IMG/VR virus record: IMGVR_UViG_3300032116_000001
Location: 310,001-374,000 of that record
Length of the DNA stretch: 64,000 bases
Reading direction: 5' to 3' (one strand)
Notes under the pieces: generated by a model
Told to the model about the DNA's origin: nothing
Seen by the model: the letters and a program-made list of their open reading frames with translations, nothing else
Databases searched by the model: none
Shown here: positions 1 to 64,000 of the stretch, one piece after another
Layout: each line of letters begins with the position of its first letter
How positions within the stretch are numbered: the first letter of the stretch is position 1
Made by a program: the position numbers and the translations under genes

Positions 1-86
1 CTAACAATAGTCAATACTTATCGGTTGAATTTTTTAATGCCAATACATGTGAAATCCCGACCATAAAATCCTGTAATTCATTAGGT

Positions 87-428
87 ATGCATGTAATTCT
101 GGAGCTTATTGGATGCAACCCCAATAATATGAGCGGGGTTGAGAAAATTCAACAAGCTTTTCATGATGCAGCAAAGCTGGCCAAGTGCAACATCGTCACA
201 GAAGCGTTTCATGAGTTTGAGCCCCATGGCGTTTCAGGAGTTGTTGTAATAAGCGAGAGCCATTTGACCTATCATGGGTGGGATGAACATGGTTATGCCG
301 CGATTGATTTTTTCTATTGCAGCGATGAAGTGCAAATATCTTTGGCCATTGAACACATAATGAAGTTTCTAGAGGCCGAAAGTTATCAAATCACTGCAAT
401 CCCCCGTGGATTTAAAAACAGTGTATAA
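87..428 (+). CDS. speD: S-adenosylmethionine decarboxylase proenzyme
   Basis: FEPHGVSGVVVISESHLTYH (ES autocleavage site), GYAAIDFFYC. Confidence 0.9.
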   Translation: MHVILELIGCNPNNMSGVEKIQQAFHDAAKLAKCNIVTEAFHEFEPHGVSGVVVISESHLTYHGWDEHGYAAIDFFYCSDEVQISLAIEHIMKFLEAESYQITAIPRGFKNSV

Positions 429-439
429 TATATAATGCT

Positions 440-646
440 ATGTTAAGATTGTTTAAATCATTATTTAAGCGCGAAAAAATCTATCACAAATCTGAGCCCC
501 TAGTTGAAATCAACCCATCTGATGTTCAAGAGCCATGTGTAAGAATCACCGTAGGGAGAAAATCAATACTCTTATCAGGTGGACAGGCCAGAAGACTGTG
601 GGGCAAACTTGGATCGAACTTGGAAAAAATTACTCCTGATAAATGA
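440..646 (+). CDS. hypothetical protein
   Basis: 68-aa ORF in tandem, overlapping the next start. Confidence 0.55.
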   Translation: MLRLFKSLFKREKIYHKSEPLVEINPSDVQEPCVRITVGRKSILLSGGQARRLWGKLGSNLEKITPDK

Positions 647-1092
647 GCTATCAAGATCGATTGCTTAACATAGAACTTGTTCCAGAATCATCATGGTGCA
701 ATAATGTTCGATCTCATGTCAAGAAATCTTCATGGGACCGAATTAGAAAACAAGTTTACAAAGATTATCAGCATAAATGTGGCATATGCAACTCAAAAGG
801 CGCTCTTGCCGCCCATGAAATATGGAATTATGATGATTCGTCTTCAAAGCAGACACTAATTGGTATGATTGCGCTTTGTGGCTTGTGTCATCATGTTAAG
901 CACATTGGATTCGCTGAAGTTTTAGCCAATCAGGGAAAACTAAACTTTCAGCGTGTTGTTAATCATTACTGCAAAATCAACAAATGCACAAATGACGAAT
1001 TTTGGGCCGACAGAGAAGAGGCATTTTATGAATGGTCGAAAAGGTCTAGAAACACATGGTCGGTTGATATATCGTATATAGAGCGATATTAA
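643..1092 (+). CDS. HNH endonuclease family protein
   Basis: CGIC...AHEIW...LCGLCHHVKH zinc/HNH pattern. Confidence 0.75.
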   Translation: MSYQDRLLNIELVPESSWCNNVRSHVKKSSWDRIRKQVYKDYQHKCGICNSKGALAAHEIWNYDDSSSKQTLIGMIALCGLCHHVKHIGFAEVLANQGKLNFQRVVNHYCKINKCTNDEFWADREEAFYEWSKRSRNTWSVDISYIERY

Positions 1093-1146
1093 TTTGCGAA
1101 GAATTCTTGCGCTAATTTCAGATGAATTAATATCGTATTAAAGATA

Positions 1147-1527
1147 ATGCTATTTGATTCTAATCCACAACATGCTGAAAGATACAATGTTGTTTCGATA
1201 ATTTTGAATAACCAGCTTTGGTCTTTTGCCGAAGTTCCAGGTGTTAAAATCATGTCGCCTACTTTTCCGATTAAACACTTTGGCACCGCAACAAATAAAT
1301 CTTGTCCGTCTCCTGTGATTAGATATGCTGTAGATTCAGATTTAAACATCTGGATCGGCAACGATGAAAATGGCATCATGTTTTGCGATGATCAACATCA
1401 TGTTTTGAGCATCCTATTCTTGTACAATCCTTTGGCCTGGGCCTCTGTTTGCGAACAAATTGGAAACAATGCTGTACAAGAAATTATTAATTCATGCGAT
1501 TGGAGCATGACTGACGGTATAGAATGA
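1147..1527 (+). CDS. hypothetical protein
   Basis: 126-aa ORF co-oriented with neighbours. Confidence 0.55.
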   Translation: MLFDSNPQHAERYNVVSIILNNQLWSFAEVPGVKIMSPTFPIKHFGTATNKSCPSPVIRYAVDSDLNIWIGNDENGIMFCDDQHHVLSILFLYNPLAWASVCEQIGNNAVQEIINSCDWSMTDGIE

Positions 1528-1693
1528 ACCAAAACTCTGAACAACAAGAAATTTTTAATCGCCTTAATCGGTATCAAGAATGTTGCCCAAAAGATCATGA
1601 TGTTCAATCAGTGCTATTATTGTGCATACTTGAAGAAATGTCGTCTATTCGAAAATTCTTAGAAAAAATAACCAAAGAAAACAAGGACTAAAT

Positions 1694-2449
1694 ATGAATG
1701 TTATCACCAATGCAGACATTATGTCTGCTTACAAATATATAAAAAAAGACGGACAGGCTGATGGACTAACAAACTTCCCCGATGTTGTGCATGCATTAAA
1801 GGCCGACGAAGAATGCCAATATGTTTGGGGTTCTGATTCTATCATGAAAGTCCCAAAAGGGAGCTGGATTTTGGCCGAGAATGATAATGATTTTCCCAGG
1901 CTGCTAGACGATGAATTCTTTCATAAGTTATATGCCTTTGACAGGCAACAAATGGATTTGATTTTTGATGATATTATAAAAGATGCATTTGGAGACCAAG
2001 ACGCTCCCGATCCTGATGATTATTGCGCCGAAGAAGTGATAAAGTGCCAATGTGGACAACATATGATTTCTGTTTGGGGCGGAGGAAACAATGACGGGAA
2101 GATCGAAATGGCTTTTTGGAACTTCGGTCACGAAGGAAGCAAAACTAGCTGGACACAAAGATTACGCCAAATTTGGCAAATTATCACTCGCGGTCACCCC
2201 CACGCTGATATGGTTGTTTTAAATTCTGCCGAACAACTCAGGCTTATTCGTTTTATGGACGTGGCGCGATCTCTCACTGCTCAGTACAAAGATGCCAGGA
2301 GAGATTATGAAAGAAAAAATATTCCGAAAGAAAAAACTCATTATACCTTGGAAGAAGTTGTAGACATGGAGGCCAATCATGTAGCTGAACAACACGAGCT
2401 TTTGGCCACAATTGAGACGCTGACCAAAAAGCTCCGATCAAACAACTAA
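1694..2449 (+). CDS. hypothetical protein
   Basis: 251-aa ORF, RBS-like AAGGA upstream. Confidence 0.7.
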   Translation: MNVITNADIMSAYKYIKKDGQADGLTNFPDVVHALKADEECQYVWGSDSIMKVPKGSWILAENDNDFPRLLDDEFFHKLYAFDRQQMDLIFDDIIKDAFGDQDAPDPDDYCAEEVIKCQCGQHMISVWGGGNNDGKIEMAFWNFGHEGSKTSWTQRLRQIWQIITRGHPHADMVVLNSAEQLRLIRFMDVARSLTAQYKDARRDYERKNIPKEKTHYTLEEVVDMEANHVAEQHELLATIETLTKKLRSNN

Positions 2450-2523
2450 AAATATATAATATTAGATTAAAAAACTTAACAAATAAAAAAATGTTGAGTT
2501 TTTTGTTTATTTTTATAGAATGA

Positions 2524-2550
2524 TGCAACAAAATATTGCTCCTGATCGTA
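2524..2550 (+). promoter_or_regulatory. ECF-sigma-like promoter TGCAAC-N17-CGTA
   Basis: motif recurs with the same spacing upstream of several other units. Confidence 0.55.
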
Positions 2551-2679
2551 TAAGAGATGTAGGAATTATTTTCTGAAAATCAAAAAAATTGAAAATTCAG
2601 CAGGTTATATTCTTACAAAAATAGAAACAAGATCAAGTTCACCCTTTTTAGTGAATGTAATTTAACAAAGAGATAAGTT

Positions 2680-2811
2680 ATGAAGGCTATGCAAGTAAAC
2701 AATATGGAGATTATCGCCGCGGGCGCATTTAATGCTACCGCTGTGGTTTTCGCCATCCCAGCAAGCCCCTGGTATTTTGAACCAGGACGAAAGACCGAAA
2801 CTCTAACGTAA
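2680..2811 (+). CDS. putative 43-aa leader peptide of the tRNA array
   Basis: MKAMQVNNMEIIAAGAFNATAVVFAIPASPWYFEPGRKTETLT*, ending just before a terminator; not in the ORF track. Confidence 0.5.
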   Translation: MKAMQVNNMEIIAAGAFNATAVVFAIPASPWYFEPGRKTETLT

Positions 2812-2834
2812 AAAGCATTAGCTTAAAAGCGAAA

Positions 2835-2872
2835 AGGCTCGGTCTGAAATCAAAACAGATCGAGCCTTTTTT
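2835..2872 (+). terminator. intrinsic terminator / attenuator hairpin
   Basis: 12-bp stem AGGCTCGGTCTG/CAGATCGAGCCT followed by a T run. Confidence 0.8.
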
Positions 2873-2946
2873 GTTGCTTCGGGCAGGAGTTAACTCCGTA
2901 AAGACTACAACCTGCGGCATCTTTAAAGGGTGAACTAAAATCAAAT

Positions 2947-3033
2947 AGGGGTATAGTTTAATGGCAAAACACTGGTCTCCAAAACCAGGGACAGTTAATG
3001 CAAGTGGGGGTTCAAGTCCCCCTGCCTCTGCCA
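2947..3033 (+). tRNA. tRNA-Trp(CCA) with enlarged variable region
   Basis: anticodon arm CTGGT-ctCCAaa-ACCAG, T arm GGGGG-TTCAAGT-CCCCC, encoded CCA. Confidence 0.85.
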
Positions 3034-3113
3034 AATTATCGAAGAGATTCGTATGTATATTGAAAATTAAATAGGTTTAAATGTAATATGAGGGCAAAAG
3101 CCCTCAGTGATTT

Positions 3114-3484
3114 ACGTTGTGCGCAAATGGTATGTATTCAGTTCGATTCTGAAGTTCCCTTGGTGGGTGAGTGGTTCGAGTCCACAACAACATGATTTTC
3201 TGAGCCAACAGGAATGTGTTGAAAGGCAGCAAATAGCGGCGGCGCATGGGGTTCGATTCCCTAACGCACAACGTATTGGCAATTTGAAGGGGCTAAACGC
3301 CACGGAAGCACAACTTCTTTGCTGAGCAGCCGTTGTTAAATAGCCCCCGATGATATTTTCCGATAAAATCTGATCGGTAATCAGTTCGAAGAGAACTCTA
3401 ATCGGATGCGGAGGGGAAATGTGGGTTCGAGTCCCACGCAGGCACTTGTGTCTGGTCGTTTAATGGTAGGACGCCCCGTGGGGT
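3114..3484 (+). ncRNA. candidate structured RNA with four T-loop hairpins
   Basis: 10-bp closing helix 3114-3123/3265-3274; TTCGA(T/G)T-capped hairpins at 3137, 3171, 3247, 3421. Confidence 0.55.
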
Positions 3485-3570
3485 AGAGAAGGATCACGCA
3501 CGTGATCAGAAGTAAAACGCGGCGTCGCAATTCCACGCCGATCTTCGAAACAGTATGAGGAAAGTAAAGT

Positions 3571-3645
3571 GCCGTCGTAGCTCAGTGGTAGAGCACGCCC
3601 CTGATAAGGGCGGGGTCATAGGTTCGAATCCTATCGGTGGCACCA
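3571..3645 (+). tRNA. tRNA-Ile(GAT)
   Basis: canonical cloverleaf, CGCCC-ctGATaa-GGGCG, CCA end. Confidence 0.95.
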
Positions 3646-3694
3646 TGTTTGCAAAATCTTTTGTGAATTATGATCGTATTAAAGTTGGAACATT

Positions 3695-4105
3695 ATGAAT
3701 TTAAGAACCAAATACCAAAGTAATTTTATTGTAATGCCTGAACATTGCAATTTTAGGATGCCACAAATTTTTGGCGGAGCTTTTATGGCAAAGCTTGATC
3801 TTTGTGCAGCCGCGGCTTGTAGCGAACTTCTTCAGTTTTCAGAATCGTCCTGTGACAACGCAGTAACATATAAGGTATTGGAAATAACTTTTCACAAAGC
3901 TGCTCAGATGGGAGATCAAATTTTCTTCGAAGCTGAAATTATTGAATTAAGAAACAATTCAATCACAGTTCAAGTAGAGGCGTATCGACAACCAAGAGAT
4001 CAAAAATTCCCTGAACGCATTCACACGGCATCGGCAAAATTTGTGTTTGTGACATTGCAGGGGGACAAGTATACTCCGCATGGATTAAAGCTTACTTCAT
4101 CATAA
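3695..4105 (+). CDS. hotdog-fold acyl-CoA thioesterase (YciA-like)
   Basis: VMPEHCN...IFGGAFMAKLD, ITFHKAAQMGD, AKFVFV. Confidence 0.8.
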   Translation: MNLRTKYQSNFIVMPEHCNFRMPQIFGGAFMAKLDLCAAAACSELLQFSESSCDNAVTYKVLEITFHKAAQMGDQIFFEAEIIELRNNSITVQVEAYRQPRDQKFPERIHTASAKFVFVTLQGDKYTPHGLKLTSS

Positions 4106-4159
4106 AAACGTATTTGGTAGAGCATACCCCCGAAAGAGGGCGAGGTTTGTGTAACAAAT

Positions 4160-4236
4160 GGGGCATTGGTGTAATTTGGTGAGCACAAAGGTCTGAAAAA
4201 CCTTGGGTGAGGGTTCAATTCCCTCTAGCCCCACCA
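4160..4236 (+). tRNA. tRNA-Phe(GAA)
   Basis: AAGGT-ctGAAaa-ACCTT, T arm, CCA; two mismatches at the base of the acceptor stem. Confidence 0.85.
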
Positions 4237-4244
4237 AAATTTTC

Positions 4245-4321
4245 GGCCCCATCGTCTACGATGGCTGTGACACCACCATCTCACGGTGGAAAACGGAGAT
4301 CGACACTCCGTGGGGTCACCA
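4245..4321 (+). tRNA. tRNA-Glu(CTC)
   Basis: CCACC-atCTCac-GGTGG, T-loop ATCGACA, CCA. Confidence 0.85.
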
Positions 4322-4374
4322 AATTTTCATTTGTTAGTCTGGTGCTAATCTACTGATATGGAGAACATAATTAG

Positions 4375-4752
4375 ATGAACAGATGGGAATACGCAAACTT
4401 CGAAGTGCTGAAAGGCAAGACTTTGAGAGAGGTCTTTTACTCCAAGAAAGAGGAAAAAATCTCCTTTATAGTAGACGATCAGGAAGCATATCACATGTCA
4501 CACTTTCAGGATTGCTGCGAGGCAGTTTGGGTGGAAGACATATGTGGCGACTTGAACGATTTGGTCGGAACGCCGATTCTTTTCGCAGAAAAGTCTTCTT
4601 CGGAAGACACATCTGTAGAATGGACGTTCTATAGAATCGGTACAATCAAGGGGACGGTGGTGATTCGCTGGTGTGGCGAACTCGACACTTGCTACTCTAT
4701 CGAAGTGAGCTTCTATCGTACTTTTGGCGAAGACACACCGCCCAAGACTTAG
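4375..4752 (+). CDS. conserved phage hypothetical protein
   Basis: HFQDCCEAVWVEDICGDLNDLVGTPIL motif, recognised from phage proteins. Confidence 0.75.
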   Translation: MNRWEYANFEVLKGKTLREVFYSKKEEKISFIVDDQEAYHMSHFQDCCEAVWVEDICGDLNDLVGTPILFAEKSSSEDTSVEWTFYRIGTIKGTVVIRWCGELDTCYSIEVSFYRTFGEDTPPKT

Positions 4753-4857
4753 CAGTGATTAAACACCTACTGCGATGACTGATGGATAGACATCTGACCC
4801 GAGCGGAAAGGCGCTCAAGTCGGGGGAGGCGAGAAGGTGAAGCCTCCCTTATCGAGC

Positions 4858-4934
4858 GGCCCGCTCGTCTACGTTGGCTAGGACTCCGCGTTTTCAGCGC
4901 GGCAAACAGAGATCGACACTCTGGCGGGTCACCA
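4858..4934 (+). tRNA. tRNA-Glu(TTC)
   Basis: CCGCG-ttTTCag-CGCGG, T-loop ATCGACA, CCA. Confidence 0.9.
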
Positions 4935-5006
4935 TTTTTAATCAGATTTCATAAAATCGCTAATTTTTTGTGATTCTGATCGTATTATAGATAACAGAAC
5001 ATTTTC

Positions 5007-5082
5007 GGGGCCATAGCTCAGTTGGGAGAGCACCTGCTTTGCAAGCAGGGGGTCGAGAGTTCGAGTCTCTCTGGCTCCACCA
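5007..5082 (+). tRNA. tRNA-Ala(TGC)
   Basis: canonical cloverleaf with G3:U70, CCA. Confidence 0.95.
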
Positions 5083-5190
5083 CGAACGGTTCTAAGGTAG
5101 GACATTAAATATTGATGCGGGGCGAACGGACAATAAAAAGTCAATGTGCCAACCAAACCATGGAAGTCTGATGGCATCAATGAAAAAAAT

Positions 5191-5267
5191 CGGGGATTAG
5201 CTCAGTTTGGTGGAGCGGGCGCTTTGGGAGCGTCAGGTCGCAGGTTCGAGTCCTGTATCCCCGACCA
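5191..5267 (+). tRNA. tRNA-Pro(TGG)
   Basis: GGCGC-ttTGGga-GCGTC, CCA. Confidence 0.95.
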
Positions 5268-5316
5268 TTTTTCAAAAAATCTTTGTTCATATTATATTTA
5301 TTGTACAAAAAACAAT

Positions 5317-6078
5317 ATGAACAAAAAGACATCTATAATATGGACTGAATCCAAAGAAAATTTTCAACTTCGAGTTAATAATTGCACGAGCATTGCGGGC
5401 ATAATACGCAGCTTTGGCCTTTCTATAAGTGGTGCTCAACATAGCCGAATCAAACAGCGCATTGCTCAGGATTGTATAGATATTTCTCATATTCCTTTGG
5501 GTATCGGAGCAAGTAAAGGCTGCAAGAGATTAAATAAGCGAATTCCTTTGGAAGAATATTTATCAAATAATCGGCCCATTCAATCACACGATTTAAAAAA
5601 ACGATTGTTAAGAGAAAATATTTTTGTTTATGAGTGTAGTGAATGCAAATTAGGATCATTATGGAATGGCAAGCCGATTTCATTACAGCTTGATCATATT
5701 AATGGCAATAATTGTGATAACAGATTGGTTAATCTTCGAATTTTGTGTCCAAATTGTCACTCTCAAACTCCAACATTTAGCGGAAAACACAAAGCGAAGA
5801 AGTGTTTGGATTGTGGTGGTAAAATTAGCAGGCCTACATCTACAAGATGTAAAAAATGCCATATACACAACAATCGATCACAGCCACCAAAGCCTTCTAA
5901 GTACATAAAATTTGGATTAGAAAAAGAAGAACTTGAGATGATAATATGGAAAAAGCCAACTTGTCAAATTGCAAAAGAATTTGGTGTTTCAGACAAAGCT
6001 GTTGAAAAAAGATGTAAAAAGCTAGGAGTTTCTAAGCCTCCAAGAGGTTATTGGAGAAAGCTGGAAACCGCAAAATAA
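5317..6078 (+). CDS. free-standing HNH homing endonuclease
   Basis: CSEC...LQLDHINGNNCDNRLVNLRILCPNCHSQT; start moved to the ATG downstream of tRNA-Pro. Confidence 0.85.
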   Translation: MNKKTSIIWTESKENFQLRVNNCTSIAGIIRSFGLSISGAQHSRIKQRIAQDCIDISHIPLGIGASKGCKRLNKRIPLEEYLSNNRPIQSHDLKKRLLRENIFVYECSECKLGSLWNGKPISLQLDHINGNNCDNRLVNLRILCPNCHSQTPTFSGKHKAKKCLDCGGKISRPTSTRCKKCHIHNNRSQPPKPSKYIKFGLEKEELEMIIWKKPTCQIAKEFGVSDKAVEKRCKKLGVSKPPRGYWRKLETAK

Positions 6079-6084
6079 AAATGT

Positions 6085-6159
6085 GGGCGTGTGACGCAAT
6101 GGTAGCGTGGGTGCATTACAGGCATCAAGTTGCAGGTTCGAATCCTGTCATGCCCACCA
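6085..6159 (+). tRNA. tRNA-Val(TAC)
   Basis: GGTGC-atTACag-GCATC, CCA. Confidence 0.9.
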
Positions 6160-6251
6160 CCGATTAGTATAATTTTAAATAACCGAAAAGGTTTAGAACA
6201 GTAGCATCCAGGTAATTTCAGTTCAGGGCTCTGCTGCTGTTCTAAAAACGC

Positions 6252-6326
6252 GGGCGGTTAGCTCAGTGGTAGAGCACTACATTGACATTGTAGGGGTCAC
6301 AGGTTCGAAACCTGTACCGCCCACCA
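6252..6326 (+). tRNA. tRNA-Val(GAC)
   Basis: canonical cloverleaf, ttGACat loop, CCA. Confidence 0.95.
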
Positions 6327-6343
6327 AAATATTTTGTTTAAAT

Positions 6344-6421
6344 CTGGGCGTAGTTCAGTTTGGTTAGAATGCTACTCTGGGAGAGTAGAGGTCATTGGTT
6401 CAAATCCAATCGCTCAGACCA
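6344..6421 (+). tRNA. tRNA-Pro(GGG)
   Basis: CTACT-ctGGGag-AGTAG, CCA. Confidence 0.95.
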
Positions 6422-6486
6422 TTTTTACACATTGAAACAAAATTCAAACGGTATGCGTATAATAAATATACAAACAATTTGATTGC

Positions 6487-6565
6487 TTGACGGAAGTTTT
6501 GCGGATGAAACGCTGGGCCGATGCATACCCCCAGAGATCGCAGGTTCGAATCCTGCCTGTCTTGC
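6487..6565 (+). ncRNA. tRNA-like RNA with 12-nt anticodon loop
   Basis: D stem GTTT/AAAC, CTGGG-CCGATGCATACC-CCCAG, T arm GCAGG-TTCGAAT-CCTGC, partial acceptor stem, no CCA. Confidence 0.5.
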
Positions 6566-6569
6566 AATC

Positions 6570-6626
6570 GGGACCGAAGGTCAGACTTCTGCATCAGTCA
6601 TTGGTTCAACTCCGATAGGTCCCACA
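6570..6626 (+). ncRNA. D-armless mini tRNA-like RNA
   Basis: GGGACC/GGTCCC acceptor, GACT-TCTGCATC-AGTC arm, ATTGG-TTCAACT-CCGAT T arm. Confidence 0.5.
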
Positions 6627-6710
6627 AGTTTCTCGTACATTGCGGTCTGAGATGACCGCCCCGATCATAAAATAAAACAATCAATGGAAAGCGACTATCA
6701 CTATACCATT

Positions 6711-6802
6711 GGGTGATGACTCCCCTGCATGTCTGTAAAACATGTGCCGCATCAGAACGTGGGGAAATATGGCGAGAGGTGAAATTCCTCCATCACCCAC
6801 CA
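6711..6802 (+). ncRNA. non-canonical tRNA-Tyr(GTA)-like RNA (8/4 stem, no D arm)
   Basis: GGGTGATG/CATCACCC, CATGT-ctGTAaa-ACATG, GAGG-TGAAATT-CCTC, ACCA end. Confidence 0.65.
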
Positions 6803-6847
6803 CGACATTCAATGCGAAGGCATTAACGACCATAACAGATAAAGCAA

Positions 6848-6932
6848 GGGAGTATCGCATAGAGGCAATTGCGGGAGACTGTAAATCTCCTCTGGAAACA
6901 GTTCGTAGGTTCGAGTCCTGCTGCTCCCACCA
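6848..6932 (+). tRNA. tRNA-Tyr(GTA)
   Basis: GGAGA-ctGTAaa-TCTCC, long variable arm, CCA. Confidence 0.95.
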
Positions 6933-7217
6933 AAATTATAAACTATTATGAAAAATACAAATATTACGATTCGCATGCTTTAGTAAACTTCCTTAACGGA
7001 AGCTTCAGGAGCTTGCGAATTGAAACACAACCGATCATATCGTCGTCACCAATCCGAAAAGATTAAGAAAAAAATTCGTCGTCGCATTCAAGTGTCGATG
7101 AACATGCTTGATATCTTTGAGGATATGGGTTGTAAACTGTTCTGAAAAATCTACTAATTTCTAAAAAATTCTCAAATCATGCAGGAATACTTAGGGTATG
7201 TCCTTTAATAAACTAAT

Positions 7218-8396
7218 GTGATTGCAGTAGAAAGACATCATATTAAAGCAACGAAAGATTTACTCAGGCTGACAAGCCTGAGTAAAGAACTCTATAATAG
7301 ATGCAATTTCTTAATGAGACAAGCATGGTTTAAGAAAGAAAGACTGCCAGATATTAGCATTCTTATTAAAGAAACTCAACATTTGAATTGTTTCAAGAAT
7401 CTACATAATACAAAAACTGCAAAACAAACAATCCGTCAAGTATTGACGGATTGGAGTAACTATAGAAAGGCACTTACTGCCTACGGCAGAGATAAATCTA
7501 AATTCTTAGGATGTCCTAAGCCTCCTCACTATAAAAAGAAACTATCTCAAGTGATTTTCTATAATGAAACAATTAAAGGAGGACAGAGCGGAAAGCCAAA
7601 GGCTTTCCTTACTCCAACAAATAATTGCTTCAGTATTAAATCAGATAAACAGTACAAACAAGTAGTAGTTACTCCAAAAACTTTTGGTTTTATGATAGAA
7701 GTTCAATATGAACTTCCTAATATCCCAAAGCCGAAAACTAAGAAAAACAATTTTTGTTGCATTGACATAGGATTGAATAATCTAGCAACGATAACTTCAG
7801 ATAAGCATAGTCCAATACTTATCAACGGTCGTATAGTTAAATCATTCAATCAACAATACAACAAGAACGTCAGTAAGAAATCATCTCGAAAGAGATATTT
7901 TAGACTGGAAAATTACTTCCATCATGTCAGTAAAATCATTGTGGAAAATTGTGTTAAACACAATCTAGGAACTATTGTCATTGGCAAAAATGATGGATGG
8001 AAAACAGGGATGAAACTTGGAAAGAAAACAAATCAGAATTTCTGTTCTGTTCCCTTCTGTAATTTATTTCAGAAGATTCAGTACAAGGCTAACGCATTGG
8101 GAATTGATGTTATCTTTACTGAAGAATCCTACACAAGTCAAGCATCATTTCTGGATAGGGATGAAATCCCTGTCTGGAAGAAAGGAAGGCAGAATGAATA
8201 TGAGTTCTCTGGAACTCGTATTAAAAGAGGCTTGTATCGCAGTGCCGAAGGCACTCTGCTTAATGCAGATGCAAATGGCAGTGCAAACATTGGACGAAAA
8301 GTATTCCCAAACGACGCCTTCGGCGTTGAATGGGATAGGAGCGTTGCCGAAACGCCAGTTGTCGTTAATCCATTAAGACAAGTGTGCGCAGCCTAA
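7218..8396 (+). CDS. tnpB: IS200/IS605-family TnpB RNA-guided nuclease (no Zn finger)
   Basis: CIDIGLNNLA, IVIGKNDGWK, TEESYTSQAS, LNADANGSANI. Confidence 0.9.
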   Translation: MIAVERHHIKATKDLLRLTSLSKELYNRCNFLMRQAWFKKERLPDISILIKETQHLNCFKNLHNTKTAKQTIRQVLTDWSNYRKALTAYGRDKSKFLGCPKPPHYKKKLSQVIFYNETIKGGQSGKPKAFLTPTNNCFSIKSDKQYKQVVVTPKTFGFMIEVQYELPNIPKPKTKKNNFCCIDIGLNNLATITSDKHSPILINGRIVKSFNQQYNKNVSKKSSRKRYFRLENYFHHVSKIIVENCVKHNLGTIVIGKNDGWKTGMKLGKKTNQNFCSVPFCNLFQKIQYKANALGIDVIFTEESYTSQASFLDRDEIPVWKKGRQNEYEFSGTRIKRGLYRSAEGTLLNADANGSANIGRKVFPNDAFGVEWDRSVAETPVVVNPLRQVCAA

Positions 8397-8480
8397 CGGC
8401 TGCGAGCAACACACTTAGCTGATTAAGACATAAACTTGTAGATTTTTGTAGATTTACAGGAACGGTTATACGTGGGTCAA
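8340..8480 (+). mobile_element. putative omegaRNA / right end of the TnpB element
   Basis: hairpin GCAGCC-TAAC-GGCTGC flanked by GTGTG/CACAC overlapping the tnpB stop; no tnpA adjacent. Confidence 0.5.
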
Positions 8481-8776
8481 CAAGGCCTACAGAGACAAAG
8501 TTGTTAGAAATCATTATAAAAATGAAGGCAAAACAACGATATTAGGCTCTAAATGTCTTTGCGATTATTGCGAGTCAAACAGAACTATTCGCCAACAACA
8601 GGCTTTAGAAAAAGCACTTGATGAATGTGGTGAATATTTTAAAAATGGTGTTTATAATGAGGATCACAATCATGATGCTTACGGGCACCGAAAACACAAT
8701 CGTGGCCGTAAGCATGAAAATCGCTTTTACGGCATGGTGGATGAAAGATTCCACTAAGGACGAGGTATAGAAAACT

Positions 8777-8989
8777 ATGAAAACATATCTAGTAACATTA
8801 AAACCTGCGCCCAATGATCACAAGATTGGTCGTGCGCAGCTCTCGGCTACTCTTGACAAAATGGGAATATCCCATAACATAAAAGAATTTTGGTACTTTG
8901 GAAGACACAGGGCTGTCATTGAGATGCATCCCTCTTCTGCCAAAAAAGTTGAAAGTAGCGGCTTGGCCGAAAGTGTATGCTTTGCTTAA
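8777..8989 (+). CDS. hypothetical protein
   Basis: 70-aa ORF, GAGG RBS-like element upstream. Confidence 0.55.
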   Translation: MKTYLVTLKPAPNDHKIGRAQLSATLDKMGISHNIKEFWYFGRHRAVIEMHPSSAKKVESSGLAESVCFA

Positions 8990-8990
8990 T

Positions 8991-9017
8991 TGCAACTTTT
9001 TGCTTTCGGTTAACGTA
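8991..9017 (+). promoter_or_regulatory. ECF-sigma-like promoter TGCAAC-N17-CGTA
   Basis: exact motif and spacing. Confidence 0.55.
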
Positions 9018-9024
9018 ATATAAA

Positions 9025-9300
9025 TGTTGTCCGATCAGATCGTGGAAACACGATGGATGCTCAGTTGGCTGATTGTAGACTGGGACTTGAAGCGCAACAA
9101 GCAACTAATGGTCAAAAACGGTGTAATAAACCATATTGCGCAATATCCGTGACAGTTCGGAGAGACGAACAACCAGATTTACCAGGGCACACGCTAGGGA
9201 AAGATTTGGGGAATAGAGGCTCTCCGTTAGGGAGGGATGCTCACCGCGCTCCCCGTGCGGACCATGAAGAATGGATAGGCCCAAGCGCCTCATAATTGGT
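9025..9300 (+). ncRNA. candidate ~275-nt structured RNA
   Basis: GC-richer than flanks, several hairpins, between a promoter motif and tRNA-like genes, no convincing ORF. Confidence 0.4.
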
Positions 9301-9303
9301 AAA

Positions 9304-9386
9304 GCCCCGTTACCTCGAAGACAGCGATGTTGTTGAGGAGCTTACTGATAATACAGCACCTGGAGAATGACCAGGACGGGGCACCA
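9304..9386 (+). ncRNA. non-canonical tRNA-Ile(GAT)-like RNA
   Basis: GCCCCGT/ACGGGGC+ACCA, extended D arm, bulged anticodon stem with ctGATaa, T-loop AGAATGA. Confidence 0.6.
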
Positions 9387-9391
9387 ATTTT

Positions 9392-9460
9392 GCCGTTCGT
9401 AGCTCAGAGGCAGAGCGCCAGTGCACAGGGAGACGTGGTTCGAATCCGCCGACGGCACCA
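9392..9460 (+). ncRNA. tRNA-like RNA with collapsed anticodon arm
   Basis: intact D arm (GCTC/GAGC), T-loop TTCGAAT, GCCGT/ACGGC+ACCA; weak anticodon arm around TGC. Confidence 0.55.
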
Positions 9461-9498
9461 GTTTTAAACATTTAAACCTATTTATTCGAAAAGCCATT

Positions 9499-10158
9499 AT
9501 GAAAAAGTTCAAACAATTTGATGTTTTGGTGTCTGACACTATTGAGAAGGTTCTTGCTCAAATTGGATCACAAACAATCTTGGTGACTTCAGTAAAGGGC
9601 GATGTTGTTTCAGTTAAGGGCAATTCTTTAAGACTTCGAACATTTAAAGAAACGGGAGTGATGTGCCCACTCTGCGAAGCGCAGGCAACACATTGGGTAT
9701 TGACTTACACAAGTGAGGATAAGGCTCATTTAAATTTAATGGGGCCTGACGGGTTGTTATTCACACACGATCACGTAACTCCGCTAAACCAAGGCGGACA
9801 AGACAATCTTGCAAACTCACACACTATGTGCTTTGATTGTAATTACTTTCTTGGGGATAAGTCGCATTTTTATGGCGAGGCGTCCCAGAACATTAAATTA
9901 TTGCTTGAAACAACAAGAGTGGTCTATAATAGTGAAAATCAGGCCTGGCGCGTGAGTGTCAACAAGATGGGGCACACGGCGAGGCGACCCAAGAGGCTAT
10001 ATTCGGATTTTTATAGTTTTGGCGAGGCTTTTAAGTTTGCTAAAGACCTTGTTGATAACCCAAGAATAGATGAATTTATTGGACCTGTAATGTTGCGGCC
10101 AGAGCATACCCTTCGTGTTACTGCGCTTGAAGATTGGCTTAAAAATAATTCAATTTAA
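9499..10158 (+). CDS. HNH endonuclease family protein
   Basis: CPLC...FTHDHVTPLNQGGQDNLANSHTMCFDCN; start at MKKFKQ. Confidence 0.75.
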   Translation: MKKFKQFDVLVSDTIEKVLAQIGSQTILVTSVKGDVVSVKGNSLRLRTFKETGVMCPLCEAQATHWVLTYTSEDKAHLNLMGPDGLLFTHDHVTPLNQGGQDNLANSHTMCFDCNYFLGDKSHFYGEASQNIKLLLETTRVVYNSENQAWRVSVNKMGHTARRPKRLYSDFYSFGEAFKFAKDLVDNPRIDEFIGPVMLRPEHTLRVTALEDWLKNNSI

Positions 10159-10216
10159 ATATATACGCAATCATTTAGAGGGCGTGGTGCTATCGTAATT
10201 GAATTCAAAAGGTGTC

Positions 10217-12412
10217 ATGGGCGCAAACTACGTACCTTCTCAAATCACAGATATCAATGGGCTCAATGCAGCTTTAAAAGCTGGCTCATGGAGTGTTATT
10301 TCTAATAACCCGATTCGTCCGTCTGCTAGAATTTCCTCATCTTCTTTTTTTACAGAAACAGGAAGAATTGAAGTTGTCCCTCCGTTTGATATAGTCGCTG
10401 TAAGACTTGTGTATGCTAACTGGTATACGGGCGGCACTGGAGAAACCCCGAACACAAACCCAATCTGCATCACCGCTACTGTTCAACCAAGAGTCACCAC
10501 GGTCAATGAAGTCGCTGGCGATCCAACAATTCCTGTTACCTTTGGTGGCAAGAGTTATATTTGGCTGGGCCGTGGCAAAATTGCCATTTCTGACCCCGTT
10601 TATATAGGGGTTCCAGCTGGTCAAAGATTTTATGTTAAATCATCTCCCAACAATGCCCTCCCTGCTGCTCCCCCTGCCCCCACAGTAAACGTTAGTGGCT
10701 CAGGGAGTGCCTTTTCCTCAGGCAATACTTGTCATTTTTCTATAACTTATGTTTATCCTGATGGAATTGAAAGTCTTGCGTCGGCAACAACTTCTGCTTC
10801 CATTGCAAGTTCGGGTCAGAACTTTGTAGTAACCTCGCCAACTGCCGTTGCTGGCGCTATTGGCTATCGTGTTTGGATGAGTTATGTTGGTGCCACAACT
10901 CCTCAATATGATGCAGGGTCAGGTACGGTTCCATTTGGAACAAACTTCACTGTAACTCGCGGCTTGCCGAGTGCCACGGCACAAAACATTGAGCAGGTAG
11001 AGGGTGGTGGTCCATCTTATTACCCAGTCGGAAGTGGTGTTTTAGGCGGCACAGGTGCTGGTAGCGCTAATAATGGAGAAGGATTTACTAATGGTGTAAA
11101 CTGGACCCCCGACGGCAGAGCTGTTACAGCTCAAGGAGCTGGAAATAAATTTGGCCCCACCGCGGTCTTGGCCATTGCTGCAGATGGTGAACTGAAGAAG
11201 AGCGTGGGCCTTATCGGTGATTCAATCATGTCAGCCGCTGGCGATAATGGATTTGGCTGGCAGCGCGGCGGATTTATAGTAAGGGCAATAACAGGACAAT
11301 TAAGCAGAGCTTATGATGCAAATATTGTTCCAAATTTTGGACATGTCATGGTTGCGCAGGGGAGCGAATCCGCATCACAATTTGCAGGACCCGCAGGAAT
11401 GAAGCGCACACAGTTAGCGTCACTTTGTACTACGGTTGTTTCCAATTATGGCACTAATGATCTTTCTAATGGATCGGCGCAGGTTTGCGGTAATATTTGG
11501 ATTATTGGTAAGCGATTTACTGATCAGGGAAAGAAATTCATACAAACCACTTTGGACCCAAGAACTTCTCAGTCTCCTGCTAACGGATGGCAAACCATAT
11601 CGGGGCAAACCGTGACCGCAGTATCTGAAGGCGCAAGAAGAGCTATCAATAATTGGATTATTTCAAACACGGGACAAACCGTGATTACAAATGAGGCCCC
11701 CTTTAGAATTTATGCGGGCAGCCAAGGACCAGGTTATAATTTTTATGGTGGCAGTACAGGAACTATTGTTTCCTTTGCGACATCTCATCCATTTATCCAA
11801 GGCACCGAAAGTGTTACTGTAAATGGTGCCGAACAGGCCTTTACTTCAAACTATACATACTATCAAACCTTTACGGTAAATGGAATAAATTATGCAAGTG
11901 GTATCACCTTTACATCGGCTCCTGCTGATGGATCAGATGTACGAATAACTTTCACTAAAATGGCTGGTTTATGTCATTCTGGCAATGGATTAAGTGGTTT
12001 GGCCGATCACTGGGATACAGCATCTGCTGTTGAGGTTGATGCGAACGGTAATAATCTTTTAAATGGAGGTTGGGTCAAGCCCTTGACGACAATTCATGTT
12101 CCGTCAAGAAACGTCACGGCAGCGACATCAACAGTTATTACAGACTCAACTCAATCTTGGACCCAAGATCAATGGAGAGGATATTGCATGATGATTACGG
12201 CAGACTCTTCCACCCCTGCGGCAGTTGGGCAGGTAAGATGCATTCAGTTTAACTCAGCAACGCAGTTAACAACTAATACATCATTTTCTCCCGCGCCGTC
12301 CGCAAGTGCTCAATATGCAATCATATCAACAAATATGACAGACGGAACACATGTTAGCACAGAGGGGCATATTGCGAAAGCCCAAGTTGTTGATTTGACA
12401 AAAATTATGTAA
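10217..12412 (+). CDS. Gly/Ser/Thr-rich probable virion protein with SGNH hydrolase motifs
   Basis: LIGDSI, NYGTND and C-terminal DGTH blocks within a beta-rich protein. Confidence 0.65.
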   Translation: MGANYVPSQITDINGLNAALKAGSWSVISNNPIRPSARISSSSFFTETGRIEVVPPFDIVAVRLVYANWYTGGTGETPNTNPICITATVQPRVTTVNEVAGDPTIPVTFGGKSYIWLGRGKIAISDPVYIGVPAGQRFYVKSSPNNALPAAPPAPTVNVSGSGSAFSSGNTCHFSITYVYPDGIESLASATTSASIASSGQNFVVTSPTAVAGAIGYRVWMSYVGATTPQYDAGSGTVPFGTNFTVTRGLPSATAQNIEQVEGGGPSYYPVGSGVLGGTGAGSANNGEGFTNGVNWTPDGRAVTAQGAGNKFGPTAVLAIAADGELKKSVGLIGDSIMSAAGDNGFGWQRGGFIVRAITGQLSRAYDANIVPNFGHVMVAQGSESASQFAGPAGMKRTQLASLCTTVVSNYGTNDLSNGSAQVCGNIWIIGKRFTDQGKKFIQTTLDPRTSQSPANGWQTISGQTVTAVSEGARRAINNWIISNTGQTVITNEAPFRIYAGSQGPGYNFYGGSTGTIVSFATSHPFIQGTESVTVNGAEQAFTSNYTYYQTFTVNGINYASGITFTSAPADGSDVRITFTKMAGLCHSGNGLSGLADHWDTASAVEVDANGNNLLNGGWVKPLTTIHVPSRNVTAATSTVITDSTQSWTQDQWRGYCMMITADSSTPAAVGQVRCIQFNSATQLTTNTSFSPAPSASAQYAIISTNMTDGTHVSTEGHIAKAQVVDLTKIM

Positions 12413-12418
12413 AATATT

Positions 12419-13285
12419 ATGCCTACTTTTAACTACCCAATATCAGCATCTCTGGGATCATCTAAATCAGGCCTAACCCCCAATGTAGGCTTCAGGGTTG
12501 TTTCCGCTGATGATGTCGTTAGAATTTCAAGAACAACATCTGGTGTTGAAGAAATCCTTGACGCATTGGGTAATGCCACAACAGGGATATACAAAGCTGT
12601 AATAACTTTGAATTCTGATTGGGGATTAGTTAGAATTATATGGGATGTTGATGACCTTGATGGCGTTGTCGCTGAAGAAGTAGTCAACACCGCCGCGCCA
12701 TCAAACCTTTCATCCTATAACTATCAACAGCCATTAGTCGTTAGTTTTGGTTCTGCTTTTTCTGGTCTTGAAACTTTTGTTAGCTATCAAGTGATTAGTG
12801 CTGACGGCACGGTCAGAATATCAAGGACGAATTCTGGTGTTATAGAAAGAACCGACTGGGATGGGGCAGAAAGCACGGGTGTGTATGAAGTTACGGCCAC
12901 GTTCAATAGGGCATGGGGTGCTGTGCTGGTGGTTTGGGACATCACGGATGTTGAAAATGTTGCCGCAGTTGAGACCATCCTGGCTTCATCAGTTCGACCA
13001 AAACCAATTGACTCCGCTGCGGCACCTGGGGCTATTTGGGCGAACCCATATACAACAAATGTTCTGGGTAATTTTTACAGTGCGTGGGATCAATTGTGCG
13101 CTGAAGTTGATTTTATGAAAGCTTCCTTAGATGACCCAAGTCTCACGGACAATCAAAAAAATTATTTTGTTCAAATGTATTCGCCCAGGATAGAAAATGT
13201 TAAAAATATGTTTGTGAAAAGTTTTAAAATACTTCAAGATACAAATCCGCAAATACCACTTTCTAAAGATCAAGAATTATCTTAA
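12419..13285 (+). CDS. hypothetical protein with internal tandem domain duplication
   Basis: two ~95-aa copies (V[VI]SAD..VRISRT.SGV.E...TG[IV]Y...WG.V.[IV][IV]WD). Confidence 0.7.
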   Translation: MPTFNYPISASLGSSKSGLTPNVGFRVVSADDVVRISRTTSGVEEILDALGNATTGIYKAVITLNSDWGLVRIIWDVDDLDGVVAEEVVNTAAPSNLSSYNYQQPLVVSFGSAFSGLETFVSYQVISADGTVRISRTNSGVIERTDWDGAESTGVYEVTATFNRAWGAVLVVWDITDVENVAAVETILASSVRPKPIDSAAAPGAIWANPYTTNVLGNFYSAWDQLCAEVDFMKASLDDPSLTDNQKNYFVQMYSPRIENVKNMFVKSFKILQDTNPQIPLSKDQELS

Positions 13286-13299
13286 TTACAAGGAAAACT

Positions 13300-13611
13300 A
13301 TGAATATCAAATCTAAAGATCAATTTACAAACTTAATTGAAAAAGTTTCTTACGAAAAACCAGTGCTGTTTGATTTTTATGCTGAATGGTGTGGTCCTTG
13401 CAAAGCGCTTTCTCCGATCATTGACATAATCGGAGAAGAACTTGGTGATAATGCGGCGATTTTCAAAATTGATGTAGACGAATTTTATGAAATCGCGGAT
13501 AGCCTTGGCATTCGGGGTATGCCCACCATCATTATTTATCGCAATGGTGGAATCCAACATCAAGTAAGCGGCTTAATTTCAAAAGACAAAATATTGGAGA
13601 TGTTAAAATAA
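13300..13611 (+). CDS. trxA: thioredoxin
   Basis: DFYAEWCGPCK, IRGMPT. Confidence 0.95.
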   Translation: MNIKSKDQFTNLIEKVSYEKPVLFDFYAEWCGPCKALSPIIDIIGEELGDNAAIFKIDVDEFYEIADSLGIRGMPTIIIYRNGGIQHQVSGLISKDKILEMLK

Positions 13612-13904
13612 TGCATATTTTAGATGATCTTGTTTTGGACACTGGGGTCACTGTATCACACCATGAAGCCAAAGAAGTAAGATTTGAAATGGGCACGGGG
13701 TCAATTAATGTGATCGTTGATAGCTGGCTTAATACCACGACACGGCAAGAAGAAAGACCATCTGTAATTTCAAGAATGTTATCTTTGGATTTCAACCCTC
13801 AAGACGTAGCTGATATGATTTATAATGCTGATGGGAACATAGCCCTGGCAGTCTACAATGCGCTTTTGATTGTGTATTTTGAGAATGGAACTTTGATTTT
13901 GTGA
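13611..13904 (+). CDS. hypothetical protein
   Basis: TAATG coupling to trxA. Confidence 0.6.
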   Translation: MHILDDLVLDTGVTVSHHEAKEVRFEMGTGSINVIVDSWLNTTTRQEERPSVISRMLSLDFNPQDVADMIYNADGNIALAVYNALLIVYFENGTLIL

Positions 13905-13947
13905 AAATATAAAAACTTTTGCGTCTTCGCATTCGTATTATAATAAG

Positions 13948-14274
13948 ATGAAAAACCTGACAACATACAAAGAGGCTGTAGAAGAGGCTAATAAATTAAA
14001 CGCTGAGTCCAAAAAATATTGGGAAGGTATTTCGTTTTGGGATATGCACAAAAAGCGCAAAGAGGACCCATCGGCACCTTTTGAGGTATACCATGTACAG
14101 CAAGGCTTATATACTGCAAATGAAATTTGCGGCGATGTTTATTTGTCGATCCCAGGTGCTCTAGCTGGAGATTCAAGAATCAGAAATGAAGACGGCACGC
14201 TTTATGTTGTGACCGAAGAAGAAAAGAATGAAAAAATTTGGTCTATTATGGGAGATAATTATTCCGATTGGTAA
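13948..14274 (+). CDS. hypothetical protein
   Basis: 108-aa ORF after promoter motif 13911-13937. Confidence 0.6.
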   Translation: MKNLTTYKEAVEEANKLNAESKKYWEGISFWDMHKKRKEDPSAPFEVYHVQQGLYTANEICGDVYLSIPGALAGDSRIRNEDGTLYVVTEEEKNEKIWSIMGDNYSDW

Positions 14275-14308
14275 TCATTGTCTTTTGATTGTATAAGAAA
14301 AATCAACC

Positions 14309-14605
14309 ATGTCAGACCTTTATTCCATTGCCGTCGTCGGCCCTATGCTTGAATCAGAAATGTTTGATTTTCTTGAAAGTTCGGGTTTTAATAAGCGAGT
14401 TCATCAGTATATTTTGCATTATTGGGAACGTTTCACAAAGGATTTGACGCCTGAACAATTAGACGAAGTTCGGGAATGGTGGGGGCCAGGATGGCCAGCA
14501 CATTATCCCAGGGAAGTTCGAGGCTTGAGACAAGATTTCTATGACACCGCAAGCAAAGAGGCTCGGCAGGCAATCAGTTCTCTTATATCTTATGGATTGG
14601 GCTAA
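14309..14605 (+). CDS. hypothetical protein
   Basis: 98-aa ORF. Confidence 0.6.
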   Translation: MSDLYSIAVVGPMLESEMFDFLESSGFNKRVHQYILHYWERFTKDLTPEQLDEVREWWGPGWPAHYPREVRGLRQDFYDTASKEARQAISSLISYGLG

Positions 14606-14729
14606 AAAAATAAAAATCTGCAACTTTTATAATAAAAAAGGCGTATTACATATAAGCCCGAACAAATTAGTGGCTTATAAGAGTTAACGAAATGAGCGAC
14701 GATCACCATCACAGCACAAAACTTCATAT

Positions 14730-14804
14730 GGCGTCCGTAGCTCAATGGCAGAGCACCTGACTGTGGCTCAGGAAGCGCGGGTTCGATCCCCGTCGGACGC
14801 CCCA
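14730..14804 (+). tRNA. tRNA-His(GTG)
   Basis: G-1, CCTGA-ctGTGgc-TCAGG, C73, CCA. Confidence 0.95.
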
Positions 14805-14813
14805 AAAATCAAA

Positions 14814-15613
14814 ATGAGTATTAAAATTTATGATGGCTTTTTAATTAAGGCCAGTTCTTTACAAGAAATTACATCAATGCTAAAAGATTTCAAGTCGGAA
14901 GCTTTAGTATATGCCAAGAAAAAGGCTCAACAATACATAGCGAAAAATGTTTTTCACGGCATTGATGAACATTTATTCATGCAAAAAGATGGCTCGCCTC
15001 CGTCGTATTCAGATTTTGTCTTGCAAACAGTTGAAAAATTAAATTTGCAAGAATCCACAAATTCACGCAACCCAAGCATTGATTATTCATTCCATATTTC
15101 TGTAGCTCCTTTGGATGAATCAAATTGTCTTGCAATCCCATTTTTTGAACATTGTCACGATTACTCTGAATTGCTTGCTTCTATGCCTTGGCACATACCA
15201 TATGGATACTGGAACAATACAGACCCCCCCCCGATGACATTGATCAAGATGAATGGGACACCAGGCTTCAAAATTGGACTAAAATCTTGAGTCCTGAATG
15301 GGTTCCCTCAGAAACTATGTTTTCATTCACGATTGTCCCCGATAATTTCATTTTGTCCGCATGCCGATCCAGTCAAGAGCTTGTGCCTCATGCCCCATCA
15401 GATGAAGAAAGAATCGAGCACTTGTTATTTTTGGCGGTGGTAGACAAAGCAAGGGAACAATATATAAAAGAATATGCAAACTTTTATGAATTTCTCTGCT
15501 TTTTTGTTAAAGAATATTCTCCAGGCGGAACATTTTGGGAAATGAGACAAGGTTTTCATGAAAGCGTCACAAATTATGTGTGCAGCCATCCTGTTGCTGA
15601 ATTGGAAATTTAA
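14814..15613 (+). pseudogene. hypothetical gene split by a frameshift in a C9 tract
   Basis: frames join as WNNTDPP|DDIDQDEW across C run 15224-15232. Confidence 0.6.
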
Positions 15614-15651
15614 TATATAACTTTTGTTTCATTAACCAATTTAATAGTATC

Positions 15652-16749
15652 ATGATGCAACTTTTTGATACATCCATAGAACACATCCCGCATAGAATAG
15701 CACTAACTGGAGGCCCTCTCGCGGGCAAATCAACAGTTATGGAATTTCTTAGGCAAAATTATAGCCACAAAGCTGAATTTATGACCGAAGTTGCAAGTAT
15801 GCTGCTTTCCAATGGGTATCCTCAACCAGGAAGAGATATTGATTATTCCGAATCGTGGCTTGATTATATCAATAAAGTTATTTTGCCTACACAATTAAAC
15901 ATGGAAAATGGCCATCTTCACGCGGCGCAAGCAAAAAAGAAACCAGTTATTTTCTTTGATAGAGGGCTGCTTGACCCAGCTGCGTTTATGGACGGGGGCA
16001 AGCGGGTTCTTGTGGAAAAATATGGCCTAAACCTCGAAGCCCTTCATCATAGGTACAGCATGGTAATCCATATTGAGTCACTTGCCTGCATAAATCCTGA
16101 TGCGTATAATCAGCTTCAAGGCACTAATCCGTCTAGATACGATACGGCAGAAACTGCCATTCAAAGAGACAAAGCTCTTATAGAAGCATGGAAAGATCAC
16201 CCAAATTGGCACTTTGTTAGTGCGGAGGGAGGTATTGATGCTGTTCTTCAGCGAGTTATTGACTTACTCGCTCCGATCTTGGACGTAGAAATTGAGCGGA
16301 AATGGATTGTCACTTCCGAGGCAGCCTCATTTATTGCTGAATTACCATCCGAAAAAGTTAAGCAATACTATTTAAGACTGCCTCGCGAACAAACTGAATT
16401 GCGGTTAAGAAAGATTGGTGATAAACATTTTATTACAGCCAAAAGTGGCAAGGGCTTTAAAAGAACTGAATGGGAACAATTAATTCCGTCACATGTTTTT
16501 GACTTTTTGGTTGTCCCTAGCATGCCGCACATTTCAAAAACTCGTCATTACATGTGGCATGATGACCACAAATTAGAAATTGATGTTTATGATCGGCCAG
16601 AGGGATTAATTACGATTGAATGTGAATTTAACAGTGAACATGATGCTAATAAATTTAAACTACCAGATGTTTTCCATGGTTGTTCAAAAGATGTAACAGA
16701 TGTCCTCGAATACAAAAACTATTATCTGGCGATGGCTAATAGCCCCTAG
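15652..16749 (+). CDS. AAA_28/NadR-like P-loop kinase fused to CYTH domain
   Basis: IALTGGPLAGKST, FFDRGLLD; EIERKW...LRLRK...KLEIDVY...ITIECEF. Confidence 0.8.
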   Translation: MMQLFDTSIEHIPHRIALTGGPLAGKSTVMEFLRQNYSHKAEFMTEVASMLLSNGYPQPGRDIDYSESWLDYINKVILPTQLNMENGHLHAAQAKKKPVIFFDRGLLDPAAFMDGGKRVLVEKYGLNLEALHHRYSMVIHIESLACINPDAYNQLQGTNPSRYDTAETAIQRDKALIEAWKDHPNWHFVSAEGGIDAVLQRVIDLLAPILDVEIERKWIVTSEAASFIAELPSEKVKQYYLRLPREQTELRLRKIGDKHFITAKSGKGFKRTEWEQLIPSHVFDFLVVPSMPHISKTRHYMWHDDHKLEIDVYDRPEGLITIECEFNSEHDANKFKLPDVFHGCSKDVTDVLEYKNYYLAMANSP

Positions 16750-16790
16750 TAGCAACTTTACTTTGATTCAAACCGTATTAAAGTAAAGTT

Positions 16791-17180
16791 ATGTTATTTG
16801 TAGCGTTGATACCAATTGTTATTTCTGCAGTGTTATTTATTGTTGCCCTGTTTAAGATTTACCACCCGATTTATAAGAATATTGATCATGCCATTGGTTG
16901 CATTGTTTTTGGCGCGGCAATTGGATTTATGTCCATTTTGTTTCCCGCCCGTAGTCAATGGACAGAAGTCAAAAATTTCAATGTTGTTCGTGGGGAAAAA
17001 TTTGTAGTTGTTGAAATTGAAAATGAAAGAAAAATTTACACAAATTTAATGGTTGTGAATGGAATAGATGACGTTAAAACAATCTATGTTTTAAGAACGG
17101 TAAATATATGGAATTCAATGGCAGTAGAAAATTGGTATTTTGAAAAAGATGTCAATGCTTTGATCGAGGAGGCAGAATGA
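16791..17180 (+). CDS. membrane protein
   Basis: two N-terminal hydrophobic segments. Confidence 0.6.
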   Translation: MLFVALIPIVISAVLFIVALFKIYHPIYKNIDHAIGCIVFGAAIGFMSILFPARSQWTEVKNFNVVRGEKFVVVEIENERKIYTNLMVVNGIDDVKTIYVLRTVNIWNSMAVENWYFEKDVNALIEEAE

Positions 17181-18064
17181 AGCTTATTTCTAACGTTGAC
17201 CGCTCTGTTAATTTTGTTGAAGAGTCTTTACAGGGCTTTCTAGAAAGCCGATATGTTCGCAAGACAAGAGATTATTTCATTTGTTATCTATCATCGGCTT
17301 CTGCGTGCAACCTTGGTTGCCGTATGTGTCACCTCACGGCGACCAAGCAAACGAAAACAACATATACCCTTCCTGTAGATTATTTAAATCAGGCAAGCAA
17401 GGTTCTTAAACACTATCAGCAAGATGGAGAAAAAGCCGATTATATACACTATAATTTCATGGCTCGGGGAGAGGCCATGGCGAATCCTTACATGCTCAGT
17501 GAGGCTGATTCAATTTTGTATGATCTTGGCAAATTGGCAACATCATTTCAGCCCGATCTTGGAGTTAAATTTAACATATCCACGATCATGCCCAAATCAC
17601 TTGATCGTCCGTTAAAACAAGTTTTCCGCGTGGTGCATCCCACGATTTATTATTCACTTTATTCTGTTCGAGAAGATTTTCGCAAGAAATGGTTACCGCA
17701 AGCGATGCCAATCGACAAGGCTTTATCCATGTTGAAAGAATATCAAGACTTCTCTAAGAAAAAAATAAAAATTCATCATTGCTTCATTGCTGGTGAGAAT
17801 GATAGCGAGGCTGATGTAGAAAGTATGCTATACGCACTAGAGAGACATAATCTAGACGTTGAGTTTAATCTCGTGCGTTATAATCCATATTCTGAGGTTC
17901 AAGGAGCAGAATCGTCAGATGAAGTGATCACAAGAAATATACAGATGATTGATTCAGCTTTGCGAGGAAAAGTTCAAATAATTCCAAGAGTTGGCCCTGA
18001 TGTTCATGCGTCTTGTGGCACTTTTTATGAATCAGAAAAGAATGAAACTTTCCGTTCAGTATAA
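17177..18064 (+). CDS. RlmN/Cfr-like radical SAM enzyme
   Basis: SACNLGCRMCH (CxxxCxxC), FMARGE, C-terminal DVHASCG. Confidence 0.8.
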   Translation: MKLISNVDRSVNFVEESLQGFLESRYVRKTRDYFICYLSSASACNLGCRMCHLTATKQTKTTYTLPVDYLNQASKVLKHYQQDGEKADYIHYNFMARGEAMANPYMLSEADSILYDLGKLATSFQPDLGVKFNISTIMPKSLDRPLKQVFRVVHPTIYYSLYSVREDFRKKWLPQAMPIDKALSMLKEYQDFSKKKIKIHHCFIAGENDSEADVESMLYALERHNLDVEFNLVRYNPYSEVQGAESSDEVITRNIQMIDSALRGKVQIIPRVGPDVHASCGTFYESEKNETFRSV

Positions 18065-18079
18065 AATTCTTTGAAATAC

Positions 18080-19186
18080 TTAAACAGGAGTTAATTCATC
18101 CCATAATTTCCAATAAGGTCCAAATGGGATATATGGCTTAAAATCAAACATAAACTGGCGAAGTTCTCTCCAAAGCATCCAGAATTCATTGGCTTTTTCC
18201 GCAGACCATTTATTTTCGTAATCTAAGATATCATTAAGGGCCTGATTATATTCCTTGTTGAGTGGGTGCTTTGTGTCAAAAATATATTTATTTCCGTGTG
18301 CTTCGGCCTTCGCCTGCCACATTTGATTGAAATCATTACTTCTTGTCATTTGCATGATTGCTGATTCGCGTAAATCTTCCATCGCTGCATCTATTTCTGA
18401 TATTTTTTGTGCAAATGGCTCCACAGATGAACTTCCGCCAAGATAATCATCTCGTATCACTTTGAAAGTAGGTATGATTCTTTGCAAAAAGTAGCGTTGC
18501 ATTTCTTCAGCGGCAAATGCAATACCCTGAGAATGATCCAGCTGGTGACCGTGAAATTCTCTGAAATTTTCTCTCTTCTCATGAGGATTGATAACGGGGT
18601 CTTCTTGGGGAGGCGGTGGGTCCCAGGTTTTGACTTTGATTGCATGAATTCCATAAGGAGTCAGGTCTAATTCTTCCCCATTGGCAAAGGCTTTGCCCAT
18701 CGCCTCTAAGGCCTGATCTAATCTAACGTCTCTGTTAAGTTCATTCAAATCGTAATCATCTTGCTCCGAAGAAGATGCTTTCCGTTTACCAAAATTATTG
18801 TTTAAAACACTTAGGTCAACAATTTCCATAGTTGAGCCATCGGGGTCAGTTGTAATAATACCATCATAGCCATCTGCGATCAGAGCATTTGAAAGCTCTA
18901 AGCCAGTTTTATTATATCGGTCACGAAGTACTTGCTTCCAATTGTCTTTATCACTATACCCGCCTTGGCCCCAAGGAATGATTAAGGGATTGGTAAATTC
19001 AATTTCTCCGTGCTCCCAGCCCTCAACAGGAGAAGTGCCTTCCTCGATCTTTGTTACATATTTCCCATGTGGCTCAATATCTTGGCCATATGTATCTTTA
19101 AAATCAGGTGCGCTAATAGGATTCCGCTGGTACCTAATTTTGTAAGTATCTTTCTTTTGCTCTGACTGTGCCTTTTTATACCACAT
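18080..19186 (-). CDS. MWY-tagged protein, ART-like domain
   Basis: N-term MWYKKAQ; NPLII...GYDGII pattern seen in polyvalent-protein ADP-ribosyltransferase-like domains. Confidence 0.55.
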   Translation of the reverse strand: MWYKKAQSEQKKDTYKIRYQRNPISAPDFKDTYGQDIEPHGKYVTKIEEGTSPVEGWEHGEIEFTNPLIIPWGQGGYSDKDNWKQVLRDRYNKTGLELSNALIADGYDGIITTDPDGSTMEIVDLSVLNNNFGKRKASSSEQDDYDLNELNRDVRLDQALEAMGKAFANGEELDLTPYGIHAIKVKTWDPPPPQEDPVINPHEKRENFREFHGHQLDHSQGIAFAAEEMQRYFLQRIIPTFKVIRDDYLGGSSSVEPFAQKISEIDAAMEDLRESAIMQMTRSNDFNQMWQAKAEAHGNKYIFDTKHPLNKEYNQALNDILDYENKWSAEKANEFWMLWRELRQFMFDFKPYIPFGPYWKLWDELTPV

Positions 19187-19189
19187 GTG

Positions 19190-21757
19190 TTATCCTCCTT
19201 CGTATTTGTAATATGGATTTGCAGGTCTCCGACGAACACTGACTTCTTCAGAAGAATCTGGCCCTATGCTTTCTCTAAGCACCTTGCCAGTTTCTATGTC
19301 ATCAATAGAAACTGGCCCAATGTATTTTCGGGGATTGTGAGACTCAATGTAAAACTGCATTCTCTCAGCATCATCACCATAGGCATCATACAATCCTCTT
19401 GCTATTTCTTGAAGTGATGCTTTGTTCAGGTTATATGTTTCGACATGCTTGCCCTGCACCCGATGCCAACCAAAATTTTTAAGGGCGTATGTTCTGGGAT
19501 CGCGAAAACCATCCCAGTCTTTATCCATTTGTTCACGCGCTTCTTTGGGGTCTAATTTAGGGTTTTGTTTGAGTTTTTTCCAAAGCAAGTATTCATACAG
19601 GTCTGCATCTTCATGGGCGTTTTCAATCGCATCTCCATTTCCATTGTGAATACTTGTTAAATGCTGATTATAATCATCTAAGTCCCTAATATTATTTCTG
19701 AAAATATCATACGCATGCTCCCTTGTTATTGGCCACTCAGAATGATTTTCTATGTCAAAGCCAAGTCTATTGAGCATTTCCTCTTCGGCCAACATTTCAT
19801 GATTAATATCGCCAACATCACCGTCTGCATAAACAGCCTCGCCGTCTTTTAGCCACCATTCGTTAGCTGTGCGTTGCATTGACGTCACTCTTGTCATCAA
19901 CTGATCTGCCATGCGATACATACCCTTCTTATCACATGCGCTTGATAAAATCAACATTGATTGAATCTGATTGTAAAGGCTCCTCGGGATTTTATTTGCT
20001 TGGCGCAATTGTTTTCTTTTCGAATATTTCCATGTGCCATCGAATTTTTGATCAAACTTTGGATCATTCATATCCTGATCGCTTAAATCGTCAACGTGCG
20101 TAAATAATTTGGGGTAATCAGCAGAATTGATTTTCTTTATTTCAAGCAGTATTGGCAGTTGTTGGTATCCAGTTAATTCTTCAAACAAAGACATATATTC
20201 GTCATCTATAGACTCGCCCAACTGTGATTGGATTTCCATATCCAAGCCGTATGGAAGTGTACTGGTGATATATTGTTGATGTTCGGGGTTTGAATAAAGC
20301 TCAGCGGTGTTAATTCGATATTCTTTTTTATATTCATCAATACTTTTAATCGAATTATCATAAAGTGTTTTTACATTTGAAGTGTTCATCCACCAATATA
20401 TCCCACGTTCTTTATTGCTCTTGCTTTCCCAATCAGCAAAGTTTAATGCAAAGGGTTTGTGAATTTCATCTGGGTTTGCTATCATAGCAGACATATTTGC
20501 AATGTCAGATTTCATAGCAACTTCGATCATGGTTTTTGCAACGACATCCATGTTATTTGTGTACTTTATGTTTGTTGGCACTTGCTTTCGGGTTGTGGGG
20601 TCCCATTGCACATCAGTCAAGGCCTCGGAAACATTTTCGTATATTGTCTCAATGTCATTGTGTCTTATGTCTTTTTCAACTTGTTTATAAGGGATTCCAT
20701 AATCATCATCTACAACATCCTCGTCGTAATGAGCCCCGTAAGCGCTATCATATATTCCTGCCACAATAGATTCAATTTCCTTGCTACTACCCCAATCAAT
20801 TTCTTCTTCAAAGGGGCTTTGGCTCGACCATTCTGCGTCACCTAGATCACCGAACCACTCAGAAATTCGCTCCCGATCTTTTGAATCAGGGGTTTTATTA
20901 CCAAATCCCTTAATCTGTAGGATTGTATTGGTTTTTCCGTCCATTTCTATTGTTACGTGCGGCTTGTTGTCTGGGCTTCTGAGTGAAAATATTCTAATAT
21001 CTCCTCTTTCTACTTGATAACAATAAGAACCAACGCAGTGAGACATTTGATTGCCCTCTACAGCTAGGTCATTCTTATTTGTCACCATGGTCATAAACCA
21101 TCCGTCTTCCCATTGATACACTACACGCTCGTCAATAATTTCTCCATTTTCGTCTCTTTTTAATGGCGTGTAAATTTTACCTTCACCTTTACCAGCTATC
21201 ATCTGATGCCAATCGTTTGATTTCTCAAGTGCTTGAGAGAGGTTATAGCTCGTGATGTCTAGCCGTGGTGTTTCAATTTTTTGATTACGATACCAGTCGT
21301 ATATTTCCCCAAAAAGATTGTTGAAATTTTCATACACACCTTGACTATTCAAATTAGTAAACAATCTGTAAACGTATCCGCCATTTTCATCGGGCTCTAA
21401 TCTTAACTTTCTTAATTGAGTTAAGGCCCATTTTTGAAACAAATCATCGTATCTAGCCACGAGTTGTAATTCCATCGGAGTCCACGATGTTGCTTTGGAC
21501 TGGGGTACAAAAACAGATTGTTCAAGTGTATTCCAATCGAGGCTTGGGTCTTGGTTCAATCTGTTGACATAAATGGGCAGCTTGTCTTGTGGTAAATGCT
21601 TTAAATTTTCAATCACATCTGCTTTTGTTCCGCGAGCTTGCAAGTTGTCAATTAATTCTTGCAGACCAGCCACAATAACACGACCAAGCCTCATAGGCTT
21701 TGCGTCAGATGTTTTGTTTGCGCCAAGGACGCGAGAAAATTTAAAACTATGCTTCAT
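19190..21757 (-). CDS. PcfJ-like domain multi-module protein
   Basis: DLAVEGNQMSHCVGSYC...IFSLRSPDNKPHVTIEM...ILQIKG. Confidence 0.75.
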   Translation of the reverse strand: MKHSFKFSRVLGANKTSDAKPMRLGRVIVAGLQELIDNLQARGTKADVIENLKHLPQDKLPIYVNRLNQDPSLDWNTLEQSVFVPQSKATSWTPMELQLVARYDDLFQKWALTQLRKLRLEPDENGGYVYRLFTNLNSQGVYENFNNLFGEIYDWYRNQKIETPRLDITSYNLSQALEKSNDWHQMIAGKGEGKIYTPLKRDENGEIIDERVVYQWEDGWFMTMVTNKNDLAVEGNQMSHCVGSYCYQVERGDIRIFSLRSPDNKPHVTIEMDGKTNTILQIKGFGNKTPDSKDRERISEWFGDLGDAEWSSQSPFEEEIDWGSSKEIESIVAGIYDSAYGAHYDEDVVDDDYGIPYKQVEKDIRHNDIETIYENVSEALTDVQWDPTTRKQVPTNIKYTNNMDVVAKTMIEVAMKSDIANMSAMIANPDEIHKPFALNFADWESKSNKERGIYWWMNTSNVKTLYDNSIKSIDEYKKEYRINTAELYSNPEHQQYITSTLPYGLDMEIQSQLGESIDDEYMSLFEELTGYQQLPILLEIKKINSADYPKLFTHVDDLSDQDMNDPKFDQKFDGTWKYSKRKQLRQANKIPRSLYNQIQSMLILSSACDKKGMYRMADQLMTRVTSMQRTANEWWLKDGEAVYADGDVGDINHEMLAEEEMLNRLGFDIENHSEWPITREHAYDIFRNNIRDLDDYNQHLTSIHNGNGDAIENAHEDADLYEYLLWKKLKQNPKLDPKEAREQMDKDWDGFRDPRTYALKNFGWHRVQGKHVETYNLNKASLQEIARGLYDAYGDDAERMQFYIESHNPRKYIGPVSIDDIETGKVLRESIGPDSSEEVSVRRRPANPYYKYEGG

Positions 21758-22731
21758 GAGATATTCGATTTGCCCCCAGCTTTATCTGTGTATGTTGTGG
21801 TTTTTGGCTTCTTTCCATCGCCAGGCTCACGTTCCTTTCGCGATTTTTGCTTCATGCGCTCTTTGCGCTCCTTGTCAGACAGGCTTTTGGCTTTATTAGC
21901 GGGTGTGCAAACGGGCTTTTTGCCTTTGCTACTATCACTTCTGCCGCATTCTTCGTAGCCACCATCTTTTTTTGGTCGCCGTACATCCACCCACTTTTCG
22001 TTCTTAAACCAATCGTCTAAACCACCGTGGTTTTTGGCATATTTGTTGGTTATTAAATCTATAGCATCCGCAAGGTGGTGTTTGCCATAGCAATCGGCTG
22101 CCTGCGCAGTTTTTGCTAATTCATCTGACACGAAAGTGACATCATCGTTGTCGTCGTCATCGCCGTACCATTCCGTGCGTCGTTTTGCAGCCTTGTCAAA
22201 AGCGCCAAGACAATCACTTAAATATTCAGCTAATATAAAATCAGGCGTATCACTGTTGTTTTCTAGAGAAAATGAATTAATTAGGCTTTCAAGTTCTTTT
22301 CGGAAGGATTTATGATCGTTAGCTTCTTTAATGTCGTCGTCTGATTCCTGATCCCACTCTGATTGTGGTACTAAATTGATAATTTGAAATCCGACATCTG
22401 GCAATTCAAATGCAATGTGATTAGCGTCAATAGCTGCAGGAGCGTTCATTGCTTCATCAGGCATAGAATCAATAAATTCACCGATAGTGATCCATTCTTT
22501 TGAATCCCAATTTCCTTTCGGGTCTACGCGATAAAGATTTGAGTCATAATTGTTTAAAGCGTCTTCCAAGGTCATTTCGGACTCTATGACATCTTTGTGT
22601 TCCAAAAGTGATTTATTTTCTTTGGCAACACGAATAAACACATCATGAAGAGATGATGCTTCATGATGTAAACCAAGCCCTTCAATCAAAGACGCAGTTT
22701 GATGAATTTTTGCAAGCAAATTTTGATTCAT
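21754..22731 (-). CDS. modular phage hypothetical protein
   Basis: C-terminal WFKNEKWVDVRRPKKDGGYEECGRS...KPVCTP module recognised from phages; two copies of the helical tag. Confidence 0.7.
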   Translation of the reverse strand: MNQNLLAKIHQTASLIEGLGLHHEASSLHDVFIRVAKENKSLLEHKDVIESEMTLEDALNNYDSNLYRVDPKGNWDSKEWITIGEFIDSMPDEAMNAPAAIDANHIAFELPDVGFQIINLVPQSEWDQESDDDIKEANDHKSFRKELESLINSFSLENNSDTPDFILAEYLSDCLGAFDKAAKRRTEWYGDDDDNDDVTFVSDELAKTAQAADCYGKHHLADAIDLITNKYAKNHGGLDDWFKNEKWVDVRRPKKDGGYEECGRSDSSKGKKPVCTPANKAKSLSDKERKERMKQKSRKEREPGDGKKPKTTTYTDKAGGKSNIS

Positions 22732-22732
22732 T

Positions 22733-23299
22733 TTATTTACCCGTCATGTCCCCGACTGTTTTGCCTGCTTCCCACATTCGGCAAGACCAATATCTTGCCT
22801 TTGTCTTTGGGCCAGGATTATCACAATTATGTCGGGCGCGGAAGTTCTTTCGGCGCTCAGGATTGTCTCTTTTAATATCAGTCGTTGGATCGCCGAAATT
22901 AACTTTTTTAACCTTATCACCATCTTTGACATAGACAGAGAATTTTTTAGGCCCATCTGGGGTGCGAAAAGGCTTGTTTAGTGGTTTGTTGGACTTTGCC
23001 TGAGCTTCTCTTTGTGGAGATTTTTCCAATTTGATAATTTTATCAAAATAACCAATGTCAATAAGCCGAGGGTCATCAATGTATTTTTCCACCGCATCAT
23101 TAAACTCGGCTCTTGCTTCATAGTGTAGTGTTTCCACGTTTTCTTCAAAATCAAGCTCTTCTAACTCTTTTGAAGATGACCTTTGATTAGTTGTGTTGAC
23201 ATTTGCTATCCGACTCAAAACATCAGTAAGGATATCAGCTTCTTCGTGCAGGCCTAGTTTGTCCAATTCGTGTGCCACTTGAGCAATCTTTTTCAGCAT
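22733..23299 (-). CDS. modular phage hypothetical protein
   Basis: LNKPFRTPDGPKKFSVYVKD...FRARHNCD...ARYWSC module known from T4-like phages; start at MLKKIAQ. Confidence 0.75.
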   Translation of the reverse strand: MLKKIAQVAHELDKLGLHEEADILTDVLSRIANVNTTNQRSSSKELEELDFEENVETLHYEARAEFNDAVEKYIDDPRLIDIGYFDKIIKLEKSPQREAQAKSNKPLNKPFRTPDGPKKFSVYVKDGDKVKKVNFGDPTTDIKRDNPERRKNFRARHNCDNPGPKTKARYWSCRMWEAGKTVGDMTGK

Positions 23300-23300
23300 A

Positions 23301-23867
23301 TTAGTCCTCTTTTTTCCACTTACCGCCCTTAGCCTTGTATCGCTTACTTGCAGCCCCGAGTGCATAAGCTGATGGCCAGACGTCGTATTTGTCCTTGGCC
23401 CAATTTTTGCAGCTTTCCCAAAGCTCAGGATTAGTGGGGATATTTTCTTTTTCTTTAGTCTTGGCAACTCGAATAAAAACTTCATGCATTTGTGATGCTT
23501 CAGCTGTCATACCCCGATCCTCAAGCTCTTCAGTGATTTGAGAAATCTTTGTAAGGACGCTGGCCACAGCACTAGTTGTAATGTTTTCTTCATCTTCTTC
23601 GTCGTCGCTCTGCAGGTTGTCTTCAAGTTCAAAATAACGTCTTAAAATTAACAATTCTTTTCTTAACTGATCTATTTCTTCGGGATCGTAGATTCCGCGA
23701 TCAAGCCCCTGTAAACACTGATCGACTTCCATCATTCCTTCCCAGGGATAATGTGCCACACCTGTTGACGCAAAAGAGTACAATGCAGAACCTTGACCGC
23801 CATGCCAATCACTTGCAATGCGGCGAAGTTCCCCGATGCTATATCCACTAATATCAATTTCACCCAT
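23301..23867 (-). CDS. modular phage hypothetical protein
   Basis: WHGGQGSALYSFASTG module, helical tag, PTNPELW...VWPSAYA...YKAKGGKW module. Confidence 0.7.
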   Translation of the reverse strand: MGEIDISGYSIGELRRIASDWHGGQGSALYSFASTGVAHYPWEGMMEVDQCLQGLDRGIYDPEEIDQLRKELLILRRYFELEDNLQSDDEEDEENITTSAVASVLTKISQITEELEDRGMTAEASQMHEVFIRVAKTKEKENIPTNPELWESCKNWAKDKYDVWPSAYALGAASKRYKAKGGKWKKED

Positions 23868-24075
23868 GATAATTCTTTTTTACACTCTTTGAATCTCTTT
23901 CCCTGTTTTGTCGATGCTCATTGTAGGTTCAATTTCATTTAAAAAAAACTTTTTTTGAAAAAAGACAAAAAAGCTGCAACATTTTCTTTGGCCAATCGTT
24001 ATAAGTAGTGTAAGACGAATTGAAAAGAGCCAAAACGATCTGAAAAGCAAATTGAAAATTTTATAGAGGTTTGAG

Positions 24076-25032
24076 AAAAGCTGCGACGGCACGGAAAGAC
24101 GTGCGAGAGCAGATGGTAGAAATGAGCTAGGTTTGCATCTCCCCGATAGAGGAAACTCATTTCATCTGGTAACCAATCCAGATCGTAGCTTTTCTCGGCG
24201 GCATGGCGTCGATAGATATCGCACTGCAAAGTGCAGAAAGAGATCAGGCCACTTCACGGTCTCTCGCCTTTCTTAAGAAAGGTCAACCATGCAAGCCCAG
24301 CACCTGTGAGCTTCAGGCCCAAAACCTGGAGATATGGTGGAAGATGGAGGGAGAAGAGTCAGCGTTATCGAGGCAACCGTGTAGATAACAGTTTGATCGC
24401 CGTTGCAAGCGGCAATGCCCACGCAAGCCATCGACATCTAAGGAGCGAAGGGTAGTTATATTTGTCCGAGGTTTAAGCAGCCAAGGGCTATATAGCACGA
24501 TGAAAGGCGAGGCGGAGAAGATGGACTTCAATGCCGTATTAGTCTTGAAATCGCGTTGAGTAACCTAGCAGGGTGAAAGACATGAGGCGTGTCATATTTT
24601 GTATTGTAAAGCAATATGAAGTGGCTGGACGCGCACGTCTCGCGTGAAGTTGCAAACATAGCTGAATGGTACAGCACTGTTATCTGAACAGTAGATTATT
24701 GGTTCAAGTCCAATTGTTTATTAAAAATGCAAAAGTCGCGTCCTGTGTTAATTGAAAGCAGCGTATTTCCTGAGTGTGGGACAGTCAGGAGCATCGAAGA
24801 TGGCAAGTCTAAGATGTATCGTAGGATTCAAGACGTAGTATCTTAGCGGATATTCACGGCAGTAAAATGTCGGCGGCAAGAAGATCACGTAGAAGATTAA
24901 CATTAAACTGGAAAAGCCACCAGTATAAAAAGGCCGCTGTGTGAAGGTACTGCTGGCAACAGTAGTGGACAATTAGGCAAAGCACATCGCAAGTGTGCTG
25001 TACTCCTAAAAAGCCGTCACAAATCAGTTTTT
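24076..25032 (+). ncRNA. large ornate ncRNA, GOLLD-like
   Basis: ~960 nt without a credible ORF; 5'/3' helices AAAAGCTG/CAGTTTTT and GACGGC/GCCGTC; many GNRA-capped stems; promoter motif at 23975-24000. Confidence 0.7.
24652..24722 (+). ncRNA. tRNA-like domain embedded in the large ncRNA
   Basis: GCT-GAATGGTAC-AGC, ACTGT-TATCTGA-ACAGT, ATTGG-TTCAAGT-CCAAT; no U33, no CCA. Confidence 0.7.
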
Positions 25033-25310
25033 AGTCTACAAATTGAAACTCCCACATTAAATTTTAATGACTAACATTTTGTTAGTTGAATCCTAAATGA
25101 GTCCCAATCCAACAGGGGTTCTTGGTCAGATTTAAGTTCTGCTGGGAGACTCATACGATGTAATCCTCGGAACCGATGCTCTGGGACATTGAATGAAAGT
25201 TCAATAGTCATATGATCGCCGAGGCGAGAAGAAAAGAAGTTTTGGCTTTCTTCTTTAAAAAAGCCAATTAGATTTGCGCTCGAATCAACCAAGGACGCTT
25301 GGGAATATCG

Positions 25311-26432
25311 TCAACTACCACACGCACAAGGCGTGTGGCTTGCTACAAGCTCAGCCTTCGGCTGAGCGAACAATAGGGAGGTTGACTGCTCCCCTAAAGA
25401 ACCTATATTCTTACTGGCATTAAAGTCTGCATTCTCCGTGTGTCCGCAGGACATGCAGAGAAACACAGTTTGACTTTTTCTATTGGCTTTTTCACAATAT
25501 CCGCACTCACTACACGTCGCAGACGTGTAGTGAGCAGGAACAATAGCTAAAGGAACTCCATAGAGTTCAGCTTTGTAAGTAATGTAGCTTCTGAGTTGGG
25601 CGAATGCCCAACTCATTCTTTGACTTCTATTCACTCGCCTGACCGTTACTCTTTTGTTGATATGCGTTAGCTCTTCGAGAGCCAACGCATATCCGAGTGC
25701 CTTTGCTTTTGTTACTAAAAGTTTTGAAATGACGTGATTTGTGTCTTTTCTAAATCTGGATTCTTTTTGTCCACATTTCTTGATTCTTCTTTTTGCAGAG
25801 CGTGTTCCACGCTTCTGCAATCTTTGTCGATGAGAGTGATATTGTTTTCTTTTCTTCTCGATGTGTTCTCCCGAGAACACATCTCCTAAAGAACTTACAG
25901 CGATTTGTTTCACTCCTAAGTCTATTCCTATAACGTCTTTGGCGTTATAGGCTGATTCTGTTGGAATTTCTAAAGTACAAAGAAGATAGAACTTGCCATT
26001 TTGATAAACTAAATCAACTTGCCCCTTTCTATATTTGAAGCGTTCTTTGTCGTATATTTGGATTGGGATATTGATTCTTCCATCATTAGTCCAGATATTA
26101 ACTAAATCAGTTCCTTTAAAAGTGATTACTCTGTCGTCGTAGACGACAGCAGAAGTCTTTTTGAAGTAATTTGGATTTTTGCTTCTTTTCTTTTTATATG
26201 TAGCGGTAACCACATCAATAGCCCTTATTATTAATTGAGAAGAGAAGCTTGGATGCGTTTCACGCATCCCATGATATGCATTTCTTTGCAATTGAACTTT
26301 ATTATAAGTTTCTGTTGAATGAGCTATTGTTGAAAGCTCATTACAAACATCATTGAAAGTATTCATAGTGCGCAGAAGCGCACTATGATGAATCTCATTT
26401 GTATTGAGTTTCACTTTCAGAGTGATATTCAC
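25311..26432 (-). CDS. tnpB: IS200/IS605-family TnpB with Zn finger
   Basis: GIDLGVKQIA, LALEEL, YTSATCSECG...CMSCGHTENADFNASKNI; 3' hairpin CTCAGCC-GAA-GGCTGAG and GTAGTTGAC end. Confidence 0.92.
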   Translation of the reverse strand: MNITLKVKLNTNEIHHSALLRTMNTFNDVCNELSTIAHSTETYNKVQLQRNAYHGMRETHPSFSSQLIIRAIDVVTATYKKKRSKNPNYFKKTSAVVYDDRVITFKGTDLVNIWTNDGRINIPIQIYDKERFKYRKGQVDLVYQNGKFYLLCTLEIPTESAYNAKDVIGIDLGVKQIAVSSLGDVFSGEHIEKKRKQYHSHRQRLQKRGTRSAKRRIKKCGQKESRFRKDTNHVISKLLVTKAKALGYALALEELTHINKRVTVRRVNRSQRMSWAFAQLRSYITYKAELYGVPLAIVPAHYTSATCSECGYCEKANRKSQTVFLCMSCGHTENADFNASKNIGSLGEQSTSLLFAQPKAELVASHTPCACGS

Positions 26433-26586
26433 ATTATGTGTTTATGTGTAATGCGTTCTAACACCTTCGTGATTTTCAATTATTTTTACATATTATCGTA
26501 AATTCGATTCCTCCTATAAAATTGTCGTCTTGGCGCAGACGTTAAACGCGCCTTTTCTGTTTTAAAAATTGTACAAGGAAAGTGTA

Positions 26587-27372
26587 ATGAGATTAAAAAC
26601 GAAACAAGAAATTTCAAAGATGTTTATCACTGGGGCCATTTTAGCCGATGCCCTTAAAATCATGAAAGAGTCAGTGGTGCCAGGTATCACAACCTTGGAA
26701 ATTGATTCTATAGGAGAATCGTATGTTAAGAGTTGTGGTGCAGTGGCCGCATTAAAGGGATTTAAGCCCCGATTTTCCGATCATGTTTACCAGCATGCAA
26801 CTTGTATTTCAGTTAATAATCAAATTATTCACGCCCCGCCCTCCGACTATACGATAAAAAAGGGGGATATTGTAACCTTGGACATGGCTATATCTAAAGC
26901 TTATTGGTATGCCGATGCGGCTATCACTATCGTAGTAGAAGACAATGACAGTGATGAATACAAAGAGTCAAAAATACTATCTGAATATACACACTTGGCA
27001 CTTTTGTCAACGATTGAAAAAATTATGTCAGGAGACATAAAAAAAACAAGCGACATTGGAAAGCATATTCAGAAAATGGCCGATAAAAAAAACTTCGGCG
27101 TGGTATCTGCGGCTTGCGGTCACTCGATAGGTCAAGAATTACATGAGCTAGGAATACAGATTCTTAATTCTTATGAAGAAGGAGATTCGGGGGTAAATAT
27201 TGTGCCAGGAATGACATTCTGTATAGAACCTATTTTTACAATGGGATCGGGTGATATTACGAAAGACAAGCTTGATCCTTGGACGATATATACTTCTGAT
27301 GGCTCTCATTCGGCTCACTGGGAACACACCGTGGCAATTACAGAAAATGGCCCCTTAATATTGACATTATGA
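26587..27372 (+). CDS. map: type I methionine aminopeptidase
   Basis: CISVN...IHAPP, LD...YADAAIT, GHSIG...HE, IEP, SAHWEHT. Confidence 0.92.
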   Translation: MRLKTKQEISKMFITGAILADALKIMKESVVPGITTLEIDSIGESYVKSCGAVAALKGFKPRFSDHVYQHATCISVNNQIIHAPPSDYTIKKGDIVTLDMAISKAYWYADAAITIVVEDNDSDEYKESKILSEYTHLALLSTIEKIMSGDIKKTSDIGKHIQKMADKKNFGVVSAACGHSIGQELHELGIQILNSYEEGDSGVNIVPGMTFCIEPIFTMGSGDITKDKLDPWTIYTSDGSHSAHWEHTVAITENGPLILTL

Positions 27373-27507
27373 AACCAAAGATTAGACAATCCGTAATTTG
27401 CGCTCATGTATGCTTCGATTTTGCGATAGATAGCGGGAAAGCCCACGGCTTCAAATTTCTCCTTAAAAAATCCCCCATTTTTGAGATTCCATTAGCATAT
27501 AAAAGTT

Positions 27508-28311
27508 ATGCTAAAACAAAAACAAACTTATAGCAGCAAGTCTGTCGTCCACGTTGAATCCGAACTAGAGATTGTGCCTTTGGGACATCTTGATTTGCAT
27601 GCATACCGACTGGTTCAAAATTCAATCATTGATTCACAGGGCGATTATATTATTAGAGTTGACATACCCAAGTCTTCAACTACCGAAGGCATTGCTCATC
27701 TGTCGGATATTGAAAAATTTATCAACTCAGGAGAAGGTTATTCGACTAAATCAAATATTGATGGAAGAATTGATTCAAGTTATTGGGCCTTTTTGCCTAT
27801 GTCTGAAAGAAAAAGTGTGTTTAACTATGATAACTTTAGGCAGGCTGTGGTTGATAATCCATTTACTGCTTTTACGGGTGGCAAAGTAAGTAAAGATGAT
27901 CTAGTAACGTATAGTGGTGGGTATTTTTTTGATATTAACCTGAAACCGTTGCCACAACCAATTGTTTTGGATGCAAGCGGTATGTATACTGAACGTTTTT
28001 ACGACTTAGAAAAACTTATCAACATCCTTGGAAAAAGAAAAGATATTAAGTTTTATGATATAATGGGCAGAGAAATTGCGCATGCCGATGAAGATGCTAT
28101 CTTTTACTCTGACGGAGAAGATACTATTTTTGCGCACTGGCACCCATCGGCCAGTGACATGGAGTTGATTTGGGAAGAGTGTTGCCTGATCTTGCCGCCT
28201 AAGGAAGGCAAGAAACAAATTGACACCACTCCGTATTTCAGAATGCATGAAGCGATTTTGAATCGTGATTTGCTAGGCCTTCGGCGCAAAGGCGCTCGTT
28301 GGAGCCTGTAA
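27508..28311 (+). CDS. hypothetical protein
   Basis: 267-aa ORF. Confidence 0.65.
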   Translation: MLKQKQTYSSKSVVHVESELEIVPLGHLDLHAYRLVQNSIIDSQGDYIIRVDIPKSSTTEGIAHLSDIEKFINSGEGYSTKSNIDGRIDSSYWAFLPMSERKSVFNYDNFRQAVVDNPFTAFTGGKVSKDDLVTYSGGYFFDINLKPLPQPIVLDASGMYTERFYDLEKLINILGKRKDIKFYDIMGREIAHADEDAIFYSDGEDTIFAHWHPSASDMELIWEECCLILPPKEGKKQIDTTPYFRMHEAILNRDLLGLRRKGARWSL

Positions 28312-28354
28312 TTAAAAAGATAGCATTTGTACGACAAAATTAAAAGTTATACAA

Positions 28355-28792
28355 ATGCTATCGCAGTATAATAACTCTATGCGATCATTTTTATTCACTC
28401 TAGTCATTGGTCTTTCAAGTTTGTCTTTTTCACAAAATTCGTTTTTACCAAAAGACAAACTTGAAATGAATTATTCTTTCCAGTCCAGAGAGGGGCTTTC
28501 TATCACATGGAACAGTGTGCATCCTCTTGGCGCAGATATATGGGAGGCACCAAGCCAATACAGATTTAGATCGGATTATGGCTTTGGCTTCGGTGGCGGA
28601 AGACTGTCAATGTTCTTTGAGGATTCTGGCTCCAATTACTCCTGGAATGATCGTCAAAACTTTGGGTTTACTTATGGTTTTGGGTCGGTTAATACCAAGT
28701 TGGAAATCCAATTTTTTCGCAGAGAGCGCTCGGGAGCCTTTTCACGCGAAAATGGCACGGACATAAAAATTAATTTTTCAACAAAATTCTAA
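28355..28792 (+). CDS. putative secreted/outer-membrane beta-rich protein
   Basis: signal-peptide-like MRSFLFTLVIGLSSLSFSQ, alternating aromatic strands, terminal F. Confidence 0.5.
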   Translation: MLSQYNNSMRSFLFTLVIGLSSLSFSQNSFLPKDKLEMNYSFQSREGLSITWNSVHPLGADIWEAPSQYRFRSDYGFGFGGGRLSMFFEDSGSNYSWNDRQNFGFTYGFGSVNTKLEIQFFRRERSGAFSRENGTDIKINFSTKF

Positions 28793-28833
28793 AACAAGAA
28801 ACTTTTTGAGATTTTCATTCGTATTAAAGATAC

Positions 28834-28988
28834 GGCTACGATCATCCTTCCTTCTAAAAATTATCGGCTTGCCGCCAGGCGAGCTACTCCATAGAAAACT
28901 AGGGTGATTAATTTCCGTAAAATATATTGGCTATGGTGGAGCTTCCTTCTAAAAATTCATTGGTAGATAATCAGCTCCACCGCTTTCC
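28834..28988 (+). ncRNA. two-copy structured RNA motif in the 5' leader of the TerD-like gene
   Basis: each copy: GGCTA + 9-bp stem enclosing TCCTTCTAAAAATT + TTTCC. Confidence 0.6.
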
Positions 28989-28994
28989 AAAATC

Positions 28995-31088
28995 ATGAAT
29001 AACTCAATTTATATCCGAAGACGGAACAAGATTTGTGTTCCGTATGTTGCTCAAAGTGATTCTGTCACCAACGTTGCACATGTTGCATCTATTGTCAAAA
29101 ATGTAGAGACCCTTGGTTATACATTCTCGAAGAATCTTTTTGAGGCTCTTCAGGGATTGTCCCTAAAGCAGCTGTCTGATTTCTATGACAACTTTATGCC
29201 GATCTTTCGATATGCTCGTGGAGCACATCGTGATTACAATCCGATGTATCCCAATTTCCCCGATCAAGTAATGGAAGCGAGCGAAGCAGAGCTTTTTATC
29301 AATGCAATGATACATTATTGGTCTTCAGGGACCATCATGCCCGAATACAGAAAGAAAGAGCGGCTTCCCATTGCCGAAGACTCAAATCTTACGGTAATTG
29401 ATTTGGGAAACGAAGAAGAATTCAAGTCATTGTTTGCTCAAATTTTAGGTTCCAATACGTCACTGTCGGCTCAGGATAAGGAAGACATTGATTGGTATCT
29501 TAGATATTACGGACTGGATATTGACATGATGCCTTCTGAAATTCCTCAGAAGGAAAATCGCGCTTACGTTGCAAACTTGATCATGTTTTTGGTCGAATCT
29601 CCTGATGTTGCCACAGAATATTTGTTTAGATATTTTAGTACTCCCACGGATGTATTAAGATTGGCAGTAGCAATGTCCAATGGTGATGTTTCTTTGGCTA
29701 AGGCTTGCAAATTTAGAAATTTCAAGCGATCAGAGAGGGCTCTTTTATTGTCATTGCTTTCAAGGACAGTACATCCCGTTGAGGACATGCTAAAGTGGAA
29801 GAATCGTTGGATTCGCCTTGGCGAAAAACTTCACGTTGGCGAATATGCAGACAGATTCCCCAAGGCCTATGAAGCTTTTAGAATTCTTCGCAACAATGAA
29901 AAAGTAGAAACATTTAATAGTGTGGTTGAAAAGTCATTGCTTGATCGGGACATTAGCACAGCCGTAAGAAAGTTGGTTAAGCGACCTGGAGAACTTGCCC
30001 GCCGATTAGACCACTTGGTGAGAATTTCAACATTTGATCAGCGTGTGGAAATCGTGTCTGCGTTTTCTAGTGTTGTTGAGCAAATATCAACTCCCGTTCT
30101 TTTGCAAGTGCGACAGCACTTTGCTTCAAGAAACAATGAATCTAAGCTTCGTGTTTTCTTCCCTAAGGGAAATGTAGCAAAAGCAAAGATGATTGACAAT
30201 GATCTCCCTGTCATTTCTGAAGCGATTTGTTTTGCATTTGTAAGAACTTGCGAAGAAGCTCTGTCACAAAGATTTTCCGCAATGCCGTCGCTCGGAAATG
30301 TTTATGTGGATGAAGGCTTAAAGAATTATTTGCTTCCGTTTTCTCAACGATCAGCATCGAAGGCTTTAAAAACTCTTGTTCGCGGTAGCAAAGTTGATTT
30401 GGAAAGCAACAAGGACACATTGAGATTCTTTGTTTGGTGGATAAACGGCAATGGCCGCACGGACATTGACTTATCGGCTTCGACATTCGACAAGGATTTT
30501 AACTACATTGATGTTTTGTCTTACTACAATTTGCGAGGATTGGGTGGTTGTCATAGCGGGGATATCGTTGACGCTCCCGATGGAGCCAGTGAGTTTATAG
30601 ACATTTCTTTGTCTAAGATTGCTGAGTCTGGTGCGCGATATATTGTTATGACTCTCAATGTGTATAGGGGCGAAAATTTCGTCGAACTTCCTGAGTGCTT
30701 TGCTGGCTGGATGCTGCGCGAAAGTCCTCAGTCGGGGGAAATTTTTGAACCCAAGACTGTTCAGAACAGGTTTGATATCACCGCTGACATGCGCATTGCT
30801 GTGCCGCTGATCATCGACGTGGTTGAAAGACAAGTTATTTGGTGCGATTTGTCATTAAAGCATAATAACTTCTCGGCCAATCATGTTGAGGGCAATAAGA
30901 GGGGCATTAATGCAACATTGCAGTCAATGACTAGCCTAAACAAGCCCAATATGTATGATCTGCTTAGAATTCATGCGTCTGCTAGAGGCGTGATCGTTGA
31001 CTCGCCTGAAGAGGCCGATGTCGTTTTCTCTGTGGAAAATGACACCCCTCAAATGCTTGAAACTATCGCATCGGAGTACATGGCATGA
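28995..31088 (+). CDS. helical N-terminal domain plus C-terminal TerD-like domain protein
   Basis: RFFVWW...DIDLSA...SYYNL...HSGDIVDAPDGASEFIDI. Confidence 0.7.
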   Translation: MNNSIYIRRRNKICVPYVAQSDSVTNVAHVASIVKNVETLGYTFSKNLFEALQGLSLKQLSDFYDNFMPIFRYARGAHRDYNPMYPNFPDQVMEASEAELFINAMIHYWSSGTIMPEYRKKERLPIAEDSNLTVIDLGNEEEFKSLFAQILGSNTSLSAQDKEDIDWYLRYYGLDIDMMPSEIPQKENRAYVANLIMFLVESPDVATEYLFRYFSTPTDVLRLAVAMSNGDVSLAKACKFRNFKRSERALLLSLLSRTVHPVEDMLKWKNRWIRLGEKLHVGEYADRFPKAYEAFRILRNNEKVETFNSVVEKSLLDRDISTAVRKLVKRPGELARRLDHLVRISTFDQRVEIVSAFSSVVEQISTPVLLQVRQHFASRNNESKLRVFFPKGNVAKAKMIDNDLPVISEAICFAFVRTCEEALSQRFSAMPSLGNVYVDEGLKNYLLPFSQRSASKALKTLVRGSKVDLESNKDTLRFFVWWINGNGRTDIDLSASTFDKDFNYIDVLSYYNLRGLGGCHSGDIVDAPDGASEFIDISLSKIAESGARYIVMTLNVYRGENFVELPECFAGWMLRESPQSGEIFEPKTVQNRFDITADMRIAVPLIIDVVERQVIWCDLSLKHNNFSANHVEGNKRGINATLQSMTSLNKPNMYDLLRIHASARGVIVDSPEEADVVFSVENDTPQMLETIASEYMA

Positions 31089-31456
31089 AGTCCAAATACT
31101 CTATTGGTGATAGAGTAAAGACAAGATACGATGCCCAGGTGACAAAGGAAATTATGATTCCTGCGGGGACCATGGGCAAAGTAATTAGGGTTGATAATGT
31201 CGATCACAAATGGGGCAAAGTGTATCCCTGCACTAGACGGGGATACACCGCCTCTTGGGTTGAATTTGATAGCATTCCAATGTATTTTCTTATGTATAAT
31301 AGTCAGTTGGAGTGGCTTTCGAGTTCCCCGACTGACGACAGCTACACCACAGAAGTTATCGATGGCCATACTGTATTAAAGTTTCCTGACGGGACAGAAC
31401 TTTGGCACAAAGGCGAAACTCTTTATAACGGACTTGAAGCATTACCCCCCAATTGA
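31085..31456 (+). CDS. hypothetical protein
   Basis: ATGA overlap with the upstream gene. Confidence 0.6.
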   Translation: MKSKYSIGDRVKTRYDAQVTKEIMIPAGTMGKVIRVDNVDHKWGKVYPCTRRGYTASWVEFDSIPMYFLMYNSQLEWLSSSPTDDSYTTEVIDGHTVLKFPDGTELWHKGETLYNGLEALPPN

Positions 31457-31474
31457 ATTTAAATTGAAGTAAAA

Positions 31475-31795
31475 ATGGCACACGGCAGAGAAGCGTATAT
31501 TGAGCGGTTAAGGTCTGGCGAAAACGTCAGCTTTAGAGAAAGCGGAAATTCTATGACCCCGAAAATCAAACATAGACAAAAATGCACGTATTCACCTGTG
31601 CTTAGTCACGATGACATTCAAGTCGGGGATGCAGTGTTTTGCAAAGTTGGCTCATACTATTACACGCATTTAATTAAGGCCAAAAAGCAAGAAGGCGATG
31701 ATTATATTTATCAGATTGGCAACAATCATGGAAAAATTAATGGCTGGACCACTTTAAACAAGATTTACGGTAAGGTTATCAAAGTTCAAGACTGA
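31475..31795 (+). CDS. S24/S26 peptidase-like protein
   Basis: ESGNSMTPKI...VGDAVFCKV...YTHLI. Confidence 0.6.
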   Translation: MAHGREAYIERLRSGENVSFRESGNSMTPKIKHRQKCTYSPVLSHDDIQVGDAVFCKVGSYYYTHLIKAKKQEGDDYIYQIGNNHGKINGWTTLNKIYGKVIKVQD

Positions 31796-31831
31796 AAGGG
31801 CTGTTTTGCCACCACGCCGAATTCATTTAAT

Positions 31832-32719
31832 GTGTGGTATAGGTCAGCATCTGAGTCATTGAACAAATCGCGTTACAATCGCGATTTGTCTTCGATTATG
31901 CAAGACACTTTTTTCCACGGCACGGCTGAAAACTTTGAAGGTCCGCTTAAAGGCGGCGCATATGATAACATTATATGGACAGCAAATAATCCAGCTGTAG
32001 CACAAAATTACATTCCAGCTTCAGGAGCGCAATCGGGTTTTTCTCTTGACAAATGGGCTGAGGATCACGAGCCATATTCTCACTTTCGATATCATCGGGG
32101 CACGGACGTTGCACTTTTGAAACAAATGGGATATGGCTATCCTACTGATGAAGAATTATATCCGAATGGTGAGCTTAAAAACTATCGTATAAAAGATCGC
32201 CATGCAACACATGGAGAGATGCGGGAATATTTAAGATCGCTGGGATACGACCCAGAAGAAGATTTTTGGATTAACACAGAATATGTTGATGGTGACGAGA
32301 TTGTCCGCCCCAAGAATTACAAAATGCCAGGCAGGCTTTTTATTGGGCATCCTCAAAAGCCTTTGAATATTTTTGATACTACTGAGTATTTAGAAGGCGA
32401 TGAATCTAACCCAGCTTATCACATGCATGATGTTTTTAATCTTATTAAAGGCAAGGGATATCACGGCGTTAAAATACCAGATTTTGCTCAGTCAAAAAAC
32501 TGGGGAAATGTGCATCACGAAAGTGTTGGAATTTTCCCCGAATATGTTGATCATTTAAACTGGGATGTTATACCAGCGGTAAATTTTGACTGGGGAGATA
32601 ATCTTTTAGGTGTTTATTCGACGCCTGACTGGGATATTCATCATAAGCAACAGATACTTTCTGCTCATCAAAGTGGCGAAAAAGTTGATCCTCGATTATT
32701 AGACTGGGCTCAAAATTAA
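31832..32719 (+). CDS. MWY-tagged protein, ADP-ribosyltransferase-like
   Basis: GTG start MWYRSAS; FFHGT...IWTANNPAVAQNY...GYHGVKI. Confidence 0.55.
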   Translation: MWYRSASESLNKSRYNRDLSSIMQDTFFHGTAENFEGPLKGGAYDNIIWTANNPAVAQNYIPASGAQSGFSLDKWAEDHEPYSHFRYHRGTDVALLKQMGYGYPTDEELYPNGELKNYRIKDRHATHGEMREYLRSLGYDPEEDFWINTEYVDGDEIVRPKNYKMPGRLFIGHPQKPLNIFDTTEYLEGDESNPAYHMHDVFNLIKGKGYHGVKIPDFAQSKNWGNVHHESVGIFPEYVDHLNWDVIPAVNFDWGDNLLGVYSTPDWDIHHKQQILSAHQSGEKVDPRLLDWAQN

Positions 32720-33519
32720 ACGATTGACTGTCTTTCTGTTTTCTTTTCCCTTGTTGATTTTAACATTCTCCAGTTCTCTTTAATAAATTGAACAGCTTCT
32801 GAATATGTTTTTCCAGCTACTAATTCTCTTCCTGTATAATCCTCAACCATCCAGTTACCATAAACTTCTTTTTTCATCGGGAAAATCATTCCCTTGTTTA
32901 CGCTTGGCCCCCAAACAATAACTTGGGATTGCTGATCACCATGATGATCGAAAAGAATTCCTCCGCTATAAAACACAACTGCTTCGTTTCCATACTGCCC
33001 TGTAAAAGCAGTGTGCTCAGCGTCATTTGAATCCACTTGAAATGCAAAATTATAACCTGGGTCTTCCATGCGGTCTTCCTTCCAGGTTGATAGATGAACT
33101 CCCTCAATGTCAGGATGACCATATTTAAATCCTTCATTTTCGATATCTCTTGCATTTTCCGTGAAATGCACAAGCCAGTCGGGCCTGAGCGCTCTCTGAT
33201 ATTCTAATGAATTATATGCAGGACTTTCGTATGCATTTGAATTATCATATTGGTATCTTTCGCGAGAGTCATTTAAAAAACTAACAAATGCTTTGCGATA
33301 ATCATCAGGCGCATTGTTCAACCATGTATAGCCTCGTTCATCTGGGTAATCTTCCACGTCCTCCATGATGCTTGGGTCTAATCGGTATTCTTCGTGAGAA
33401 TCCAAAAAATTATCCACAAGAAAGGCATAATCATAAGGATTGGTTCCCTCTCGTACATAATCTCTCAAATAAGCAAGCTCTGTGCTATATCCCGCTTTTT
33501 TGATGCTTCTGTACCACAT
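32716..33519 (-). CDS. MWY-tagged hypothetical protein
   Basis: MWYRSIKKAG; WLVHFT...GYNFAF. Confidence 0.65.
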   Translation of the reverse strand: MWYRSIKKAGYSTELAYLRDYVREGTNPYDYAFLVDNFLDSHEEYRLDPSIMEDVEDYPDERGYTWLNNAPDDYRKAFVSFLNDSRERYQYDNSNAYESPAYNSLEYQRALRPDWLVHFTENARDIENEGFKYGHPDIEGVHLSTWKEDRMEDPGYNFAFQVDSNDAEHTAFTGQYGNEAVVFYSGGILFDHHGDQQSQVIVWGPSVNKGMIFPMKKEVYGNWMVEDYTGRELVAGKTYSEAVQFIKENWRMLKSTREKKTERQSIV

Positions 33520-33628
33520 AATGTTTTTTTCTAAGAATGTTTATTTTTAGCCTATAATTATCTAGGCTGATTCAATTTTTTAATTGAATTTAACATGTTA
33601 TAAGCTGTTATATCAGCTTGGGTTAATT

Positions 33629-34519
33629 ATGTGGTACAAACTTGCTCAGTTGGCATCTGTTGACGCTCCAGTTCTTGGAAACCAATCTGGCCCCGCTCAT
33701 TTAGGAAGCGGCCAGGAAATGCTTATTGAAGCAGGCGGAGATAGTGTTCAAGAAGTTGTTAGTAATTTTATGAATAGCAGCCAGCCTGTATTCTTTAGAG
33801 ATTCAAATGGCCAGCAATATCTGATTATTCATGGCTCGCCCGCACAAGACGGAGCTATGTATTTTGATGGTGGGGCAGCGGGGTCAATTAGGCATGATGA
33901 ATTAGGCGATTGGATGCGCACTCAAGGATATGATCCAGGTGCCACGAAAGTGATAGCATGTCATGGTGGCCAAATTATGACGCTAAACTCACCTGGCATT
34001 ACCCCTGCCTTCGATTACACTGGTCAACTTGAGATTGCCGCGCCAAATGATGGCAGCGGAGATTTCCTTTCAATTAGAGGAGCCTCTGCAAGATACGCGC
34101 TTTCCAAGGAGGGACGAGGCAAAGTTGACATAGATGGTATCAAGGTTTGGATAGAATATCCCAAAGGCTCAACTCGATCAGGCAAGGGCAAGGACGGCAA
34201 AGAATGGAGCCGAAAGATGGAGTGTGATTATGGCCGAATCATGGGAACAGTAGGGGCTGATGGCGATGCTATTGATATGTTCCTTGGGGGAAATCTTGAC
34301 GCCGATAAAGTTTTTATCGTAGATCAACTGAATTCTGATGGCGACTTTGATGAGCATAAATGTGTTATGGGGTGCGACACCTTAAAGCAAGCAAAAGAAT
34401 TATATCTCTCCAATTATCCAAAAGACTGGAAATGCGGGAAAGTTACAGAAATGAACATTTCTGAATTTAAGAAGTGGCTTAAAAAAGGAGACAAAAAAGT
34501 CCCAGCATCATCGGAGTAA
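33629..34519 (+). CDS. MWY-tagged protein with C-terminal inorganic-pyrophosphatase-like domain
   Basis: MWYKLAQ; IEYPKGSTRSG...DYGRI.GTVGADGDAIDMFLG...DEHK. Confidence 0.75.
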   Translation: MWYKLAQLASVDAPVLGNQSGPAHLGSGQEMLIEAGGDSVQEVVSNFMNSSQPVFFRDSNGQQYLIIHGSPAQDGAMYFDGGAAGSIRHDELGDWMRTQGYDPGATKVIACHGGQIMTLNSPGITPAFDYTGQLEIAAPNDGSGDFLSIRGASARYALSKEGRGKVDIDGIKVWIEYPKGSTRSGKGKDGKEWSRKMECDYGRIMGTVGADGDAIDMFLGGNLDADKVFIVDQLNSDGDFDEHKCVMGCDTLKQAKELYLSNYPKDWKCGKVTEMNISEFKKWLKKGDKKVPASSE

Positions 34520-34521
34520 TT

Positions 34522-36084
34522 ATGTGGTACAAGCAGGCTCAAAACACCGTTGAAGAAAATAAAAAGTCCAAGTCTTTTTATTCTCATATGCTTCGCGTCG
34601 TTGAAGAAAAAATGGGCTCAAAAATGCCTGCTCAAGACCTTAAAAGACTGCTTCAAAAATCTGGCGTCAGTGCCGAAGAAATGAGTTGGGTACACCTTGA
34701 CGAGTATTTGGAAAACAACCCTATTGTTTTTAAATCAGATTTGATAAATAGAATACAGTCAAAGCTGCACAATATTGTAGTTCACGAAATGGATTATGAA
34801 CAAGAACATGAAGACAATCGTGATACCACATGGGGAACGCAATTTGATGATGAAGATTACTTCAAGGGCTATGAAGACTATACTCTGCCCTACGGGGATG
34901 ATTATAAGGAGTTTTTAATTACAATCGGCGCGAAACCAGAAGATGAGTTTATTGATTATTTGATGAAGATAAATACTGGTTACGAGCGAATGGGTCGCGA
35001 AGCACTAAAGAAAAGCATTGAAGAGCATCCTGGTTCGTGGCGCAATCATTGGGGACATTGGAAGCGTTCTTTGGGGGAGGACTTCCCCGATTATGAATCT
35101 AGGCACTTCGAGGGTCATAAAAACCCCATAGCTCACATGAGAACGACTTCAAGAACGTCTAAGGACGGAAAGAAGTCTTTACATATTGAGGAAATACAAA
35201 GCGACTGGCACCAGGATGGGCGCAAACATGGATATGATCGGCCAGGACGTGCCAAAGATATAATCACAGTGTCGAAGCTGTGGGAGAAGGTTGCTGTTTT
35301 TAAATCGGCCACGGAAGAAGAAAAGAAAGAATATGAAGCTGCAAAAACAAGGTTAGAAAGAGATCAGTGGCGACCCGACACTGTCCCCCCTGGCCCATAT
35401 GCGAAAAACTGGCACGAATTGGCGATGAAGCATGCTATTGATATGGCAGTACGCGGCGGTTATGATCGCGTAACATGGAACACGGGTGATATTAGCCGAA
35501 ACATATTTGGGCTATCTAATGTTTTAGATAAATTAGAATTAACAAAAGATCAAAACGGAAGAATTTATATTCGTGGCTGGATGTCAGATAAAATAAAAGT
35601 TAACCAACAAGCTGTCGAGTCAAAAGAGCTTGCAAATTATATAGGCAAAGACCTGGCAGAGAAATTTTTATCATCGGGGCAAGAATCAATGGTTATTCAG
35701 GGTAAAGACTTGGAATATGGCGGCTACGGATTGCAAGCATTTTATGATCACATTCTGCCAAGCTTTACTAAAAAATACATTAAAAAATGGAACGGGGACG
35801 TTGGCGAGCATGAGGTGAATCAGGGTCAATACATGCACTACATTCAGGAAAGGCCAGCGCCTGATGGTTCGTGGATTGTCCGTCAATTTAGTCCATCAGG
35901 ATTAAATGAATCAACTGAATCTTTTCCGTCTTTAGAAGAGGCGAAAAAGTTTAAGGAAGAGAACAGAGTCAAATCTTGGGCGAAAGTTCACGGATTTGAT
36001 ATTACCCCCGAAATGCGAGAAGATATACAGAATAATGGACAGAGACTTGCCACATCCATTGTGGCCAGAAGAGTGAAAGGATAA
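34522..36084 (+). CDS. MWY-tagged protein with EEIQSDWHQ domain
   Basis: MWYKQAQ; AHMR...LHIEEIQSDWHQDGRK...PYAKNWHELAMK, recalled from large polyvalent/virion proteins. Confidence 0.65.
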   Translation: MWYKQAQNTVEENKKSKSFYSHMLRVVEEKMGSKMPAQDLKRLLQKSGVSAEEMSWVHLDEYLENNPIVFKSDLINRIQSKLHNIVVHEMDYEQEHEDNRDTTWGTQFDDEDYFKGYEDYTLPYGDDYKEFLITIGAKPEDEFIDYLMKINTGYERMGREALKKSIEEHPGSWRNHWGHWKRSLGEDFPDYESRHFEGHKNPIAHMRTTSRTSKDGKKSLHIEEIQSDWHQDGRKHGYDRPGRAKDIITVSKLWEKVAVFKSATEEEKKEYEAAKTRLERDQWRPDTVPPGPYAKNWHELAMKHAIDMAVRGGYDRVTWNTGDISRNIFGLSNVLDKLELTKDQNGRIYIRGWMSDKIKVNQQAVESKELANYIGKDLAEKFLSSGQESMVIQGKDLEYGGYGLQAFYDHILPSFTKKYIKKWNGDVGEHEVNQGQYMHYIQERPAPDGSWIVRQFSPSGLNESTESFPSLEEAKKFKEENRVKSWAKVHGFDITPEMREDIQNNGQRLATSIVARRVKG

Positions 36085-36114
36085 TTGTAATTTTAAACAG
36101 AAAAAGAGACTATC

Positions 36115-36861
36115 ATGAATCGTATCGCTGTCATAAAGTCATTAATTGCGATTGCTAACTCCTTGGAAGATCAGGAATTATCCTCTGAGGCCTCGCGATT
36201 AGATGCAGTAATTAGAAAAATCGCCAGCATTGATGATGAAGGGGGCCTTCAAGGTGATTTTAATATATCCCCTTCCATTATTAATTCTTTAGGCGGCGAT
36301 AGTGCAATGAATGAGCAAAATTCATCTGCCATGCAGCAAGCCGAGCGAATGATTAACGAGGCTGCAGGAGTCCCGTCTATGCGAGAGTTAGCTGTACGAT
36401 GGAGTGTTTCGCCAGGGTCAGCCCTTTGGATTTATGCTCAAACTGGCGAAGTAAATGATCTTGTACATCGCAAGGCGCTTTTAAAGGAAATTTCAGAAGC
36501 CATTGATAAAAATCATGACCCTCAAGAGGCTATTTTGCTCAATCAATTTTATAGCTTGATTTTGAAAACACTGCCAGTTGCAATAGGTCAAAACAAAGTT
36601 AATGTAAAGTCGGTAAATCATAGTCGCAAACCAAGTGATATTGGGGGAGAAGATATATTCTTAACTTTCACCACTGAAGATGATCATGTTGGCGGCATAC
36701 AAATGCATAAATCAGACAAGGGTCAAATTCAATTTGTTGGATCGGGTTATTTTAAAGATGGCAAATTTATGTCATGGGGATATAATGCACAAGACAGCAG
36801 CCTGCTTGCCAACGCACTTAACTCTTTTCTTATGGAGCAAGAAAGACAATCATATAGGTAA
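36115..36861 (+). CDS. hypothetical protein, tandem paralog A
   Basis: N-terminal ~50 aa similar to the next gene. Confidence 0.7.
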   Translation: MNRIAVIKSLIAIANSLEDQELSSEASRLDAVIRKIASIDDEGGLQGDFNISPSIINSLGGDSAMNEQNSSAMQQAERMINEAAGVPSMRELAVRWSVSPGSALWIYAQTGEVNDLVHRKALLKEISEAIDKNHDPQEAILLNQFYSLILKTLPVAIGQNKVNVKSVNHSRKPSDIGGEDIFLTFTTEDDHVGGIQMHKSDKGQIQFVGSGYFKDGKFMSWGYNAQDSSLLANALNSFLMEQERQSYR

Positions 36862-36871
36862 AAAAACAAAC

Positions 36872-37663
36872 ATGGATCGCATAGCTACAATCAAATCTTT
36901 AATTAAAATCACAAACGCACTGGAAAAAGGTGGGTTTTATAAAGAGGCCCAAACTCTTGACTATGTGATTCGTCGTATTGCCAGTATTGAGAACGAAGGA
37001 GGGCTTAATGGAGAATATGATATTTCTCGGGCCATTCTTAATGACATAGAAAACCCTAAGCTTTCCGACGATTTACCAAATTTTGATACTGCAGAAAACA
37101 TGATCGAAGAATTGCCAGATAGATTCTTGCAGGACAACATATTTGACGAAGAGGATGAAGAAATTGACCCAGAAGAAAAAGAATTAAGACTTCTGGCAAG
37201 TCGATGGAGCACAGGAAAGGAATCCGCTTTACACGGGTTTGCTGTTTCTGGCATGATCGTAGATTTAGATGATCATGCTAGGGCTCTTGAAGAGATTGAT
37301 CGAGCGCTGGATTTAAACACTGATCCAGAAGAATATATCAGATTAAGAGACCTTGAGGCACATTTAATAATGTCTATTCCTCTCATAATCCCATTTATTG
37401 GCTATGATAGCATCAAAGACATCAAAATACAACCTCGGAGCACGGAAAAAGGTCTTGACGTGATGTTTTTCTTTAGAACTGATCGAGGTTTTCGTGGTGT
37501 GCTTAATTGCAGCGTTGACCATCAAGAAAATATTATCCCGCGTTTTACGGGGCTTGAAGATAACGGTGAATACAAATCAATGCATTATTCCAACGATCAA
37601 ATTAAACAATTGGCTGAAGCTTTTTTTAGAAGATTACACATTGAAACAGGGGGAGATATATAA
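36872..37663 (+). CDS. hypothetical protein, tandem paralog B
   Basis: start reassigned to MDRIATIKSL. Confidence 0.7.
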   Translation: MDRIATIKSLIKITNALEKGGFYKEAQTLDYVIRRIASIENEGGLNGEYDISRAILNDIENPKLSDDLPNFDTAENMIEELPDRFLQDNIFDEEDEEIDPEEKELRLLASRWSTGKESALHGFAVSGMIVDLDDHARALEEIDRALDLNTDPEEYIRLRDLEAHLIMSIPLIIPFIGYDSIKDIKIQPRSTEKGLDVMFFFRTDRGFRGVLNCSVDHQENIIPRFTGLEDNGEYKSMHYSNDQIKQLAEAFFRRLHIETGGDI

Positions 37664-37665
37664 TC

Positions 37666-38031
37666 ATGCAGCTTATTAGCAAAATGCTCACCATGCAATC
37701 TCAACTTCGCATTTTTCATTGGCAATCAAAGACTTTTGCACAGCATGAAGCCTTTGGCAAGGCCTATGAGTCACTTGATGAATTGGTGGATGATTTCATA
37801 GAAGTATTTCAAGGGACTAGAGGTGTTGTAAAAACAAAAGGTAAATTCAATTTGCAACTTTGTAATCTTACCGATTGTGATCCCGTAGAATTGATTAATG
37901 AGCACATTGAATTTTTATCCAATGATTTGACAAATTTATTAAATGACAAAAAAGACACCGATTTGTTAAATTTAAAAGACGAAATGATCGCAGTTTTAAA
38001 CAAAACCAAGTATTTACTCAGATTAACCTAA
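37666..38031 (+). CDS. small ferritin/Dps-like four-helix protein (DUF5856-like)
   Basis: QLRIFHWQSKTFAQHEAFGKAYESLDELVDDFIEVFQG. Confidence 0.7.
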   Translation: MQLISKMLTMQSQLRIFHWQSKTFAQHEAFGKAYESLDELVDDFIEVFQGTRGVVKTKGKFNLQLCNLTDCDPVELINEHIEFLSNDLTNLLNDKKDTDLLNLKDEMIAVLNKTKYLLRLT

Positions 38032-38032
38032 G

Positions 38033-40057
38033 ATGAAATCATTAGCTATTTCGCGTGTGCAAACGATGCTAAGAAGTGCATCGAGTTTAGATAAAATTGG
38101 CAAGTATGCAAGTGCTGATATTTTATCTAATGCTGCGCATCATATGTTAAAAAAGATTTCTCAAACAAACATGTCAACAAGAATTCCTGCTGATTCATAC
38201 ATGGAAAAATATATGGATCAATACAAGGATTATTTTGGAGAGCCAACTATTGATAAAGATGGTTCTCCAAAATATTATACGGATCAATATGATGATATAG
38301 ACCATTCTTATGTCTTTGCGCTGAAAAATAACCCAACCGCGATAGATAATCTTAGACCAAGTGAATTAAAATACTGGCATAAAAGACAGACGCAGATGCA
38401 TGATTACGAGCCAGATCATCAAACGTGGGATCATTTAAAGCATTCTTTTGAAAGAGGAACTCCCGAATATGATCATTATCTTAGGCTTTTGTCTCGCGAT
38501 CCTGTTTACGAAAATATCAATCCCGATGATTTGATTAATTATGTGAAATCACAGCAAGATCAATATAGCCGTGGAGACTGGAGCAATCCAACGGACTGGA
38601 ATGTTGCTCATTCTCTTCTTCGAGCTGCTAATCACTATTTAATACATGATAATTTTGATTATAAAAATTATGTTTCTGACATCGAAAGTCCTTACAATCT
38701 TACAAGCCCCTTAAATCAGCAGCAAGTTGATGATCGCCGAGCCCTTAATTTAGTAATGGAACGAGATAAACCCATGGTCAAACTGCCTCCTACAGAGGCA
38801 TACAGACTGGGCGACGGATCATTGATCCATTTTAACATGGGTCGCAGAGACACTATATTAAGACATTTTACAAAAGATGATGTCGATAAGCCTTACGACG
38901 AACTAATTGCGCGAAGCCTGTTAAGCAATGATAAAGACATAGCAAGCGAAAAGCTCAACAGCATTAAAGAAAAAATGAAAAATATTTATCGGATGACCCC
39001 CGAAAACACAGAAAATTATTATCATTATCTGAAAGTTTTCGCTATGTATCCTAATTTAATCGGAACATCATTAAAAAACATTGATGAAATCGTATCTAAT
39101 CTAAATGAAGGGCAAGACGGGTCAAATGACATGGGAAGACTCATGGTTGTCTTTAATAAAAATTGGCGACAATGGGTGGCTAAATTTAATAATGATGTTC
39201 ACGAAGCTGCGCAAATCTTGCCAATGGGCAGTACACAGGACTTGCGCGGACTAGGCGATTTGCTAATGCAGTGGTATGGCAAGGTCAAAACTACAGATTT
39301 GTACACAATAGCCTCATATTGGCCAAATCTTACCGCAGAAGATAAATCACTTCCTATTGATCAACTAGCTGATCGAGTTCGATATTACAAAGTCAGGCAG
39401 CTTTTTAAAGCAGAAAGCATTAATCATCCTTCTTTTGCAATCGAGGCAGCCAAATGGTGGCAATCTGCCGAGGGCGACGAGGATGATGCATGGCTTAACA
39501 TTGATGAAGATGATGACACAGAGCCGTTCGATTATGAAAACATTGAAAAATTGTTTATCGACTCTCAAAATGTACCCCTCCCTGTTTGGGCTTCATACAC
39601 AGCAAGTATTGGTGGGTTGACTGGAAGATTTTTGCCTCGTTCAGACGTCCGCGGGTTGTTCCTGGGTCAATACAGCAATTCCTGTCAACATCCCTGGGGA
39701 GTTGGAGCAAGTTGCGCAATTCACGGCCAAACCTCGCCGCATGGAGCATTTTTTGTTGTTGAAGACCAGAAAGGCAACATCATCGCCCAAAGTTGGGTGT
39801 GGGAAGATTATGACGGAGATGTTGTTTTTGATAATGTCGAGGCGCTTGGCATTGGCGACAGAAGAATGCCAATAGTTCAGTCAATTTATAAAACTGTAGC
39901 GGAACAAATGGAAGGCCGTATAGTTCACATAGGAACGGGCGGAAGCGACTTGGATTTGGAACCATTTAAAGACACAGACTTTCGACTCGCGCCAAATGAT
40001 TATTATGGGTATCGAGACTCCACAAGACAAAAAATACTCGCAGACAACACTTATTAA
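38033..40057 (+). CDS. large protein with C-terminal PcfJ/GNAT-like domain
   Basis: LFLGQYSNSCQH...FFVVEDQKGNIIAQSWVW...FDNVE. Confidence 0.6.
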   Translation: MKSLAISRVQTMLRSASSLDKIGKYASADILSNAAHHMLKKISQTNMSTRIPADSYMEKYMDQYKDYFGEPTIDKDGSPKYYTDQYDDIDHSYVFALKNNPTAIDNLRPSELKYWHKRQTQMHDYEPDHQTWDHLKHSFERGTPEYDHYLRLLSRDPVYENINPDDLINYVKSQQDQYSRGDWSNPTDWNVAHSLLRAANHYLIHDNFDYKNYVSDIESPYNLTSPLNQQQVDDRRALNLVMERDKPMVKLPPTEAYRLGDGSLIHFNMGRRDTILRHFTKDDVDKPYDELIARSLLSNDKDIASEKLNSIKEKMKNIYRMTPENTENYYHYLKVFAMYPNLIGTSLKNIDEIVSNLNEGQDGSNDMGRLMVVFNKNWRQWVAKFNNDVHEAAQILPMGSTQDLRGLGDLLMQWYGKVKTTDLYTIASYWPNLTAEDKSLPIDQLADRVRYYKVRQLFKAESINHPSFAIEAAKWWQSAEGDEDDAWLNIDEDDDTEPFDYENIEKLFIDSQNVPLPVWASYTASIGGLTGRFLPRSDVRGLFLGQYSNSCQHPWGVGASCAIHGQTSPHGAFFVVEDQKGNIIAQSWVWEDYDGDVVFDNVEALGIGDRRMPIVQSIYKTVAEQMEGRIVHIGTGGSDLDLEPFKDTDFRLAPNDYYGYRDSTRQKILADNTY

Positions 40058-41523
40058 TTATTCGATGATGTTAGCTGCTTTCTGGCGTCATATAATTCTC
40101 TAAATTTTCTAATTTTTTCTCTGACTTGTTGATTATTTATTTTTAATCCGTTAATCAAAATTGTCAGGAATCTTGCGCGTAAATCGTCACGTTCCCATGA
40201 TGACATTTTGCGGTCGAGAAGTGAGTCAAACTGGCTTTGCCATTTTTCCATTTCCTCTTCATACTCATCTTCGTCTTCAAAATTATTCTCTGGCTCCTCT
40301 GGCATTAAATAATATATTTCGTCTTTCAATTCTTTTTCTGCCTTGTTTTTATAATCTTCAAAAAAACTGTCAACCTCATCGTATGAAGTTGTGTAATTCC
40401 AATAATATTTATCGAACTTACGCTTTTCGGCTAACTGTTCATCTCTTTTTGCTAAAATCTTTAGTAAACTATAAGCAGCATCATCAGCATAACGATCTTC
40501 TAACTGTCCCCACGTATTTTCAAATTTGTCCAGAGTGTTTTCCACTGCATATAATACATCTAATTTAGTGAAATCAGTGTCTTGAGCCAGTCCATATTGA
40601 TCTATTTCTGCCCCGTATTGATCGATATGATCGGCAACAGATTTCATGTCAACTCCGTCTAAATTAAATTCTTTTGTAATCAGCGATTCTTCCCATTTTT
40701 GCACTGGCAGATTTTCAACCCACTCTTTAATATATGATTGGTAATCTTCGCTTAGCACACGATTGGAGTGCCCCTTAATTTCAGAAATCTCCCCATATTC
40801 GTTCATCCTTATGGTCGCTACTGGATGATTTGTTTCGTCTCTTAGGGAAAATATTTGGTATTTCCCTTCTTTTACATCATCGCAGTATGTTCCAACGCAG
40901 TGATTCATTTTATTTCCCTCCGCTCTAAGATCATTCTCAGATGTGACTAACTGCATCGTGTACCCATCATCGTAATCGTAAACTACATTTGCGGGACTAA
41001 TTGGCTCATACATTAATCCAGAACCCTTGCCAGCCATCATTGTGTGCCATTCTTCGGACATTTTGACAGCCGAGGCCCAATCATAAGAAGAGAGCTGGAA
41101 TCTCGATTGTCCTTGGTCATCGAGGGGGTGACGTGCGATTTCGTAATTATACCAATCTTTAATCGCATCTGCCTGATTAATAATTTCCAGATTGTCAATG
41201 GCATATTTTCTACCATTGGGGTCCAACCTCATTTTCTTTACTTGAATCAAAAGCCATTTTGCAAATTGTGGAATATTTTGATAGCGCATGTAAAGATTAG
41301 ATTCAAAATTGCTTTGCTGATTTTGTTCAGTTTTGATATTAGCAAGATTTTGAATTTCTTCTATCGTGGCGTTTGGTTTGTTTCTGACAATATTCACATA
41401 AATTTTTTGGTGATCGGGGTTCTGATCACCAATCCACGCAATAACATGATCGGGAACACCAAGTGACTTTAAATATTCCTCTTGGGTCCCCGATATGCAA
41501 ACTTTTGCGTATTTATACCACAC
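40054..41523 (-). CDS. MWY-tagged PcfJ-like domain protein
   Basis: MWYKYAK; DLRAEGNKMNHCVGTYC...IFSLRDETNHPVATIRM; paralog of 19190-21757. Confidence 0.75.
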   Translation of the reverse strand: MWYKYAKVCISGTQEEYLKSLGVPDHVIAWIGDQNPDHQKIYVNIVRNKPNATIEEIQNLANIKTEQNQQSNFESNLYMRYQNIPQFAKWLLIQVKKMRLDPNGRKYAIDNLEIINQADAIKDWYNYEIARHPLDDQGQSRFQLSSYDWASAVKMSEEWHTMMAGKGSGLMYEPISPANVVYDYDDGYTMQLVTSENDLRAEGNKMNHCVGTYCDDVKEGKYQIFSLRDETNHPVATIRMNEYGEISEIKGHSNRVLSEDYQSYIKEWVENLPVQKWEESLITKEFNLDGVDMKSVADHIDQYGAEIDQYGLAQDTDFTKLDVLYAVENTLDKFENTWGQLEDRYADDAAYSLLKILAKRDEQLAEKRKFDKYYWNYTTSYDEVDSFFEDYKNKAEKELKDEIYYLMPEEPENNFEDEDEYEEEMEKWQSQFDSLLDRKMSSWERDDLRARFLTILINGLKINNQQVREKIRKFRELYDARKQLTSSNN

Positions 41524-41557
41524 GTAGTTTATATTAGAAGATCAGACTGTGTTATTC

Positions 41558-42823
41558 CTATCTTGAATTCAATAACACTCTTATTTCTTGCTGTGCCGCT
41601 AAAGTATCTTCAATTTCATACATGCGCGAATTCAACTCACCTGACACAACCTCACAATACAATCTGACCTCATCAAGCGCCTGCGTATTTTCTTCCAGCA
41701 GGGTGTTTGTGCTATCAATATGATCGTGGCCTCTCTTAATGAGAGCCATTGTATTAGACGCTTCATCAAATTTTTGAAGCAAATCAATTTTGCATTCTAG
41801 TATTTTTATATATTTAATAGCTTCTTCTTTCTGTTGCTTTAGTTTTTCATGTTGTTCCCAAAGTTGCGCAACGGTATTCTCAATTTCTTCTATCTTTGAC
41901 TGAGCCAGAATTATACTACCAGATGTATTCGCTTCTTGAAGCAAATCCATCTTAGATTTTAAAAACTCAACAAAAACTTGTATTCTTTTTGTTTGTCGGT
42001 CTTGGGTATTTTGTTGGTCTTGGGTATTTTTATTCTTACGATAATAAAAATGACCAAGTTGTAAAATGTCATGAGCCTTTTCTTTTTCTTCTTCACTGGC
42101 TCCTTCGAACACAACCTGAAAGCCTTTTTTATTCCAGTTATTCAAGGCTTTGTTGATTGCATCAAGATCATAATCACGGTCATAATCGTTAATATGAGGC
42201 CTGTAGCTTCTGGTCGCTGGGTAGTACCTATAATCCACATGGACACTCCTGGGGTGATTTATCAAAAACTCACATAATATGGTTTGATATAATTCGGATA
42301 TTAATTTATATTGATTATAGCTAAAACCCTCTGGCAATGATGATTGCTCTATGTTATTGGGCAAATCGTCGCCGAAAAATGAACACCGCTGGCGATTTTC
42401 TAAATTTACACGATTTAAATGATATCGCCAGCATGTAATTTTCTCTTGATTATTCAGTCTTGTAGCCAATGTTTTCGCTGTTTCCACAATATTGTCTTCA
42501 AATTCCCTTCCCTCTAATTCCCCTAGAAAAATATCTAAGATAATTTGATAATTTTGCGGGATTGTTTCCACAAGTTTATTCTTTGCTTTACCAAGACTAG
42601 AAATCAGTGAGACTGTTTGCGAACAGGCTTCTTTGGCTTTTGCCTCAATATTTTGGGACAACTTAATGATTGCGTTAATGTCAGACATTGCCTGCTCTGT
42701 GGGTGACTTTTTGAACATGTCAAAAAATGATTCAGGTTGATCCGATGACTGGATAGTAACTCCTGACGACTTGCGTCGAATGCGTGTAAATAATCGGTGA
42801 AAGAACAAAATAATTCTTCTCAT
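41558..42823 (-). CDS. coiled-coil hypothetical protein
   Basis: 421-aa ORF with heptad-rich ends. Confidence 0.65.
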   Translation of the reverse strand: MRRIILFFHRLFTRIRRKSSGVTIQSSDQPESFFDMFKKSPTEQAMSDINAIIKLSQNIEAKAKEACSQTVSLISSLGKAKNKLVETIPQNYQIILDIFLGELEGREFEDNIVETAKTLATRLNNQEKITCWRYHLNRVNLENRQRCSFFGDDLPNNIEQSSLPEGFSYNQYKLISELYQTILCEFLINHPRSVHVDYRYYPATRSYRPHINDYDRDYDLDAINKALNNWNKKGFQVVFEGASEEEKEKAHDILQLGHFYYRKNKNTQDQQNTQDRQTKRIQVFVEFLKSKMDLLQEANTSGSIILAQSKIEEIENTVAQLWEQHEKLKQQKEEAIKYIKILECKIDLLQKFDEASNTMALIKRGHDHIDSTNTLLEENTQALDEVRLYCEVVSGELNSRMYEIEDTLAAQQEIRVLLNSR

Positions 42824-42851
42824 GTCTATATCTACGATGAATACACGCAGA

Positions 42852-43454
42852 TTATCGCCTAAACTTAGTCGTCTTTAGTTCTTTATCCGATCTGGCAAAT
42901 TTAATTCCATCATTCAGTGCTTGAGATAACCTTTTATTCAGCGATGGCCTTTCTGATTCTATACGAATGCCTTTCTTTTTTGCTTCTCCAACACACATAT
43001 CAAATCGCGCCTTTGTTTCACGAGCGTCAACAATGGCGTTGTGTTCATTATCGCTCATTGATGGGAATTCTTCAATCCCTACAAGTTCTTTGAGTTGCTG
43101 AATGTCTCTGCAAAACATTGGCCAAGTATCAGGAAGGTGAATCATCTTTCCGTAAAGCTGGCAAAGAGCCACCCAGTCATATCCTGAGAAATCAGCCCAG
43201 AACTCTGGATGATCGCCAACGAAAGCAATAATATCTTTTGCTATCTGTGATTTAGTTTTCCATTCAGGTGAGCTTTTCGGGGGTAGTTGATTGATTACGT
43301 GCTGCTTTAACCAAGCATCTTTATTGATTTTTTCCCAATTGGCGTCTTTGACACAGGCATAATATTCACTCCCGTCTTCCCCGATTATAGCAATCGAAAT
43401 CAAATCAATAGAACTACCATCTTCCAAAAACTCTGTGTCAAAGAAAAACTTCAT
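42852..43454 (-). CDS. DEDD 3'-5' exoribonuclease (Rv2179c-like)
   Basis: FFDTEF...DLISIAI, GYDWVAL, HNAIVDAR. Confidence 0.85.
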   Translation of the reverse strand: MKFFFDTEFLEDGSSIDLISIAIIGEDGSEYYACVKDANWEKINKDAWLKQHVINQLPPKSSPEWKTKSQIAKDIIAFVGDHPEFWADFSGYDWVALCQLYGKMIHLPDTWPMFCRDIQQLKELVGIEEFPSMSDNEHNAIVDARETKARFDMCVGEAKKKGIRIESERPSLNKRLSQALNDGIKFARSDKELKTTKFRR

Positions 43455-43466
43455 TGAAAATATCCC

Positions 43467-44318
43467 TTAGGTTAAAACAATCTTCTTTTGATCCACTGTG
43501 ATTTTCAGGCCCTTGGCCACAGCTACATCGCGCACAAACACCCATCCCGCGCCCTTCTCGTCGATTTCAGCGATTTGAATTTGAGGTTTAATGTTTCCAG
43601 TGCCCCATGTGAGCACGCGACCACGAACCACCAAGGTGCCATTGGGATCGATAGCCATAAGAAAATCTCTAGCCCGAACCATCAAGCGACCATCTTTCAA
43701 TCGCGTGTTCTCAAAAGTCTTCCCATCAGGCAACACGATCACGAAATCATTGTCTTCCGTCGTGTCTTCAGGCACAGAAGTATTCATCAGTGCAGCTACA
43801 CGACTCACAACATCAGCCTTCGTCACTTTGAGGCCAGGACAGGTTTTCGTTGTCTTAGGATCGTCACGATGGAATTTGATCGTGTCTGCTTCGACACCAA
43901 GTGCTTCACACATGATCGCTAACGCAGCCATAGAATTATCTCGTACTTTTGCCCCACGACCAGTGTCGAAACTTTCCCTATCGTAGTATCCCAACATCTC
44001 AACACCCCAGCTGTTACGATTGAAACTCACTGCGTGAACACCACGACGATCCATGCGCTGGAACAGGATGATGCCGTCTCCCTGATCGTCCACAAACACG
44101 TGTGGCGCACCATTCCAATCCATTGTGTTTTCGTAATAATGCTTCAAATTCAGTAAGTGTTGATTGCTGAGGCCATTTGGACGATTGGCCAAATTAGGCT
44201 GACCAGTGTGGTGGAGTGTGACAAATCGGGGCTTAAAAGAACCAAAAGTCAGTGATTTCAAATATGATCTGAACTCTTCGCGAGTCATTCGTTTGCCGAT
44301 ATAAGGAATTGTGCCCAT
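43467..44318 (-). CDS. N-acetylmuramoyl-L-alanine amidase (amidase_2), probable endolysin
   Basis: TLHHTG, APHVFV, GVHA..FN..SWGVEM, KFHRD...KTCPG. Confidence 0.85.
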   Translation of the reverse strand: MGTIPYIGKRMTREEFRSYLKSLTFGSFKPRFVTLHHTGQPNLANRPNGLSNQHLLNLKHYYENTMDWNGAPHVFVDDQGDGIILFQRMDRRGVHAVSFNRNSWGVEMLGYYDRESFDTGRGAKVRDNSMAALAIMCEALGVEADTIKFHRDDPKTTKTCPGLKVTKADVVSRVAALMNTSVPEDTTEDNDFVIVLPDGKTFENTRLKDGRLMVRARDFLMAIDPNGTLVVRGRVLTWGTGNIKPQIQIAEIDEKGAGWVFVRDVAVAKGLKITVDQKKIVLT

Positions 44319-44368
44319 ATTTTAGATTTATTTTTTTATGGACACAATTCCTGCTTTGCGATTTTCAA

Positions 44369-45154
44369 CTATCGAAGCGGATTGTGTTTATTTTCTTTGT
44401 TATGCCTCATTAAAATGCTTGGCCAAAACGTTTCAGGCGGATATGATAGAATTTTTTTCTCAATTTTCTTTTTTAGAAAAATCTTGTGAAAATATGCAGT
44501 TAAAAACCTCCAGCCATCGGCTCTTATCACCACCAAGCATCTTCGCATAGGATCAAAATCCACAATCATAAAACGCTTTTTGTTTGACATTTTGGTTCCA
44601 GCCATGACGAAATTATACTTTTCGGGGCTCCATGTGTGAGACAGACAAGTATAATTAATTGGCAAAAGGTAAAAACCAGTTTTTGACTTAGGAATGCTAA
44701 TTTTGTAAGGTGGGTTCATTTTCATTTCAGTCTTAAAATATAAATATTTTGATTCCATTATGATCTTATCATACGTGTTTGCAAAGGTTTGAATGCCTCT
44801 GTGAAAAAGCCAACTGAGGCAGAATATACCGTCTGTTCGGGCTGTTAAGTATTGGAGTTTCTTGGGATCATTTCGGACAATTCTTATTTTCATATCAGTC
44901 CCGACTACCTTTGAGCCTTCTATTTTAAGAAACGCAGACGACATGTCCTGATATTTGAGTTCTGCCATTGCCCAAGGTTTTGTGGGCCAAAATAAATCAT
45001 ATGTCACTTTAACATGCGCTGGTTTAATAGCTAAATTGGGATCGAGTCCGATCACTTCAGGAGATACTTGATATTTTTTGGGGTCTATCAAAACATTTTC
45101 ATGTTTAGTGGGCACGAGAGTTATTGTTTTCATTTCCATATTATTAAATTCCAA
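44369..45154 (-). CDS. hypothetical protein
   Basis: 261-aa ORF. Confidence 0.6.
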
Positions 45155-46232
45155 GCATTTGTTTGAAGGGATCGTTTTCTTCGGAATAATTATTTTCTTC
45201 CCATTTTAACAACTCGCTATCTGTCAAAATACAATTATTCCAGAGTGACTCTATTTGTTTTTTGTCTATTCCTATGCCAATGAAAACGATTTGTGACATA
45301 GGAGTTTCATTTCCCCATGGCATGCAATACTCGACAACACGCTGGTTACCAGCTTGAGCAATGATATATTTGTAATTGGGATTTGAGCTTGTATAAAACC
45401 ATCCCTTAACGCGCAATGCGCCTTTCCATTCTTTTTTCATGGCTTCTGCCACTCTTTCAGATTTTAGGGGCATGTTCGTAGAAAAGACAAAACTACTAAA
45501 GCCGTATTCATCAATCTCAGATTCATGACCGTTATGAAGTTCTTCCCACCAGCCTGGATGTTGTGTTGCTTGATGCATGTTAAACAATTCAGTGTCCAGA
45601 ATTTCATCAATATTAACTTCTCCATTGGTGGCAGTAATTATCTTTGATTTCGGATTCATCTTTTTCACAAAAGACAAAACTTCTTGTTTCTTGTCTTCGC
45701 TTACAAGATCGCATTTATTCACAACAATGATGTCTGCAAATTCAATTTGATCGACAAGCAATTGGCTTAGGGGCTTTTCGGCTCCATCCGCTGCATGATT
45801 TTGTTTAAGATTTTCCACGATTGATGAAGCATCAACAACTGTCACCATAGCGTCTAGCCGCGCAATATCTCCAAGCACTCTATTGTCGTCAATTGGCATT
45901 GCAAATGTATTCGCCACGGGCATAGGTTCGGATATACCCGTGGATTCTACGATCAAATAATCATACTTTTCCTCAAGTGCCAATCGGGAAATTTCTTTTA
46001 GCAAATCTTGCCTTAAAGTACAACAAATACAACCATTTGTCAACTCAACAACATCTTCATCGGCTCTGACAATCTTGCCTTTAATAGACTCAGCATCGAT
46101 GTTAATTTCAGACATGTCATTAATAATCAAGGCAACTTTATATTTATTTTGATTACTAAGAATATGATTCAATAAAGTAGTTTTGCCCGCGCCTAAAAAG
46201 CCCGACAAAACTGAAACTGGCAATTTATTCAT
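45144..46232 (-). CDS. COG0523 (CobW/YciC/ZigA) G3E GTPase metallochaperone
   Basis: [27 protein letters not shown]. Confidence 0.92.
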
Positions 46233-46237
46233 ATTTT

Positions 46238-47188
46238 TTACTCCATAATTAGTCCAAAATCTTGTGGTTTTTGCTTTTTCTTCGGCTTTGGACCATCGGT
46301 GATTACAATCGATGTTGCGTGCAATACAGGCCGAACGTATACCATGCCTCCGACATCAGCCATCACGGCAAAATCAGTTGTGTCTGGCTCACCTTCTGCA
46401 GAATCAGTAACTACTTGAACTTTATAGCCATGCTGCACCAAAAGCTTTTGTGCAGCATACAAAAAGGCCGCATGACTGTTCTCAAATGTAAAAAACTTCC
46501 TCAATGCTTCTCTGAAATTTTCCAATTCGTCATTGTTGTTATTATCCTTAATGCTCCAGTTTTCTGGGTGCAACAACGCTAAATCAAACCGATATGGCGA
46601 ATCTTTTGCAAGTTGACTAGTTCCACTATTGGGTTCAGTGATTAATGCATTCGGCACGCTCTTAACGTAATCTATGATCTGCTTGAGTTCGGGGTCAATT
46701 TTATTTCTGTATTCATTCACCATTTTTTCAAGCTTTGAATTAATATCGTCCCATGATCGTGCTTCAGCTGACTCATCAAGACTGTACAAATCATCGAGTG
46801 TTGCAGCCAAGGCCTCGATGAATTCATTGGCCTCCTCTTCGCTGCGAAGAGTGTTTTCGGGCCACATAGATATTTTAGGAGCAACAATCTGCATTTCGTT
46901 TAACGATTTGATATTTAATCTAAAGTATCCCCATGCGGCATGGTCGATATTTAAGAAAATGTCATGGTACAAAGTGTCTCTTTCAGAAAACATATCCTGG
47001 GGAACAATCTGAAATGGATGATGCAGTCCAGAATCGCAAAGGCCCAGTGATAACGTCTTTTGAGATAAATTTTGCGCTAGTTTAACGAGGTCTTGATTGT
47101 CTTCCACCCAAACAGCAATTGATGCCATAAGCGCATATTGCTCATTGCGCTTTACTTTCTTATGAATTATTTTACCGATGTCGCTCAT
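46238..47188 (-). CDS. hypothetical protein
   Basis: start reassigned to MSDIGK. Confidence 0.6.
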
Positions 47189-47300
47189 AGTGAATCTGTT
47201 TAATATATTGGCAAAAACCAAATGGATTATACAGAAATAACAATGCGTGCAAGAAGGACATTGAGTTCGATCCGAATAATATTTGATTTGAGAGTGTCTA

Positions 47301-47837
47301 ATGATCAAACTGTCAGAAATCATTCAGCAATATGAAACAATTGGCGATCATAAAACCGCGGACATTCTTGATAATTTTCTATTTAGGCATGCGCGTGCCG
47401 TTGCTAATCGTCGCATGGCCCAATATGATCAAAGCGAAGAAATTGATTGGACCCAGCCCGATGCCTGGAAGCAAACCTTAAAAAATAAACAAACTGAAGC
47501 CTCTCCGATTAAAAACGAAGTTCAGCTTGAGTCATTGCCAAAAGACACAAGAAGAATGATTGAATTAATGAGATCAGGAAAAGTTCCAGGAGAATTATCG
47601 CGAAAAGAGTTTGAAAAAATAGTCAGATCACTGGGATTCGACGTTGCAGATACAACTAAGCACTTTGCTATATCGCACCCCGATCTGGTCGGGCATCCTA
47701 TTTTTGAAACAGGCGTGATCGCCTCTCTTAATGATCACGCTCATGGACAAAAGGGAAGAATGCATTTTAAAGCAATGGAAGACTTAAAAGATGCAATTAG
47801 ATATATGCATCCGCATTTTTTCAATAAAAATAAATAA
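47301..47837 (+). CDS. hypothetical protein with helical tag, possible HicA-like C-terminus
   Basis: YETIGDHKTADILD tag; KEFEKIVRSLGF...KHFAISHP. Confidence 0.5.
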   Translation: MIKLSEIIQQYETIGDHKTADILDNFLFRHARAVANRRMAQYDQSEEIDWTQPDAWKQTLKNKQTEASPIKNEVQLESLPKDTRRMIELMRSGKVPGELSRKEFEKIVRSLGFDVADTTKHFAISHPDLVGHPIFETGVIASLNDHAHGQKGRMHFKAMEDLKDAIRYMHPHFFNKNK

Positions 47838-47862
47838 AGTAAATTGTATAATTGTGATCAGA

Positions 47863-48096
47863 ATGGATAAATTCAATCATTTAGTCGGCAAAAAACTTGT
47901 AAACGCAAGTGAAGTTACATCACTTGAGGGAAGTCATATTGCACAGCAAACAGTAGAGCAACTGGCCATTAAAAATGGCCTAAAGTCTGTTAGAATCTGT
48001 GTTGACAATGGATTCACTGATATGGAATTTCGCGAAGATAGACTCAAAGTGACGACCGATGATCGGGGCATTATTAAGCGCGTGGGCGTAGGTTAA
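47863..48096 (+). CDS. I78/I13 peptidase-inhibitor-like protein
   Basis: TDMEFREDRLKVTTDDRGIIKRVGVG. Confidence 0.6.
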   Translation: MDKFNHLVGKKLVNASEVTSLEGSHIAQQTVEQLAIKNGLKSVRICVDNGFTDMEFREDRLKVTTDDRGIIKRVGVG

Positions 48097-48353
48097 CTAA
48101 GAGCCTTTCTTAAACGATCAGAAATGCTTTCCAAAGCATCATTCCAGCCCTTATGGTATTCGCTTGAGTTTTCTGATCGCTCTTCCTCGATTATCGCAAG
48201 CATTTCTTTAATTGCTTGCGATAATTTTTGATTTTCCTTGTGGATTGTTTCTGATCGTTTTCCTATAAGAAACATTTCATTCAGCAGTTCTCTTTTTTCT
48301 GCTTCGTGATTTTTGATCATTTGTTCTAAATGATTATTTTGCGGTAAGCTCAT
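48093..48353 (-). CDS. hypothetical protein
   Basis: 86-aa coiled-coil ORF. Confidence 0.55.
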   Translation of the reverse strand: MSLPQNNHLEQMIKNHEAEKRELLNEMFLIGKRSETIHKENQKLSQAIKEMLAIIEEERSENSSEYHKGWNDALESISDRLRKALS

Positions 48354-48427
48354 CGTTGAACTCCTTCGGGACTAATTTAGCCCTTTGGTATTTTTCTTCA
48401 AGTTTAATTGTGTTTTCCTGCATTATT

Positions 48428-49225
48428 TTACTTATCGTGGTTGCCAATCCAGTCAGGACATCCTTTCCATCCCTTGTTTTTGTATGTAAGGTGTGGACAT
48501 GACGGAATGTTATATGGTCTTTCTTCAGATGCAGAAAACTTATTCCAATCCTGCGAACTTTGGAGTCCCAGTGATCGAACATAATCCCGAGCAGATTCAA
48601 AATCAAGAAACTTTCCTCCTCTTCGCCTAGTTTTTGTACCAAGCCAATCACCATAGCCTTCCCATCCTTGGTTCTCATATTTTTTACAAGGCAACCACGG
48701 TATGTTATTGGGCTTTTGACCTGATTTGCAATAGGAAAACCATTCTTTCGCGTTTTTCAATCCCAGTGATCGAGCATAATCGCGAGCAGACTCAAAATCA
48801 AGATATTGGCGGTATCGATATGATACTGATTTAGTACCAAGCCAATCACCAAGAGAAACCCATCCTTTATCTTTGTAGATAGACCTTGGTGCTGAAGGTA
48901 TATTACTGGGCCTTTGACCAGATTTAATATAAGCTTCCCATTCTTTTGCATTTTTCAAATTCAATGACCGAACATAATCGCGAGCAGACTCAAAATCAAG
49001 GTATTGACGATTTCTTGGTGATAATCTATTATTTCCTAACCAATCCCCCCATCCTTTCCATCCTTGATCTTTGTAAACTGTGGTCGGTGAGCTAGGAATA
49101 TTACAGGGCTTCAGGCCCGATCTGCAATAAGATAGCCAATCTGTGAAACTTTTTAAATTCAATGACTGAACATAATCGCGAGCAGACTCAAAATCAAGAT
49201 ACTTGCTTGTTTTAGTAATTGACAT
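48428..49225 (-). CDS. protein made only of four phage-integrase-type repeat units
   Basis: 4x FESARDY.RSL.LK...W..Y...G..P.NIP..P...YK..GW....DW[LI]G. Confidence 0.8.
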   Translation of the reverse strand: MSITKTSKYLDFESARDYVQSLNLKSFTDWLSYCRSGLKPCNIPSSPTTVYKDQGWKGWGDWLGNNRLSPRNRQYLDFESARDYVRSLNLKNAKEWEAYIKSGQRPSNIPSAPRSIYKDKGWVSLGDWLGTKSVSYRYRQYLDFESARDYARSLGLKNAKEWFSYCKSGQKPNNIPWLPCKKYENQGWEGYGDWLGTKTRRRGGKFLDFESARDYVRSLGLQSSQDWNKFSASEERPYNIPSCPHLTYKNKGWKGCPDWIGNHDK

Positions 49226-49379
49226 AATTATTATATGATTGTGAAATAAATAAAAAGGGGATTTTTAAACTACAATCATATCCAAGAAAGCACTTTGTGA
49301 CAATAATCAATGCGCGAAAAAATTCCCCATTGTTTTAACATACGGAACATGGTACTAGAACAATGGGGAATTTTGAAGA

Positions 49380-50147
49380 TCAATCATCAATCGTTTCATA
49401 AGATGATCGAGCGCGAGGTTGATCTTGTGCTTGGGCCTTTTTTACCTCTTGCCCTCTTTTTGAATCATGCTCTAAGTTACGACGCTTCATGTTAAATTTA
49501 AACTTAATTACTTGCAGTCGCGCCCATTCAGTAAGACTTCCAAGAACTTTAACATCTTGATCAATCATGATATCAATTTTCTTCACCATGAGTGTTTTTG
49601 GCATCGCGCCATCAAGGGCTATGAAAACATTTTCGCTGAATTTTTTCATATTGGCAAGGCCAACGACGGGATGGTTAAATTTAAGATACGGATCACATTT
49701 TACAGTGTAAATTGCTTTAATCCTGCGGTAGCGGGTGCTGCCGAAAAGCCTTGCGTACCAGGGAACAATCATTTTGTCATAATCAAGGCGAGTGCTGAAA
49801 TGTATGTTTATAAGTTGATTTTCCCATGCCCCTCTCTTCATGGCGTCCATACTCTTGAACGTCACGGCCACTGACTGAATATGTCTATGACTTCGGGGAA
49901 CTGGTTCAGACGCTGCTGCACCCCACATACCTTGTGTCGCCGTTCTGATGGCAACTTCCATGTCTTTAAACGGCTGGTCTTCACTAAGCTCAACTCCAAT
50001 TTCTGCCCAGTTTTTGCGAATTTCTTTCCAGTGGTCCTCATTGATTGACGCAGCGGTCGCATCATGTTGTGAGTTGTTTTGAACGGGAGAAAATTTTATA
50101 TCTTTCTCCACAGTCTTTTTTGTCCTTTTGTTTTTATTTTTTGACAT
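49380..50147 (-). CDS. hypothetical protein, duplicate copy B
   Basis: paralog of 50266-51033. Confidence 0.7.
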   Translation of the reverse strand: MSKNKNKRTKKTVEKDIKFSPVQNNSQHDATAASINEDHWKEIRKNWAEIGVELSEDQPFKDMEVAIRTATQGMWGAAASEPVPRSHRHIQSVAVTFKSMDAMKRGAWENQLINIHFSTRLDYDKMIVPWYARLFGSTRYRRIKAIYTVKCDPYLKFNHPVVGLANMKKFSENVFIALDGAMPKTLMVKKIDIMIDQDVKVLGSLTEWARLQVIKFKFNMKRRNLEHDSKRGQEVKKAQAQDQPRARSSYETIDD

Positions 50148-50265
50148 GTTTTTACATACCTTTGTTTTTTATGGGCTCGTCAATGCCATTGTTCCACAAT
50201 AAAATCCATAAGCAATTGTAATTCGAAAGCCCCGTATTACAGGGGCTTTCAGGGATTTCTGAAGA

Positions 50266-51033
50266 TCAATCATCAATCGTTTCATAAGATGATCGAGCAT
50301 GGAGCTGGTCTGGCGCTCGACCTCTTTTCACATCATGCTCTGCTTTGCGACGCTTATTGTTAAATTTAAACTTAATTACTTGCATTTTCATCCATTTGGT
50401 AAGATTGCCCAAGCCTGTAACATCTTGATCAATTTTGACATTAATCTTCTTTATAATGAATGTTTTAGGAATCGTGGCACTGATGGCTTTATAAGCATTT
50501 TCGTGAATAGTTTTTGCATCAGAATTAATAGTTATAGGATGAAGCAAATCAAGATATGGTTCAAATCCCACAGTGTAGACTGCCTTAACACTGCGAAAAC
50601 GCTTAAAGTTGAAAATCCTTACATGCCACGGCATAATCATTTTATCATATTTAAGCCCAGTGTTAAAGTGTATGTTCATGATTTGTGTCTCCCATTCACC
50701 TTTTTTTAAGCCCTTTGGGCTTGTGATTTTGACGTTCACCAATTTTCTACCCTGATGGGCTGTTGAGTTGTTTATCATCTGAGTTTGTCTTGTCACGTCC
50801 CACAATGGTTCCGCCGCACCGCTAATGGCATTTTTCATGTCTTCAATAGGCTTGTCCTCGCTAAGTTCAACTCCGTGTTCTGACCAAGACTTACGAAGTG
50901 ATGACCAGTGTTCCTCATTATGACTTAGCAACATGGGAGTCGCACCGTGGCGCGAATAGGCTTTAGAAACAGGAATTGTTACCTTATTTTCGACAGATTT
51001 TTTTGTCGCTTCGTTATTTTTATTTTTTGACAT
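50266..51033 (-). CDS. hypothetical protein, duplicate copy A
   Basis: start MSKNKN; shared C-terminus ARSSYETIDD. Confidence 0.7.
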   Translation of the reverse strand: MSKNKNNEATKKSVENKVTIPVSKAYSRHGATPMLLSHNEEHWSSLRKSWSEHGVELSEDKPIEDMKNAISGAAEPLWDVTRQTQMINNSTAHQGRKLVNVKITSPKGLKKGEWETQIMNIHFNTGLKYDKMIMPWHVRIFNFKRFRSVKAVYTVGFEPYLDLLHPITINSDAKTIHENAYKAISATIPKTFIIKKINVKIDQDVTGLGNLTKWMKMQVIKFKFNNKRRKAEHDVKRGRAPDQLHARSSYETIDD

Positions 51034-51121
51034 GTTTTTACATCCCTTTGTTTTTATAGGCTTGCCAATACCATTATTCCACAATAAAATATATAAACGA
51101 TTGTGATTCGAAAGCCCCGCA

Positions 51122-54100
51122 TTACAGGGGCTTTCTTGCTGTTACATAAAGGAATTGGTATCTAATTTCCTGTTCTTCGATCACAAATCCAGCTGATTCA
51201 ATTTCCTGAATCAATTCTGACACACAATCGGACCAGCGATCCTTTGGCTCTGCGATCATAAGTGTCCCGCCGTTCGCAAGGCAACGATGAGCTTCTGTTA
51301 GATACTCTCCAAGATTGCATCCCATGAGCGAAAGCGAGAATACAGCAACGTCAATATCGCCGTTCATCAAAGGAATTTTAGATATATCACAAGATACAAC
51401 GTCTTCATTGATCGCGATATGATCGAAGCTGTGAACTCGATGATTTGGCAATGCCTTGGCAAGCAAGGCCTCTCCACACCCGAGATCAGCCACTACTAAT
51501 CGCTGTGACATTTGATTGATTTTCTCAGCAATCTTTTCGTAAGGAATCTCTTCCCAGTTCTTTCGTTTGTCCCCATAGAGCGTGTGATACAGATACCATT
51601 CCGATGGGTCATCTTGAAGCCGCTTGTGTGTTTTTTGTGAATTCGTGATGTTCCATCGACGATTCATTTCACTAAAATCACCATGGCGACGTTTTGCTTC
51701 TATTTCTACTTCGGGCGGAAGCGGAATGATCAGCATGGAGCGATCAATTAGCATAATCTCGTCGTTTTCCAGTCGCTCAACCCACTTATCAAGAGCTTCT
51801 TGCGACTTCTTAAGCATCTTAGAAGGATCAGCAAGCTCACCCTTCGCAACAGTGCCATCTACGGCACAATCCGCAAGTGTTCGTTTATAGTGGATACGAC
51901 CAAGGCGAGACTCGTCATAGGACCAGCGCAAAGGCTTAATGCCTCCTTCCACGAAGCCTTCCACGTAAACCACGGGGATCACAATGTCTACACCTTCATC
52001 AGTAAACTTACTGCCCTGGCGATGGATGCGACCAATTAGCTGATGGTATTCTGCCGCAGTCCAGGGCAACGATGAAATCACCATTCGGTTGGAGACATGT
52101 TGCAATCCATCCACACCCGTAGACACAGGCTTGCTACCAACGAGAACATCTACCTTGCCATCGCGGAACAAGTCCACGCCCGTATTGTCTTCACCCGTGA
52201 AAATACCAACCTTTAACTTAAGTTTAGCGCGAATCTCGTCAGCAATCATTTGTGTGAGTTCTCCCCCACCGACGTAATGCGAATAAACAATCGTACCTTT
52301 TTTAATATTGGCCAATAGTGTAGGCATTTTGATTTTGAGCAATGCTCGTTCCATCGCCACAACATCGCCCTTGGGTACTTTAAGCAAATTATCGATATGA
52401 TCGGAAGCATCAATTTCAGGATGATGTTCGCGAGGCTGATCCATATACGAAGGGCGGTAACGAATGCCATTAATCACCAAGTGGTAATGCAGCCTTAAGG
52501 CGTTGTTCACGTTCGACTTGTGCATCAAATCTTTGTATTCATGGCCAGTTACAAATTCTAGAAGCTTTTTGCCCTCCATCAAATTATTGATCACAGGCGT
52601 CGCACTCATGCCTAATACCTTGAGTTCTGGATTATTTTCCTGGGCTTGAACCCGAAGGGCGCGAAGAATCTGCAATCGCTTCGATTCGTCTTCTGATCGT
52701 TGCTTAATGTTATGAATTTCATCGATCACAAGGAAGTCAATACTCGCGCTTTCCAATAGTTTTCGCACATAATTACTTGAATTTGGCTGTTGGAAAGATT
52801 CAAAGTTCAGAATAACATAGTTGTGCTTGTCTCTATCAAAATCTACTGTATCAAGGTCTTTCGTAAACACAACGCTATCGGGGAATGTGTTCTTGATAAC
52901 AGATTCCCAGCCGCTTAAAGTAGCGTTCATGGCTACGATCACCGTGACACGAGCATCGATCACGCGACTAGTGAAAACCGCGCTGAGAGTTTTGCCAGCC
53001 CCTGTGCCGCTCATATTCAAAACGTAGCTTTGATTTTGCACCAAAACCGTCGTCAGGCGTTGCATCATATTAGGAAGTGTGATTTCCGTTTGCCCCTTGA
53101 GTCTGAATTTATATCCGTCAGGAATGGGAATGTTTTTCGCCTGTTCTAGCTGTGTCAAAAACTTGTTAACGATGACTTGATAATATTCACCCTTATCGGA
53201 ATAACTCAGCACTTCCTGAATATCAGGAGCGTTGATGTCTTCCCCGTTATTCAGAAAAGCGTTCCACAATCGCTGAGTGCGATTGGCAATCATGAAGCCA
53301 ATCGCTTCACCGTCGGCCATCGCAGGAATATTTCCCACAAGGTTATCGGGCGTGGAAAAGTCGCGGCTCTTAAGCGGCTTGATAGGATGATTCGCTGTCA
53401 GAGCAGCAATGCCCGTGGCACGAGGGCCATTTGCTTCATCATCGGCTACTGTATCAACCACTTGATAATCATCAAAGTCATCAAAATCATCTAATTCTTC
53501 ATCCGTGATTTCGCCGTTCTCGATGGCATCTTCAGTATCCTTAATAATTTCATCTAATATAGCTTGCTTCTCTTCATCTGACTTATTGGAGTCGATGATT
53601 TCCTCTAGTCTTTTAATAAGTTTAGAGGCTTTAGATGTGCCTAAAGATGCCGCCTTGGCGAGCCCGCTTTGCATTTGTATCAAGTAAAGCTCGCTGGCGT
53701 CCAAATACGGAGCAAGAGACTGAATGGATTTCAAGAATCCCAAATATGATCGGGAGTTCCAATGGCCCTGATAGCCAAGGAAATCTGACCAAGAAGTCCA
53801 TCCCCGATCTTTATAGGACTTAGAGGGATCACCAGGAATATCATCGGGCTTTTGTCCTGATTTACAATAGGGTGACCATTCACCTTGTGACTTCAATCGC
53901 AATGATCTAGCATAATCACGAGCATCTTCAAATGGCCTAAAAACACGATCTTGAGGGGCGACAGTTCCAGTTCCCAACCAATCACCCATCCCAATCCATC
54001 CCTGATCTTTATATGACTGATGAGGAGCGACAGGAATATCATCAGGTTTTTGCCCTGATTTACAATAGGATTTCCATTCCTCAAGATTCTTTAATCCCAG

Positions 54101-55351
54101 TGATCTAGCATAATCACGAGCATCTTCAAACGGCTTGTAAACACGATCTTGAGAGGCGATAGTTCCCGTTCCTAACCAATCACCATATCCATTCCATCCC
54201 TGATCTTTATATGATCTATCGGGATTAGCAGGAATATCATCAGGTTTTTGTCCCGATTTGTAATAGGATTTCCATTCCTCACGATTCTTCAGCCCCAATG
54301 ATCTGGCATGATCGCGAGCATCTTCGAATGGCCTAAAAACACGATCTTGAGGGGCGACAGTTCCAGTTCCTAACCAATCGCCATATCCATTCCATCCCTG
54401 ATCTTTATAAACGTGATCGGGAGCGGCAGGAATATCATCAGGTTTTTGCCCTGATTTACAATAGGATTTCCATTCCTCAAGATTCTTTAATCCCAATGAT
54501 CTGGCATGATCGCGAGCATCTTCAAACGGCCTAAAAACACGATCTTGAAGGGCGATAGTTCCAGTTCCTAACCAATCGCCATATCCATTCCATCCCTGAT
54601 CTTTATAAACGTGATCGGGATGGGCAGGAATATCATCAGGTTTTTGTCCCGATTTACAATAAGAATACCATTCATCACGATTCTTCAATCCCAATGATCT
54701 AGTATAATCGCGAGCATTTTCAAACGGCTTGTAAACACGATTAAAACTGGCGATAGTTCCAGTTCCCAACCAATCACCCATCCCAATCCATCCCTGATCT
54801 TTATATGACTGATAGGGAGCGGCAGGAATATCATCAGGTTTTTGTCCCGATTTACAGTAGGATTCCCATTCACGTAGTGATTTTAATCCCAATGATCTAA
54901 CCTGATCGCGAGCATTTTCAAACGGCTTGTAAACACGATTAAAACTGGCGATAGTTCCAGTTCCCAACCAATCACCCCATCCTTTCCATTCCTGATCCTT
55001 GTAGGACCTATCGGGATTATAAGGAATATCATCAGGTTTTTGTCCCGATTTGCAATATGATTTCCATTCACGTAGTGATTTTAATCCCAATGACCTAGCA
55101 TGATCGCGAGCATCTTCAAACGGCTTGTAAACACGATCTTTAGGAGCGATAGTTCCAGTTCCTAACCAATCACCCCATCCTTTCCATCCCTTATCCTTGT
55201 AAGACCTATCGGGAGTAGTAGGAATATCATCAGGTCTTTGTCCCGATTTGCAATAAGATGACCATTCCTCACGATTCTTCAATCCCAATGATCTAGCGTA
55301 ATCCCGAGCAGATTTGAAGTCTAAAAATTTTCTTGTTTTAGTAATTGACAT
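51122..55351 (-). CDS. 8x repeat domain + SF2 (SNF2-like) helicase + class I SAM methyltransferase
   Basis: SGTGAGKT, DEIH, SATP, QLIGRIHRQG; VADLGCGEA...AVFSLSLMG. Confidence 0.88.
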   Translation of the reverse strand: MSITKTRKFLDFKSARDYARSLGLKNREEWSSYCKSGQRPDDIPTTPDRSYKDKGWKGWGDWLGTGTIAPKDRVYKPFEDARDHARSLGLKSLREWKSYCKSGQKPDDIPYNPDRSYKDQEWKGWGDWLGTGTIASFNRVYKPFENARDQVRSLGLKSLREWESYCKSGQKPDDIPAAPYQSYKDQGWIGMGDWLGTGTIASFNRVYKPFENARDYTRSLGLKNRDEWYSYCKSGQKPDDIPAHPDHVYKDQGWNGYGDWLGTGTIALQDRVFRPFEDARDHARSLGLKNLEEWKSYCKSGQKPDDIPAAPDHVYKDQGWNGYGDWLGTGTVAPQDRVFRPFEDARDHARSLGLKNREEWKSYYKSGQKPDDIPANPDRSYKDQGWNGYGDWLGTGTIASQDRVYKPFEDARDYARSLGLKNLEEWKSYCKSGQKPDDIPVAPHQSYKDQGWIGMGDWLGTGTVAPQDRVFRPFEDARDYARSLRLKSQGEWSPYCKSGQKPDDIPGDPSKSYKDRGWTSWSDFLGYQGHWNSRSYLGFLKSIQSLAPYLDASELYLIQMQSGLAKAASLGTSKASKLIKRLEEIIDSNKSDEEKQAILDEIIKDTEDAIENGEITDEELDDFDDFDDYQVVDTVADDEANGPRATGIAALTANHPIKPLKSRDFSTPDNLVGNIPAMADGEAIGFMIANRTQRLWNAFLNNGEDINAPDIQEVLSYSDKGEYYQVIVNKFLTQLEQAKNIPIPDGYKFRLKGQTEITLPNMMQRLTTVLVQNQSYVLNMSGTGAGKTLSAVFTSRVIDARVTVIVAMNATLSGWESVIKNTFPDSVVFTKDLDTVDFDRDKHNYVILNFESFQQPNSSNYVRKLLESASIDFLVIDEIHNIKQRSEDESKRLQILRALRVQAQENNPELKVLGMSATPVINNLMEGKKLLEFVTGHEYKDLMHKSNVNNALRLHYHLVINGIRYRPSYMDQPREHHPEIDASDHIDNLLKVPKGDVVAMERALLKIKMPTLLANIKKGTIVYSHYVGGGELTQMIADEIRAKLKLKVGIFTGEDNTGVDLFRDGKVDVLVGSKPVSTGVDGLQHVSNRMVISSLPWTAAEYHQLIGRIHRQGSKFTDEGVDIVIPVVYVEGFVEGGIKPLRWSYDESRLGRIHYKRTLADCAVDGTVAKGELADPSKMLKKSQEALDKWVERLENDEIMLIDRSMLIIPLPPEVEIEAKRRHGDFSEMNRRWNITNSQKTHKRLQDDPSEWYLYHTLYGDKRKNWEEIPYEKIAEKINQMSQRLVVADLGCGEALLAKALPNHRVHSFDHIAINEDVVSCDISKIPLMNGDIDVAVFSLSLMGCNLGEYLTEAHRCLANGGTLMIAEPKDRWSDCVSELIQEIESAGFVIEEQEIRYQFLYVTARKPL
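53773..55330 (-). repeat. eight 198-bp (66-aa) coding tandem repeats
   Basis: unit YKPFEDARDHARSLGLK...GDWLGTGTIA...RV. Confidence 0.92.
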
Positions 55352-55869
55352 AATTATTATATGATTTTGAAATAAATAAAAAGGGTATTTTTTAATTTTC
55401 TAGCAACAGGGCCTCGCCAACGATCCCCGAACAGAATATGAAATTGTTCAGCGATTATATGGCCTTTCGTTTATATAATGTACATCGTGTTAATATAGAT
55501 CATTCCCATCAAGGCGGATGATCGCGAGCAAATTATTAATGTGATGTTTTAAGCCGCGGTAAGATTTTTCATTCTTAATGACTTTATAAAACTGTTTTAC
55601 TAAGGCCTTCCGCAATCTTCATATCCCGCCGCAATAAACGATATAAAATCGGCATTAAACATTACAATTGGTGATCGCCCAAACTCATTAATCCCAAAAT
55701 GCGTATCAATGTAATGGCCATAAACGCCAGTGAAGAACACGTCTCCGTGTTCGTTCCAAATTCTGTTGACCAACACGGGAATATCCGACATATACATTGC
55801 CTTCTGTCTAATATCTCGATAACTACTGAATTCATAAACACCATAGTGATTAAAGACTTCTGTGTAAAT

Positions 55870-56196
55870 TTAAGTATATTTCCAAGCATAAGGATGGGCC
55901 TGTATAGTTGACAGCAAGTCTTTTGCAGATTCAGGAGCAGATTCAACTACACGCAAGTATCTTTGAGCCTGCACATTGGCCATGTTGTAAACTTCGTCCA
56001 ATTTAAGTTCCTTATGAACTCGCGGGCAAGAAGTAAAACCCGCTCGCCAGACTGAGTAATTACCTGATGCCCGAGCCAAACGAACAATCATATCGATTGT
56101 TTCGCCCGTGGGGTCTTCTGTGTATTTTTTATACATTTCTTGGACCATATATCCAAGAGTTTGTTCTCTGGTATTAAATTTGTAAAAATCTTTCAT
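55870..56196 (-). CDS. hypothetical protein
   Basis: 108-aa ORF. Confidence 0.55.
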   Translation of the reverse strand: MKDFYKFNTREQTLGYMVQEMYKKYTEDPTGETIDMIVRLARASGNYSVWRAGFTSCPRVHKELKLDEVYNMANVQAQRYLRVVESAPESAKDLLSTIQAHPYAWKYT

Positions 56197-56217
56197 ATCT
56201 TATATATCCGATCATTC

Positions 56218-56622
56218 TTAAGAAAACAAATCATCCTCTTCAATAAGATCAACAGAACTCGACATCTTATCAGCATCTTCAAAAGACGGCAGTGATCCAT
56301 TTTCAGCAAAGTATTGTAACACGGGAAGCAATTGGCGCACTTGGTTTTGAGTTAAATGCATGCTTGTGCTAATTAGAACTTCTTTCGGGATTGGATATGT
56401 AACCCATCCGCTTTCGCCCTTGGTATCAATTCCAAGCTTTTTCGCGTCAGAAGACATGATTTTAGGATCGGGACACGTGATTCCAAGCCAAATTGCATCA
56501 AAGCATGCCGCACTGGACTTTTGGATTCTACATTCGCATCCGCACTGATCGTGGAACTTCAATCCACCAAAACCACGAACATCATAGGGGGTTTTAAAAA
56601 AACTTGATTCATTCATAATCAA
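56218..56622 (-). CDS. conserved phage hypothetical protein
   Basis: RGF...FHDQCGCECRIQKSSAA...AIWLG...MHLTQNQV. Confidence 0.7.
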   Translation of the reverse strand: MIMNESSFFKTPYDVRGFGGLKFHDQCGCECRIQKSSAACFDAIWLGITCPDPKIMSSDAKKLGIDTKGESGWVTYPIPKEVLISTSMHLTQNQVRQLLPVLQYFAENGSLPSFEDADKMSSSVDLIEEDDLFS

Positions 56623-56699
56623 TTGTTTCTACGATAGTGCGAATGCTTTTGACAGCACTATCGTAGGCCTAAGTGCCTTGATGATTTTTAAGAAACAGC

Positions 56700-57654
56700 C
56701 TAATCGGGAAAGTATTCTTCACCGTTTAGATAATAGCGTTTGGTGCCATCAGAGTAAAGCACCGCGGGAAGATTATTATCTCGATGTATTCTTCCTTTAC
56801 GCATCCAAAATCTGGTGCCGCTGCCCATAATAATAGCAGGCTTATCTTCATCGCGATGGATTTGTCCATTCTGATACCACTTTTGATTTCCGTTGGAATC
56901 TATGATCGCGGGCAAATCATTGTCTCGATGAATAACGCCGCTTCTGTACCACACTTGTCTTCCGTCCGCGTACAATTCAGCGGGCAAGCTTTCGTCAACT
57001 CGGCCTGTTTTTCCATGTTGACACCACTTTTGATAACCATCTAAACATACAATGGCGGGCAAATCATTACCTCGATGAAACTTTCCATGTATGAGCCAAA
57101 ATTGACTAAAATCTGCCGAAATTACTGCGGGCAAATCATTACCTCGATGCCTCACGCCGTCTTTATACCACGCTTGATACCCACTAGCCATTGTTATAGC
57201 TGGTTTATCTCCGTCGCGATGAAGCTTTCCGTTTTGAAGCCACTTTTGGCATCCATTACTGTAAATTATTGCTGGGAGGTCATTGTCTCTGTGTATAAAT
57301 CCATCTTTAAAATAAATTTGATTCCCGTCGTATTCAATTTTATCCACGGGAGGCATCAATCTCATTTTTTTCACGCAAATAAAATGCTCATCATCCTCAA
57401 GTTGAGAATATCCGTTGTCCCAGTCAATTTCCACAGGAAAAATCCTATCCACATCTAAAATCCATGGAGTGGGATGATCCGTAACATAAAACCCTTCTTC
57501 CCCCCCAATCTTCATCCCCTGCAACATACTCGCTCCATTTTGCGGGCTTATTATTTTCGGGTATATAAAGTTTTTTTCCTTCTTCCTCACTTAGCGTATG
57601 GTTTTGGAACATGACGTAAAATTGTTTGTTTCTAAGTTCGTTCATAATATTCAC
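56700..57654 (-). pseudogene. HRxxDLPA (MORN-like) repeat protein, frameshifted in a G7 tract
   Basis: about eight ~24-aa repeats; frames join EDW|GEEGFY across 57500-57506. Confidence 0.65.
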
Positions 57655-58139
57655 TGTTTTGTTTGTTTTACAGATTCCTTCATATAGTTTTGTTTAGAAT
57701 AATATCGGCCTTGATGTATCCAAATTTCACCACTTTTGATCATGTAAAGTATCCACAAGGATAACATATCTTTGTTAACTGTGGGAAAATTGGCGCTCAC
57801 CGTGTCGTGACAAATCCCCCTGGGCGCGGGCTTCAGCATGTCAAGCAAAGTCTTTCGAAATTCTTCTTTGGTGAATTCTTGTTCTTTAGAGTCTTGTTTT
57901 TCTAATTCTGGCAGAATTTTAAGTTTAACAATATCACCATTTAAAGACAATCTTTCCATGTATTTTTTCGCCATAACACGACTAGAAAATCCAAGGATTT
58001 CCCCCTCACCATCATTGTCATTGTTTAGTAAAAATTCGCCATCAACCTTGATGAAATAAATTTCACTCATATCTTTGCATATGTCTTCGCCAATGCTAAG
58101 ATTCCGTCCATCCCAAGTGATTAAAATTGGTTTTGTCAT
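57651..58139 (-). CDS. hypothetical protein
   Basis: 162-aa ORF, 4-nt overlaps. Confidence 0.6.
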   Translation of the reverse strand: MTKPILITWDGRNLSIGEDICKDMSEIYFIKVDGEFLLNNDNDGEGEILGFSSRVMAKKYMERLSLNGDIVKLKILPELEKQDSKEQEFTKEEFRKTLLDMLKPAPRGICHDTVSANFPTVNKDMLSLWILYMIKSGEIWIHQGRYYSKQNYMKESVKQTKQ

Positions 58140-58363
58140 TTTTGCTCCATAAAATATTCTTCCACATCCCTGCTTGCGCCATTTGTGTTAATTAATTCGT
58201 CAATTTCTTCTTTCCAGTAATTTATCATGTCATTAATAGCGCCACTGTCCTCGCCACCAGCGACGGCCCAGCCGTCAACATCACGAGACACAGTGTAATA
58301 TATTAGTTTTTTTGCAAAGCTTTCAACAGTTATGGTGAACCCTCGATGATAATACACAGTCAT
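58136..58363 (-). CDS. hypothetical protein
   Basis: 75-aa ORF in operon. Confidence 0.55.
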   Translation of the reverse strand: MTVYYHRGFTITVESFAKKLIYYTVSRDVDGWAVAGGEDSGAINDMINYWKEEIDELINTNGASRDVEEYFMEQK

Positions 58364-58364
58364 T

Positions 58365-58730
58365 TTATGATTTTCTCCGCAATAGATTTTTAGCCGTGCC
58401 GCTATTTTCTTTTCCTGGTCTTACCCAGGCAATATCTTCGTCAGAGGCCAATGTCATAGCTTCGTCCCGATCAGTATCCGATTCATATCCCCCTTTGGTT
58501 GGAAAACCAGGGTTGTATCTCGGGGAATCAAACATATGAAATATGGTGACTTTTAATCCTGATGCTGATCGAAGAGACCAAAGATAATCAATCGCCATGC
58601 GATCAGTTCCTGGGGCATCGCCGATCACAAAATGATCGCCATTTACCACAGAACTAAAAATTTTCCCAACATAATGTTTTTCAAATTCTTTCGGAGTAAT
58701 ATCCAAATGACCGCTAATGAATTTGATCAT
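58365..58730 (-). CDS. SLOG/DprA-like Rossmann-fold protein
   Basis: FISGH...FVIGDAPGTDRMA...RDEAMT..SDEDIAW...SGTAKN. Confidence 0.5.
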   Translation of the reverse strand: MIKFISGHLDITPKEFEKHYVGKIFSSVVNGDHFVIGDAPGTDRMAIDYLWSLRSASGLKVTIFHMFDSPRYNPGFPTKGGYESDTDRDEAMTLASDEDIAWVRPGKENSGTAKNLLRRKS

Positions 58731-59683
58731 AAAAACACCCCCTTTTCCAGCGCGGAAAGTTCCCATTCCACATTTGCCCTGGCCGTGCTTTCCATCGTAG
58801 GAGTTGCAGCACGACTAGTATAAATCTTTGGACGATCAAGCATGCCCTCAAGGAAGTTTATTCGTCCCTTTCTATAATCGGGGTCTGATATGTGGCCGTA
58901 CTCTTTTCTTATAGCGCGAGCATATCTCATATACTTATTTGTTGATGTTGAAAATACTTCCATATCCGCATCTAAAAGCATGGCAACAACTGGGCTTTCC
59001 GTTTTATGATGCTTTGTTGCCATGATGCCACGTTCATGATTTCTTCCAGGCCAGAGATCAAGAATACTTGGTAATTCGTTTTTATTTAACCCCGCGCCCA
59101 TTGAATTCACTTGGCGAAAATAATTAATATCATTCATATTTGATAACATGAATTCAGCTGAATTTTGCTCATTATTCATATCTCCGATTTGATAACAAAT
59201 ATCGTGATACAAGGCGTCAATCAAAAGCCAAGGATAGTTTATCCCCGAGTGCTTAAGTAAAAACAAAACAACTTCTCGCATGTGCTTTTCATTGTGCCAA
59301 AACCTATGAGGTTCTGAATAACAAGCGCTGATGTTTCTGGCAATTGCTTCAATGTTTTCTTTGCATACGTATCTATCAAAAACCATATTAAAAACATCGG
59401 ACGCATTTGGTAAAAGCCAATCAACTTTAGGGTCATTGACGCAAAATGCTTCAACCTGGCGATATATAGTGTGTCTGAGGCTGAAATTTGCGGGGGATAC
59501 TTCAGAATAATTCAACCATCTGGATTTAGAAGCTCCAAAACAACTGCACCGAACCTTGACCTTTTCTCTCGATTTTCGATTATCGACAATTTCTCCGATA
59601 TTTAGCGCATATCTATGCCTACTATCGGGATCAGTAAACACGAACGGGGTGTTTACCGATACTATTTTCTTTACATCCAGCAT
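58727..59683 (-). CDS. HD-superfamily phosphohydrolase (COG4339-like)
   Basis: YSEPHRFWHNEKH, LYHDICY, NEQNSA, ATKHH, LLDADM. Confidence 0.8.
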   Translation of the reverse strand: MLDVKKIVSVNTPFVFTDPDSRHRYALNIGEIVDNRKSREKVKVRCSCFGASKSRWLNYSEVSPANFSLRHTIYRQVEAFCVNDPKVDWLLPNASDVFNMVFDRYVCKENIEAIARNISACYSEPHRFWHNEKHMREVVLFLLKHSGINYPWLLIDALYHDICYQIGDMNNEQNSAEFMLSNMNDINYFRQVNSMGAGLNKNELPSILDLWPGRNHERGIMATKHHKTESPVVAMLLDADMEVFSTSTNKYMRYARAIRKEYGHISDPDYRKGRINFLEGMLDRPKIYTSRAATPTMESTARANVEWELSALEKGVFL

Positions 59684-59691
59684 ATTATTCC

Positions 59692-60552
59692 TTAATTGTT
59701 ATTTTTAAAATCATCAGGCAAAGATTCCATAAGCGGATACGGAAGATTTTCTACATCCACCCATTCCCATCGATCACACTTGTCTGGCTCTTTGTTTTCC
59801 AGAACTCCTCCCGCTAACTTACAAGCAACGTAAAGGGTGATATAATGCTTTTTAAGATCATGGTATATTGTTTTTGTGTATCCATATCTTCGAGAATTAT
59901 TATCGGGAATTACTACAAGCCCAGTTTCTTCTAATGTTTCTCTTATAGCCGTTTCTTCTGGTGTTTCTCCCCACTCCATATGTCCTCCAGGGAACGCCCA
60001 GCACCCATCGCCAAGCTTGGATTTTCTCAATCCCATAAGGACTTGTTTGCGACTATCGTCTTTGAAAATAATTGCACCTACTCCTACAAGCGGGCCTTCG
60101 GGGACAATAGTTTTTCCTCCGAAGGCCTCGGAGTCCATAAAGGCATTTAACAACAAGGAATACACTCGCGAATTGGGTCTTCGCCGCTCGTAAAATTCAC
60201 GATCATTGCCATTATAGAACTTGGAAATTGCGGCCCCGATCCCAGCCGACCTTGAAATGCCAGCCTCACAATGAACTACGATGGTTGTCAATTCAGGCCA
60301 TAACTTCACGAAATTTACAATTTGACTTGCGTCACTTTCCGTAAACAAAACCCCGCCCCTATCTGAAGAATAATCCAAGTCATGGAATTGAAGGCTCAAA
60401 ACATCAAGTCTATTTGGGCATGATCTCAAAGAAACACGCTTGCTACCAGGATCGGAAACTGAAATAACAATATAGGGATCATTCAACTGAAAATGACTCA
60501 TGTCATGTCTTGATAAGACGTGAATGTGACGGATGCTTCCGCGAAACAACAT
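59692..60552 (-). CDS. PTP-like (CX5R) phosphatase fused to Nudix hydrolase
   Basis: VHCEAGISRSAG; PGGHMEWGETPEETAIRETLEETG. Confidence 0.88.
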   Translation of the reverse strand: MLFRGSIRHIHVLSRHDMSHFQLNDPYIVISVSDPGSKRVSLRSCPNRLDVLSLQFHDLDYSSDRGGVLFTESDASQIVNFVKLWPELTTIVVHCEAGISRSAGIGAAISKFYNGNDREFYERRRPNSRVYSLLLNAFMDSEAFGGKTIVPEGPLVGVGAIIFKDDSRKQVLMGLRKSKLGDGCWAFPGGHMEWGETPEETAIRETLEETGLVVIPDNNSRRYGYTKTIYHDLKKHYITLYVACKLAGGVLENKEPDKCDRWEWVDVENLPYPLMESLPDDFKNNN

Positions 60553-60587
60553 ATCTGTTCTACGAAAGAAATCAACTATTGTTTCTT

Positions 60588-60836
60588 TTAATATTCCCAG
60601 TCCCAGGAAATTTTACTACTCAGCCCGCCAAGATGCAGAACTACAGATTTTAAACTAATGATATCGCCGACTTCTAAACACCACGATTTGGGCAAATTAA
60701 CTCTGATTCTACGCCCCTCATTAATATAGTATCTTCTAGGGCCGAAAAAATGTTCGACAGTGCATTCTTGATATTTTGCGGCTTCTAACACAACACTGTC
60801 CCACAAAACTCTGTTATGAATTTGTTTTACAACCAT
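60588..60836 (-). CDS. hypothetical protein
   Basis: 82-aa ORF. Confidence 0.5.
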   Translation of the reverse strand: MVVKQIHNRVLWDSVVLEAAKYQECTVEHFFGPRRYYINEGRRIRVNLPKSWCLEVGDIISLKSVVLHLGGLSSKISWDWEY

Positions 60837-60844
60837 ACGTATAA

Positions 60845-60895
60845 TACGTTAAAATAGGACGATAGTTAACAAAACTGTCGTCCTATTTTAACGTA
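60845..60895. terminator. long hairpin, probable terminator
   Basis: 21-bp stem TACGTTAAAATAGGACGATAG/CTGTCGTCCTATTTTAACGTA with one G-T. Confidence 0.6.
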
Positions 60896-60903
60896 AGCAA
60901 TGT

Positions 60904-61782
60904 TTATTCTTTCAGCGCATCAATTTCGGCCTGAACCTTGGCTTTCTTTAATGCAAGAAGCTCAAGTTCAAGGCGAATTAGTTCTTCGCGCTCAGACTGA
61001 ACACGTGGATCAACATCTGTTGATTCTGATACTTCTAAAATCGGCGCACTGCGCTTGTCGCCATGCACTATTCTAGCCGCTGTTCTTACAGAAGGCTTGT
61101 GCGAGGGCTTTTGCACCACCAATGTTAAGCTGATCGTCGTATATGCGCTTTCAATTTCCATGGGAATCTCAGAAAACTTTTGATCAGAATGTTCGCCTTC
61201 AACGGTGCAGCCAACTTCATACTTTTCAGAAGTAAATTGTTGCGACTTAGAAGTAGAAGCGCTATAGTAAGAAGCGCATTGAACGCCCCTAAGACTATTG
61301 CCAGGATCGTGGCCCCAAGTCATATAGGGCTTGATTCCAATCGGTTCACGATAGGGAGGATACCACGGCTCGTGAACAGGCTTGCGCAGATAATCTTGAA
61401 GTTTTTTAATTGCTTCATCGATATTGAGTGACCGTTGATAATGCCATCTCACTTCAATTTTGCCCATACTTTTGTCTGAGCTATTGTTTTTCCCAAATTC
61501 AATAGCCTCAGGTGAATCAGTGGAAACAAATTTAAATTTAACAGCCTTGTCAAGAGGTCTTTCAAGGTCAACATATTTGTTTTTATCTACAACAATTCCG
61601 TTCGGAGTAACAAGTTCTCCGTCAATGTAAACAAATGCGACAGCATTGCGCTCTTTGTTTTTGTTGCGAAGATGGATCGAATATTCTGACCCATCGGGGA
61701 TGATTACTGAGCCGTTAGAAAGCTCTCTTTGTGCGACATTGCCTACTTTAATGGCAACAACGAAGTTATTACAGTACACCAT
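60904..61782 (-). CDS. conserved hypothetical protein
   Basis: GSEYSIHLRNKN...AFVYIDGE...IEVRW. Confidence 0.7.
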   Translation of the reverse strand: MVYCNNFVVAIKVGNVAQRELSNGSVIIPDGSEYSIHLRNKNKERNAVAFVYIDGELVTPNGIVVDKNKYVDLERPLDKAVKFKFVSTDSPEAIEFGKNNSSDKSMGKIEVRWHYQRSLNIDEAIKKLQDYLRKPVHEPWYPPYREPIGIKPYMTWGHDPGNSLRGVQCASYYSASTSKSQQFTSEKYEVGCTVEGEHSDQKFSEIPMEIESAYTTISLTLVVQKPSHKPSVRTAARIVHGDKRSAPILEVSESTDVDPRVQSEREELIRLELELLALKKAKVQAEIDALKE

Positions 61783-62014
61783 TTTTCTCCTTTTTCGTCT
61801 TTACCCTCATTCAGACCGTTTGACGCTTCAATGGTTTTTAGCATCGAGGGAAGTGTATTTACGAAATTAAATTCCGCAATTGTATTTATACAACATAATT
61901 GTTATTAATCCTTCGCAAATACAATTTTAATACGGCAGTGGAATCATTATTGTTCCCGAGTGTTACAAAAAATCCACCCGTTTTTCGGGTGATGTCACCC
62001 GCTTTTCGGGTGGA

Positions 62015-62308
62015 TTAAAGTTCTTTTCGCCACTTAACCCAGGCATATTTTGGGCCACAGTCTTTTGCATTTCCGTTGGAACCAACGATCATTGTCCTTT
62101 CTTTTCTAAGGCTCGCAACTTTTCTTTTTAGTCTAGAAAGACTTAGAAAAGGCCCCGAATTGAGCACACGTTGTTCAACTGAAAATGCCTTCGCAAAAGA
62201 CCTTGATGTTTTCATCGACAAATAATATCGGGGCTCATTATTTTTGTAAGCCTGATAATACCGCTGTTTAGTCATCCTCTTCTTTTTGATTGTTTGATTC
62301 CCAAACAT
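62015..62308 (-). CDS. hypothetical basic protein
   Basis: 97-aa ORF. Confidence 0.45.
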   Translation of the reverse strand: MFGNQTIKKKRMTKQRYYQAYKNNEPRYYLSMKTSRSFAKAFSVEQRVLNSGPFLSLSRLKRKVASLRKERTMIVGSNGNAKDCGPKYAWVKWRKEL

Positions 62309-62469
62309 CTACAAAAACTTGGGCTCGACGAAAAGATTCCTTTGCCAAGGACTTAAGATCGTCATCAGAAAGCGAAGAAGGCTTGTTGCTCATCATCGAA
62401 ATATAAATCTCAGACGCAATGGCTGCGCAAGAATCTTGTTGCAAACTATTATTCATATGCTTTTCAAAA

Positions 62470-62545
62470 TGGTGCGGGGGAGGGATTCGAACCCATCGAG
62501 ACTCCAGGGTATGAACCTGGCATGATACCTCTTCACCACCCCGCA
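62470..62545 (-). tRNA. tRNA with CAT anticodon (Met or Ile2)
   Basis: CCAGG-ttCATac-CCTGG, TTCGAAT loop, 3' CCA; irregular T stem/acceptor register. Confidence 0.8.
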
Positions 62546-62586
62546 TTTGTTATACGCTTTGTGTTACACAAAAATTAGCATATGAT

Positions 62587-63945
62587 TTACTTTTTCCATT
62601 TTTTAAAATTAAAACTCATCCTTGCTTGATAAAATGGTTCAGTTTCATCTCTAAAAATAGCATCATATCCTGGTCTTTTTGTCGGAAAATCTAATTCCAT
62701 GTTTTTAGGCTCTTCTAGAGTTCTTCCGCCTTGTGGCCCTTGCGACCAATTAAAATCGGCATTTGAAATGTGCTGTAGCTCTTGATAATTTAATGGCTCT
62801 GCGGTTGGCGCATAAACCTGTGGTATCTCTTCGCCATCTTTTGTGGTTAATGTTGCGGGCGGTTTCCAGTTGTGATCAGCCACAACATAAGACATATTTT
62901 TAAGTTCTCTCGTGATAAAATTCATAATGACCGACTGAATAGAACTGTCTATTTCAAAGTCATACCCACCGTTAAGTGCTTTAAATTTCATTGCCTTAAG
63001 TTTCTTTAACTCATCTTGATGGTTTTCTTTACTGTTGTCCCCGTCTTCTGAATCAATTTGCTCTACAATTCTTAATTGCTCTTCGTAATACTTGATTTTT
63101 TTAATGATGTCAAGAAGAACTTCTCTTCGGCGTTGACGAGCTGATTCCATAAGGTGAGACATTACTTTCTGCTTAGCTCGCTCCACCCTTTTATTCGCGG
63201 CTTCGATGGGATTTTCAGCATAATTATATGGATATTGTCCGTCATTGAGTTTTTTGTATTCATTAATTGGATGAATACCGCCCATCGCGGCGTAAGATTC
63301 ATGCATCATAAACTGTTCTGTTATTTCCTCTAAAACAGCCTCTTTAACAATTTCAGTGTCGCGCAGTCGCTCAATTTGTTGCGTAAGAACACTTCGCCAT
63401 TTTGGCATTTCACCATAGACACGCGCCAAAATTTCAGTGTAAGATGTTAAATATTGCCTTGATCTGTTCTTACTTTGGTACTCAGGGTTTTCTCGAACAA
63501 ATTCTCCGCCTGTGGCAAGATAATTTAGCGCATGAGCTATCTCGTGCGAAACAATTGCGTCCATAACTTCATCACTAGATATGTTAAGTATTTTTAGTAT
63601 GGGCATGTCTTTGTACTGAGAATTAATTCGATCCTGGCGAACAAAAATGGCAGGTATGCGCTTGTTTACGTTTTCATCTTTATTAAAAGATGGAATAAAA
63701 ACACCAAGAAAATTCAAATCATTAAGATTATCGTACTTCAAGGATTTTGTTTCTTGAAGTTCATTTTCAAAATCAGAATTAGTGACCGTATACACTTGGA
63801 TAAAGTTAGCCCAACGCCGCACAATATCGGGGTCTAATCTTAGTGACTCTCCAATTTTCAGAGCCATGTCTAAATATTTCCCGTTCGCGGCCTCTGATAG
63901 GGGCTCATGCACAATCGACCCCTTATTGATGTGCCTCTGCATCAA
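62587..63945 (-). CDS. zincin-like (HExxH) metallopeptidase domain protein
   Basis: VSHEIAHAL followed by YLTSYTEILAR. Confidence 0.6.
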   Translation of the reverse strand: MMQRHINKGSIVHEPLSEAANGKYLDMALKIGESLRLDPDIVRRWANFIQVYTVTNSDFENELQETKSLKYDNLNDLNFLGVFIPSFNKDENVNKRIPAIFVRQDRINSQYKDMPILKILNISSDEVMDAIVSHEIAHALNYLATGGEFVRENPEYQSKNRSRQYLTSYTEILARVYGEMPKWRSVLTQQIERLRDTEIVKEAVLEEITEQFMMHESYAAMGGIHPINEYKKLNDGQYPYNYAENPIEAANKRVERAKQKVMSHLMESARQRRREVLLDIIKKIKYYEEQLRIVEQIDSEDGDNSKENHQDELKKLKAMKFKALNGGYDFEIDSSIQSVIMNFITRELKNMSYVVADHNWKPPATLTTKDGEEIPQVYAPTAEPLNYQELQHISNADFNWSQGPQGGRTLEEPKNMELDFPTKRPGYDAIFRDETEPFYQARMSFNFKKWKK

Positions 63946-64000
63946 TGATGCATTGGCTTCTTCTTTTGCTTTTTTCTCTCTCTCATTTAATGCTCGGCTG

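Follow-up and report, generated by a model that had tools for sequence, protein, structure and literature searches.

A candidate leader-peptide attenuator upstream of the tRNA gene cluster of a giant freshwater phage

A short open reading frame (ORF) followed by an intrinsic terminator and a competing antiterminator, both predicted, lies in front of the tRNA gene array of a giant freshwater phage, and in this phage and three related lineages the codons of the leader match the tRNAs that follow, which suggests that the phage makes its own tRNAs only when the cell runs short of them. The element was examined in a window of 64,000 nucleotides (positions 310,001 to 374,000 of IMG/VR record IMGVR_UViG_3300032116_000001), and all features described below are on the plus strand of that window. 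The initial annotation, made from the sequence alone, had proposed a leader-peptide attenuator that gates the array, and every sequence feature on which it relied was found to be present at the position given for it. Its interpretation was upheld only in part: the comparative evidence supports the attenuator itself, several structural details required correction, and the further proposal that the element senses anti-tRNA defence has not been tested, as the design would respond to any shortage of the cognate charged tRNAs, including plain amino-acid starvation.

Sequence features and RNA evidence in the window

The leader ORF begins with an ATG at 2680 and ends with a TAA at 2809-2811 (43 codons including the start), and within it the codons TGG, TAT, TTT, GAA and CCA (W-Y-F-E-P) occupy 2770-2784. 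The terminator (2829-2874 with its A/U extension) has a stem in which GGCTCGGTCTG (2836-2846) pairs with CAGATCGAGCC (2856-2866) through 10 Watson-Crick pairs and one G.U pair, with a 9-nt loop, a flanking A-run and a U-tract, TTTTTT, at 2867-2872, and its folding energy is -24.0 kcal/mol. An automated terminator scan missed it only because that scan allows loops of 3-8 nt. The segment AGACCGA (2792-2798), inside the ORF, is complementary to TCGGTCT (2839-2845) in the 5' arm of the terminator. The first gene of the array is tRNA-Trp(CCA) at 2947-3033, identified by both ARAGORN and Rfam (59.8 bits), and genes for Phe, two Glu, two Pro and Tyr tRNAs follow up to 6932.

The promoter-like motif at 2524-2554 reads TGCAAC-19 nt-TATAAG and is not a canonical sigma-70 match; however, the same TGCAAC-19-TAnnnn arrangement is present in a related locus, L032 (at 3261-3291). 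RNA contigs from four metatranscriptomes begin 13-29 nt downstream of the motif, at 2567 (run X17, where the contig is joined directly to Illumina adapter letters), 2581, 2582 and 2583, with zero depth over the upstream gene (1600-2567), and 2567-2583 is probably the transcription start region, about 100 nt upstream of the ORF. A sigma-70-like site at 2494-2521 does not fit these RNA 5' ends. The contigs cross the terminator and reach 2928, 2929, 2965 and 3304. They show that an RNA runs through the terminator towards tRNA-Trp but cannot give a termination ratio, and there is no direct evidence that the ORF is translated or that the hairpin terminates transcription. The leader RNA from about 2567 to about 2929 was assembled as a contig in all four metatranscriptomes, at word depths of 4.4 to 25.4.

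Two further features were identified that the initial annotation did not include. The first is a 12-bp long-range helix, P1, formed by perfect complementarity between 2636-2647 and 2925-2936 (p about 4e-4 against shuffles), with a pairing probability of about 1 in the fold of 2567-2946; relative to L032 it has four compensatory double changes, five unchanged pairs and one one-sided change. P1 was absent or not significant in a second related locus, L036, and the duplex-folding statistic for long sequences was uninformative. RNA contigs of two runs end at 2928 and 2929, within the 3' strand of P1. The second is a hairpin at 2768-2786 (CCUGGU/ACCAGG, 7-nt loop, pairing probability above 0.95) that holds the W-Y-F-E-P codons, such that TGG and CCA are also its two arms. 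The sequence TGGTATTTTGAACCAGG is identical in L032, and L036 keeps CCUUGG/CCAGGG with different loop codons (H-P-Y). In addition, between the terminator and the array is a conserved structured spacer of unknown function (2879-2918), in which a 21-nt block (2896-2916) is 100% identical in L032 although its flanks diverge, and a small hairpin changes from GGAG/CUCC to GGGA/UCCC in L032.

These features raise the possibility that the leader is a non-coding structured 5' RNA which serves in processing, stability or insulation of the tRNA precursor and is closed by P1, with an incidental ORF and an alternative pairing that is either not used or responds to something other than a ribosome. Consistent with this alternative, the leader folds strongly (z=-5.4), the leader RNA was assembled as a contig in all four metatranscriptomes, P1 carries compensatory changes, an invariant block and a conserved junction lie downstream of the terminator, and conservation at the hairpin is greater at the nucleotide than at the protein level. 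Most genes of this phage lack a Shine-Dalgarno sequence, so no ribosome-binding-site argument is possible. Conversely, the same frame stays open in four lineages through indels, the start codon context ATGAA is kept in three lineages, the stop always falls just after the antiterminator strand, P1 is absent or not significant in L036, and the amino-acid content of the leader follows the tRNA content of its own array, which a non-coding RNA does not explain. A covariance-model search (cmscan) of positions 1-9000 against Rfam at E<=1 returned only tRNAs and chance hits, with nothing credible in 2560-2946, and so gave no match to the Trp, His, Leu or Thr leader families or to the T-box; a T-box was rejected on this basis. 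We consider the non-coding reading unlikely, although it is the strongest of the alternatives.

Conservation and co-variation in related lineages

In order to obtain relatives for comparison, we used the DUF7448 gene that lies inside the array, which led to three further lineages: L032/L033, L036 and L039 (88%, 58% and 54% identity, respectively). All have a promoter, a short ORF, an intrinsic terminator and tRNAs on one strand, and L036 and L039 carry TTGACA-17-TACAAT and TTGACA-17-CATAAT, respectively, at the place equivalent to the promoter-like motif. tRNA-Trp(CCA) is also the first ARAGORN- or Rfam-supported tRNA after the terminator in L032 and L036. Of 80 IMG/VR loci with DUF7448, only L039 has the module; two others, L050 and L055, have a small ORF and a terminator followed by a strong promoter, which is a different design, and L118 is not in an array. 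Other searches were less productive. A blastn search of GenBank phages in distant mode gave only tRNA-sized matches, and none for the L036 leader, while exact and degenerate patterns and neighbouring proteins searched against IMG/VR and the JGI metagenome collection returned only the source contig. The upstream 251-aa protein has only remote homologues, and a search of a protein atlas gave nothing useful. A structure-aware pattern scanned over GTDB genomes gave 17 hits, all of which are chance, as none has a called tRNA on the same strand downstream of the motif or resembles the leader. Twenty-four contigs that carry the 43-aa peptide were at least 99.4% identical and thus too close for co-variation tests.

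Conservation of the ORF in relatives had been specified in advance as a test of the attenuator, and an ORF was found at the same place in L032/L033, L036 and L039 (43, 44 and 25 codons, respectively). It is open in all four lineages despite about 40% nucleotide divergence and indels, and in the window, L032 and L036, where the frames were checked, it is the only open frame. Third-position changes are in excess and dN is 0.41 with dS saturated against L032, although the population variants (at least 99.4% identical) show four nonsynonymous changes to one synonymous change in the ORF and so no purifying selection on the peptide.

The same prior criteria had asked for compensatory changes in the pairing, and these too were found. 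The terminator stem of the window (..CGGUCUG/CAGAUCG..) is conserved in L032, where the loop differs, but in L036 the inner stem is replaced with compensation (..CAGCU/AGCUG..), and the upstream strand changes with it: AGACCGA in the window, GUUCGGACCG in L032, GCUGAGUC in L036 and UUCUGACC in L039. The 7-bp complement taken alone is only borderline in the window (p=0.056 against dinucleotide shuffles) but becomes convincing across lineages (p=0.006 for L032, 0.003 for L036 and 0.008 for L039). A chance arrangement of an accidental ORF and an accidental complement next to an ordinary terminator might be entertained from the window alone, as a 43-codon ORF in 300 nt is not rare and would not by itself be significant. 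However, Fisher's method applied by hand to the p-values of the window, L036 and L039 gives about 1e-4. There are only four lineages, of which the window and L032 are close, which counts against the attenuator. As the arrangement recurs in four lineages with changed sequences, and the composition tests described below point the same way, chance is very unlikely and already disfavoured.

The initial annotation had also called for the leader to be folded with and without a ribosome footprint. In nascent RNA ending at 2848 the antiterminator formed in both cases, with pairing probabilities of 0.87-0.99, and it is a 54-nt imperfect hairpin (2792-2845, -17.2 kcal/mol) rather than the bare 7-bp helix originally envisaged. 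The predicted default state is therefore read-through, and a ribosome that reaches the stop codon is what permits termination. Equivalent hairpins form in the nascent RNA of L032, L036 and L039, and the stability of the antiterminator across the four lineages is comparable to that of the terminator (-17.2/-24.1/-29.8/-15.3 against -24.0/-24.9/-23.0/-25.1 kcal/mol), although in L039 the antiterminator overlaps only 4 nt of the terminator stem plus the loop. The distance from UGG to the antiterminator strand is 22, 19 and 20 nt, and the stop codon lies inside the antiterminator hairpin in all lineages. The conserved hairpin at 2768-2786 sits directly upstream, where an anti-antiterminator or pause hairpin would be expected, but it does not compete with the antiterminator strand; these observations leave undecided whether it has such a role, and no clear anti-antiterminator is present. 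The GACCG core of the upstream strand is read in different frames in the window and in L032, and the peptide tails of L032-type variants differ as if by frameshift, so the constraint is on the RNA and not the protein.

Leader codons and tRNA content

The amino acids of each leader track its own array: W/Y/F/E/P/A/V/I in the window, W/Y/H/P in L036 and I/V/A in L039. In the window the matching codons extend well beyond the W-Y-F-E-P first noted, to 14 of the 15 residues at positions 21-35. To test this correspondence, the best 14-codon stretch of each leader was scored for residues served by its own array, giving values at the amino-acid level of 0.93 for the window, 0.86 for L032, 0.71 for L036 and 0.86 for L039 (empirical p<=0.002 among about 6,200 segments of phage ORFs), whereas the L036 leader against the other arrays, and the reverse, was not enriched (p=0.10-1.0). 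It is important to note that A/V/I-rich leaders also resemble hydrophobic peptides, which inflates three of the four tests, that the array of L032 is cut by the end of its contig, and that several tRNA identities in L036 and L039 rest on weak calls. The regulatory codons do not form tandem runs: the window has single W, Y and F codons, plus E and P once each in the sensing stretch, and the 5 Pro, 3 His, 2 Trp and 2 Tyr codons of L036 are dispersed. L036 also has His and Trp codons downstream of the antiterminator strand, where a stall would favour termination.

Two other interpretations of the peptide were considered. The first is that the ORF encodes a real small protein, for example a single-pass membrane peptide, with its own ordinary and somewhat leaky terminator, and that the tRNAs are expressed by unregulated read-through. 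In support of this, the window and L032 peptides have a hydrophobic core of about 20 residues followed by a polar tail, L039 has a 14-residue I/M/V/A core, gene callers call the ORF in many assemblies, and RNA crosses the terminator. However, the L036 peptide is polar, rich in Pro, His and Trp and without a hydrophobic core, C-terminal tails change by frameshift among close variants, only 44% of residues are shared between the window and L032, and searches found no relatives beyond the clade and no family hit. This reading also does not explain the co-variation of the antiterminator strand with the terminator arm, and we regard it as improbable. The second, similarly doubtful, is a nascent-peptide arrest sensor in which a conserved P-W-x-x-x-P-G peptide stalls the ribosome in response to a ligand or factor, as with TnaC or SecM, rather than to tRNA supply, and the stall then controls the terminator. 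P-W and P-G are conserved at the same positions in the window, L032 and L036, and W, P and G are typical of arrest motifs of SecM, TnaC and RAPP-type peptides. Against this, L039 lacks the motif altogether, and a variant, P0199, has S-R in place of P-G while apparently keeping the nucleotides CCAGG in another frame (inferred by back-translation from the peptide only). In addition, the residues between W and P-G differ (YFE against HPY) and follow the array, and CCNUGG and CCAGG pair as an RNA hairpin.

A proposed demand-driven supply of phage tRNAs

With moderate confidence, we favor the explanation that the element is a ribosome-mediated transcription attenuator that gates the phage tRNA array. 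The analysis itself establishes the sequence features, their conservation and co-variation, the predicted folds and the existence of an RNA with this 5' end that crosses the terminator, whereas translation of the ORF, termination in vivo and its dependence on stalling are inferences, as neither translation nor the response of read-through to scarcity of charged tRNA was measured here. In this model, a promoter just upstream of 2567 starts an RNA that carries the leader ORF and, as RNA polymerase moves on, AGACCGA pairs with the 5' arm of the terminator to form the antiterminator. A ribosome that translates the leader quickly and reaches the stop codon (2809) would sit on or unwind the 5' half of that hairpin, such that the terminator forms and transcription stops before tRNA-Trp. 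If the ribosome stalls earlier because a cognate charged tRNA is scarce, the antiterminator would persist and polymerase would read into the array. As the leader codons are, in this view, a sample of exactly those tRNA species that the array encodes, the new tRNAs would relieve the stall and shut the array down again, making the module a demand-driven tRNA supply loop. In the window and L032 lineages, read-through RNA would additionally close P1 around the whole leader, which probably defines or stabilises the processed leader next to the tRNA 5' end.

The closest known systems are the leader-peptide attenuators of enterobacterial amino-acid operons (trpL, hisL, pheL, thrL, leuL and ilvL), which share a promoter-proximal short ORF, an intrinsic terminator before the first structural gene, an antiterminator that uses the 5' arm of the terminator, a stop codon placed so that a finishing ribosome blocks the antiterminator, and regulatory codons cognate to what the operon supplies; the thr and ilv leaders also mix codons of several amino acids. 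The phage element differs in that it is viral and precedes tRNA genes rather than biosynthetic enzymes, its codons are mostly single and of up to eight kinds rather than in the tandem runs of classical leaders, its ORF of 43 codons is longer than most, and it has a long-range closing helix and a conserved spacer. An untranslated leader is predicted to read through, whereas the trp leader super-attenuates. The pheST (pheM) attenuator similarly controls a component of the translation apparatus according to the supply of charged tRNA, but it is cellular, controls a synthetase and uses a run of Phe codons, whereas the phage element would control the tRNAs themselves and read many codons. T-box riboswitches also sense tRNA status and decide between a terminator and an antiterminator in a 5' leader, but bind uncharged tRNA directly through a specifier codon and the T-box sequence and need no translation, while the conserved feature here is an ORF. 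Phage tRNA clusters, including the T4 and T5 arrays, have been considered in terms of codon supply or counter-defence, as with a phage tRNA that neutralises PARIS (PMC11464382) and anticodon-loop variants that evade nucleases (PMC10264068). They are likewise phage-borne arrays whose benefit depends on shortage or cleavage of host tRNAs, but those studies describe what the tRNAs do and not demand-sensing control of their transcription, and in the literature searched we found no paper that describes a leader-peptide attenuator in front of a phage tRNA array, or such control of tRNA genes.

In its broadest form, which we judge about as likely as not, our interpretation is that phage tRNA arrays can carry a built-in supply sensor, a leader peptide whose codon content evolves in step with the tRNA genes behind it, so that a shortage of any of those tRNAs, whether from codon-usage mismatch, host shut-off or tRNA-cleaving defence systems, stalls the ribosome and opens the array. 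It would be the first ribosome-mediated attenuator known to regulate tRNA genes, and one that reads many tRNA species at once, and would thereby extend classical attenuation to tRNA genes and to viruses. It would also provide a compact natural sensor of the availability of individual tRNAs that could be re-targeted, and a direct experimental handle, because read-through of one small cassette reports which tRNA shortages the phage experiences in the cell. The co-variation of leader composition with array content is also a simple rule that can be used to search other phage genomes for the same logic. Why phages carry tRNAs has been debated for about fifty years, with codon supply, host shut-off and escape from tRNA-cleaving defence as the candidate reasons, and a leader whose codons mirror the array would show that at least some phages treat their tRNAs as an on-demand resource.

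Leader features and RNA contigs upstream of the tRNA array

The window belongs to a 378,848-bp IMG/VR contig from a freshwater metagenome, a jumbo phage, with window base 1 corresponding to contig base 310,001. All of the features listed in the initial annotation were found in the sequence at the positions it had given, and its observation therefore holds. These include a 43-codon ORF (2680-2811), the codons TGG TAT TTT GAA CCA within it (2770-2784), the motif AGACCGA (2792-2798) opposite its complement TCGGTCT (2839-2845), and an 11-bp G+C-rich hairpin (2836-2846/2856-2866) preceded by an A-run and followed by a T6 run. The tRNA array follows, with tRNA-Trp(CCA) first at 2947, and also holds Phe, two Glu, two Pro and Tyr. 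No Rfam family was found for the leader. Taken alone, the window gives weak statistics, as the 7-nt complement has p=0.056 against shuffles and an ORF of this length is not unusual.

The tRNA-Trp(CCA) gene (2947-3033) is 87 nt long and has a 13-nt insertion in the variable region compared with the 74-nt tRNA-Trp of the related locus L032, a long variable arm being unusual for tRNA-Trp. In the stretch 3113-3570, ARAGORN calls a tRNA-Ser(CGA) at 3113-3195 for which Rfam gives no tRNA match at E<=1, and a T-arm-like remnant lies at 3237-3270; this stretch is transcribed (RNA contigs reach 3304 and cover 3127-3278). These may be decayed or non-canonical tRNA genes. A weak tRNA at 6487-6564 (Rfam 33.5 bits) is missed by ARAGORN at default settings, but at lower thresholds it is called as Cys(GCA), or as Ile with a 5-nt intron. 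Three HNH endonuclease ORFs (643-1092, 5146-6078 and 9421-10158) and two TnpB/IS605-type ORFs (7218-8396 and 25311-26432) lie in and around the array, which appears to be a hot spot for mobile elements. The phage also encodes an S-adenosylmethionine decarboxylase (87-428, Pfam E=8e-34), as does the contig of the relative P0018.

To determine whether the leader is transcribed, Logan contigs from four independent freshwater metatranscriptomes were mapped to 1600-7500. Depth over the upstream gene (1600-2567) was zero in all four runs, and contigs began at 2567 (in run X17, where the end was joined directly to Illumina adapter letters and is therefore a true molecule end), 2581, 2582 and 2583. 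Every one of these contigs crosses the terminator, and they end at 2928, 2929, 2965 and 3304. Because contig depth is flat along a contig, these data say nothing about the fraction of transcripts that terminate, but coverage this patchy argues against DNA carry-over, and a promoter must therefore lie just upstream of 2567. This fits the motif at 2524-2554 (TGCAAC-19 nt-TATAAG), where the initial annotation had placed a promoter motif, and which recurs with the same spacing in L032. The leader and tRNA-Trp lie on one transcript.

Related loci and conservation of the leader ORF

Close relatives of the 43-aa peptide and of the neighboring genes were at least 99.4% identical and carried too few changes to test anything, with five variable sites in the ORF, four of them nonsynonymous. 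Among 25 near-identical population contigs, 7 of the 8 variable sites between 2600 and 3120 fall within a 91-nt stretch (2731-2821) comprising the 3' half of the ORF and the top of the antiterminator, whereas the promoter, the terminator and tRNA-Trp are almost invariant. More graded relatives were obtained through the DUF7448 gene that lies inside the array (4375-4752). The loci L032 and L033 have a DUF7448 that is 88% identical to that of the window, although the gene upstream of the leader is different, a glycosyl hydrolase. In locus L036 the identity of DUF7448 is 58%, and in L039, which comes from a 177.7-kb IMG/VR contig found with a DUF7448 profile, it is 54%. All four lineages show the same order on one strand: promoter, short ORF, intrinsic terminator, 60-110 nt of spacer and tRNAs. 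L036 and L039 have canonical promoters (TTGACA-17-TACAAT and TTGACA-17-CATAAT, respectively).

A 442-aa class I aminoacyl-tRNA-synthetase-like gene (PF00133, PF09334) sits inside the tRNA array of L032 (5944-7272). In L036, two tRNA halves (2162-2413) are separated by about 190 nt that hold a 62-aa ORF (2181-2369), which could be an intron or an inserted element, and a second, non-canonical tRNA-like gene lies at 1906-2008. In L039, two tRNA-like sequences with a CAU anticodon loop (Met or Ile2) were read by eye, one between the promoter and the leader ORF (about 1583-1660) and one just after the terminator (about 1925-2011), but Rfam finds neither at E<=0.1. A different control design was seen in the phages L050 (4460-4790) and L055 (4445-4775), which have near-complete tRNA sets (23-28 genes) and carry a small ORF and a terminator followed by a strong TTGACA-17-TACAAT promoter directly before the first tRNA.

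Absence of the ORF from relatives had been named in advance as an outcome that would count against an attenuator; instead, an ORF was present in each lineage, with 43 codons in the window and in L032, 44 in L036 and 25 in L039. In the window, L032 and L036, where the frames were checked, the other two frames are not both open, and only the ORF frame is open in all three. The window and L032 differ at 41% of the nucleotides in codons 1-36 and by a 6-nt in-frame indel, and yet dN is 0.41 while dS is saturated. After the W-Y-F-E-P-G block the two sequences are read in different frames because of a 1-nt indel, and three further L032-type variants have tails that differ as if by frameshift. The tail is therefore not conserved as protein, but the nucleotides GACCG within it are conserved.

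Alternative pairings and additional RNA structure

Folding of the leader with and without a ribosome footprint had been suggested at the outset as a test of the switch. In the nascent RNA that ends before the 3' arm of the terminator, the proposed pairing forms with probability 0.87-0.99 as the base of a 54-nt imperfect hairpin (2792-2845), and it does so whether or not ribosome footprints are imposed. The same was found for L032, L036 and L039. The paired strands differ between lineages: the upstream (antiterminator) strand and its partner in the 5' arm of the terminator are AGACCGA and UCGGUCU in the window, GUUCGGACCG and CGGUCUGAAU in L032, GCUGAGUC and GGCUCAGC in L036, and UUCUGACC and GGUCAGAA in L039. 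The search for compensatory changes in this pairing, which had likewise been proposed beforehand, showed that the inner terminator stem is replaced, with compensation, between the window and L036. At stem position 6, G-C becomes A-U, at position 8, U-A becomes C-G, and at both positions the upstream strand carries the matching change, a three-strand co-variation. Complementarity exceeds that of dinucleotide shuffles with p=0.056, 0.006, 0.003 and 0.008 for the window, L032, L036 and L039, respectively.

The antiterminator and terminator have comparable stability, with values of -17.2 and -24.0 kcal/mol, respectively, in the window, -24.1 and -24.9 in L032, -29.8 and -23.0 in L036, and -15.3 and -25.1 in L039. 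The 2:3 and 3:4 hairpins of the E. coli trp leader have a similar relation. The stop codon lies inside the antiterminator hairpin in every lineage, and the invariant UGG codon lies 19-22 nt upstream of the antiterminator strand. A ribosome stalled at UGG therefore leaves the strand free, and a ribosome at the stop codon covers it, fully in L032 and partly in the window; in L036 it does not, because the stop is 28 nt downstream of the strand.

Three further elements were identified in the leader RNA, and they bear on the alternative that this is a non-coding processing leader with an incidental ORF. First, a perfect 12-bp complement joins 2636-2647, in the 5' untranslated region, to 2925-2936, which lies 11 nt before tRNA-Trp (p about 4e-4), and closes the whole leader with probability about 1 in the full-length fold. 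Against L032 this helix shows four compensatory double changes, five unchanged pairs and one one-sided change, but it is not significant in L036, whose 5' region is short. It can form only in read-through RNA, and two RNA contigs end inside its 3' strand. We speculate that it has a role in defining or stabilizing the processed leader next to the RNase P site, although this is a guess. Second, CCUGGU (2768-2773) and ACCAGG (2781-2786) form a hairpin that holds the W-Y-F-E-P codons. Its nucleotides are identical in L032, its arms are kept in L036 with other loop codons, and the peptide variant P0199 appears to keep CCAGG in another frame, as inferred by back-translation from the peptide only. 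The conservation of P-W and P-G, which is of relevance to the alternative of a nascent-peptide arrest sensor, is therefore at least partly an RNA constraint. The hairpin may act as a pause hairpin, a function that was not assayed here. Third, the 21-nt block CCGTAAAGACTACAACCTGCG (2896-2916), between the terminator and the 3' strand of the long-range helix, is invariant between the window and L032 although its flanks have diverged, and we have no explanation for its function.

Leader codons, array content and the proposed attenuator

The most telling result came from comparison of each leader with the array that follows it. In the window, residues 21-35 read AVVFAIPASPWYFEP, and 14 of these 15 residues have a tRNA in the array (Trp, Ile, Phe, two Glu, Ala, two Pro, two Val, Tyr). 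The array of L036 holds Trp, Tyr, Trp, two His, four Pro and Leu(UAA) by ARAGORN calls at lowered thresholds, with a second Tyr read only by eye, and the corresponding stretch of its leader reads HYPCPVNPWHPYPG. In L039, ARAGORN calls ten tRNAs, all Val, Ile or Ala, eight of which are confirmed as tRNAs by Rfam, and the 25-residue leader has the core IMVMAIVVAAAIIA. The best 14-codon stretch of each leader was then scored against about 6,200 same-length segments of ORFs from these phages. Each leader is enriched for its own array, with amino-acid fractions of 0.93, 0.86, 0.71 and 0.86 for the window, L032, L036 and L039 (p<=0.002), and at the codon level p<=0.004 for the window, L036 and L039. 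Conversely, the L036 leader against the other arrays, and the other leaders against the L036 array, are not enriched (p=0.10-1.0). The window, L032 and L039 share A, V and I and so cross-match, and it is the contrast with L036 that carries the specificity. A caveat is that A/V/I-rich stretches also resemble hydrophobic peptides, as might be expected if the ORF encoded a real small protein with a leaky terminator; however, the L036 leader is polar, which argues against a conserved membrane peptide.

The best reading of these data is a ribosome-mediated attenuator. It departs from the trp model in one way: no anti-antiterminator is evident, so an untranslated leader should read through, and fast translation to the stop codon is what allows termination. 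As the evidence is entirely computational and rests on four lineages, we hold this reading with moderate confidence only. None of the four alternatives (a non-coding processing leader, a small protein, an arrest sensor or chance) explains both the three-strand co-variation and the match between leader and array. The interpretation in the initial annotation is supported in part. Its further proposal, that the element is a sensor of anti-tRNA defense, is possible but not specific. Any shortage of the cognate charged tRNAs would trigger the switch, and amino-acid starvation, which extra tRNA cannot cure, would trigger it too.

Full-text searches of the literature identified recent work on phage tRNAs as counter-defense (PMC10264068, PMC11464382) but, in the library searched, no description of a leader-peptide attenuator in front of tRNA genes, either phage or cellular. 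The mechanism class is classical, and what is new is the regulated target, the multi-species codon sampler and the viral setting.

What the first reader, a model, noticed from the sequence alone, without database searches (positions are those of the whole stretch)
3421..3484. Circularly permuted tRNA-like module
Seen in order: T arm GTGGG-TTCGAGT-CCCAC, acceptor 3' strand GCAGGCA, linker CTTG, acceptor 5' strand TGTCTGG (6 of 7 pairs), TC, D arm GTTT-AATGGTA-GGAC, then a stub CCCC-GTG-GGGT. The 3' half precedes the 5' half. Known: permuted tRNA genes occur in some algae and archaea and two-piece tmRNAs in bacteria. Here the 4-nt linker is too short for normal end maturation, suggesting an uncleavable elbow mimic within a longer RNA (structured flanks 3289-3560).
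Basis: partly seen in the sequence, partly recalled or inferred. Interest (0 to 1): 0.65.

Follow-up and report, generated by a model that had tools for sequence, protein, structure and literature searches.

The report
Orphan Y-RNA-like tRNA mimic in phage
Inside the tRNA gene cluster of a 379-kb jumbo phage sits one "inside-out" tRNA look-alike with a capped acceptor end and no anticodon loop. It has the same build as the tRNA-like domain of bacterial YrlA Y RNAs, but this phage lacks the Ro60 protein those RNAs normally partner.

Summary
Window 3413-3477 (+) reads, in exact tRNA register: 4-bp closing helix, 4-nt variable loop, T arm, acceptor-like hairpin (6 bp plus one G.G, CTTG loop), UC, D arm, G26, closing strand. 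All elbow and tertiary nucleotides are present.

It is not a novel kind. This is the architecture of the YrlA (bacterial Y RNA) tRNA-like domain, which the literature already describes as a circularly permuted tRNA with a closed acceptor stem.

A covariance model (R1) built only from 14 other phage loci scores the site at 51.7 bits (E about 2e-12). It is the only such site in the 379-kb genome; tRNA-tRNA junctions score 30.6 bits or less.

In all five related phage records that encode a TROVE/Ro60 protein, the module lies 0.2-3 kb upstream on the same strand. This genome (CheckV 100% complete) has no TROVE gene by three searches, like four other complete phage genomes carrying such modules.

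The flanks are not significantly structured, no close homologue exists and expression could not be checked. A selectively neutral tRNA-duplication relic remains a live rival.

Verdict: new variant of a known kind, an orphan YrlA-type tRNA mimic in a phage tRNA array. Interest is moderate.

The parts
3413..3416 (+). GGGG, 5' strand of the closing helix (equivalent to the anticodon-stem 3' strand)
   Evidence: Pairs with CCCC 3474-3477 in the minimum-energy fold of 3405-3490 and in the constrained fold (with 12-nt flanks z -2.0, p 0.05). The R1 alignment pairs 3 of 4 positions in its own register.
3417..3420 (+). AAAT, equivalent of the variable loop. U3420 is the position-48 pyrimidine that can form a Levitt pair with A3463.
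   Evidence: Direct reading. T is nearly invariant in this column of the family alignment. The Levitt U:A pair is documented for YrlA (10.1101/312249).
3421..3437 (+). T arm: 5-bp stem GTGGG/CCCAC and loop TTCGAGT
   Evidence: The stem covaries in the family (98.6% of cells paired).
3438..3455 (+). Closed acceptor-like hairpin: 6 bp, plus G.G at the 7:66 position, with a CTTG loop at 3445-3448
   Evidence: The equivalent helix covaries at all 8 positions in the family.
3456..3457 (+). UC linker (tRNA positions 8-9; U8 is present)
   Evidence: U is conserved here in the family.
3458..3472 (+). D arm: GTTT/GGAC stem and loop AATGGTA, carrying A14, A15, G18, G19 and A21
3473..3477 (+). G26 equivalent plus CCCC, the 3' strand of the closing helix
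3385..3392 (+). TTCGAAGA. Candidate counterpart of the YrlA 5' motif GNCGAAN0-1G, and 5' strand of a possible terminal helix. Uncertain.
   Evidence: 8-bp perfect complement to 3542-3549 (I3; used in the minimum-energy fold). The TROVE-linked relative G003 has TTCGAATG about 20 nt upstream of its T stem. However, 3377-3389 is a 12/13 copy of 3134-3146.
3542..3549 (+). TCTTCGAA, possible 3' strand of the terminal helix. Uncertain.
   Evidence: Not statistically supported.
3492..3507 (+). Hairpin GATCAC-GCAC-GTGATC in the downstream flank. Whether it belongs to the RNA is unknown.
3520..3540 (+). Hairpin CGGCGT-(9 nt)-ACGCCG in the downstream flank. Whether it belongs to the RNA is unknown.

Best explanation
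Window 3413-3477 (+) encodes a YrlA-type tRNA mimic. It is a tRNA whose acceptor end is capped by a tetraloop and whose anticodon loop is missing, so the RNA chain enters and leaves through a short anticodon-stem-like helix.

The T loop and D loop keep every nucleotide needed for the tRNA elbow: U8-A14-A21, A15:U48, G18/G19 with U55/C56, T54-A58 and G53-C61. The RNA should therefore fold into the L-shape. It cannot be aminoacylated, having no free CCA end, and it cannot decode.

It lies on the same strand as the 12 ARAGORN-called tRNA genes of array 2947-6932, with no terminator-like site between them. It is probably made from the same transcript.

By analogy with Y RNAs, it most likely presents a tRNA elbow to tRNA-binding proteins as a scaffold, tether or decoy. 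The phage has no Ro60/Rsr gene, so the partner would be either a host Ro60 or a Ro-independent elbow-binding factor. The second option could tie in with the phage's RNA-repair set (RtcB, Rnl1 and Rnl2).

Shown here: the architecture, family membership by covariance model, the Ro60 linkage of relatives, and the absence of Ro60 in this genome. Inferred: transcription, processing, folding, the partner and the function.
For: - Exact tRNA register of all parts.
- The Rfam YrlA core (model positions 30-81) aligns T arm, closed hairpin, linker and D arm to 3420-3472.
- Model R1, built from 14 other viral loci without the window, scores 3409-3481 at 51.7 bits, E 2.4e-12. It is the single top hit in the genome, and tRNA junctions score 30.6 bits or less.
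- The family structure covaries: 82% of cells paired against 58% in shuffles, and 18 of 21 pairs show double changes.
- Copies outside the training set and outside the search pattern score 38-59 bits with perfect hairpins.
- One relative (L060) matches Rfam YrlA end to end at 41.9 bits.
- In all 5 related records that carry a TROVE gene, the module is 0.2-3 kb upstream on the same strand. Their R1 scores of 43-79 bits bracket ours.
- The module is intact while its upstream flank looks like decayed tRNA debris, which suggests selective preservation.
- The literature describes YrlA as a circularly permuted tRNA with a closed acceptor loop, a 6-bp acceptor stem in Salmonella and a U:A Levitt pair (10.1101/312249; PMC4201824).
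Against: - No TROVE/Ro60 in the CheckV-complete genome, by the Pfam model, by tblastn with two phage Ro60 proteins, and by a profile of five phage Ro60 proteins against all six-frame ORFs.
- The Rfam YrlA score is 18.5 bits against a gathering score of 69, and only the core aligns. tRNA-tRNA junctions reach similar Rfam scores.
- There is no convincing terminal stem or canonical GNCGAAN0-1G motif.
- The flanks are not significantly structured.
- No close homologue exists, so conservation or covariation of this particular copy cannot be shown.
- R1's training loci were fished with this module's own T-loop and D-loop words, which inflates its score by an unknown amount.
Confidence: 0.6

Rival explanations
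1. Neutral relic. The module is the junction of two decayed tRNA or tRNA-like genes, for example a tandem duplicate of one tRNA. In that case the acceptor and anticodon-stem complementarity is inherited rather than selected, and the RNA has no function of its own.
For: - The 3040-3570 interval is littered with tRNA-derived pieces: T-arm-like hairpins at 3141-3153, 3172-3185 and 3247-3263.
- The flank 3377-3389 is a 12/13 copy of 3134-3146 (p about 0.002).
- CCCC-GU-GGGG downstream looks like an anticodon stem that has lost its loop.
- Some family members (L006, L060) continue into weak tRNA-like units.
- There is no Ro60, no significant flank structure and no conserved homologue.
Against: - All three stems and every tertiary nucleotide of the module are intact, while the rest of the putative donor genes is unrecognisable. 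No tRNA-model hit overlaps 3196-3570.
- Neither half matches any extant tRNA of the genome beyond a generic T arm.
- The same closed architecture recurs and covaries in unrelated phages and sits next to Ro60 genes there.
- The 4-nt capping loop, with no discriminator or spacer, is unlike the tRNA junctions of this genome, which score 30.6 bits or less with R1.
Confidence: 0.22
2. The module is one domain of a larger composite structured RNA of roughly 165 nt (about 3385-3549), or one including the odd tRNA-like unit at 3113-3275. That RNA would have a function unrelated to Y RNAs.
For: - An 8-bp perfect helix, 3385-3392 with 3542-3549, encloses the module and two further hairpins in the minimum-energy fold.
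- An 11-bp perfect helix, 3113-3123 with 3265-3275, encloses a neighbouring unit with two T arms.
Against: - Folding energies are not better than shuffles.
- TTCGAA is palindromic, so such pairings arise easily.
- No Rfam family matches.
- No homologues exist to test covariation.
Confidence: 0.1
3. A genuine circularly permuted tRNA gene of the Cyanidioschyzon or Thermofilum type. Its transcript would be circularised, perhaps by the phage RtcB, and then opened in the acceptor loop to give a working tRNA.
For: - The 3' half precedes the 5' half.
- Intervening sequences as short as 1 bp are known (PMC3978253).
- The phage encodes RtcB and two other RNA ligases.
Against: - There is no anticodon loop. 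The closing helix has 4 bp, then A3412.G3478, and the adjoining flank bases give no U33 or 7-nt loop.
- No bulge-helix-bulge motif is evident by eye; no formal search was run. From general knowledge, phages and bacteria lack the splicing endonuclease that the pathway needs (PMC3978253 describes the pathway).
- The acceptor stem has a G.G at 7:66.
- Relatives are linked to Ro60, not to decoding.
Confidence: 0.03
4. The acceptor piece and start of a two-piece (permuted) tmRNA.
For: The gene order (T arm, 3' acceptor strand, then 5' acceptor strand) is that of permuted ssrA genes.
Against: - ARAGORN, which detects tmRNA genes, finds none in the window.
- Rfam tmRNA_permuted gives no hit at the locus.
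- There is no encoded CCA, no G3.U70, and a full D arm is present.
- I noticed no tag reading frame, though I did not search for one specifically.
Confidence: 0.01

Closest known systems
YrlA, the bacterial and phage Y RNA tRNA-like domain (Rfam RF02553; Chen et al. 2014, PMC4201824; Wang et al. 2018, 10.1101/312249, PDB 6CU1)
   Same: The order is the same: variable loop, T stem-loop, closed acceptor-like stem-loop, U-N linker, D stem-loop, all on an anticodon-stem-like helix. The acceptor stem is 6 bp, as in Salmonella YrlA. The U:A Levitt pair and all elbow nucleotides are present. There is no CCA end and no anticodon loop. YrlA genes are known to lie beside tRNA genes in some bacteria. Phage relatives of this module sit just upstream of Ro60 genes.
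   Different: No Ro60/TROVE gene anywhere in this complete phage genome. There is no canonical GNCGAAN0-1G motif and no recognisable Ro-binding terminal stem. The linker is UC rather than the conserved UA. The D stem is GUUU/GGAC rather than GCUC/GAGC. The Rfam score is far below gathering (18.5 against 69).
Circularly permuted tRNA genes of red and green algae and Thermofilum pendens (PMC3978253)
   Same: The 3' half is encoded upstream of the 5' half, and a short intervening sequence joins the acceptor strands.
   Different: Those genes encode complete tRNAs. A bulge-helix-bulge junction is cut and ligated to restore a loop, and the acceptor loop is then opened by RNase P and tRNase Z. Here there is no anticodon loop, no evident bulge-helix-bulge motif and no sign of a decoding function.
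Two-piece (permuted) tmRNA of alpha-proteobacteria and cyanobacteria (Rfam RF04321)
   Same: A permuted tRNA-like domain in which the T arm and 3' acceptor strand precede the 5' acceptor strand.
   Different: tmRNA has a CCA end, a G.U alanine identity pair, a reduced D region, pseudoknots and a tag reading frame. None of these is present here.
Tandem tRNA gene junctions, the known false positives of YrlA searches (PMC4201824)
   Same: A T arm plus 3' acceptor strand is followed by a 5' acceptor strand plus D arm. Such junctions reach similar Rfam YrlA scores.
   Different: At junctions the two acceptor strands are not complementary and are separated by a discriminator, CCA and spacer. Both neighbours are complete tRNAs. 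Here the strands pair, the loop is 4 nt, and neither neighbour is a tRNA.

Membership tests
YrlA / Y RNA-like (RF02553) | T stem-loop with a tRNA-like T loop | tested here: met
   GTGGG/TTCGAGT/CCCAC at 3421-3437, aligned to YrlA model positions 31-47 and to R1.
YrlA / Y RNA-like (RF02553) | [quoted passage not shown] | tested here: met
   3438-3455: 6 bp plus G.G, with a CTTG loop. The Salmonella acceptor stem is also 6 bp (10.1101/312249).
YrlA / Y RNA-like (RF02553) | D stem-loop with GG, a U at the linker, a pyrimidine ending the variable loop, and a Levitt pair | tested here: met
   D arm 3458-3472, U3456, and U3420 with A3463. The linker is UC rather than the usual UA.
YrlA / Y RNA-like (RF02553) | Encoded within about 4 kb of a Ro60/TROVE gene on the same strand (Chen et al. 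2014 criterion) | tested here: not met
   No TROVE gene in the whole 378,848-bp genome, which CheckV rates 100% complete. The criterion is met by five related phage modules.
YrlA / Y RNA-like (RF02553) | GNCGAAN0-1G motif near the 5' end (presumed Ro60 contact) | tested here: inconclusive
   TTCGAAG lies at 3385-3391, 36 nt before the T stem, and the leading G is out of register. The TROVE-linked relative G003 has TTCGAATG. The segment is also a copy of 3134-3146.
YrlA / Y RNA-like (RF02553) | 5' and 3' ends pair into a terminal stem | tested here: inconclusive
   A 4-bp closing helix is supported. Beyond it there is only one 8-bp candidate, 3385-3392 with 3542-3549, which is not significant.
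YrlA / Y RNA-like (RF02553) | Rfam gathering score of 69 bits | tested here: not met
   18.5 bits, local to model positions 30-81. For calibration, a Ro60-adjacent phage example scores only 24.7 bits and another phage relative 41.9 bits.
YrlA / Y RNA-like (RF02553) | Binds Ro60/Rsr; carries pseudouridine 55 and dihydrouridine | not testable with these tools
   Needs immunoprecipitation and modification mapping.
Phage permuted tRNA-like modules (model R1, built here) | Full-length match to closing helix, T arm, closed hairpin, 2 nt and D arm | tested here: met
   51.7 bits, model positions 1-74, E 2.4e-12 in the genome. Independent members score 38-59 bits and TROVE-linked ones 43-79 bits.
Circularly permuted tRNA gene | Encodes a complete tRNA, including the anticodon stem-loop restored at a bulge-helix-bulge junction | tested here: not met
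   By inspection: only a 4-bp stem, then an A.G mismatch, with no 7-nt loop or U33 in the flanks. No tRNA-model hit overlaps the locus. No formal bulge-helix-bulge search was run.
Circularly permuted tRNA gene | 3' half upstream of 5' half, joined by a short intervening sequence (1-74 bp) | tested here: met
   A 4-nt CTTG linker. The range comes from PMC3978253.
Two-piece tmRNA | Detected by ARAGORN or the Rfam permuted tmRNA model; CCA end, G3.U70 and a tag reading frame | tested here: not met
   No tmRNA call. No RF04321 hit at the locus. Position 3:70 is U.G, and no CCA is encoded.

The most novel reading that the evidence does not exclude
Closed, permuted tRNA mimics of the YrlA type form a Ro60-independent class of phage RNAs carried inside tRNA arrays. 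At least four complete phage genomes have strong modules (R1 of 51.7 bits or more) and no Ro60: this one, G006, G010 and G019. G020 has weaker matches (38 bits or less) and also no Ro60. In this reading they act as tRNA-elbow decoys or adaptors. They might titrate host tRNA-targeting defence nucleases or tRNA-binding sensors, hijack a host Ro60-exonuclease machine, or steer the phage's own RNA-repair ligases.
Probability: 0.25. Interest if true: 0.65.

Novelty: new variant of a known kind. Interest (0 to 1): 0.4.

Why it matters
Y RNAs of the YrlA type have been defined and searched for through their neighbour, Ro60. This case, and at least three further complete phage genomes found on the way (a fourth, G020, has only weak matches), show the same tRNA-mimic domain without any phage Ro60, embedded among tRNA genes.

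If these copies are functional, phages use non-decoding tRNA look-alikes alongside real tRNAs. That bears on how phages counter tRNA-directed host defences and on what the still-unknown elbow-binding effector of YrlA RNAs is.

There is also a practical point. tRNA finders and Rfam at gathering threshold miss these modules. Even Ro60-adjacent phage copies score only about 25-42 bits, so they are probably under-annotated.

If this copy is only a relic, it still illustrates how such mimics can arise from tRNA duplications.

Tried and rejected
- **Exact 32-mer of the module in IMG/VR:** no match.
- **Degenerate T-arm/D-arm pattern in JGI metagenomes:** only the window's own contig, Ga0315903_10000009. 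No close homologue was found, so there is no covariation test for this copy.
- **Synteny through neighbouring proteins:**
  - The thioesterase gave one non-syntenic locus without tRNAs.
  - DUF7448 and a 697-aa protein gave nothing.
- **Relatives of the record:** 'relatives' is not available for a virus record.
- **Host inference through the TnpB-like protein:** only a 36%-identical hit in an archaeal MAG contig, which is uninformative.
- **RtcB co-occurrence with modules:** 2 of 14 records, so no tight link.
- **Shared neighbour proteins around orphan modules in five genomes:** only HNH homing endonucleases.
- **Partner halves:** a search for an upstream 5' half or a downstream T arm that would complete an ordinary or intron-containing tRNA found none for the window.
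- **Origin from an extant tRNA of the genome:** no match beyond a generic T arm.
- **Extended flank structure:** not significant.
- **Rejected readings:** group I permuted intron-exon and tmRNA. There are no Rfam hits, although a permuted intron would escape the model and no re-permuted scan was possible.
- **Not used:** the large protein searches, structure prediction and complex prediction; none was needed for an RNA element.
- **Other notes:** Table 11 was used throughout.

Full report
**Setting.** The window is bases 310,001-374,000 of a 378,848-bp IMG/VR virus record that CheckV rates 100% complete. This jumbo phage has 32 tRNA-model hits above the Rfam threshold and 34 ARAGORN tRNA calls. 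It also encodes RtcB and both Rnl1- and Rnl2-type RNA ligases. The finding lies in a + strand tRNA array spanning 2947-6932, between a doubtful ARAGORN 'tRNA-Ser' (3113-3195) and a good tRNA-Ile (3571-3645). The array also holds an HNH endonuclease ORF, and a TnpB-like ORF follows it.

**Observation.**
- T arm 3421-3437.
- GCAGGCA 3438-3444, CTTG 3445-3448 and TGTCTGG 3449-3455, giving six pairs plus G3438.G3455.
- UC, then the D arm 3458-3472, then G and CCCC.

Together with CCCC 3474-3477 this closes the module in perfect tRNA register: a 4-nt variable loop on one side and a position-26 G on the other. The minimum-energy fold of 3405-3490 is exactly this permuted cloverleaf.

Every nucleotide used by the tRNA elbow and core is in place: U8, A14, A15 with U48, G18, G19, A21, G53-C61, U54-A58, U55 and C56 (read).

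A composite pattern scan finds this single site in the whole genome, against 0.15 per shuffled genome.

**What it resembles.** Rfam's YrlA (Y RNA-like) model aligns its core, positions 30-81 (T arm, closed hairpin, linker, D arm), to 3420-3472. The score is only 18.5 bits, and junctions between adjacent tRNAs in this genome reach up to 25 bits. Chen et al. warned of exactly this false positive (PMC4201824). I therefore looked for the discriminating features: complementarity of the two acceptor strands, and closure of the module.

**A family in other phages.** I scanned IMG/VR for the module's T-loop and D-loop words at the right spacing, which mostly returned tRNA junctions.
- About a dozen loci instead had a perfect 7-9-bp hairpin. 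It starts immediately after the T stem and ends exactly 2 nt before the D stem, with a 3-7-nt loop and a 4-6-bp closing helix outside.
- Fourteen such loci were aligned as A1. All four helices covary: 82% of cells paired against 58% in shuffles, and 18 of 21 pairs carry double changes. The hairpin helix was a selection criterion, so its covariation is partly circular.
- Model R1, built from these loci without the window, found further copies that were not selected by my pattern. These score 38-59 bits and again have perfect hairpins, often as a second copy in tandem.
- A second scan with another T-loop word added 11 more loci.

R1 scores window 3409-3481 at 51.7 bits over its full length, E about 2e-12. 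This is the best hit in the genome by 21 bits over any tRNA junction. One caveat applies: the T-loop and D-loop words are shared by construction, so part of the score is ascertainment.

**Link to Ro60.** One relative (L060) matches Rfam YrlA end to end at 41.9 bits. Of the 32 related viral records tested for TROVE (14 + 18), five encode a TROVE/Ro60 protein. In all five the module lies 0.2-3 kb upstream on the same strand. That is Chen et al.'s operational definition of a YrlA gene. A Ro60-adjacent copy scores only 24.7 bits with the Rfam model, so the Rfam threshold is not informative for phage versions.

[quoted passage not shown] It reports a 6-bp stem in Salmonella, a U:A Levitt pair and no anticodon loop (10.1101/312249). 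That description fits the present module point for point.

**What differs here.** The phage has no Ro60. Three searches all found nothing: the Pfam TROVE model, tblastn with two phage Ro60 proteins, and a profile of five phage Ro60 proteins against every six-frame ORF of 60 aa or more (best hit 5.9 bits).

It is not alone. Complete records G006 (467 kb), G010 (104 kb) and G019 (223 kb) carry strong modules without TROVE, and G020 carries weaker ones. Orphan modules share no neighbouring protein except HNH endonucleases. RtcB co-occurs in only 2 of 14 records.

The canonical 5' motif GNCGAAN0-1G is absent. TTCGAAG at 3385-3391 resembles the TTCGAATG of a Ro60-linked relative, and it can pair over 8 bp with 3542-3549. 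However, that stretch is also a 12/13 copy of 3134-3146 in the neighbouring odd tRNA-like unit. The flanks as a whole fold no better than shuffles.

**Rivals.**
- *Relic.* The main alternative is that the module is a relic of duplicated tRNA genes, with its complementarity inherited. The surrounding 500 nt is indeed rich in tRNA debris. Against this, only the module is intact, and neither half matches an extant tRNA. No tRNA-model hit overlaps it, no partner half completes an ordinary tRNA, and the same closed design is maintained by covariation elsewhere.
- *True permuted tRNA gene.* This is unlikely because there is no anticodon loop or bulge-helix-bulge junction.
- *tmRNA.* Excluded.

**Limits.** No close homologue of this copy exists in IMG/VR or the JGI metagenomes. 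The host is unknown, so a host Ro60 cannot be assessed.

**Verdict.** This is a real, non-chance, permuted tRNA-like module of the YrlA type. It is a new variant of a known kind because it is orphaned from Ro60 and lacks a recognisable Ro-binding stem. Its function is inferred, not shown. Confidence that it is a functional tRNA mimic is 0.6, and that it is a relic 0.22.

Noticed in passing
window 3113-3275: An 11-bp perfect inverted repeat (3113-3123 with 3265-3275) encloses a 163-nt unit. The unit contains a D-loop-like AATGGTA, an 'anticodon' arm whose loop is T-loop-like (TTCGATT), and two T-arm hairpins (3172-3185 and 3247-3263). ARAGORN calls 3113-3195 tRNA-Ser(CGA), but the Rfam tRNA model gives no hit even at E 10. 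It could be a disrupted or duplicated class II tRNA, or a composite tRNA-like RNA.
   Followed up: partly
window 2947-3033: tRNA-Trp(CCA) of 87 nt with a 17-nt variable region, which is unusual for a class I tRNA. Its Rfam tRNA score is 59.8 bits.
   Followed up: no
window 4245-4321 and 4858-4934: Two ARAGORN-only 'tRNA-Glu' genes (CTC and TTC anticodons). Both have an atypical T loop (ATCGACA, with A in place of T54) and an encoded CCA. The Rfam tRNA model does not report them at E 10.
   Followed up: no
window 6487-6625: Two adjacent degenerate tRNA-like units: 33.5 bits at 6487-6564 and 16.9 bits at 6570-6624. The second appears by eye to lack a normal D arm. Rfam YrlA gives a spurious full-length 19.7-bit hit across their junction.
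   Followed up: no
window 5146-6078, 7218-8396, 9421-10158: Mobile-element genes in and just after the tRNA array: an HNH endonuclease ORF between tRNA-Pro and tRNA-Val, a TnpB-like ORF (OrfB_IS605 plus Cas12f1-like TNB), and a second HNH ORF. Homologues of the first HNH lie near orphan modules in two other phages (G010 and G020).
   Followed up: partly
G000:C1:294784-294858 (outside the window): A tRNA with anticodon CUA, which ARAGORN labels 'Pyl' and Rfam scores at 69 bits. It is a candidate amber suppressor. TAG still ends 19 of 218 long ORFs, and reading through TAG lengthens ORFs least of the three stop codons, so there is no sign of genome-wide recoding.
   Followed up: partly
G000:C1:282643-283749, 166910-167542, 377695-378387 (outside the window): The phage encodes RtcB, an Rnl1-type RNA ligase and an Rnl2-type RNA ligase. 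This is a full RNA-repair set, but it has no Ro60.
   Followed up: partly
L127 102-176 and 250-322 (G003); L128 (G010); L129 (G007): In other phages the permuted modules often come as tandem pairs 70-200 nt apart, reminiscent of YrlA/YrlB. In G003 both copies sit just upstream of the Ro60 gene.
   Followed up: partly
L139, L144, L169, L195, L213, L216, L228: A recurring variant occurs in small viral or proviral records of 12-46 kb: a T arm followed by CACCC-(about 11 nt)-GGGTG and a D arm. None of these records has TROVE. I did not check whether these are modules or close-set tRNA pairs.
   Followed up: no

Follow-up and report, generated by a model that had tools for sequence, protein, structure and literature searches.

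Solo relatives of polyvalent-protein domains in a huge freshwater phage share a short N-terminal peptide that may address them to the virion

We analysed a window of 64,000 nucleotides that lies within the 378,848-bp genome of an uncultured phage that recurs at freshwater sites. Here, domains that elsewhere are embedded in giant polyvalent or internal-virion proteins occur one per gene, and most of these solo domain genes open with the same seven N-terminal residues, M-W-Y-[KR]-hydrophobic-A-[QK] (tag 1). The peptide is conserved at the protein level, specific to phage DNA and present throughout a clade of huge phages. A published description of the MWY tag was not found in the literature, and we propose that it is most plausibly an undescribed address label for loading into the virion. 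The span from 18080 to 40057 is best explained as part of a variable "cargo/effector" region of the ∼379-kb phage, for which no DNA similarity to cultured phages was found. We see close to an even chance that this is a cargo region of solo enzymes addressed by tags to the procapsid, following the logic of the T4 capsid targeting sequence (CTS).

Solo genes and their embedded relatives

The domains found singly in the span are the InPase domain, two ART-fold proteins, the EEIQSDWHQ domain and the N-terminal domain of 18080–19186; PcfJ-like proteins and an HExxH protein are encoded alongside. These genes code for solo or two-domain proteins of 267–915 aa rather than for polypeptides joining 2 to 15 effector domains, by which polyvalent proteins are defined (Iyer et al., 2017). 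Their products are related to the domains of polyvalent proteins but do not belong to that class. A preliminary description had read the region as polyvalent-protein domains unpacked into separate tagged genes. This was borne out for the InPase domain, two PcfJ-like genes, the EEIQSDWHQ domain and the tag, and at the fold level for the ART proteins, but a third PcfJ gene was not recovered and the zincin is weak. Profiles supported the InPase and the two PcfJ assignments but gave no Pfam, PHROG or NCBIfam match for either ART candidate.

The InPase domain occupies residues 133–255 of a 296-aa protein (33629–34519, + strand) that starts MWYKLAQ. It matches PF18823 with 152 bits (E 1.1e-44; gathering score 26.8 bits) over profile positions 11–135 of 135. 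In the longer ORF with a TTG start (33584–34516) the same domain corresponds to residues 178–300. The N-terminal domain of the protein is common to a stand-alone tagged family of 146 aa. PHROG families matched by the InPase domain bear the names minor head protein, virion structural protein and DarB-like antirestriction, and relatives of the domain underlie features annotated as portal, minor head or internal head protein. Hallmarks of the InPase of polyvalent proteins are four acidic metal ligands and the lack of a beta-hairpin insert (PMC5512222).

The adjacent gene (34522–36084, + strand) encodes a 520-aa protein starting MWYKQAQ with a stand-alone EE[IVL]QSDWHQ.GRK.GY domain. The domain is real: the search returned 9,609 matches (cluster representatives) at E ≤1e-3, and the best 150 of these are mostly proteins of 1,000–7,000 aa in which it is internal. 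These giants also carry InPase, ART-PolyVal, MuF_C, ddrB-ParB and SLT domains. No relative was found in Pfam, NCBIfam or the PDB, including with a 17-sequence profile. The domain is also present in gp34 of Pelagibacter phage HTVC028P, between "internal protein A" and "internal virion protein". EEIQSDWHQ thus represents a large uncharacterised family, and the solo form found here is convenient for studying it.

Two PcfJ-like proteins, both well above the PF14284 gathering score of 25 bits, are encoded on the − strand: one of 855 aa at 19190–21757 (52.2 bits, E 8e-14) and one of 489 aa at 40054–41523 (54.3 bits, E 2e-14). The latter has a GTG start and opens (M)WYKYAK. A Pfam scan across the genome found these two only, and the gene previously listed as a third, 38033–40057, was negative by Pfam and PHROGs. 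Two hhalign runs with the 38033–40057 protein and its 15-member family against a PcfJ alignment were likewise negative (probability <1%), and the candidate was rejected. The 855-aa protein lacks an MWY start and has M-R-L at residue 22, where its relatives carry MWY. Its C-terminal 230 aa (residues 626–855) are homologous to a stand-alone, MWY-tagged protein of 236 aa in another phage contig, in agreement with the suggested mix-and-match of domains. PcfJ was detected in none of the 150 giants with the EEIQSDWHQ domain that were examined, and it has 0 occurrences in the paper on polyvalent proteins (PMC5512222). The earlier statement that these domain types are fused in giants elsewhere is supported for InPase, ART-PolyVal and EEIQSDWHQ, which do co-occur, but not for PcfJ.

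The two ART-like genes were characterised from AF2 models. The first (31832–32719, + strand; 295 aa, GTG start, (M)WYRSAS) is predicted to adopt an H-Y-E-type ART fold and contains an FHGT motif. In the VIA comparison its model (pLDDT 68) matched ParT best (Z 9.6), followed by RES, diphtheria toxin, MbcT, exotoxin A and PARP, and almost all of the 91 chains at Z ≥5 were ARTs. With hhalign, the protein matched a custom ART-PolyVal alignment at the FHGT motif (probability 79%, E 1.7e-5; local matches only), and its family gave no match to a thin ART-PolyVal alignment. Every SNP in the gene (run X14) lies at a third codon position. The assignment of this protein as divergent ART-PolyVal-like is supported at the fold level only. 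The second (32716–33519, − strand; 267 aa, MWYRSIK) is predicted to have an ART-like fold in its C-terminal half, and its family has the invariant motifs WLVHFT, GYNFAF and H..GD.E.Q. The top 40 VIA matches of the model (pLDDT 84.6) were all ADP-ribosyltransferases, with a best Z of only 6.5; the Foldseek E was about 1e-2 and the AFDB matches were weak, so that support for the ART fold is moderate. Conserved candidate catalytic residues are FHGT/Y60/Q220 in one ART-like family and H118/Y156/E197 in the other.

The 368-aa protein at 18080–19186 (− strand, MWYKKAQ start) is homologous over residues 25–179 to an internal segment (958–1101) of a giant protein of 2,006 aa. A jackhmmer comparison of the unannotated proteins with the giants and loci added a single link, that of 18080 with P0042. 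The protein is possibly ART-PolyVal-like, with a match limited to the GYDGI region. None of 31832–32719, 32716–33519 and 18080–19186 matched PF18760 (ART-PolyVal, cut-off 31.2 bits) even at E ≤1; the sole match in the genome lies at genome positions 142959–144179.

The zincin proposed at 62587–63945 belongs to a 915-aa HExxH protein that is cut by the window end. Its C-terminal part lies at 62587–64000 (− strand), and the full ORF covers genome positions 372587–375334 (−), with a GTG start and the opening (M)WYCSAK. Homologues in two other contigs open MWYSR and MWNYKR. The motif HE[IV]AHAL, at residue 597, is invariant across the four homologues compared (three besides the window protein), but the only profile match is SprT-like with E 0.08, which leaves the zincin assignment weak. 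PF18818 (MPTase-PolyVal) did not match the protein, and NCBIfam and PDB sequence searches were negative. The only PF18818 match in the genome is an ArdC-like gene at genome positions 49727–50680.

Unrelated genes also lie within the span, namely those for TnpB, an M24 peptidase (a methionine-aminopeptidase-like gene inside the cluster, 26569–27372) and a RING_SCO0854-like protein. In a small ORF at 31475–31795, the motif GNSMTP is reminiscent of S24/S26 peptidases; this assignment was dropped, as the only S24 Pfam match of the genome lies elsewhere.

Two N-terminal tags

Twelve ORFs in the 379-kb genome open with (M/V)WY, and in most of them [KR]-hydrophobic-A-[QK] comes next; only 0.19 xWY starts would be expected for the whole genome (P about 4e-11). 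This confirms the common tag noted before. The starts are also clustered: those in or at the window number 7 of the 12 and fall within a stretch that makes up 12.5% of the genome (P 2e-4). The codons of the tag vary synonymously (CGA, AGA, CGG, CGC and AGG for Arg; TAT and TAC for Tyr), and MNWYKK and MTWYKK variants within families keep the peptide while the bases are shifted. Together with the non-random count, this indicates that tag 1 is selected at the protein level.

The tag is an add-on outside the fold. In the AF2 models of the ART-like proteins, N-terminal residues 1–23 of one and 1–4 of the other have a pLDDT <50. Embedded copies of the EEIQSDWHQ protein align only from about residue 10–17 onward and have no tag, whereas all three full-length stand-alone homologues (3/3) open MWY[KR]. 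In homologues of the two ART-like proteins the tag persists as MWYR, MWWR, MNWYKK or MTWYKK, and in general tag 1 is retained within families at 30–40% identity. The proposed correlation of tag and domain class across genomes therefore holds in that stand-alone homologues are tagged and embedded copies are not.

Tag 1 is not specific to polyvalent-type domains. It is also carried by a CCA-adding/HD enzyme, a NUDIX+HAD protein, an AAA_33 kinase, a GNAT, a GT41 and an M23 peptidase, and polyvalent-type solo genes of the same genome that lack it are the ArdC-like MPTase-PolyVal gene, the 855-aa PcfJ gene and the ART-PolyVal gene (degenerate MPFFRRISQ start). The idea of a modular alternative to giant proteins, with single domains and a common delivery tag, is thus supported in part. 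The same domain types are fused elsewhere and solo here, tag and solo form go together, and parts are exchanged, but the tag is not confined to such domains, PcfJ was not seen in the giants, and delivery and early anti-defence action are inferred.

The tag-1 DNA pattern was the start of an ORF in 50 of 68 IMG/VR matches versus 5 of 120 in cellular genomes. Tag 1 is phage-specific, which argues for a phage-encoded reader. Five other phage contigs of 300–479 kb had 6–13 matches each versus 0–3 in controls, so that the tag is clade-wide and clustered among huge phages; "small" tag-bearing contigs proved to be pieces of huge-phage genomes, each roughly 10% complete. From 36 clusters in other contigs, two of which were left out, we aligned 34 further family representatives. 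These have unrelated folds and share no similarity past residue 7; only M1, W2 and Y3 are invariant, and about 25 of the 34 families have no Pfam match. ART-PolyVal and PcfJ genes are found as MWY-tagged neighbours in other huge-phage contigs.

A second tag, overlooked in the preliminary description, is a helix-turn-helix-like peptide of ∼35 residues, IA..LD..G...EAd.lT.v..RiAq (tag 2). It marks 11 further ORFs, 5 of them within the span. On the − strand, tag 2 is N-terminal in a 325-aa protein with a very basic C-terminus (21754–22731) and in the product of 22733–23299, which has a weak DUF5754 match (E 0.01) and probably begins at position 23299 with the M of MLKKIAQ (23485 in the longest ORF). 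In the 188-aa product of 23301–23867 (−) the tag lies mid-protein (about residues 101–140) and a weak DUF5872 match is C-terminal. On the + strand, it is N-terminal in a 248-aa protein (36115–36861) and in its paralogue at 36872–37663, which probably starts at the M of MDRIATIK at 36872 (longest ORF from 36680); the former is also a paralogue of the N-terminal domain of 23301–23867. The 674-aa protein at 38033–40057 (+) has a divergent tag-2-like N-terminus that is retained in its family. Tags 1 and 2 share a [KR]-hydrophobic-A-Q end, an element too short for a statistical test, and no family among the sequences compared swaps one tag for the other.

A possible role in loading the virion

If tag 1 is an address, it would be read by a phage-encoded assembly component, and the unrelated tagged enzymes would be loaded into the procapsid. 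The tag may be cut after hydrophobic-A-Q during head maturation, and the cargo would exit together with the DNA and become active immediately after entry into a new host. That the tagged proteins are packaged, cleaved, ejected and active early is what we infer. With a short and portable address, domains could be acquired, dropped, joined or separated and still be delivered. We put forward tentatively, as slightly less likely than the reading of the region itself, that throughout a clade of huge freshwater phages (300–480 kb) a portable seven-residue N-terminal address, together with a longer helical variant, serves to load the virion with at least a dozen unrelated enzymes per genome, which would be co-injected.

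The cargo has virion-type relatives. Besides the InPase matches in PHROGs and annotations and the EEIQSDWHQ domain of HTVC028P gp34, a pre-ejectosome chain of cyanophage A4 contains an ART-like domain that resembles the 31832 model (Z 7.3), and an M23 peptidoglycan peptidase is found among the tagged families. Solo versions of polyvalent-protein domains exist, and packaging has been inferred for them (PMC5512222). An HK97-type capsid (PF05065) was not found in the genome. Searches for a T4-type prohead protease (PF03420, Peptidase_S77) and Gp23 (PF07068) gave no match, but were uninformative because the controls were also silent. Some observations speak against loading. The tagged CCA-adding/HD enzyme, GT41 and NUDIX-HAD protein are not obviously needed at entry, and a tagged ART gene in another contig has an HNH endonuclease, an endolysin-like protein and unknowns as neighbours, with no structural module nearby by PHROGs. 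The internal position of tag 2 in 23301–23867 fits poorly with a simple N-terminal propeptide.

Alternatively, the tags would be intracellular localisation or docking signals; tag 2 resembles a small helical docking module that can be internal. Tagged proteins would then gather on a common scaffold or at a site built by the phage, such as a factory for replication or translation, the membrane or a compartment, with no encapsidation. Huge phages do build compartments (PMC7824862), and tag 1 is found on RNA-repair and tRNA enzymes (CCA-adding enzyme, NUDIX-HAD, kinase). The tag, however, has no hydrophobic or signal-peptide character, and homologous domains elsewhere reside in virion or internal proteins; we consider docking unlikely.

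Somewhat less likely again is a turnover or processing signal in the infected cell, read by a phage protease or unfoldase or acting as a conditional degron after N-terminal trimming, which would limit the active time of potentially self-harmful enzymes such as ARTs and nucleotide-modifying enzymes. Trp and Tyr near the N-terminus are residue classes read by the bacterial N-degron pathway, and tag 1 contains both. The M24 methionine-aminopeptidase-like gene lies in the cluster, and the tagged enzymes are ones whose timing would matter. Ordinary MetAPs, however, are not known to remove a Met that precedes a bulky residue, such as the Trp of the tag, and the MNWYKK variants would require removal of two residues. 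ClpS (PF02617) is not encoded in the genome, while control genomes were positive. The virtual absence of the tag from cellular ORF starts indicates that it is not a host-type signal, and turnover would leave the virion nature of the cargo-domain relatives unexplained.

It is very improbable that the shared start is a nucleotide-level initiation feature in a non-Shine-Dalgarno host or a relic of common descent of gene starts: most tagged genes do have A/T-rich leaders with no Shine-Dalgarno sequence and often ...TAATT right before the start codon, but the codon evidence largely refutes this reading, as synonymous Tyr and Arg codons, K/R alternation and one-residue insertions keep the peptide and not the bases, in proteins of unrelated folds and within divergent families.

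Should the tag be a loading signal, it would provide a listing, from sequence alone, of the proteins injected by huge uncultured phages, many of them from unannotated families. It would also offer a very short handle for placing foreign proteins in large phage heads, and would explain the shuffling of polyvalent-protein domains between solo and fused forms. Whatever its function, a phage-specific, clade-wide motif of seven residues on unrelated enzymes is a testable entry into huge-phage biology.

Comparison with known systems

The closest analogue of tag 1 is the T4 CTS. The CTS ends I-A-E ahead of the protease cut, which resembles the hydrophobic-A-Q of the tags described here; it has no known sequence likeness to M-W-Y-[KR]-hydrophobic-A-[QK], and the relation is one of analogy only. 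In the window phage, a short N-terminal peptide is common to unrelated proteins; likewise, the T-even internal proteins IPI, IPII and IPIII carry a short conserved N-terminal peptide although they are otherwise unrelated (PMC3012670). They are fast-evolving, anti-host-defence or host-modifying proteins encoded in variable regions, and the peptide is a portable address (PMC3012670). The T4 internal proteins are small and basic, whereas the cargo here consists mostly of large enzymes (267–915 aa). Unlike the CTS system, there are a dozen or more tagged genes per genome and a second, longer tag coexists; no counterpart of the T4 prohead protease or Gp23 was detected, with uninformative controls.

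With polyvalent proteins (Iyer et al., 2017; PMC5512222) the genes described here share their repertoire, namely InPase, ART-PolyVal-like proteins, an HExxH peptidase, and GNAT and NUDIX neighbours. Polyvalent proteins have 2–15 domains per polypeptide, whereas each gene here has one or two, none of them fused to MuF or portal; that paper describes no shared tag at the N-terminus (PMC5512222).

Among the internal virion or ejection proteins of T7-like and other podoviruses, HTVC028P (gp33–36 region) shares the EEIQSDWHQ domain in gp34, and the A4 pre-ejectosome chain shares the ART-like domain. These podovirus proteins lack an MWY tag and form large core components of the ejectosome itself. 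The P1 Dar and MuF-fused systems likewise place anti-restriction and enzymatic cargo in heads, and relatives of the InPase are annotated as DarB-like or minor head protein. Their cargo is loaded through MuF/portal fusion or DarA-type partners, neither of which was seen on the tagged genes here. If the loading role is correct, the tags would represent a second, independently reached answer to the need that T4 meets with the CTS and other phages meet with giant fusions.

A shared N-terminal peptide on separate genes

The preliminary description had proposed that separate genes of this phage carry a common tag, and such a tag is present. Tag 1 is a seven-residue N-terminal peptide, M-W-Y-[KR]-hydrophobic-A-[QK]; proteins starting with it are called MWY-tagged here. 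When the translations were read, (M/V)WY[KR] starts were seen in six genes of the region holding the separate polyvalent-type genes (the span) and in 12 ORFs genome-wide, including the full-length HExxH protein and a 722-aa CCA-adding/poly(A)-polymerase-HD enzyme. From a rough set of 347 ORFs, 0.19 genes with an xWY start would be expected; an automatic rule picks out eight and curation 12 (P about 4e-11), and 7 of the 12 tagged ORFs lie within 12.5% of the genome (P 2e-4).

The tag is conserved as a peptide, with the consensus M-W-Y-[KR]-(L/I/F)-A-[QK] over 46 families; relatives of the ART-like protein 32716-33519 start MWWR, MNWYKK or MTWYKK. It sits outside the folded domain. Its pLDDT is low in both ART-like models, and embedded copies of the domain of the EEIQSDWHQ protein, 34522-36084 (+), align only from about residue 10–17. 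All three full-length stand-alone EEIQSDWHQ homologues start MWYR or MWYK, and for this domain class the expected correlation with the tag across genomes was therefore found. A Shine-Dalgarno sequence is missing from most genes, and several tagged starts are directly preceded by ...TAATT without one. GTG is the start codon of four tagged genes (five counting a doubtful ORF at genome position 129977, whole-record numbering). In public annotations some homologues, and the genome's own 31832 gene, are called from a downstream start, so that the tag is missed.

Using a degenerate DNA pattern for MWYKxAQ/H, we searched IMG/VR and cellular genomes. In IMG/VR 50 of 68 matches form the beginning of an ORF of 80 aa or longer, nearly always at or near the first start after a stop, against just 5 of 120 in cellular genomes. 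Five contigs of 300–479 kb hold 6–13 matches each, often in tight clusters, compared with 0–3 for a reversed control, and 26 of 31 distinct matches open ORFs of at least 86 aa (30 loci read). The shorter contigs with the tag are about 10%-complete fragments. The tag system thus belongs to a huge-phage clade. Tagged proteins elsewhere include ART-PolyVal, GNAT, AAA_33/zeta-like kinase, NUDIX+HAD_SAK_2, GT41, M23 peptidase and another CCA-adding enzyme; no Pfam match was obtained for about 25 of 34 tagged families. Tagged ART-PolyVal genes elsewhere always adjoin an MWY-tagged PcfJ gene. The 722-aa enzyme (genome 183320-185488, = L003:1321-3489) starts MWYRFAQ, and a PolyA_pol protein of a second huge phage (L111) is likewise MWY-tagged; tag 1 thus reaches tRNA/RNA-repair enzymes.

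Domains of the tagged region and their fused relatives

Three PcfJ genes had been described, of which Pfam finds two, 19190-21757 (-) and 40054-41523 (-), the only PcfJ places in a genome-wide scan. The likely third candidate, 38033-40057, gave no PcfJ match in Pfam, PHROGs or hhalign, whether taken singly or as a family of 15 members. The InPase gene was confirmed by Pfam in 33629-34519 (+). Neither of the two ART candidates, 31832-32719 and 32716-33519, matches Pfam, PHROG or NCBIfam, but structure prediction supports an ART fold in both. The model of the first (nine-sequence family, pLDDT 68) reaches Z up to 9.6 against solved structures, with 91 chains at Z of at least 5 and ParT, RES, diphtheria toxin, MbcT, exotoxin A, cholix toxin and PARPs as best matches. 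Its FHGT motif aligned with ART-PolyVal domains collected from giant proteins (profile comparison, probability 79%, E 1.7e-5). The second family (19 sequences) gave a good model (pLDDT 84.6) whose top 40 matches are all ADP-ribosyltransferases, although they score modestly (Z 6.5, Foldseek E 1e-2) and the AFDB matches are weak. The protein 18080-19186 has only the GYDGI region in common with ART-PolyVal; its residues 25–179 match a stretch within a 2,006-aa protein. The proposed zincin, 915 aa as a whole protein with an ORF running beyond the window, shows HE[IV]AHAL as a conserved motif, but profile searches gave nothing significant.

The EEIQSDWHQ domain has no relative in Pfam, NCBIfam or PDB. 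Searched exhaustively with HMMER, it yields 9,609 cluster representatives at E<=1e-3, and the best 150 are mostly proteins of 1,000–7,000 aa with the domain mid-protein. Among these 150, 12 giants also contain InPase, 40 contain one to five ART-PolyVal-like domains and none contains PcfJ. Single giants combine the domain with SLT, InPase, ddrB-ParB and MuF_C, or with InPase and ART-PolyVal. The claim of habitual fusion in giant phage proteins is thus borne out for InPase, ART and EEIQSDWHQ; it fails for PcfJ, which also goes unmentioned in the polyvalent-protein paper (PMC5512222). Among cultured phages, Dolichospermum phage Dfl-JY45 carries the domain within a protein of 2,387 aa, and Pelagibacter phage HTVC028P carries it in gp34, which has annotated internal virion proteins on either side. 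The EE[IVL]QSDWHQ.GRK.GY domain spans ~500 aa with ~29 invariant residues, including H205, R207, R211, E224, Q226, S227, D228, H230 and E299. This is a large, uncharacterised family of enzyme-like appearance.

Mix-and-match of domains, as had been suggested, is seen. The 855-aa PcfJ protein has lost the MWY start present in its relatives, and at residues 626–855 it has gained a domain that another contig encodes as an MWY-tagged gene of its own (236 aa, E 9e-25). The InPase protein's N-terminal domain occurs elsewhere as a tagged gene of 146 aa. Outside the window, genome 142959-144179 (+) is a solo Pfam-positive ART-PolyVal with the degenerate start MPFFRRISQ, and a tag-2-like helix (see below) lies near its C-terminus; genome 49727-50680 (-) is a solo, untagged ArdC-like MPTase-PolyVal.

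A second motif and the genomic setting

Five span proteins have in common a helical motif of ~35 residues, IA..LD..G...EAd.lT.v..RiAq (tag 2). With an HMM made from these five, 11 ORFs were detected in the genome, and further ones in related contigs. The motif is N-terminal as a rule, internal in 23301-23867, and divergent in the 38033-40057 family; the C-terminal parts of several carriers are strongly basic and weakly match DUF5754 and DUF5872. The last residues of tag 2 are [KR]-hydrophobic-A-Q, apparently the element that forms residues 4–7 of tag 1.

The window covers bases 310001-374000 of a 378,848-bp virus record. This record (GC 40.6%, CheckV 100% complete) has near-identical DNA in freshwater metagenomes from at least 10 studies (2017–2025), and no cultured relative was found. 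In one of these metagenomes (run X14), all six differences within 31832-32719 are at third codon positions, and this is therefore a gene under purifying selection. Five other differences, spaced by multiples of three, fall in the 106-aa ORF directly upstream, 31475-31795 (+), which has a GNSMTP motif similar to that of S24/S26 serine peptidases and no Pfam S24 match (the genome's only one is at genome 216420-216587). Two short contigs from a freshwater metatranscriptome are identical to 33656-33956 and 36123-36347, a weak sign of transcription, with DNA carry-over as a possible alternative.

Two TnpB / Cas12f-like genes (OrfB_IS605 + TNB) lie in the window, 7218-8396 (+) and 25311-26432 (-), one of them amid the tagged-gene region. 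The cluster also includes an M24 methionine-aminopeptidase-like protein (26569-27372 (+), E 3e-31). A 697-aa protein, 28995-31088 (+), is similar to the MXAN_6230/SCO0854 RING-domain family (NCBIfam E 5e-134, under the cut-off of that model), and its PHROG match is phrog_33734 (E 4.5e-95). The 1,409-aa protein 51122-55351 (-) joins a ResIII/DEAD helicase to a C-terminal Methyltransf_8 in a DarB-like layout, with weak intein-like matches (INT_rpt, PI-TkoII_IV). Flanking genes encode an AAA_28 protein (15652-16749 (+)), a radical-SAM-like protein (17177-18064 (+)) and a CobW/HypB/UreG GTPase (45144-46232 (-)).

Possible roles of the tag

The best-supported reading of the tag is a putative loading address for the virion, since it is a short add-on on unrelated enzymes, its confinement to phage DNA implies a phage-encoded reader, and other phages have relatives of the cargo domains among their head, internal or ejected proteins. 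Against this, attempts to connect the tag with structural or protease genes failed, enzymes without an obvious role at entry also carry it, and tag 2 is sometimes internal; the rival readings make the tag a turnover signal or a docking signal inside the cell. A nucleotide-level artefact is largely excluded by the codons of tag 1, which use five different ones for arginine and both for tyrosine.

Domains of polyvalent proteins in solo form have been described before, and so have capsid targeting sequences at the N-terminus. A clade-wide MWY tag uniting such solo domains with the capsid-targeting idea did not turn up in the searchable literature, including the two most relevant comparative papers.

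Follow-up and report, generated by a model that had tools for sequence, protein, structure and literature searches.

A short peptide tag, for which the sequences suggest the consensus M-W-Y-[K/R]-hydrophobic-A-Q, or M-[N/S/T]-W-Y-K-x-A-Q in a second group of contigs, was found at the N-termini of accessory proteins encoded by uncultivated phages. The tag is real, conserved at the peptide level, specific to the N-terminus, portable and widespread, and its cargo is of the polyvalent-protein type. On the best-supported reading, which is quite possible, it loads anti-host proteins into the virus particle; the virion as destination, the receptor and any cleavage are the parts of this reading that we infer.

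Six tagged genes in the 64-kb window

The window analysed here is a 64-kb stretch of a 378,848-bp contig from a huge uncultivated phage. The six tagged starts reported by the first-pass annotation were all recovered, each as [ATG/GTG]-TGG-TAY-[Lys/Arg], and are listed below together with one further match at the DNA level.

18080..19186, minus strand: tagged gene 1, 368 aa, ATG start, MWYKKAQ; tag codons at 19166-19186
31832..32719, plus strand: tagged gene 2, 295 aa, GTG start, (M)WYRSAS
32716..33519, minus strand: tagged gene 3, 267 aa, ATG start, MWYRSIK
33629..34519, plus strand: tagged gene 4, 296 aa, ATG start, MWYKLAQ; C-terminal InPase domain PF18823
34522..36084, plus strand: tagged gene 5, 520 aa, ATG start, MWYKQAQ
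40054..41523, minus strand: tagged gene 6, 489 aa, GTG start, (M)WYKYAK; PcfJ domain PF14284
56943..56954, minus strand: DNA match GTGTGGTACAGA inside ORF 56700-57590, excluded from the tag set

The DNA pattern RTGTGGTAYARR matched seven times in the window, versus a mean of 0.11 and a largest count of 1 in 100 dinucleotide-preserving shuffles; the seventh match (56954, minus strand) is not a start, because it lies 212 codons inside its ORF. At the protein level, six M-W-Y-[KR] gene starts were seen among 62 genes versus 0.006 expected from the window's own amino-acid composition (Poisson P ~1e-16), and internal WY[KR] occurred at background (3 seen vs 1.8 expected). For the gene at 31832, the JGI caller picks a downstream ATG, giving 273 aa instead of 295 aa; the support for the GTG start is the motif itself and a stop codon in frame, 12 codons upstream. 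At 33629 the longest ORF begins with TTG at 33584, and the ATG of MWY is used by two of three public gene calls. A Sec or Tat signal peptide, defined as a basic N-region followed by a hydrophobic core of at least 10 residues or by a twin-Arg motif, was not found in the window proteins: in all six, polar residues follow the tag.

The first-pass annotation had proposed that the conservation is at the peptide level, and this was borne out, as codons vary freely and the upstream DNA is unrelated. Among 78 distinct tagged starts, the Lys/Arg position uses AAA, AAG, AGA, CGA, AGG and CGT, the Ala uses all four of its codons, Tyr is encoded by TAT in 53 and TAC in 25, and the start codon is ATG in 71, GTG in 6 and TTG in 1. 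When positions 2 and 3 were freed (M..[KR].A[QK]), MWY was still present in 62 of 65 starts, and after the tag no residue was conserved at a fixed distance. The alternative named in that annotation, a shared DNA element (ATGTGGTA...), was considered here as a boundary at which genes or cassettes would recombine and be shuffled; it could draw on the cassette-like gene arrays and on N-terminal modules swapped exactly at the tag boundary. We hold it to be very improbable: every degenerate site varies synonymously, Lys and Arg alternate across codon families, three start codons are in use, the flanks are heterogeneous and without conservation, and in a control scan of genome contigs the same DNA pattern was not at gene starts in bacterial genomes. 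The codon statistics largely refute such an element, and the upstream sequences also speak against it.

Distribution, cargo and exchange of the tag

The tag occurs far outside this genome, as a scan for tagged starts in IMG/VR confirmed. The pattern scans of IMG/VR returned ~210 tagged ORFs in ~100 families, from uncultivated phages, with the form MWYKxAQ and, in the second group of contigs, MNWYKxAQ; in some contigs up to 16 consecutive genes are tagged. Matches lay at ORF starts in ~45 of 55 cases for MWYKxAQ and in 43 of 47 for MNWYKxAQ, compared with only 9 of 120 at start-like positions in bacterial and archaeal genomes, and the matches in bacterial genomes behave like chance. In an internally duplicated protein, the second copy retains the body and has YANK where the first has MNWYK. 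A search for a cultured phage carrying the tag found none, and no published description of the motif was found in the literature.

The downstream bodies are unrelated, as had been claimed: the window proteins fall into six different BLAST families and those elsewhere into ~100. The description of the set as a toolbox is likewise apt for a portable N-terminal tag shared by so many families in many uncultivated phages. The cargo comes largely from the "polyvalent protein" repertoire, with InPase (a pyrophosphatase) and PcfJ domains in the window and ART-PolyVal, NUDIX+HAD_SAK_2, Peptidase_M23, AAA_33, GH108, Tad6 (an anti-Thoeris protein), GNAT, 2H-SAK, DUF5661 and kinases elsewhere. Tagged proteins carry one or two recognisable domains; the peptidoglycan hydrolases among them (M23, GH108) have no signal peptides, and the tagged set also includes a complete glucose-6-phosphate dehydrogenase (G6PD).

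The domains that dominate the cargo are found elsewhere inside polyvalent or internal virion proteins delivered by the particle. The InPase domain of gene 4 is of the polyvalent-protein type and has 146-aa relatives consisting of the tag and InPase alone. Its PHROG matches bear the names minor head protein, virion structural protein and DarB-like, and this domain was predicted to be packaged (PMC5512222). Gene 5 matches the C-terminal part of gp34 from pelagiphage HTVC028P, whose gene is located among those for internal virion proteins. Among the best 150 of 9,609 representatives of its homologues, 135 are 1,000 aa or longer (median 2,501) and contain the domain internally, and the only full-length stand-alone forms among the matches listed (P0034, P0035 and P0178) all begin MWY[KR]. 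A Pfam scan of ten giant homologues of gene 5 recognised LPD22 or ART-PolyVal in two and no domain in the other eight. Gene 2 is possibly an ART-PolyVal-like ADP-ribosyltransferase, which we treat as a lead only, and gene 3 gave weak leads to ADP-ribosyltransferase (ART)-fold families. The ART family maps inside proteins of 1,362 and 1,479 aa that the phages Tunturi_5 and Mx1 encode within their structural modules. Homologues of gene 6 begin MWY[KRH] or MNWY.

The portability of the tag was evident from domain rearrangement, after which it remains at the extreme N-terminus. Gene 1 comprises the tag, an N-terminal module A ('DNWKQVL..DGYDGIVT..EIVDL') and a C-terminal module B; module A is C-terminal in other proteins, some with ART-PolyVal, and module B stands alone behind the tag in relatives (P0002, P0003; starts MWYRKAS or MWYRRAN). 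Moreover, a longer helical N-terminal module can take the place of the tag on orthologous bodies: among orthologues 53-73% identical, some have MWYR.AQ and others a helical module of 29 aa, with the junction at the same AQ, and GH108 lysozymes 49% identical show the same swap. The first-pass annotation had missed both this exchange and the spread of the tag beyond this genome. Longer modules can also be internal or C-terminal. With low confidence, the longer module is predicted to form two 14-residue helices and a linker. For a tagged paralogue family, AlphaFold modelled the domain confidently and gave residues 1-30 no secondary structure (pLDDT 53-60); the tag is a short flexible extension before otherwise unrelated accessory proteins. 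Five window genes next to the tagged ones carry the longer module, and an untagged PcfJ paralogue adjoins gene 1.

19190..21757, minus strand: untagged PcfJ paralogue, 855 aa
21754..22731, minus strand: longer helical N-terminal module, MNQNLLAKIHQTASLIEGLGLHHEASSLHDVFIRVAK
22733..23299, minus strand: begins with the longer module, 188 aa in the JGI call, MLKKIAQVAHELDKLGLHEEADILTDVLSRIAN
36115..36861, plus strand: longer N-terminal module, MNRIAVIKSLIAIANSLEDQELSSEASRLDAVIRKIAS
36872..37663, plus strand: longer N-terminal module, MDRIATIKSLIKITNALEKGGFYKEAQTLDYVIRRIAS
38033..40057, plus strand: longer N-terminal module, 674 aa, ..LRSASSLDKIGKYASADILS..

Possible destinations of tagged proteins

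The loading of tagged proteins into the particle is suggested by the cargo: in other phages, many of its domains are joined within giant polyvalent or internal virion proteins, which are carried in the particle and pass into the host along with the DNA. A stand-alone effector would then need its own signal to enter the assembling head; the invariant Trp-Tyr may dock on a component of the head interior (scaffold or core, portal, or inner capsid surface), and hydrophobic-Ala-Gln may mark the tag boundary and, if the L/I-x-E end in T4 is a guide, perhaps a maturation-protease site. Internal proteins of T4 share only a 10-residue N-terminal targeting sequence, which places them in the core of the prohead to be injected (PMC3012670, PMC9026906) and ends in the prohead-protease site L/I-x-E, cut after Glu (PMC9026906). 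As in IPI, IPII and IPIII, a short N-terminal peptide is the sole feature common to anti-host proteins that are otherwise diverse and evolve fast, and the genes are located in variable regions; the end of the tag is also built like the end at which the T4 sequence is processed. The tag differs in having 6-7 residues instead of 10, in occurring in ~100 families of many uncultivated phages instead of a few T-even proteins, and in alternating with a longer helical module. The tag contains no Glu and so lacks a T4/phiKZ-type cleavage site.

The polyvalent proteins (Iyer et al. 2017, PMC5512222) share with the tagged set InPase, ART-PolyVal, NUDIX, GNAT, peptidoglycan hydrolases, kinases and LPD-type domains, but string 2-15 disparate domains on one polypeptide, whereas tagged domains are separate proteins of 100-700 aa, each with its own tag. 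The signal of P1 DarB, an anti-restriction polyvalent protein, resembles the tag in its N-terminal location: its first 30 residues suffice for capsid targeting, more than 9 and at most 30 residues being needed (PMC9024508). No consensus exists among P1 Dar proteins (PMC9024508), unlike the sharp consensus that many proteins share here.

Encapsulin cargo-loading peptides, microcompartment encapsulation peptides and the coat-binding helix-turn-helix of P22 scaffolding protein are short terminal peptides or helical hairpins with a linker, mostly C-terminal, that route diverse cargo inside a protein shell. The longer module, with its two helices and linker predicted at low confidence, would be of similar build, but no sequence similarity to these signals is known.

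The first-pass annotation had gone further, to T4-like head loading with removal by the prohead protease, and this part is conjectural: there is no Glu-type site, no head gene could be linked to the tag, the tagged genes have nucleotide-metabolism genes around them, and one tagged protein is G6PD. Within the 64-kb window no head gene was recognised, and no structural gene adjoining tagged genes could be identified. In related loci the tagged genes adjoin ribonucleotide reductase, clamp loader, PurA, dUTPase and sigma-factor-like genes, not head genes. Caution about virion loading is warranted because G6PD, an unexpected cargo for a virion, is tagged and because tagged genes lie among metabolic genes; 16 consecutive tagged proteins would also be a large load if all were packaged. 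A less probable reading than virion loading, which we nevertheless take seriously, is that the WY tag and group-specific longer helical modules form a general protein-sorting code of a very large group of uncultivated and often huge phages. It would send well over a hundred families, metabolic enzymes included, to a single destination by way of a receptor with no relation to the scaffold-core mechanism of T4. Such a destination might be a pocket for cargo loading on the inside of the capsid, like that of encapsulins, or a phage compartment within the cell.

The same metabolic cargo would fit a tag by which accessory proteins dock at a shared hub or compartment of the infected cell and not in the virion, a reading that we consider rather unlikely. 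At the same low likelihood, the hub could be a factory for replication or translation, a site on the membrane, a shell made of protein, or a multi-enzyme complex, the last amounting, again doubtfully, to the non-covalent reassembly of an 'exploded' polyvalent protein. Such docking would accommodate tagged G6PD, the position of tagged genes among metabolic and replication genes, the transmembrane or hydrophobic helix directly after the tag in two tagged proteins (2 of ~100 families), and the exchange of the tag with longer modules that may be internal or C-terminal, as expected of a generic docking element. However, no candidate hub was found, tagged M23 and GH108 proteins without signal peptides fit particle delivery better than a cytoplasmic site, and the cargo families are those of virion-delivered giants. 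A processing or turnover signal, either an N-terminal degron or the site of a phage peptidase timing early effectors, appears improbable. A Peptidase_M24 gene (methionine-aminopeptidase family; 26569-27372) near the tagged cluster and a subtilisin-like Peptidase_S8 gene directly upstream of a 16-gene tagged array (L236) point towards it, as does the aromatic-aromatic-basic-hydrophobic N-terminus of the tag, which we take to resemble bacterial ClpS and ClpX recognition motifs. Against it, N-degrons accept Leu, Phe, Trp or Tyr, whereas Trp and Tyr are here not substituted by Phe or Leu; the Met or Met-Asn ahead of Trp is not known to be removed by ordinary methionine aminopeptidase; and tagged cell-wall hydrolases are left unexplained. 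A ClpS-type N-degron would present an exposed, interchangeable Leu, Phe, Trp or Tyr, and the retention of Trp-Tyr in the relaxed matches and the residues preceding Trp speak against one. In a scan with the M24 protein, the sole match was the window's own contig. The strict position of the tag at the ORF start, the lack of a Shine-Dalgarno sequence in most tagged genes and the overlapping stop and start codons in arrays would suit a nascent-peptide or initiation-region effect that boosts or couples the translation of packed accessory genes, but conserved amino acids with free synonymous sites, untagged replication and metabolic neighbours in the same loci, and the C-terminal or internal positions open to the functionally equivalent longer module make this explanation still more improbable than a degron.

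Implications for phage delivery and sorting

Were the tag a loading signal, a motif of seven residues would reveal, directly from sequence, which proteins thousands of uncultivated phages inject or co-deliver, yielding a catalogue of candidate anti-defence and host-takeover proteins, mostly without known function. Giant polyvalent proteins and arrays of small tagged proteins would then be two solutions to one delivery problem, and the minimal portable tag would offer a practical means of packing foreign proteins into phage particles, a use to which the signals of T4 and P1 are already put. The general sorting code, if true, would constitute a new targeting system and not a variant of T4 capsid targeting. 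Should the destination be other than the virion, the tag nonetheless defines a step of sorting during phage infection that had gone unnoticed, and either way, which phage proteins travel or act together becomes testable by proteomics.

Six tagged genes and the phage that carries them

All six ORF starts at which the first-pass annotation had read a shared N-terminal peptide (the WY tag, MWY[KR]xA) read as it described, and the six proteins fell into six separate BLAST families, so the claim that the tagged bodies are unrelated holds.

Tagged genes in the window
18080-19186 (-), gene 1: tag followed by modules A and B
31832-32719 (+), gene 2: possible ART-PolyVal-like enzyme
32716-33519 (-), gene 3: weak ADP-ribosyltransferase-fold leads alone
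33629-34519 (+), gene 4: InPase, PF18823
34522-36084 (+), gene 5: full-length stand-alone form of a domain found inside giant proteins
40054-41523 (-), gene 6: PcfJ, PF14284

Starts encoding M-W-Y-[K/R] were observed six times among 62 genes, against 0.006 expected from the window's own amino-acid composition (P ~1e-16), and WY[KR] inside the window proteins was at background (3 seen vs 1.8 expected). At the DNA level, RTG-TGG-TAY-ARR gave 7 matches vs 0.11 expected from shuffles. The seventh match (56954, -) was ruled out as a tag, as it lies 212 codons inside an ORF; that ORF (56700-57590, -) contains an internal VWYRSGVIHRDNDLPAII...NGNQKWYQ stretch that looks like a repeat motif and accounts for the match. 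The GTG start of the gene at 31832 differs from the start in the public gene call, and the longest ORF of the gene at 33629 opens at an upstream TTG, the MWY ATG being used in two of three public gene calls.

The window, positions 310001-374000 of the 378,848-bp IMG/VR contig IMGVR_UViG_3300032116_000001 (G+C of the window 40%), is part of an uncultivated huge phage genome. Its PHROG matches are to families of large phages, and a megablast of 14 kb against GenBank phages returned no match, no phage there being close to it. It carries 15 tRNA genes, 12 of them clustered within 4 kb, and in the cluster region some apparent ORFs are translated tRNA DNA.

Other features of the window
2947-6932, tRNA genes
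14731-14804, tRNA gene
24652-24722, tRNA gene
62471-62545, tRNA gene
7218-8396 (+), IS605 OrfB/TnpB gene (Cas12f-like TNB domain)
25311-26432 (-), IS605 OrfB/TnpB gene (Cas12f-like TNB domain)
26569-27372 (+), Peptidase_M24 gene (methionine aminopeptidase family), between a TnpB gene and the tagged cluster

One of the two TnpB genes sits at the edge of the tagged region. A 94.7-kb tag-bearing contig (L072) encodes at 20216-21184 (-) a protein whose domains are N_methyl and SBP_bac_10 (DUF1559), a pilin-like type abundant in Planctomycetota, which is a weak lead to the host group.

Conservation and spread of the tag in IMG/VR

A scan of relatives, as proposed in the first-pass annotation, revealed many more tagged genes in IMG/VR loci. 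The pattern ATG-TGG-TAY-AAR-NNN-GCN-CAR (MWYKxAQ) was found in 55 loci, with ~45 matches at ORF starts followed by long ORFs, and its GTG version in 13 loci, with two real starts, both in contigs with ATG-tagged genes. As a chance control, the same ATG pattern was run against 596 Gb of bacterial and archaeal genomes; at least 120 matches were obtained, 9 of the 120 listed were start-like, and none of these resembles the phage tagged families. Prophage carriers were also sought among these genome contigs, and the matches listed were all chance-like.

Across 78 distinct tagged starts, the start codon was ATG in 71, GTG in 6 and TTG in 1, and tyrosine was encoded by TAT in 53 and TAC in 25. Lysine or arginine at position 4 used AAA, AAG, AGA, CGA, AGG and CGT, and alanine at position 6 all four of its codons. 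The 30 bases upstream are AT-rich and mutually unrelated, and most lack a Shine-Dalgarno sequence. With positions 2 and 3 left free (M..[KR].A[QK]), MWY was still present in 62 of 65 starts, indicating that Trp and Tyr are effectively invariant. These results demonstrated that the tag is a peptide, as the first-pass annotation had suggested; the DNA element it had named as the alternative is, with such varied codons and unrelated upstream DNA, extremely improbable.

Searching the fetched loci (about 20 kb around each match) for [ATG/GTG/TTG]-TGG-TAY at ORF starts identified ~100 tagged ORFs in 33 families, including six tagged genes in succession (L008) and eight in 22 kb (L072). Homologues of the window PcfJ protein then led to a shifted form, MNWYKxAQ, whose scan added 37 loci and 69 families; of its 47 matches, 43 were at ORF starts. 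The longest arrays comprise 16 consecutive tagged genes (L218 and L236). Of the 1,466 genes called across the fetched loci, ~210 bear the tag; the contigs come from freshwater samples, and many of them are 250-550 kb long. For cultured relatives, tblastn with the tagged families returned domain-level matches in untagged giants or nothing, and no tagged ORF was found in the sampled regions of Dfl-JY45, HTVC028P, Tunturi_5 and Mx1.

Cargo, portability and exchange with longer modules

The tagged families elsewhere include ART-PolyVal, NUDIX+HAD_SAK_2, Peptidase_M23, AAA_33 kinase, HTH, GNAT (one of them weak), GH108, Tad6 (a Thoeris inhibitor), cREC_REC, 2H-SAK, DUF5661, methyltransferase, PolyA_pol-type nucleotidyltransferase, HATPase and HicA-like proteins. 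Gene 2 shares with ART-PolyVal proteins the short motifs FHGT and LRSLGYD alone, and pairwise BLAST was not significant. PDB sequence searches, run with genes 1 and 5 as well as three large tagged proteins, yielded a single match: the C-terminus of one of these five resembles a nucleotidyltransferase head domain. A complete glucose-6-phosphate dehydrogenase (G6PD_N + G6PD_C) starts with MNWYKWAQ (L198 7691-9013, equal to L200 11652-12971); it is the sole clear central-metabolism enzyme found with the tag, and the adjacent 2-hydroxyacid dehydrogenase is untagged. Other neighbours without the tag encode ribonucleotide reductase, clamp loader, PurA, dUTPase, a sigma-factor-like protein and thioredoxin reductase. 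In a tagged PcfJ protein (P0032, L198 10001-12175), residues ~330-720 form a long C-terminal array of ~35-residue repeats with the pattern ..PP.WA..WA...L.....P.EW...I...

The tag is portable and N-terminus-specific. Gene 1 consists of the tag, module A and module B, and its relatives P0002 and P0003 of the tag and module B. Module A (residues ~20-130 of gene 1) is an unannotated domain with the motif FGQDIEP.G.Y ... NPL.I.WG ... DNWKQVL ... DGYDGIVT ... EIVDL; in other proteins (P0004-P0021) it is C-terminal, in some after ART-PolyVal. Many of these begin with another conserved sequence, MPTLADIYSAI..., which may be an additional group-specific leader. Gene 4 (296 aa) has an insert of ~150 aa between tag and InPase domain, and 146-aa relatives consist of tag and domain. 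Among orthologues 53-73% identical, some open with MWYR.AQ and others with a 29-residue module (M..KLLKIA.KLD....YKLADK...IAQ), the junction with the body being the same Ala-Gln in both, and this exchange recurs in GH108 lysozymes of 49% identity.

In L236, tightly packed consecutive MNWYK-tagged genes span 4959-12882, eleven of which form one paralogous family of ~125-260 aa. In a tandem-duplicated module protein, the body motif IKTALPV is kept in the internal copy, and YANK stands there in place of the first copy's MNWYK. The AlphaFold model of this paralogue family showed residues 1-30 without secondary structure (pLDDT 53-60) and a confident domain after residue 35; a PDB fold search with the model found no significant match (best E 0.012, TM 0.34).

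The MWY genes of the window are interleaved with genes whose products open with a helical module of ~30-35 residues.

Carriers of the longer modules
21754-22731 (-), window: N-terminal
22733-23299 (-), window: N-terminal
23301-23867 (-), window: internal
36115-36861 (+), window: N-terminal
36872-37663 (+), window: N-terminal
38033-40057 (+), window: N-terminal
47301-47837 (+), window: weaker match
1661-2125 (-), L051: same module
10816-11418, L013: same module
780-3782, L015: C-terminal
5104-5502, 5524-5994, 6839-7261, 18634-19038 and 20320-21165, L198: KISKSEW module
L200, L210, L215, L220 and L234: KISKSEW module, further loci

The helical module interleaved with the MWY genes reads roughly LLKIA..LD..G.Y.LADKL...IAQ. 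This LADK-type module occurs on unrelated proteins and replaces the MWY tag on orthologous bodies; its usual position is N-terminal, with some copies internal and others at the very C-terminus of ~1,000-aa proteins. The MNWYK contigs have their own longer module, KISKSEW..IG...GW[IM]K.AQ, absent from the MWYK loci, and it closes with residues similar to the short tag. A hydrophobic-Ala-Gln ending is frequent in the two longer modules and in the two short tags alike. Neither longer module matches a Pfam family; one model, of the LADK-type module and of low confidence (pLDDT 49), showed two 14-residue helices followed by a linker, and a protein-atlas look-up of this module returned unnamed viral clusters alone.

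Candidate functions and the link to virion-delivered giants

The closest precedents of the WY tag are the T4 capsid-targeting sequence, a 10-residue N-terminal peptide that is the sole feature common to diverse internal proteins (PMC3012670, PMC9026906), and the N-terminal signal of P1 DarB, whose first 30 residues suffice for capsid targeting (PMC9024508). By analogy, the Trp-Tyr would dock on a component of the head interior, and the hydrophobic-Ala-Gln may be where the tag ends and perhaps where it is cleaved. We put the proposal that the tag is a virion-loading signal at slightly short of even probability. It is weakened because no head gene is linked to the tag (PHROG and Pfam searches of the neighbours in the window and related loci turned up none for portal, capsid, scaffold or protease), and because the tag is devoid of Glu; in T4, targeting falls to residues 4 and 7, and the L/I-x-E protease site is made up by residues 8 and 10 (PMC9026906). 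The tagging of G6PD and of two proteins with a membrane helix, and the runs of up to 16 successive tagged genes, weaken it further. A fixed cleavage motif after the tag was ruled out, as positions 8-12 lack conservation.

Among the other readings, an intracellular docking or compartment signal is unlikely. A turnover or processing signal is quite unlikely: the Peptidase_M24 gene in the window and a subtilisin-like Peptidase_S8 gene (L236 3776-4864) immediately upstream of the L236 array speak for it, whereas the invariant Trp-Tyr, preceded by Met or Met-Asn, argues against a simple N-degron, and a scan for Peptidase_M24 relatives co-occurring with the tag returned the window's own contig alone. 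A translational effect is very unlikely.

The cargo also connects to giant proteins. The InPase domain, predicted to be packaged (PMC5512222), matches PHROGs annotated as minor head protein, virion structural protein and DarB-like. For gene 5, matches were found to the C-terminus of gp34 of Pelagibacter phage HTVC028P, whose gene is flanked by those for 'internal protein A' and 'internal virion protein', and to an interior stretch of a protein of 2,387 aa in Dolichospermum phage Dfl-JY45. In a search of 1.84 billion representative proteins, 9,609 homologues of gene 5 were obtained; among the best 150 of these, 135 are at least 1,000 aa long (median 2,501) with the domain internal, and the sole full-length stand-alone forms (491-526 aa) all start with MWY[KR]. 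A Pfam scan of ten of these giants found LPD22 in one, ART-PolyVal in one and no recognised domain in eight. For the tagged ART family, matches in Tunturi_5 and Mx1 fall within larger proteins (1,362 aa and 1,479 aa) that belong to the structural modules of these phages.

The motif was not found in the literature searched, no Pfam model covers it, and the polyvalent-protein paper (PMC5512222) does not mention it. Targeting peptides at the N-terminus of phage effectors are a known kind of thing; what appear to be new are the tag sequence, how widely it occurs, its alternation with longer modules and its link to polyvalent proteins. The simplest reading of this link is that in these phages the polyvalent toolbox is 'exploded' into single proteins that carry one address label apiece.
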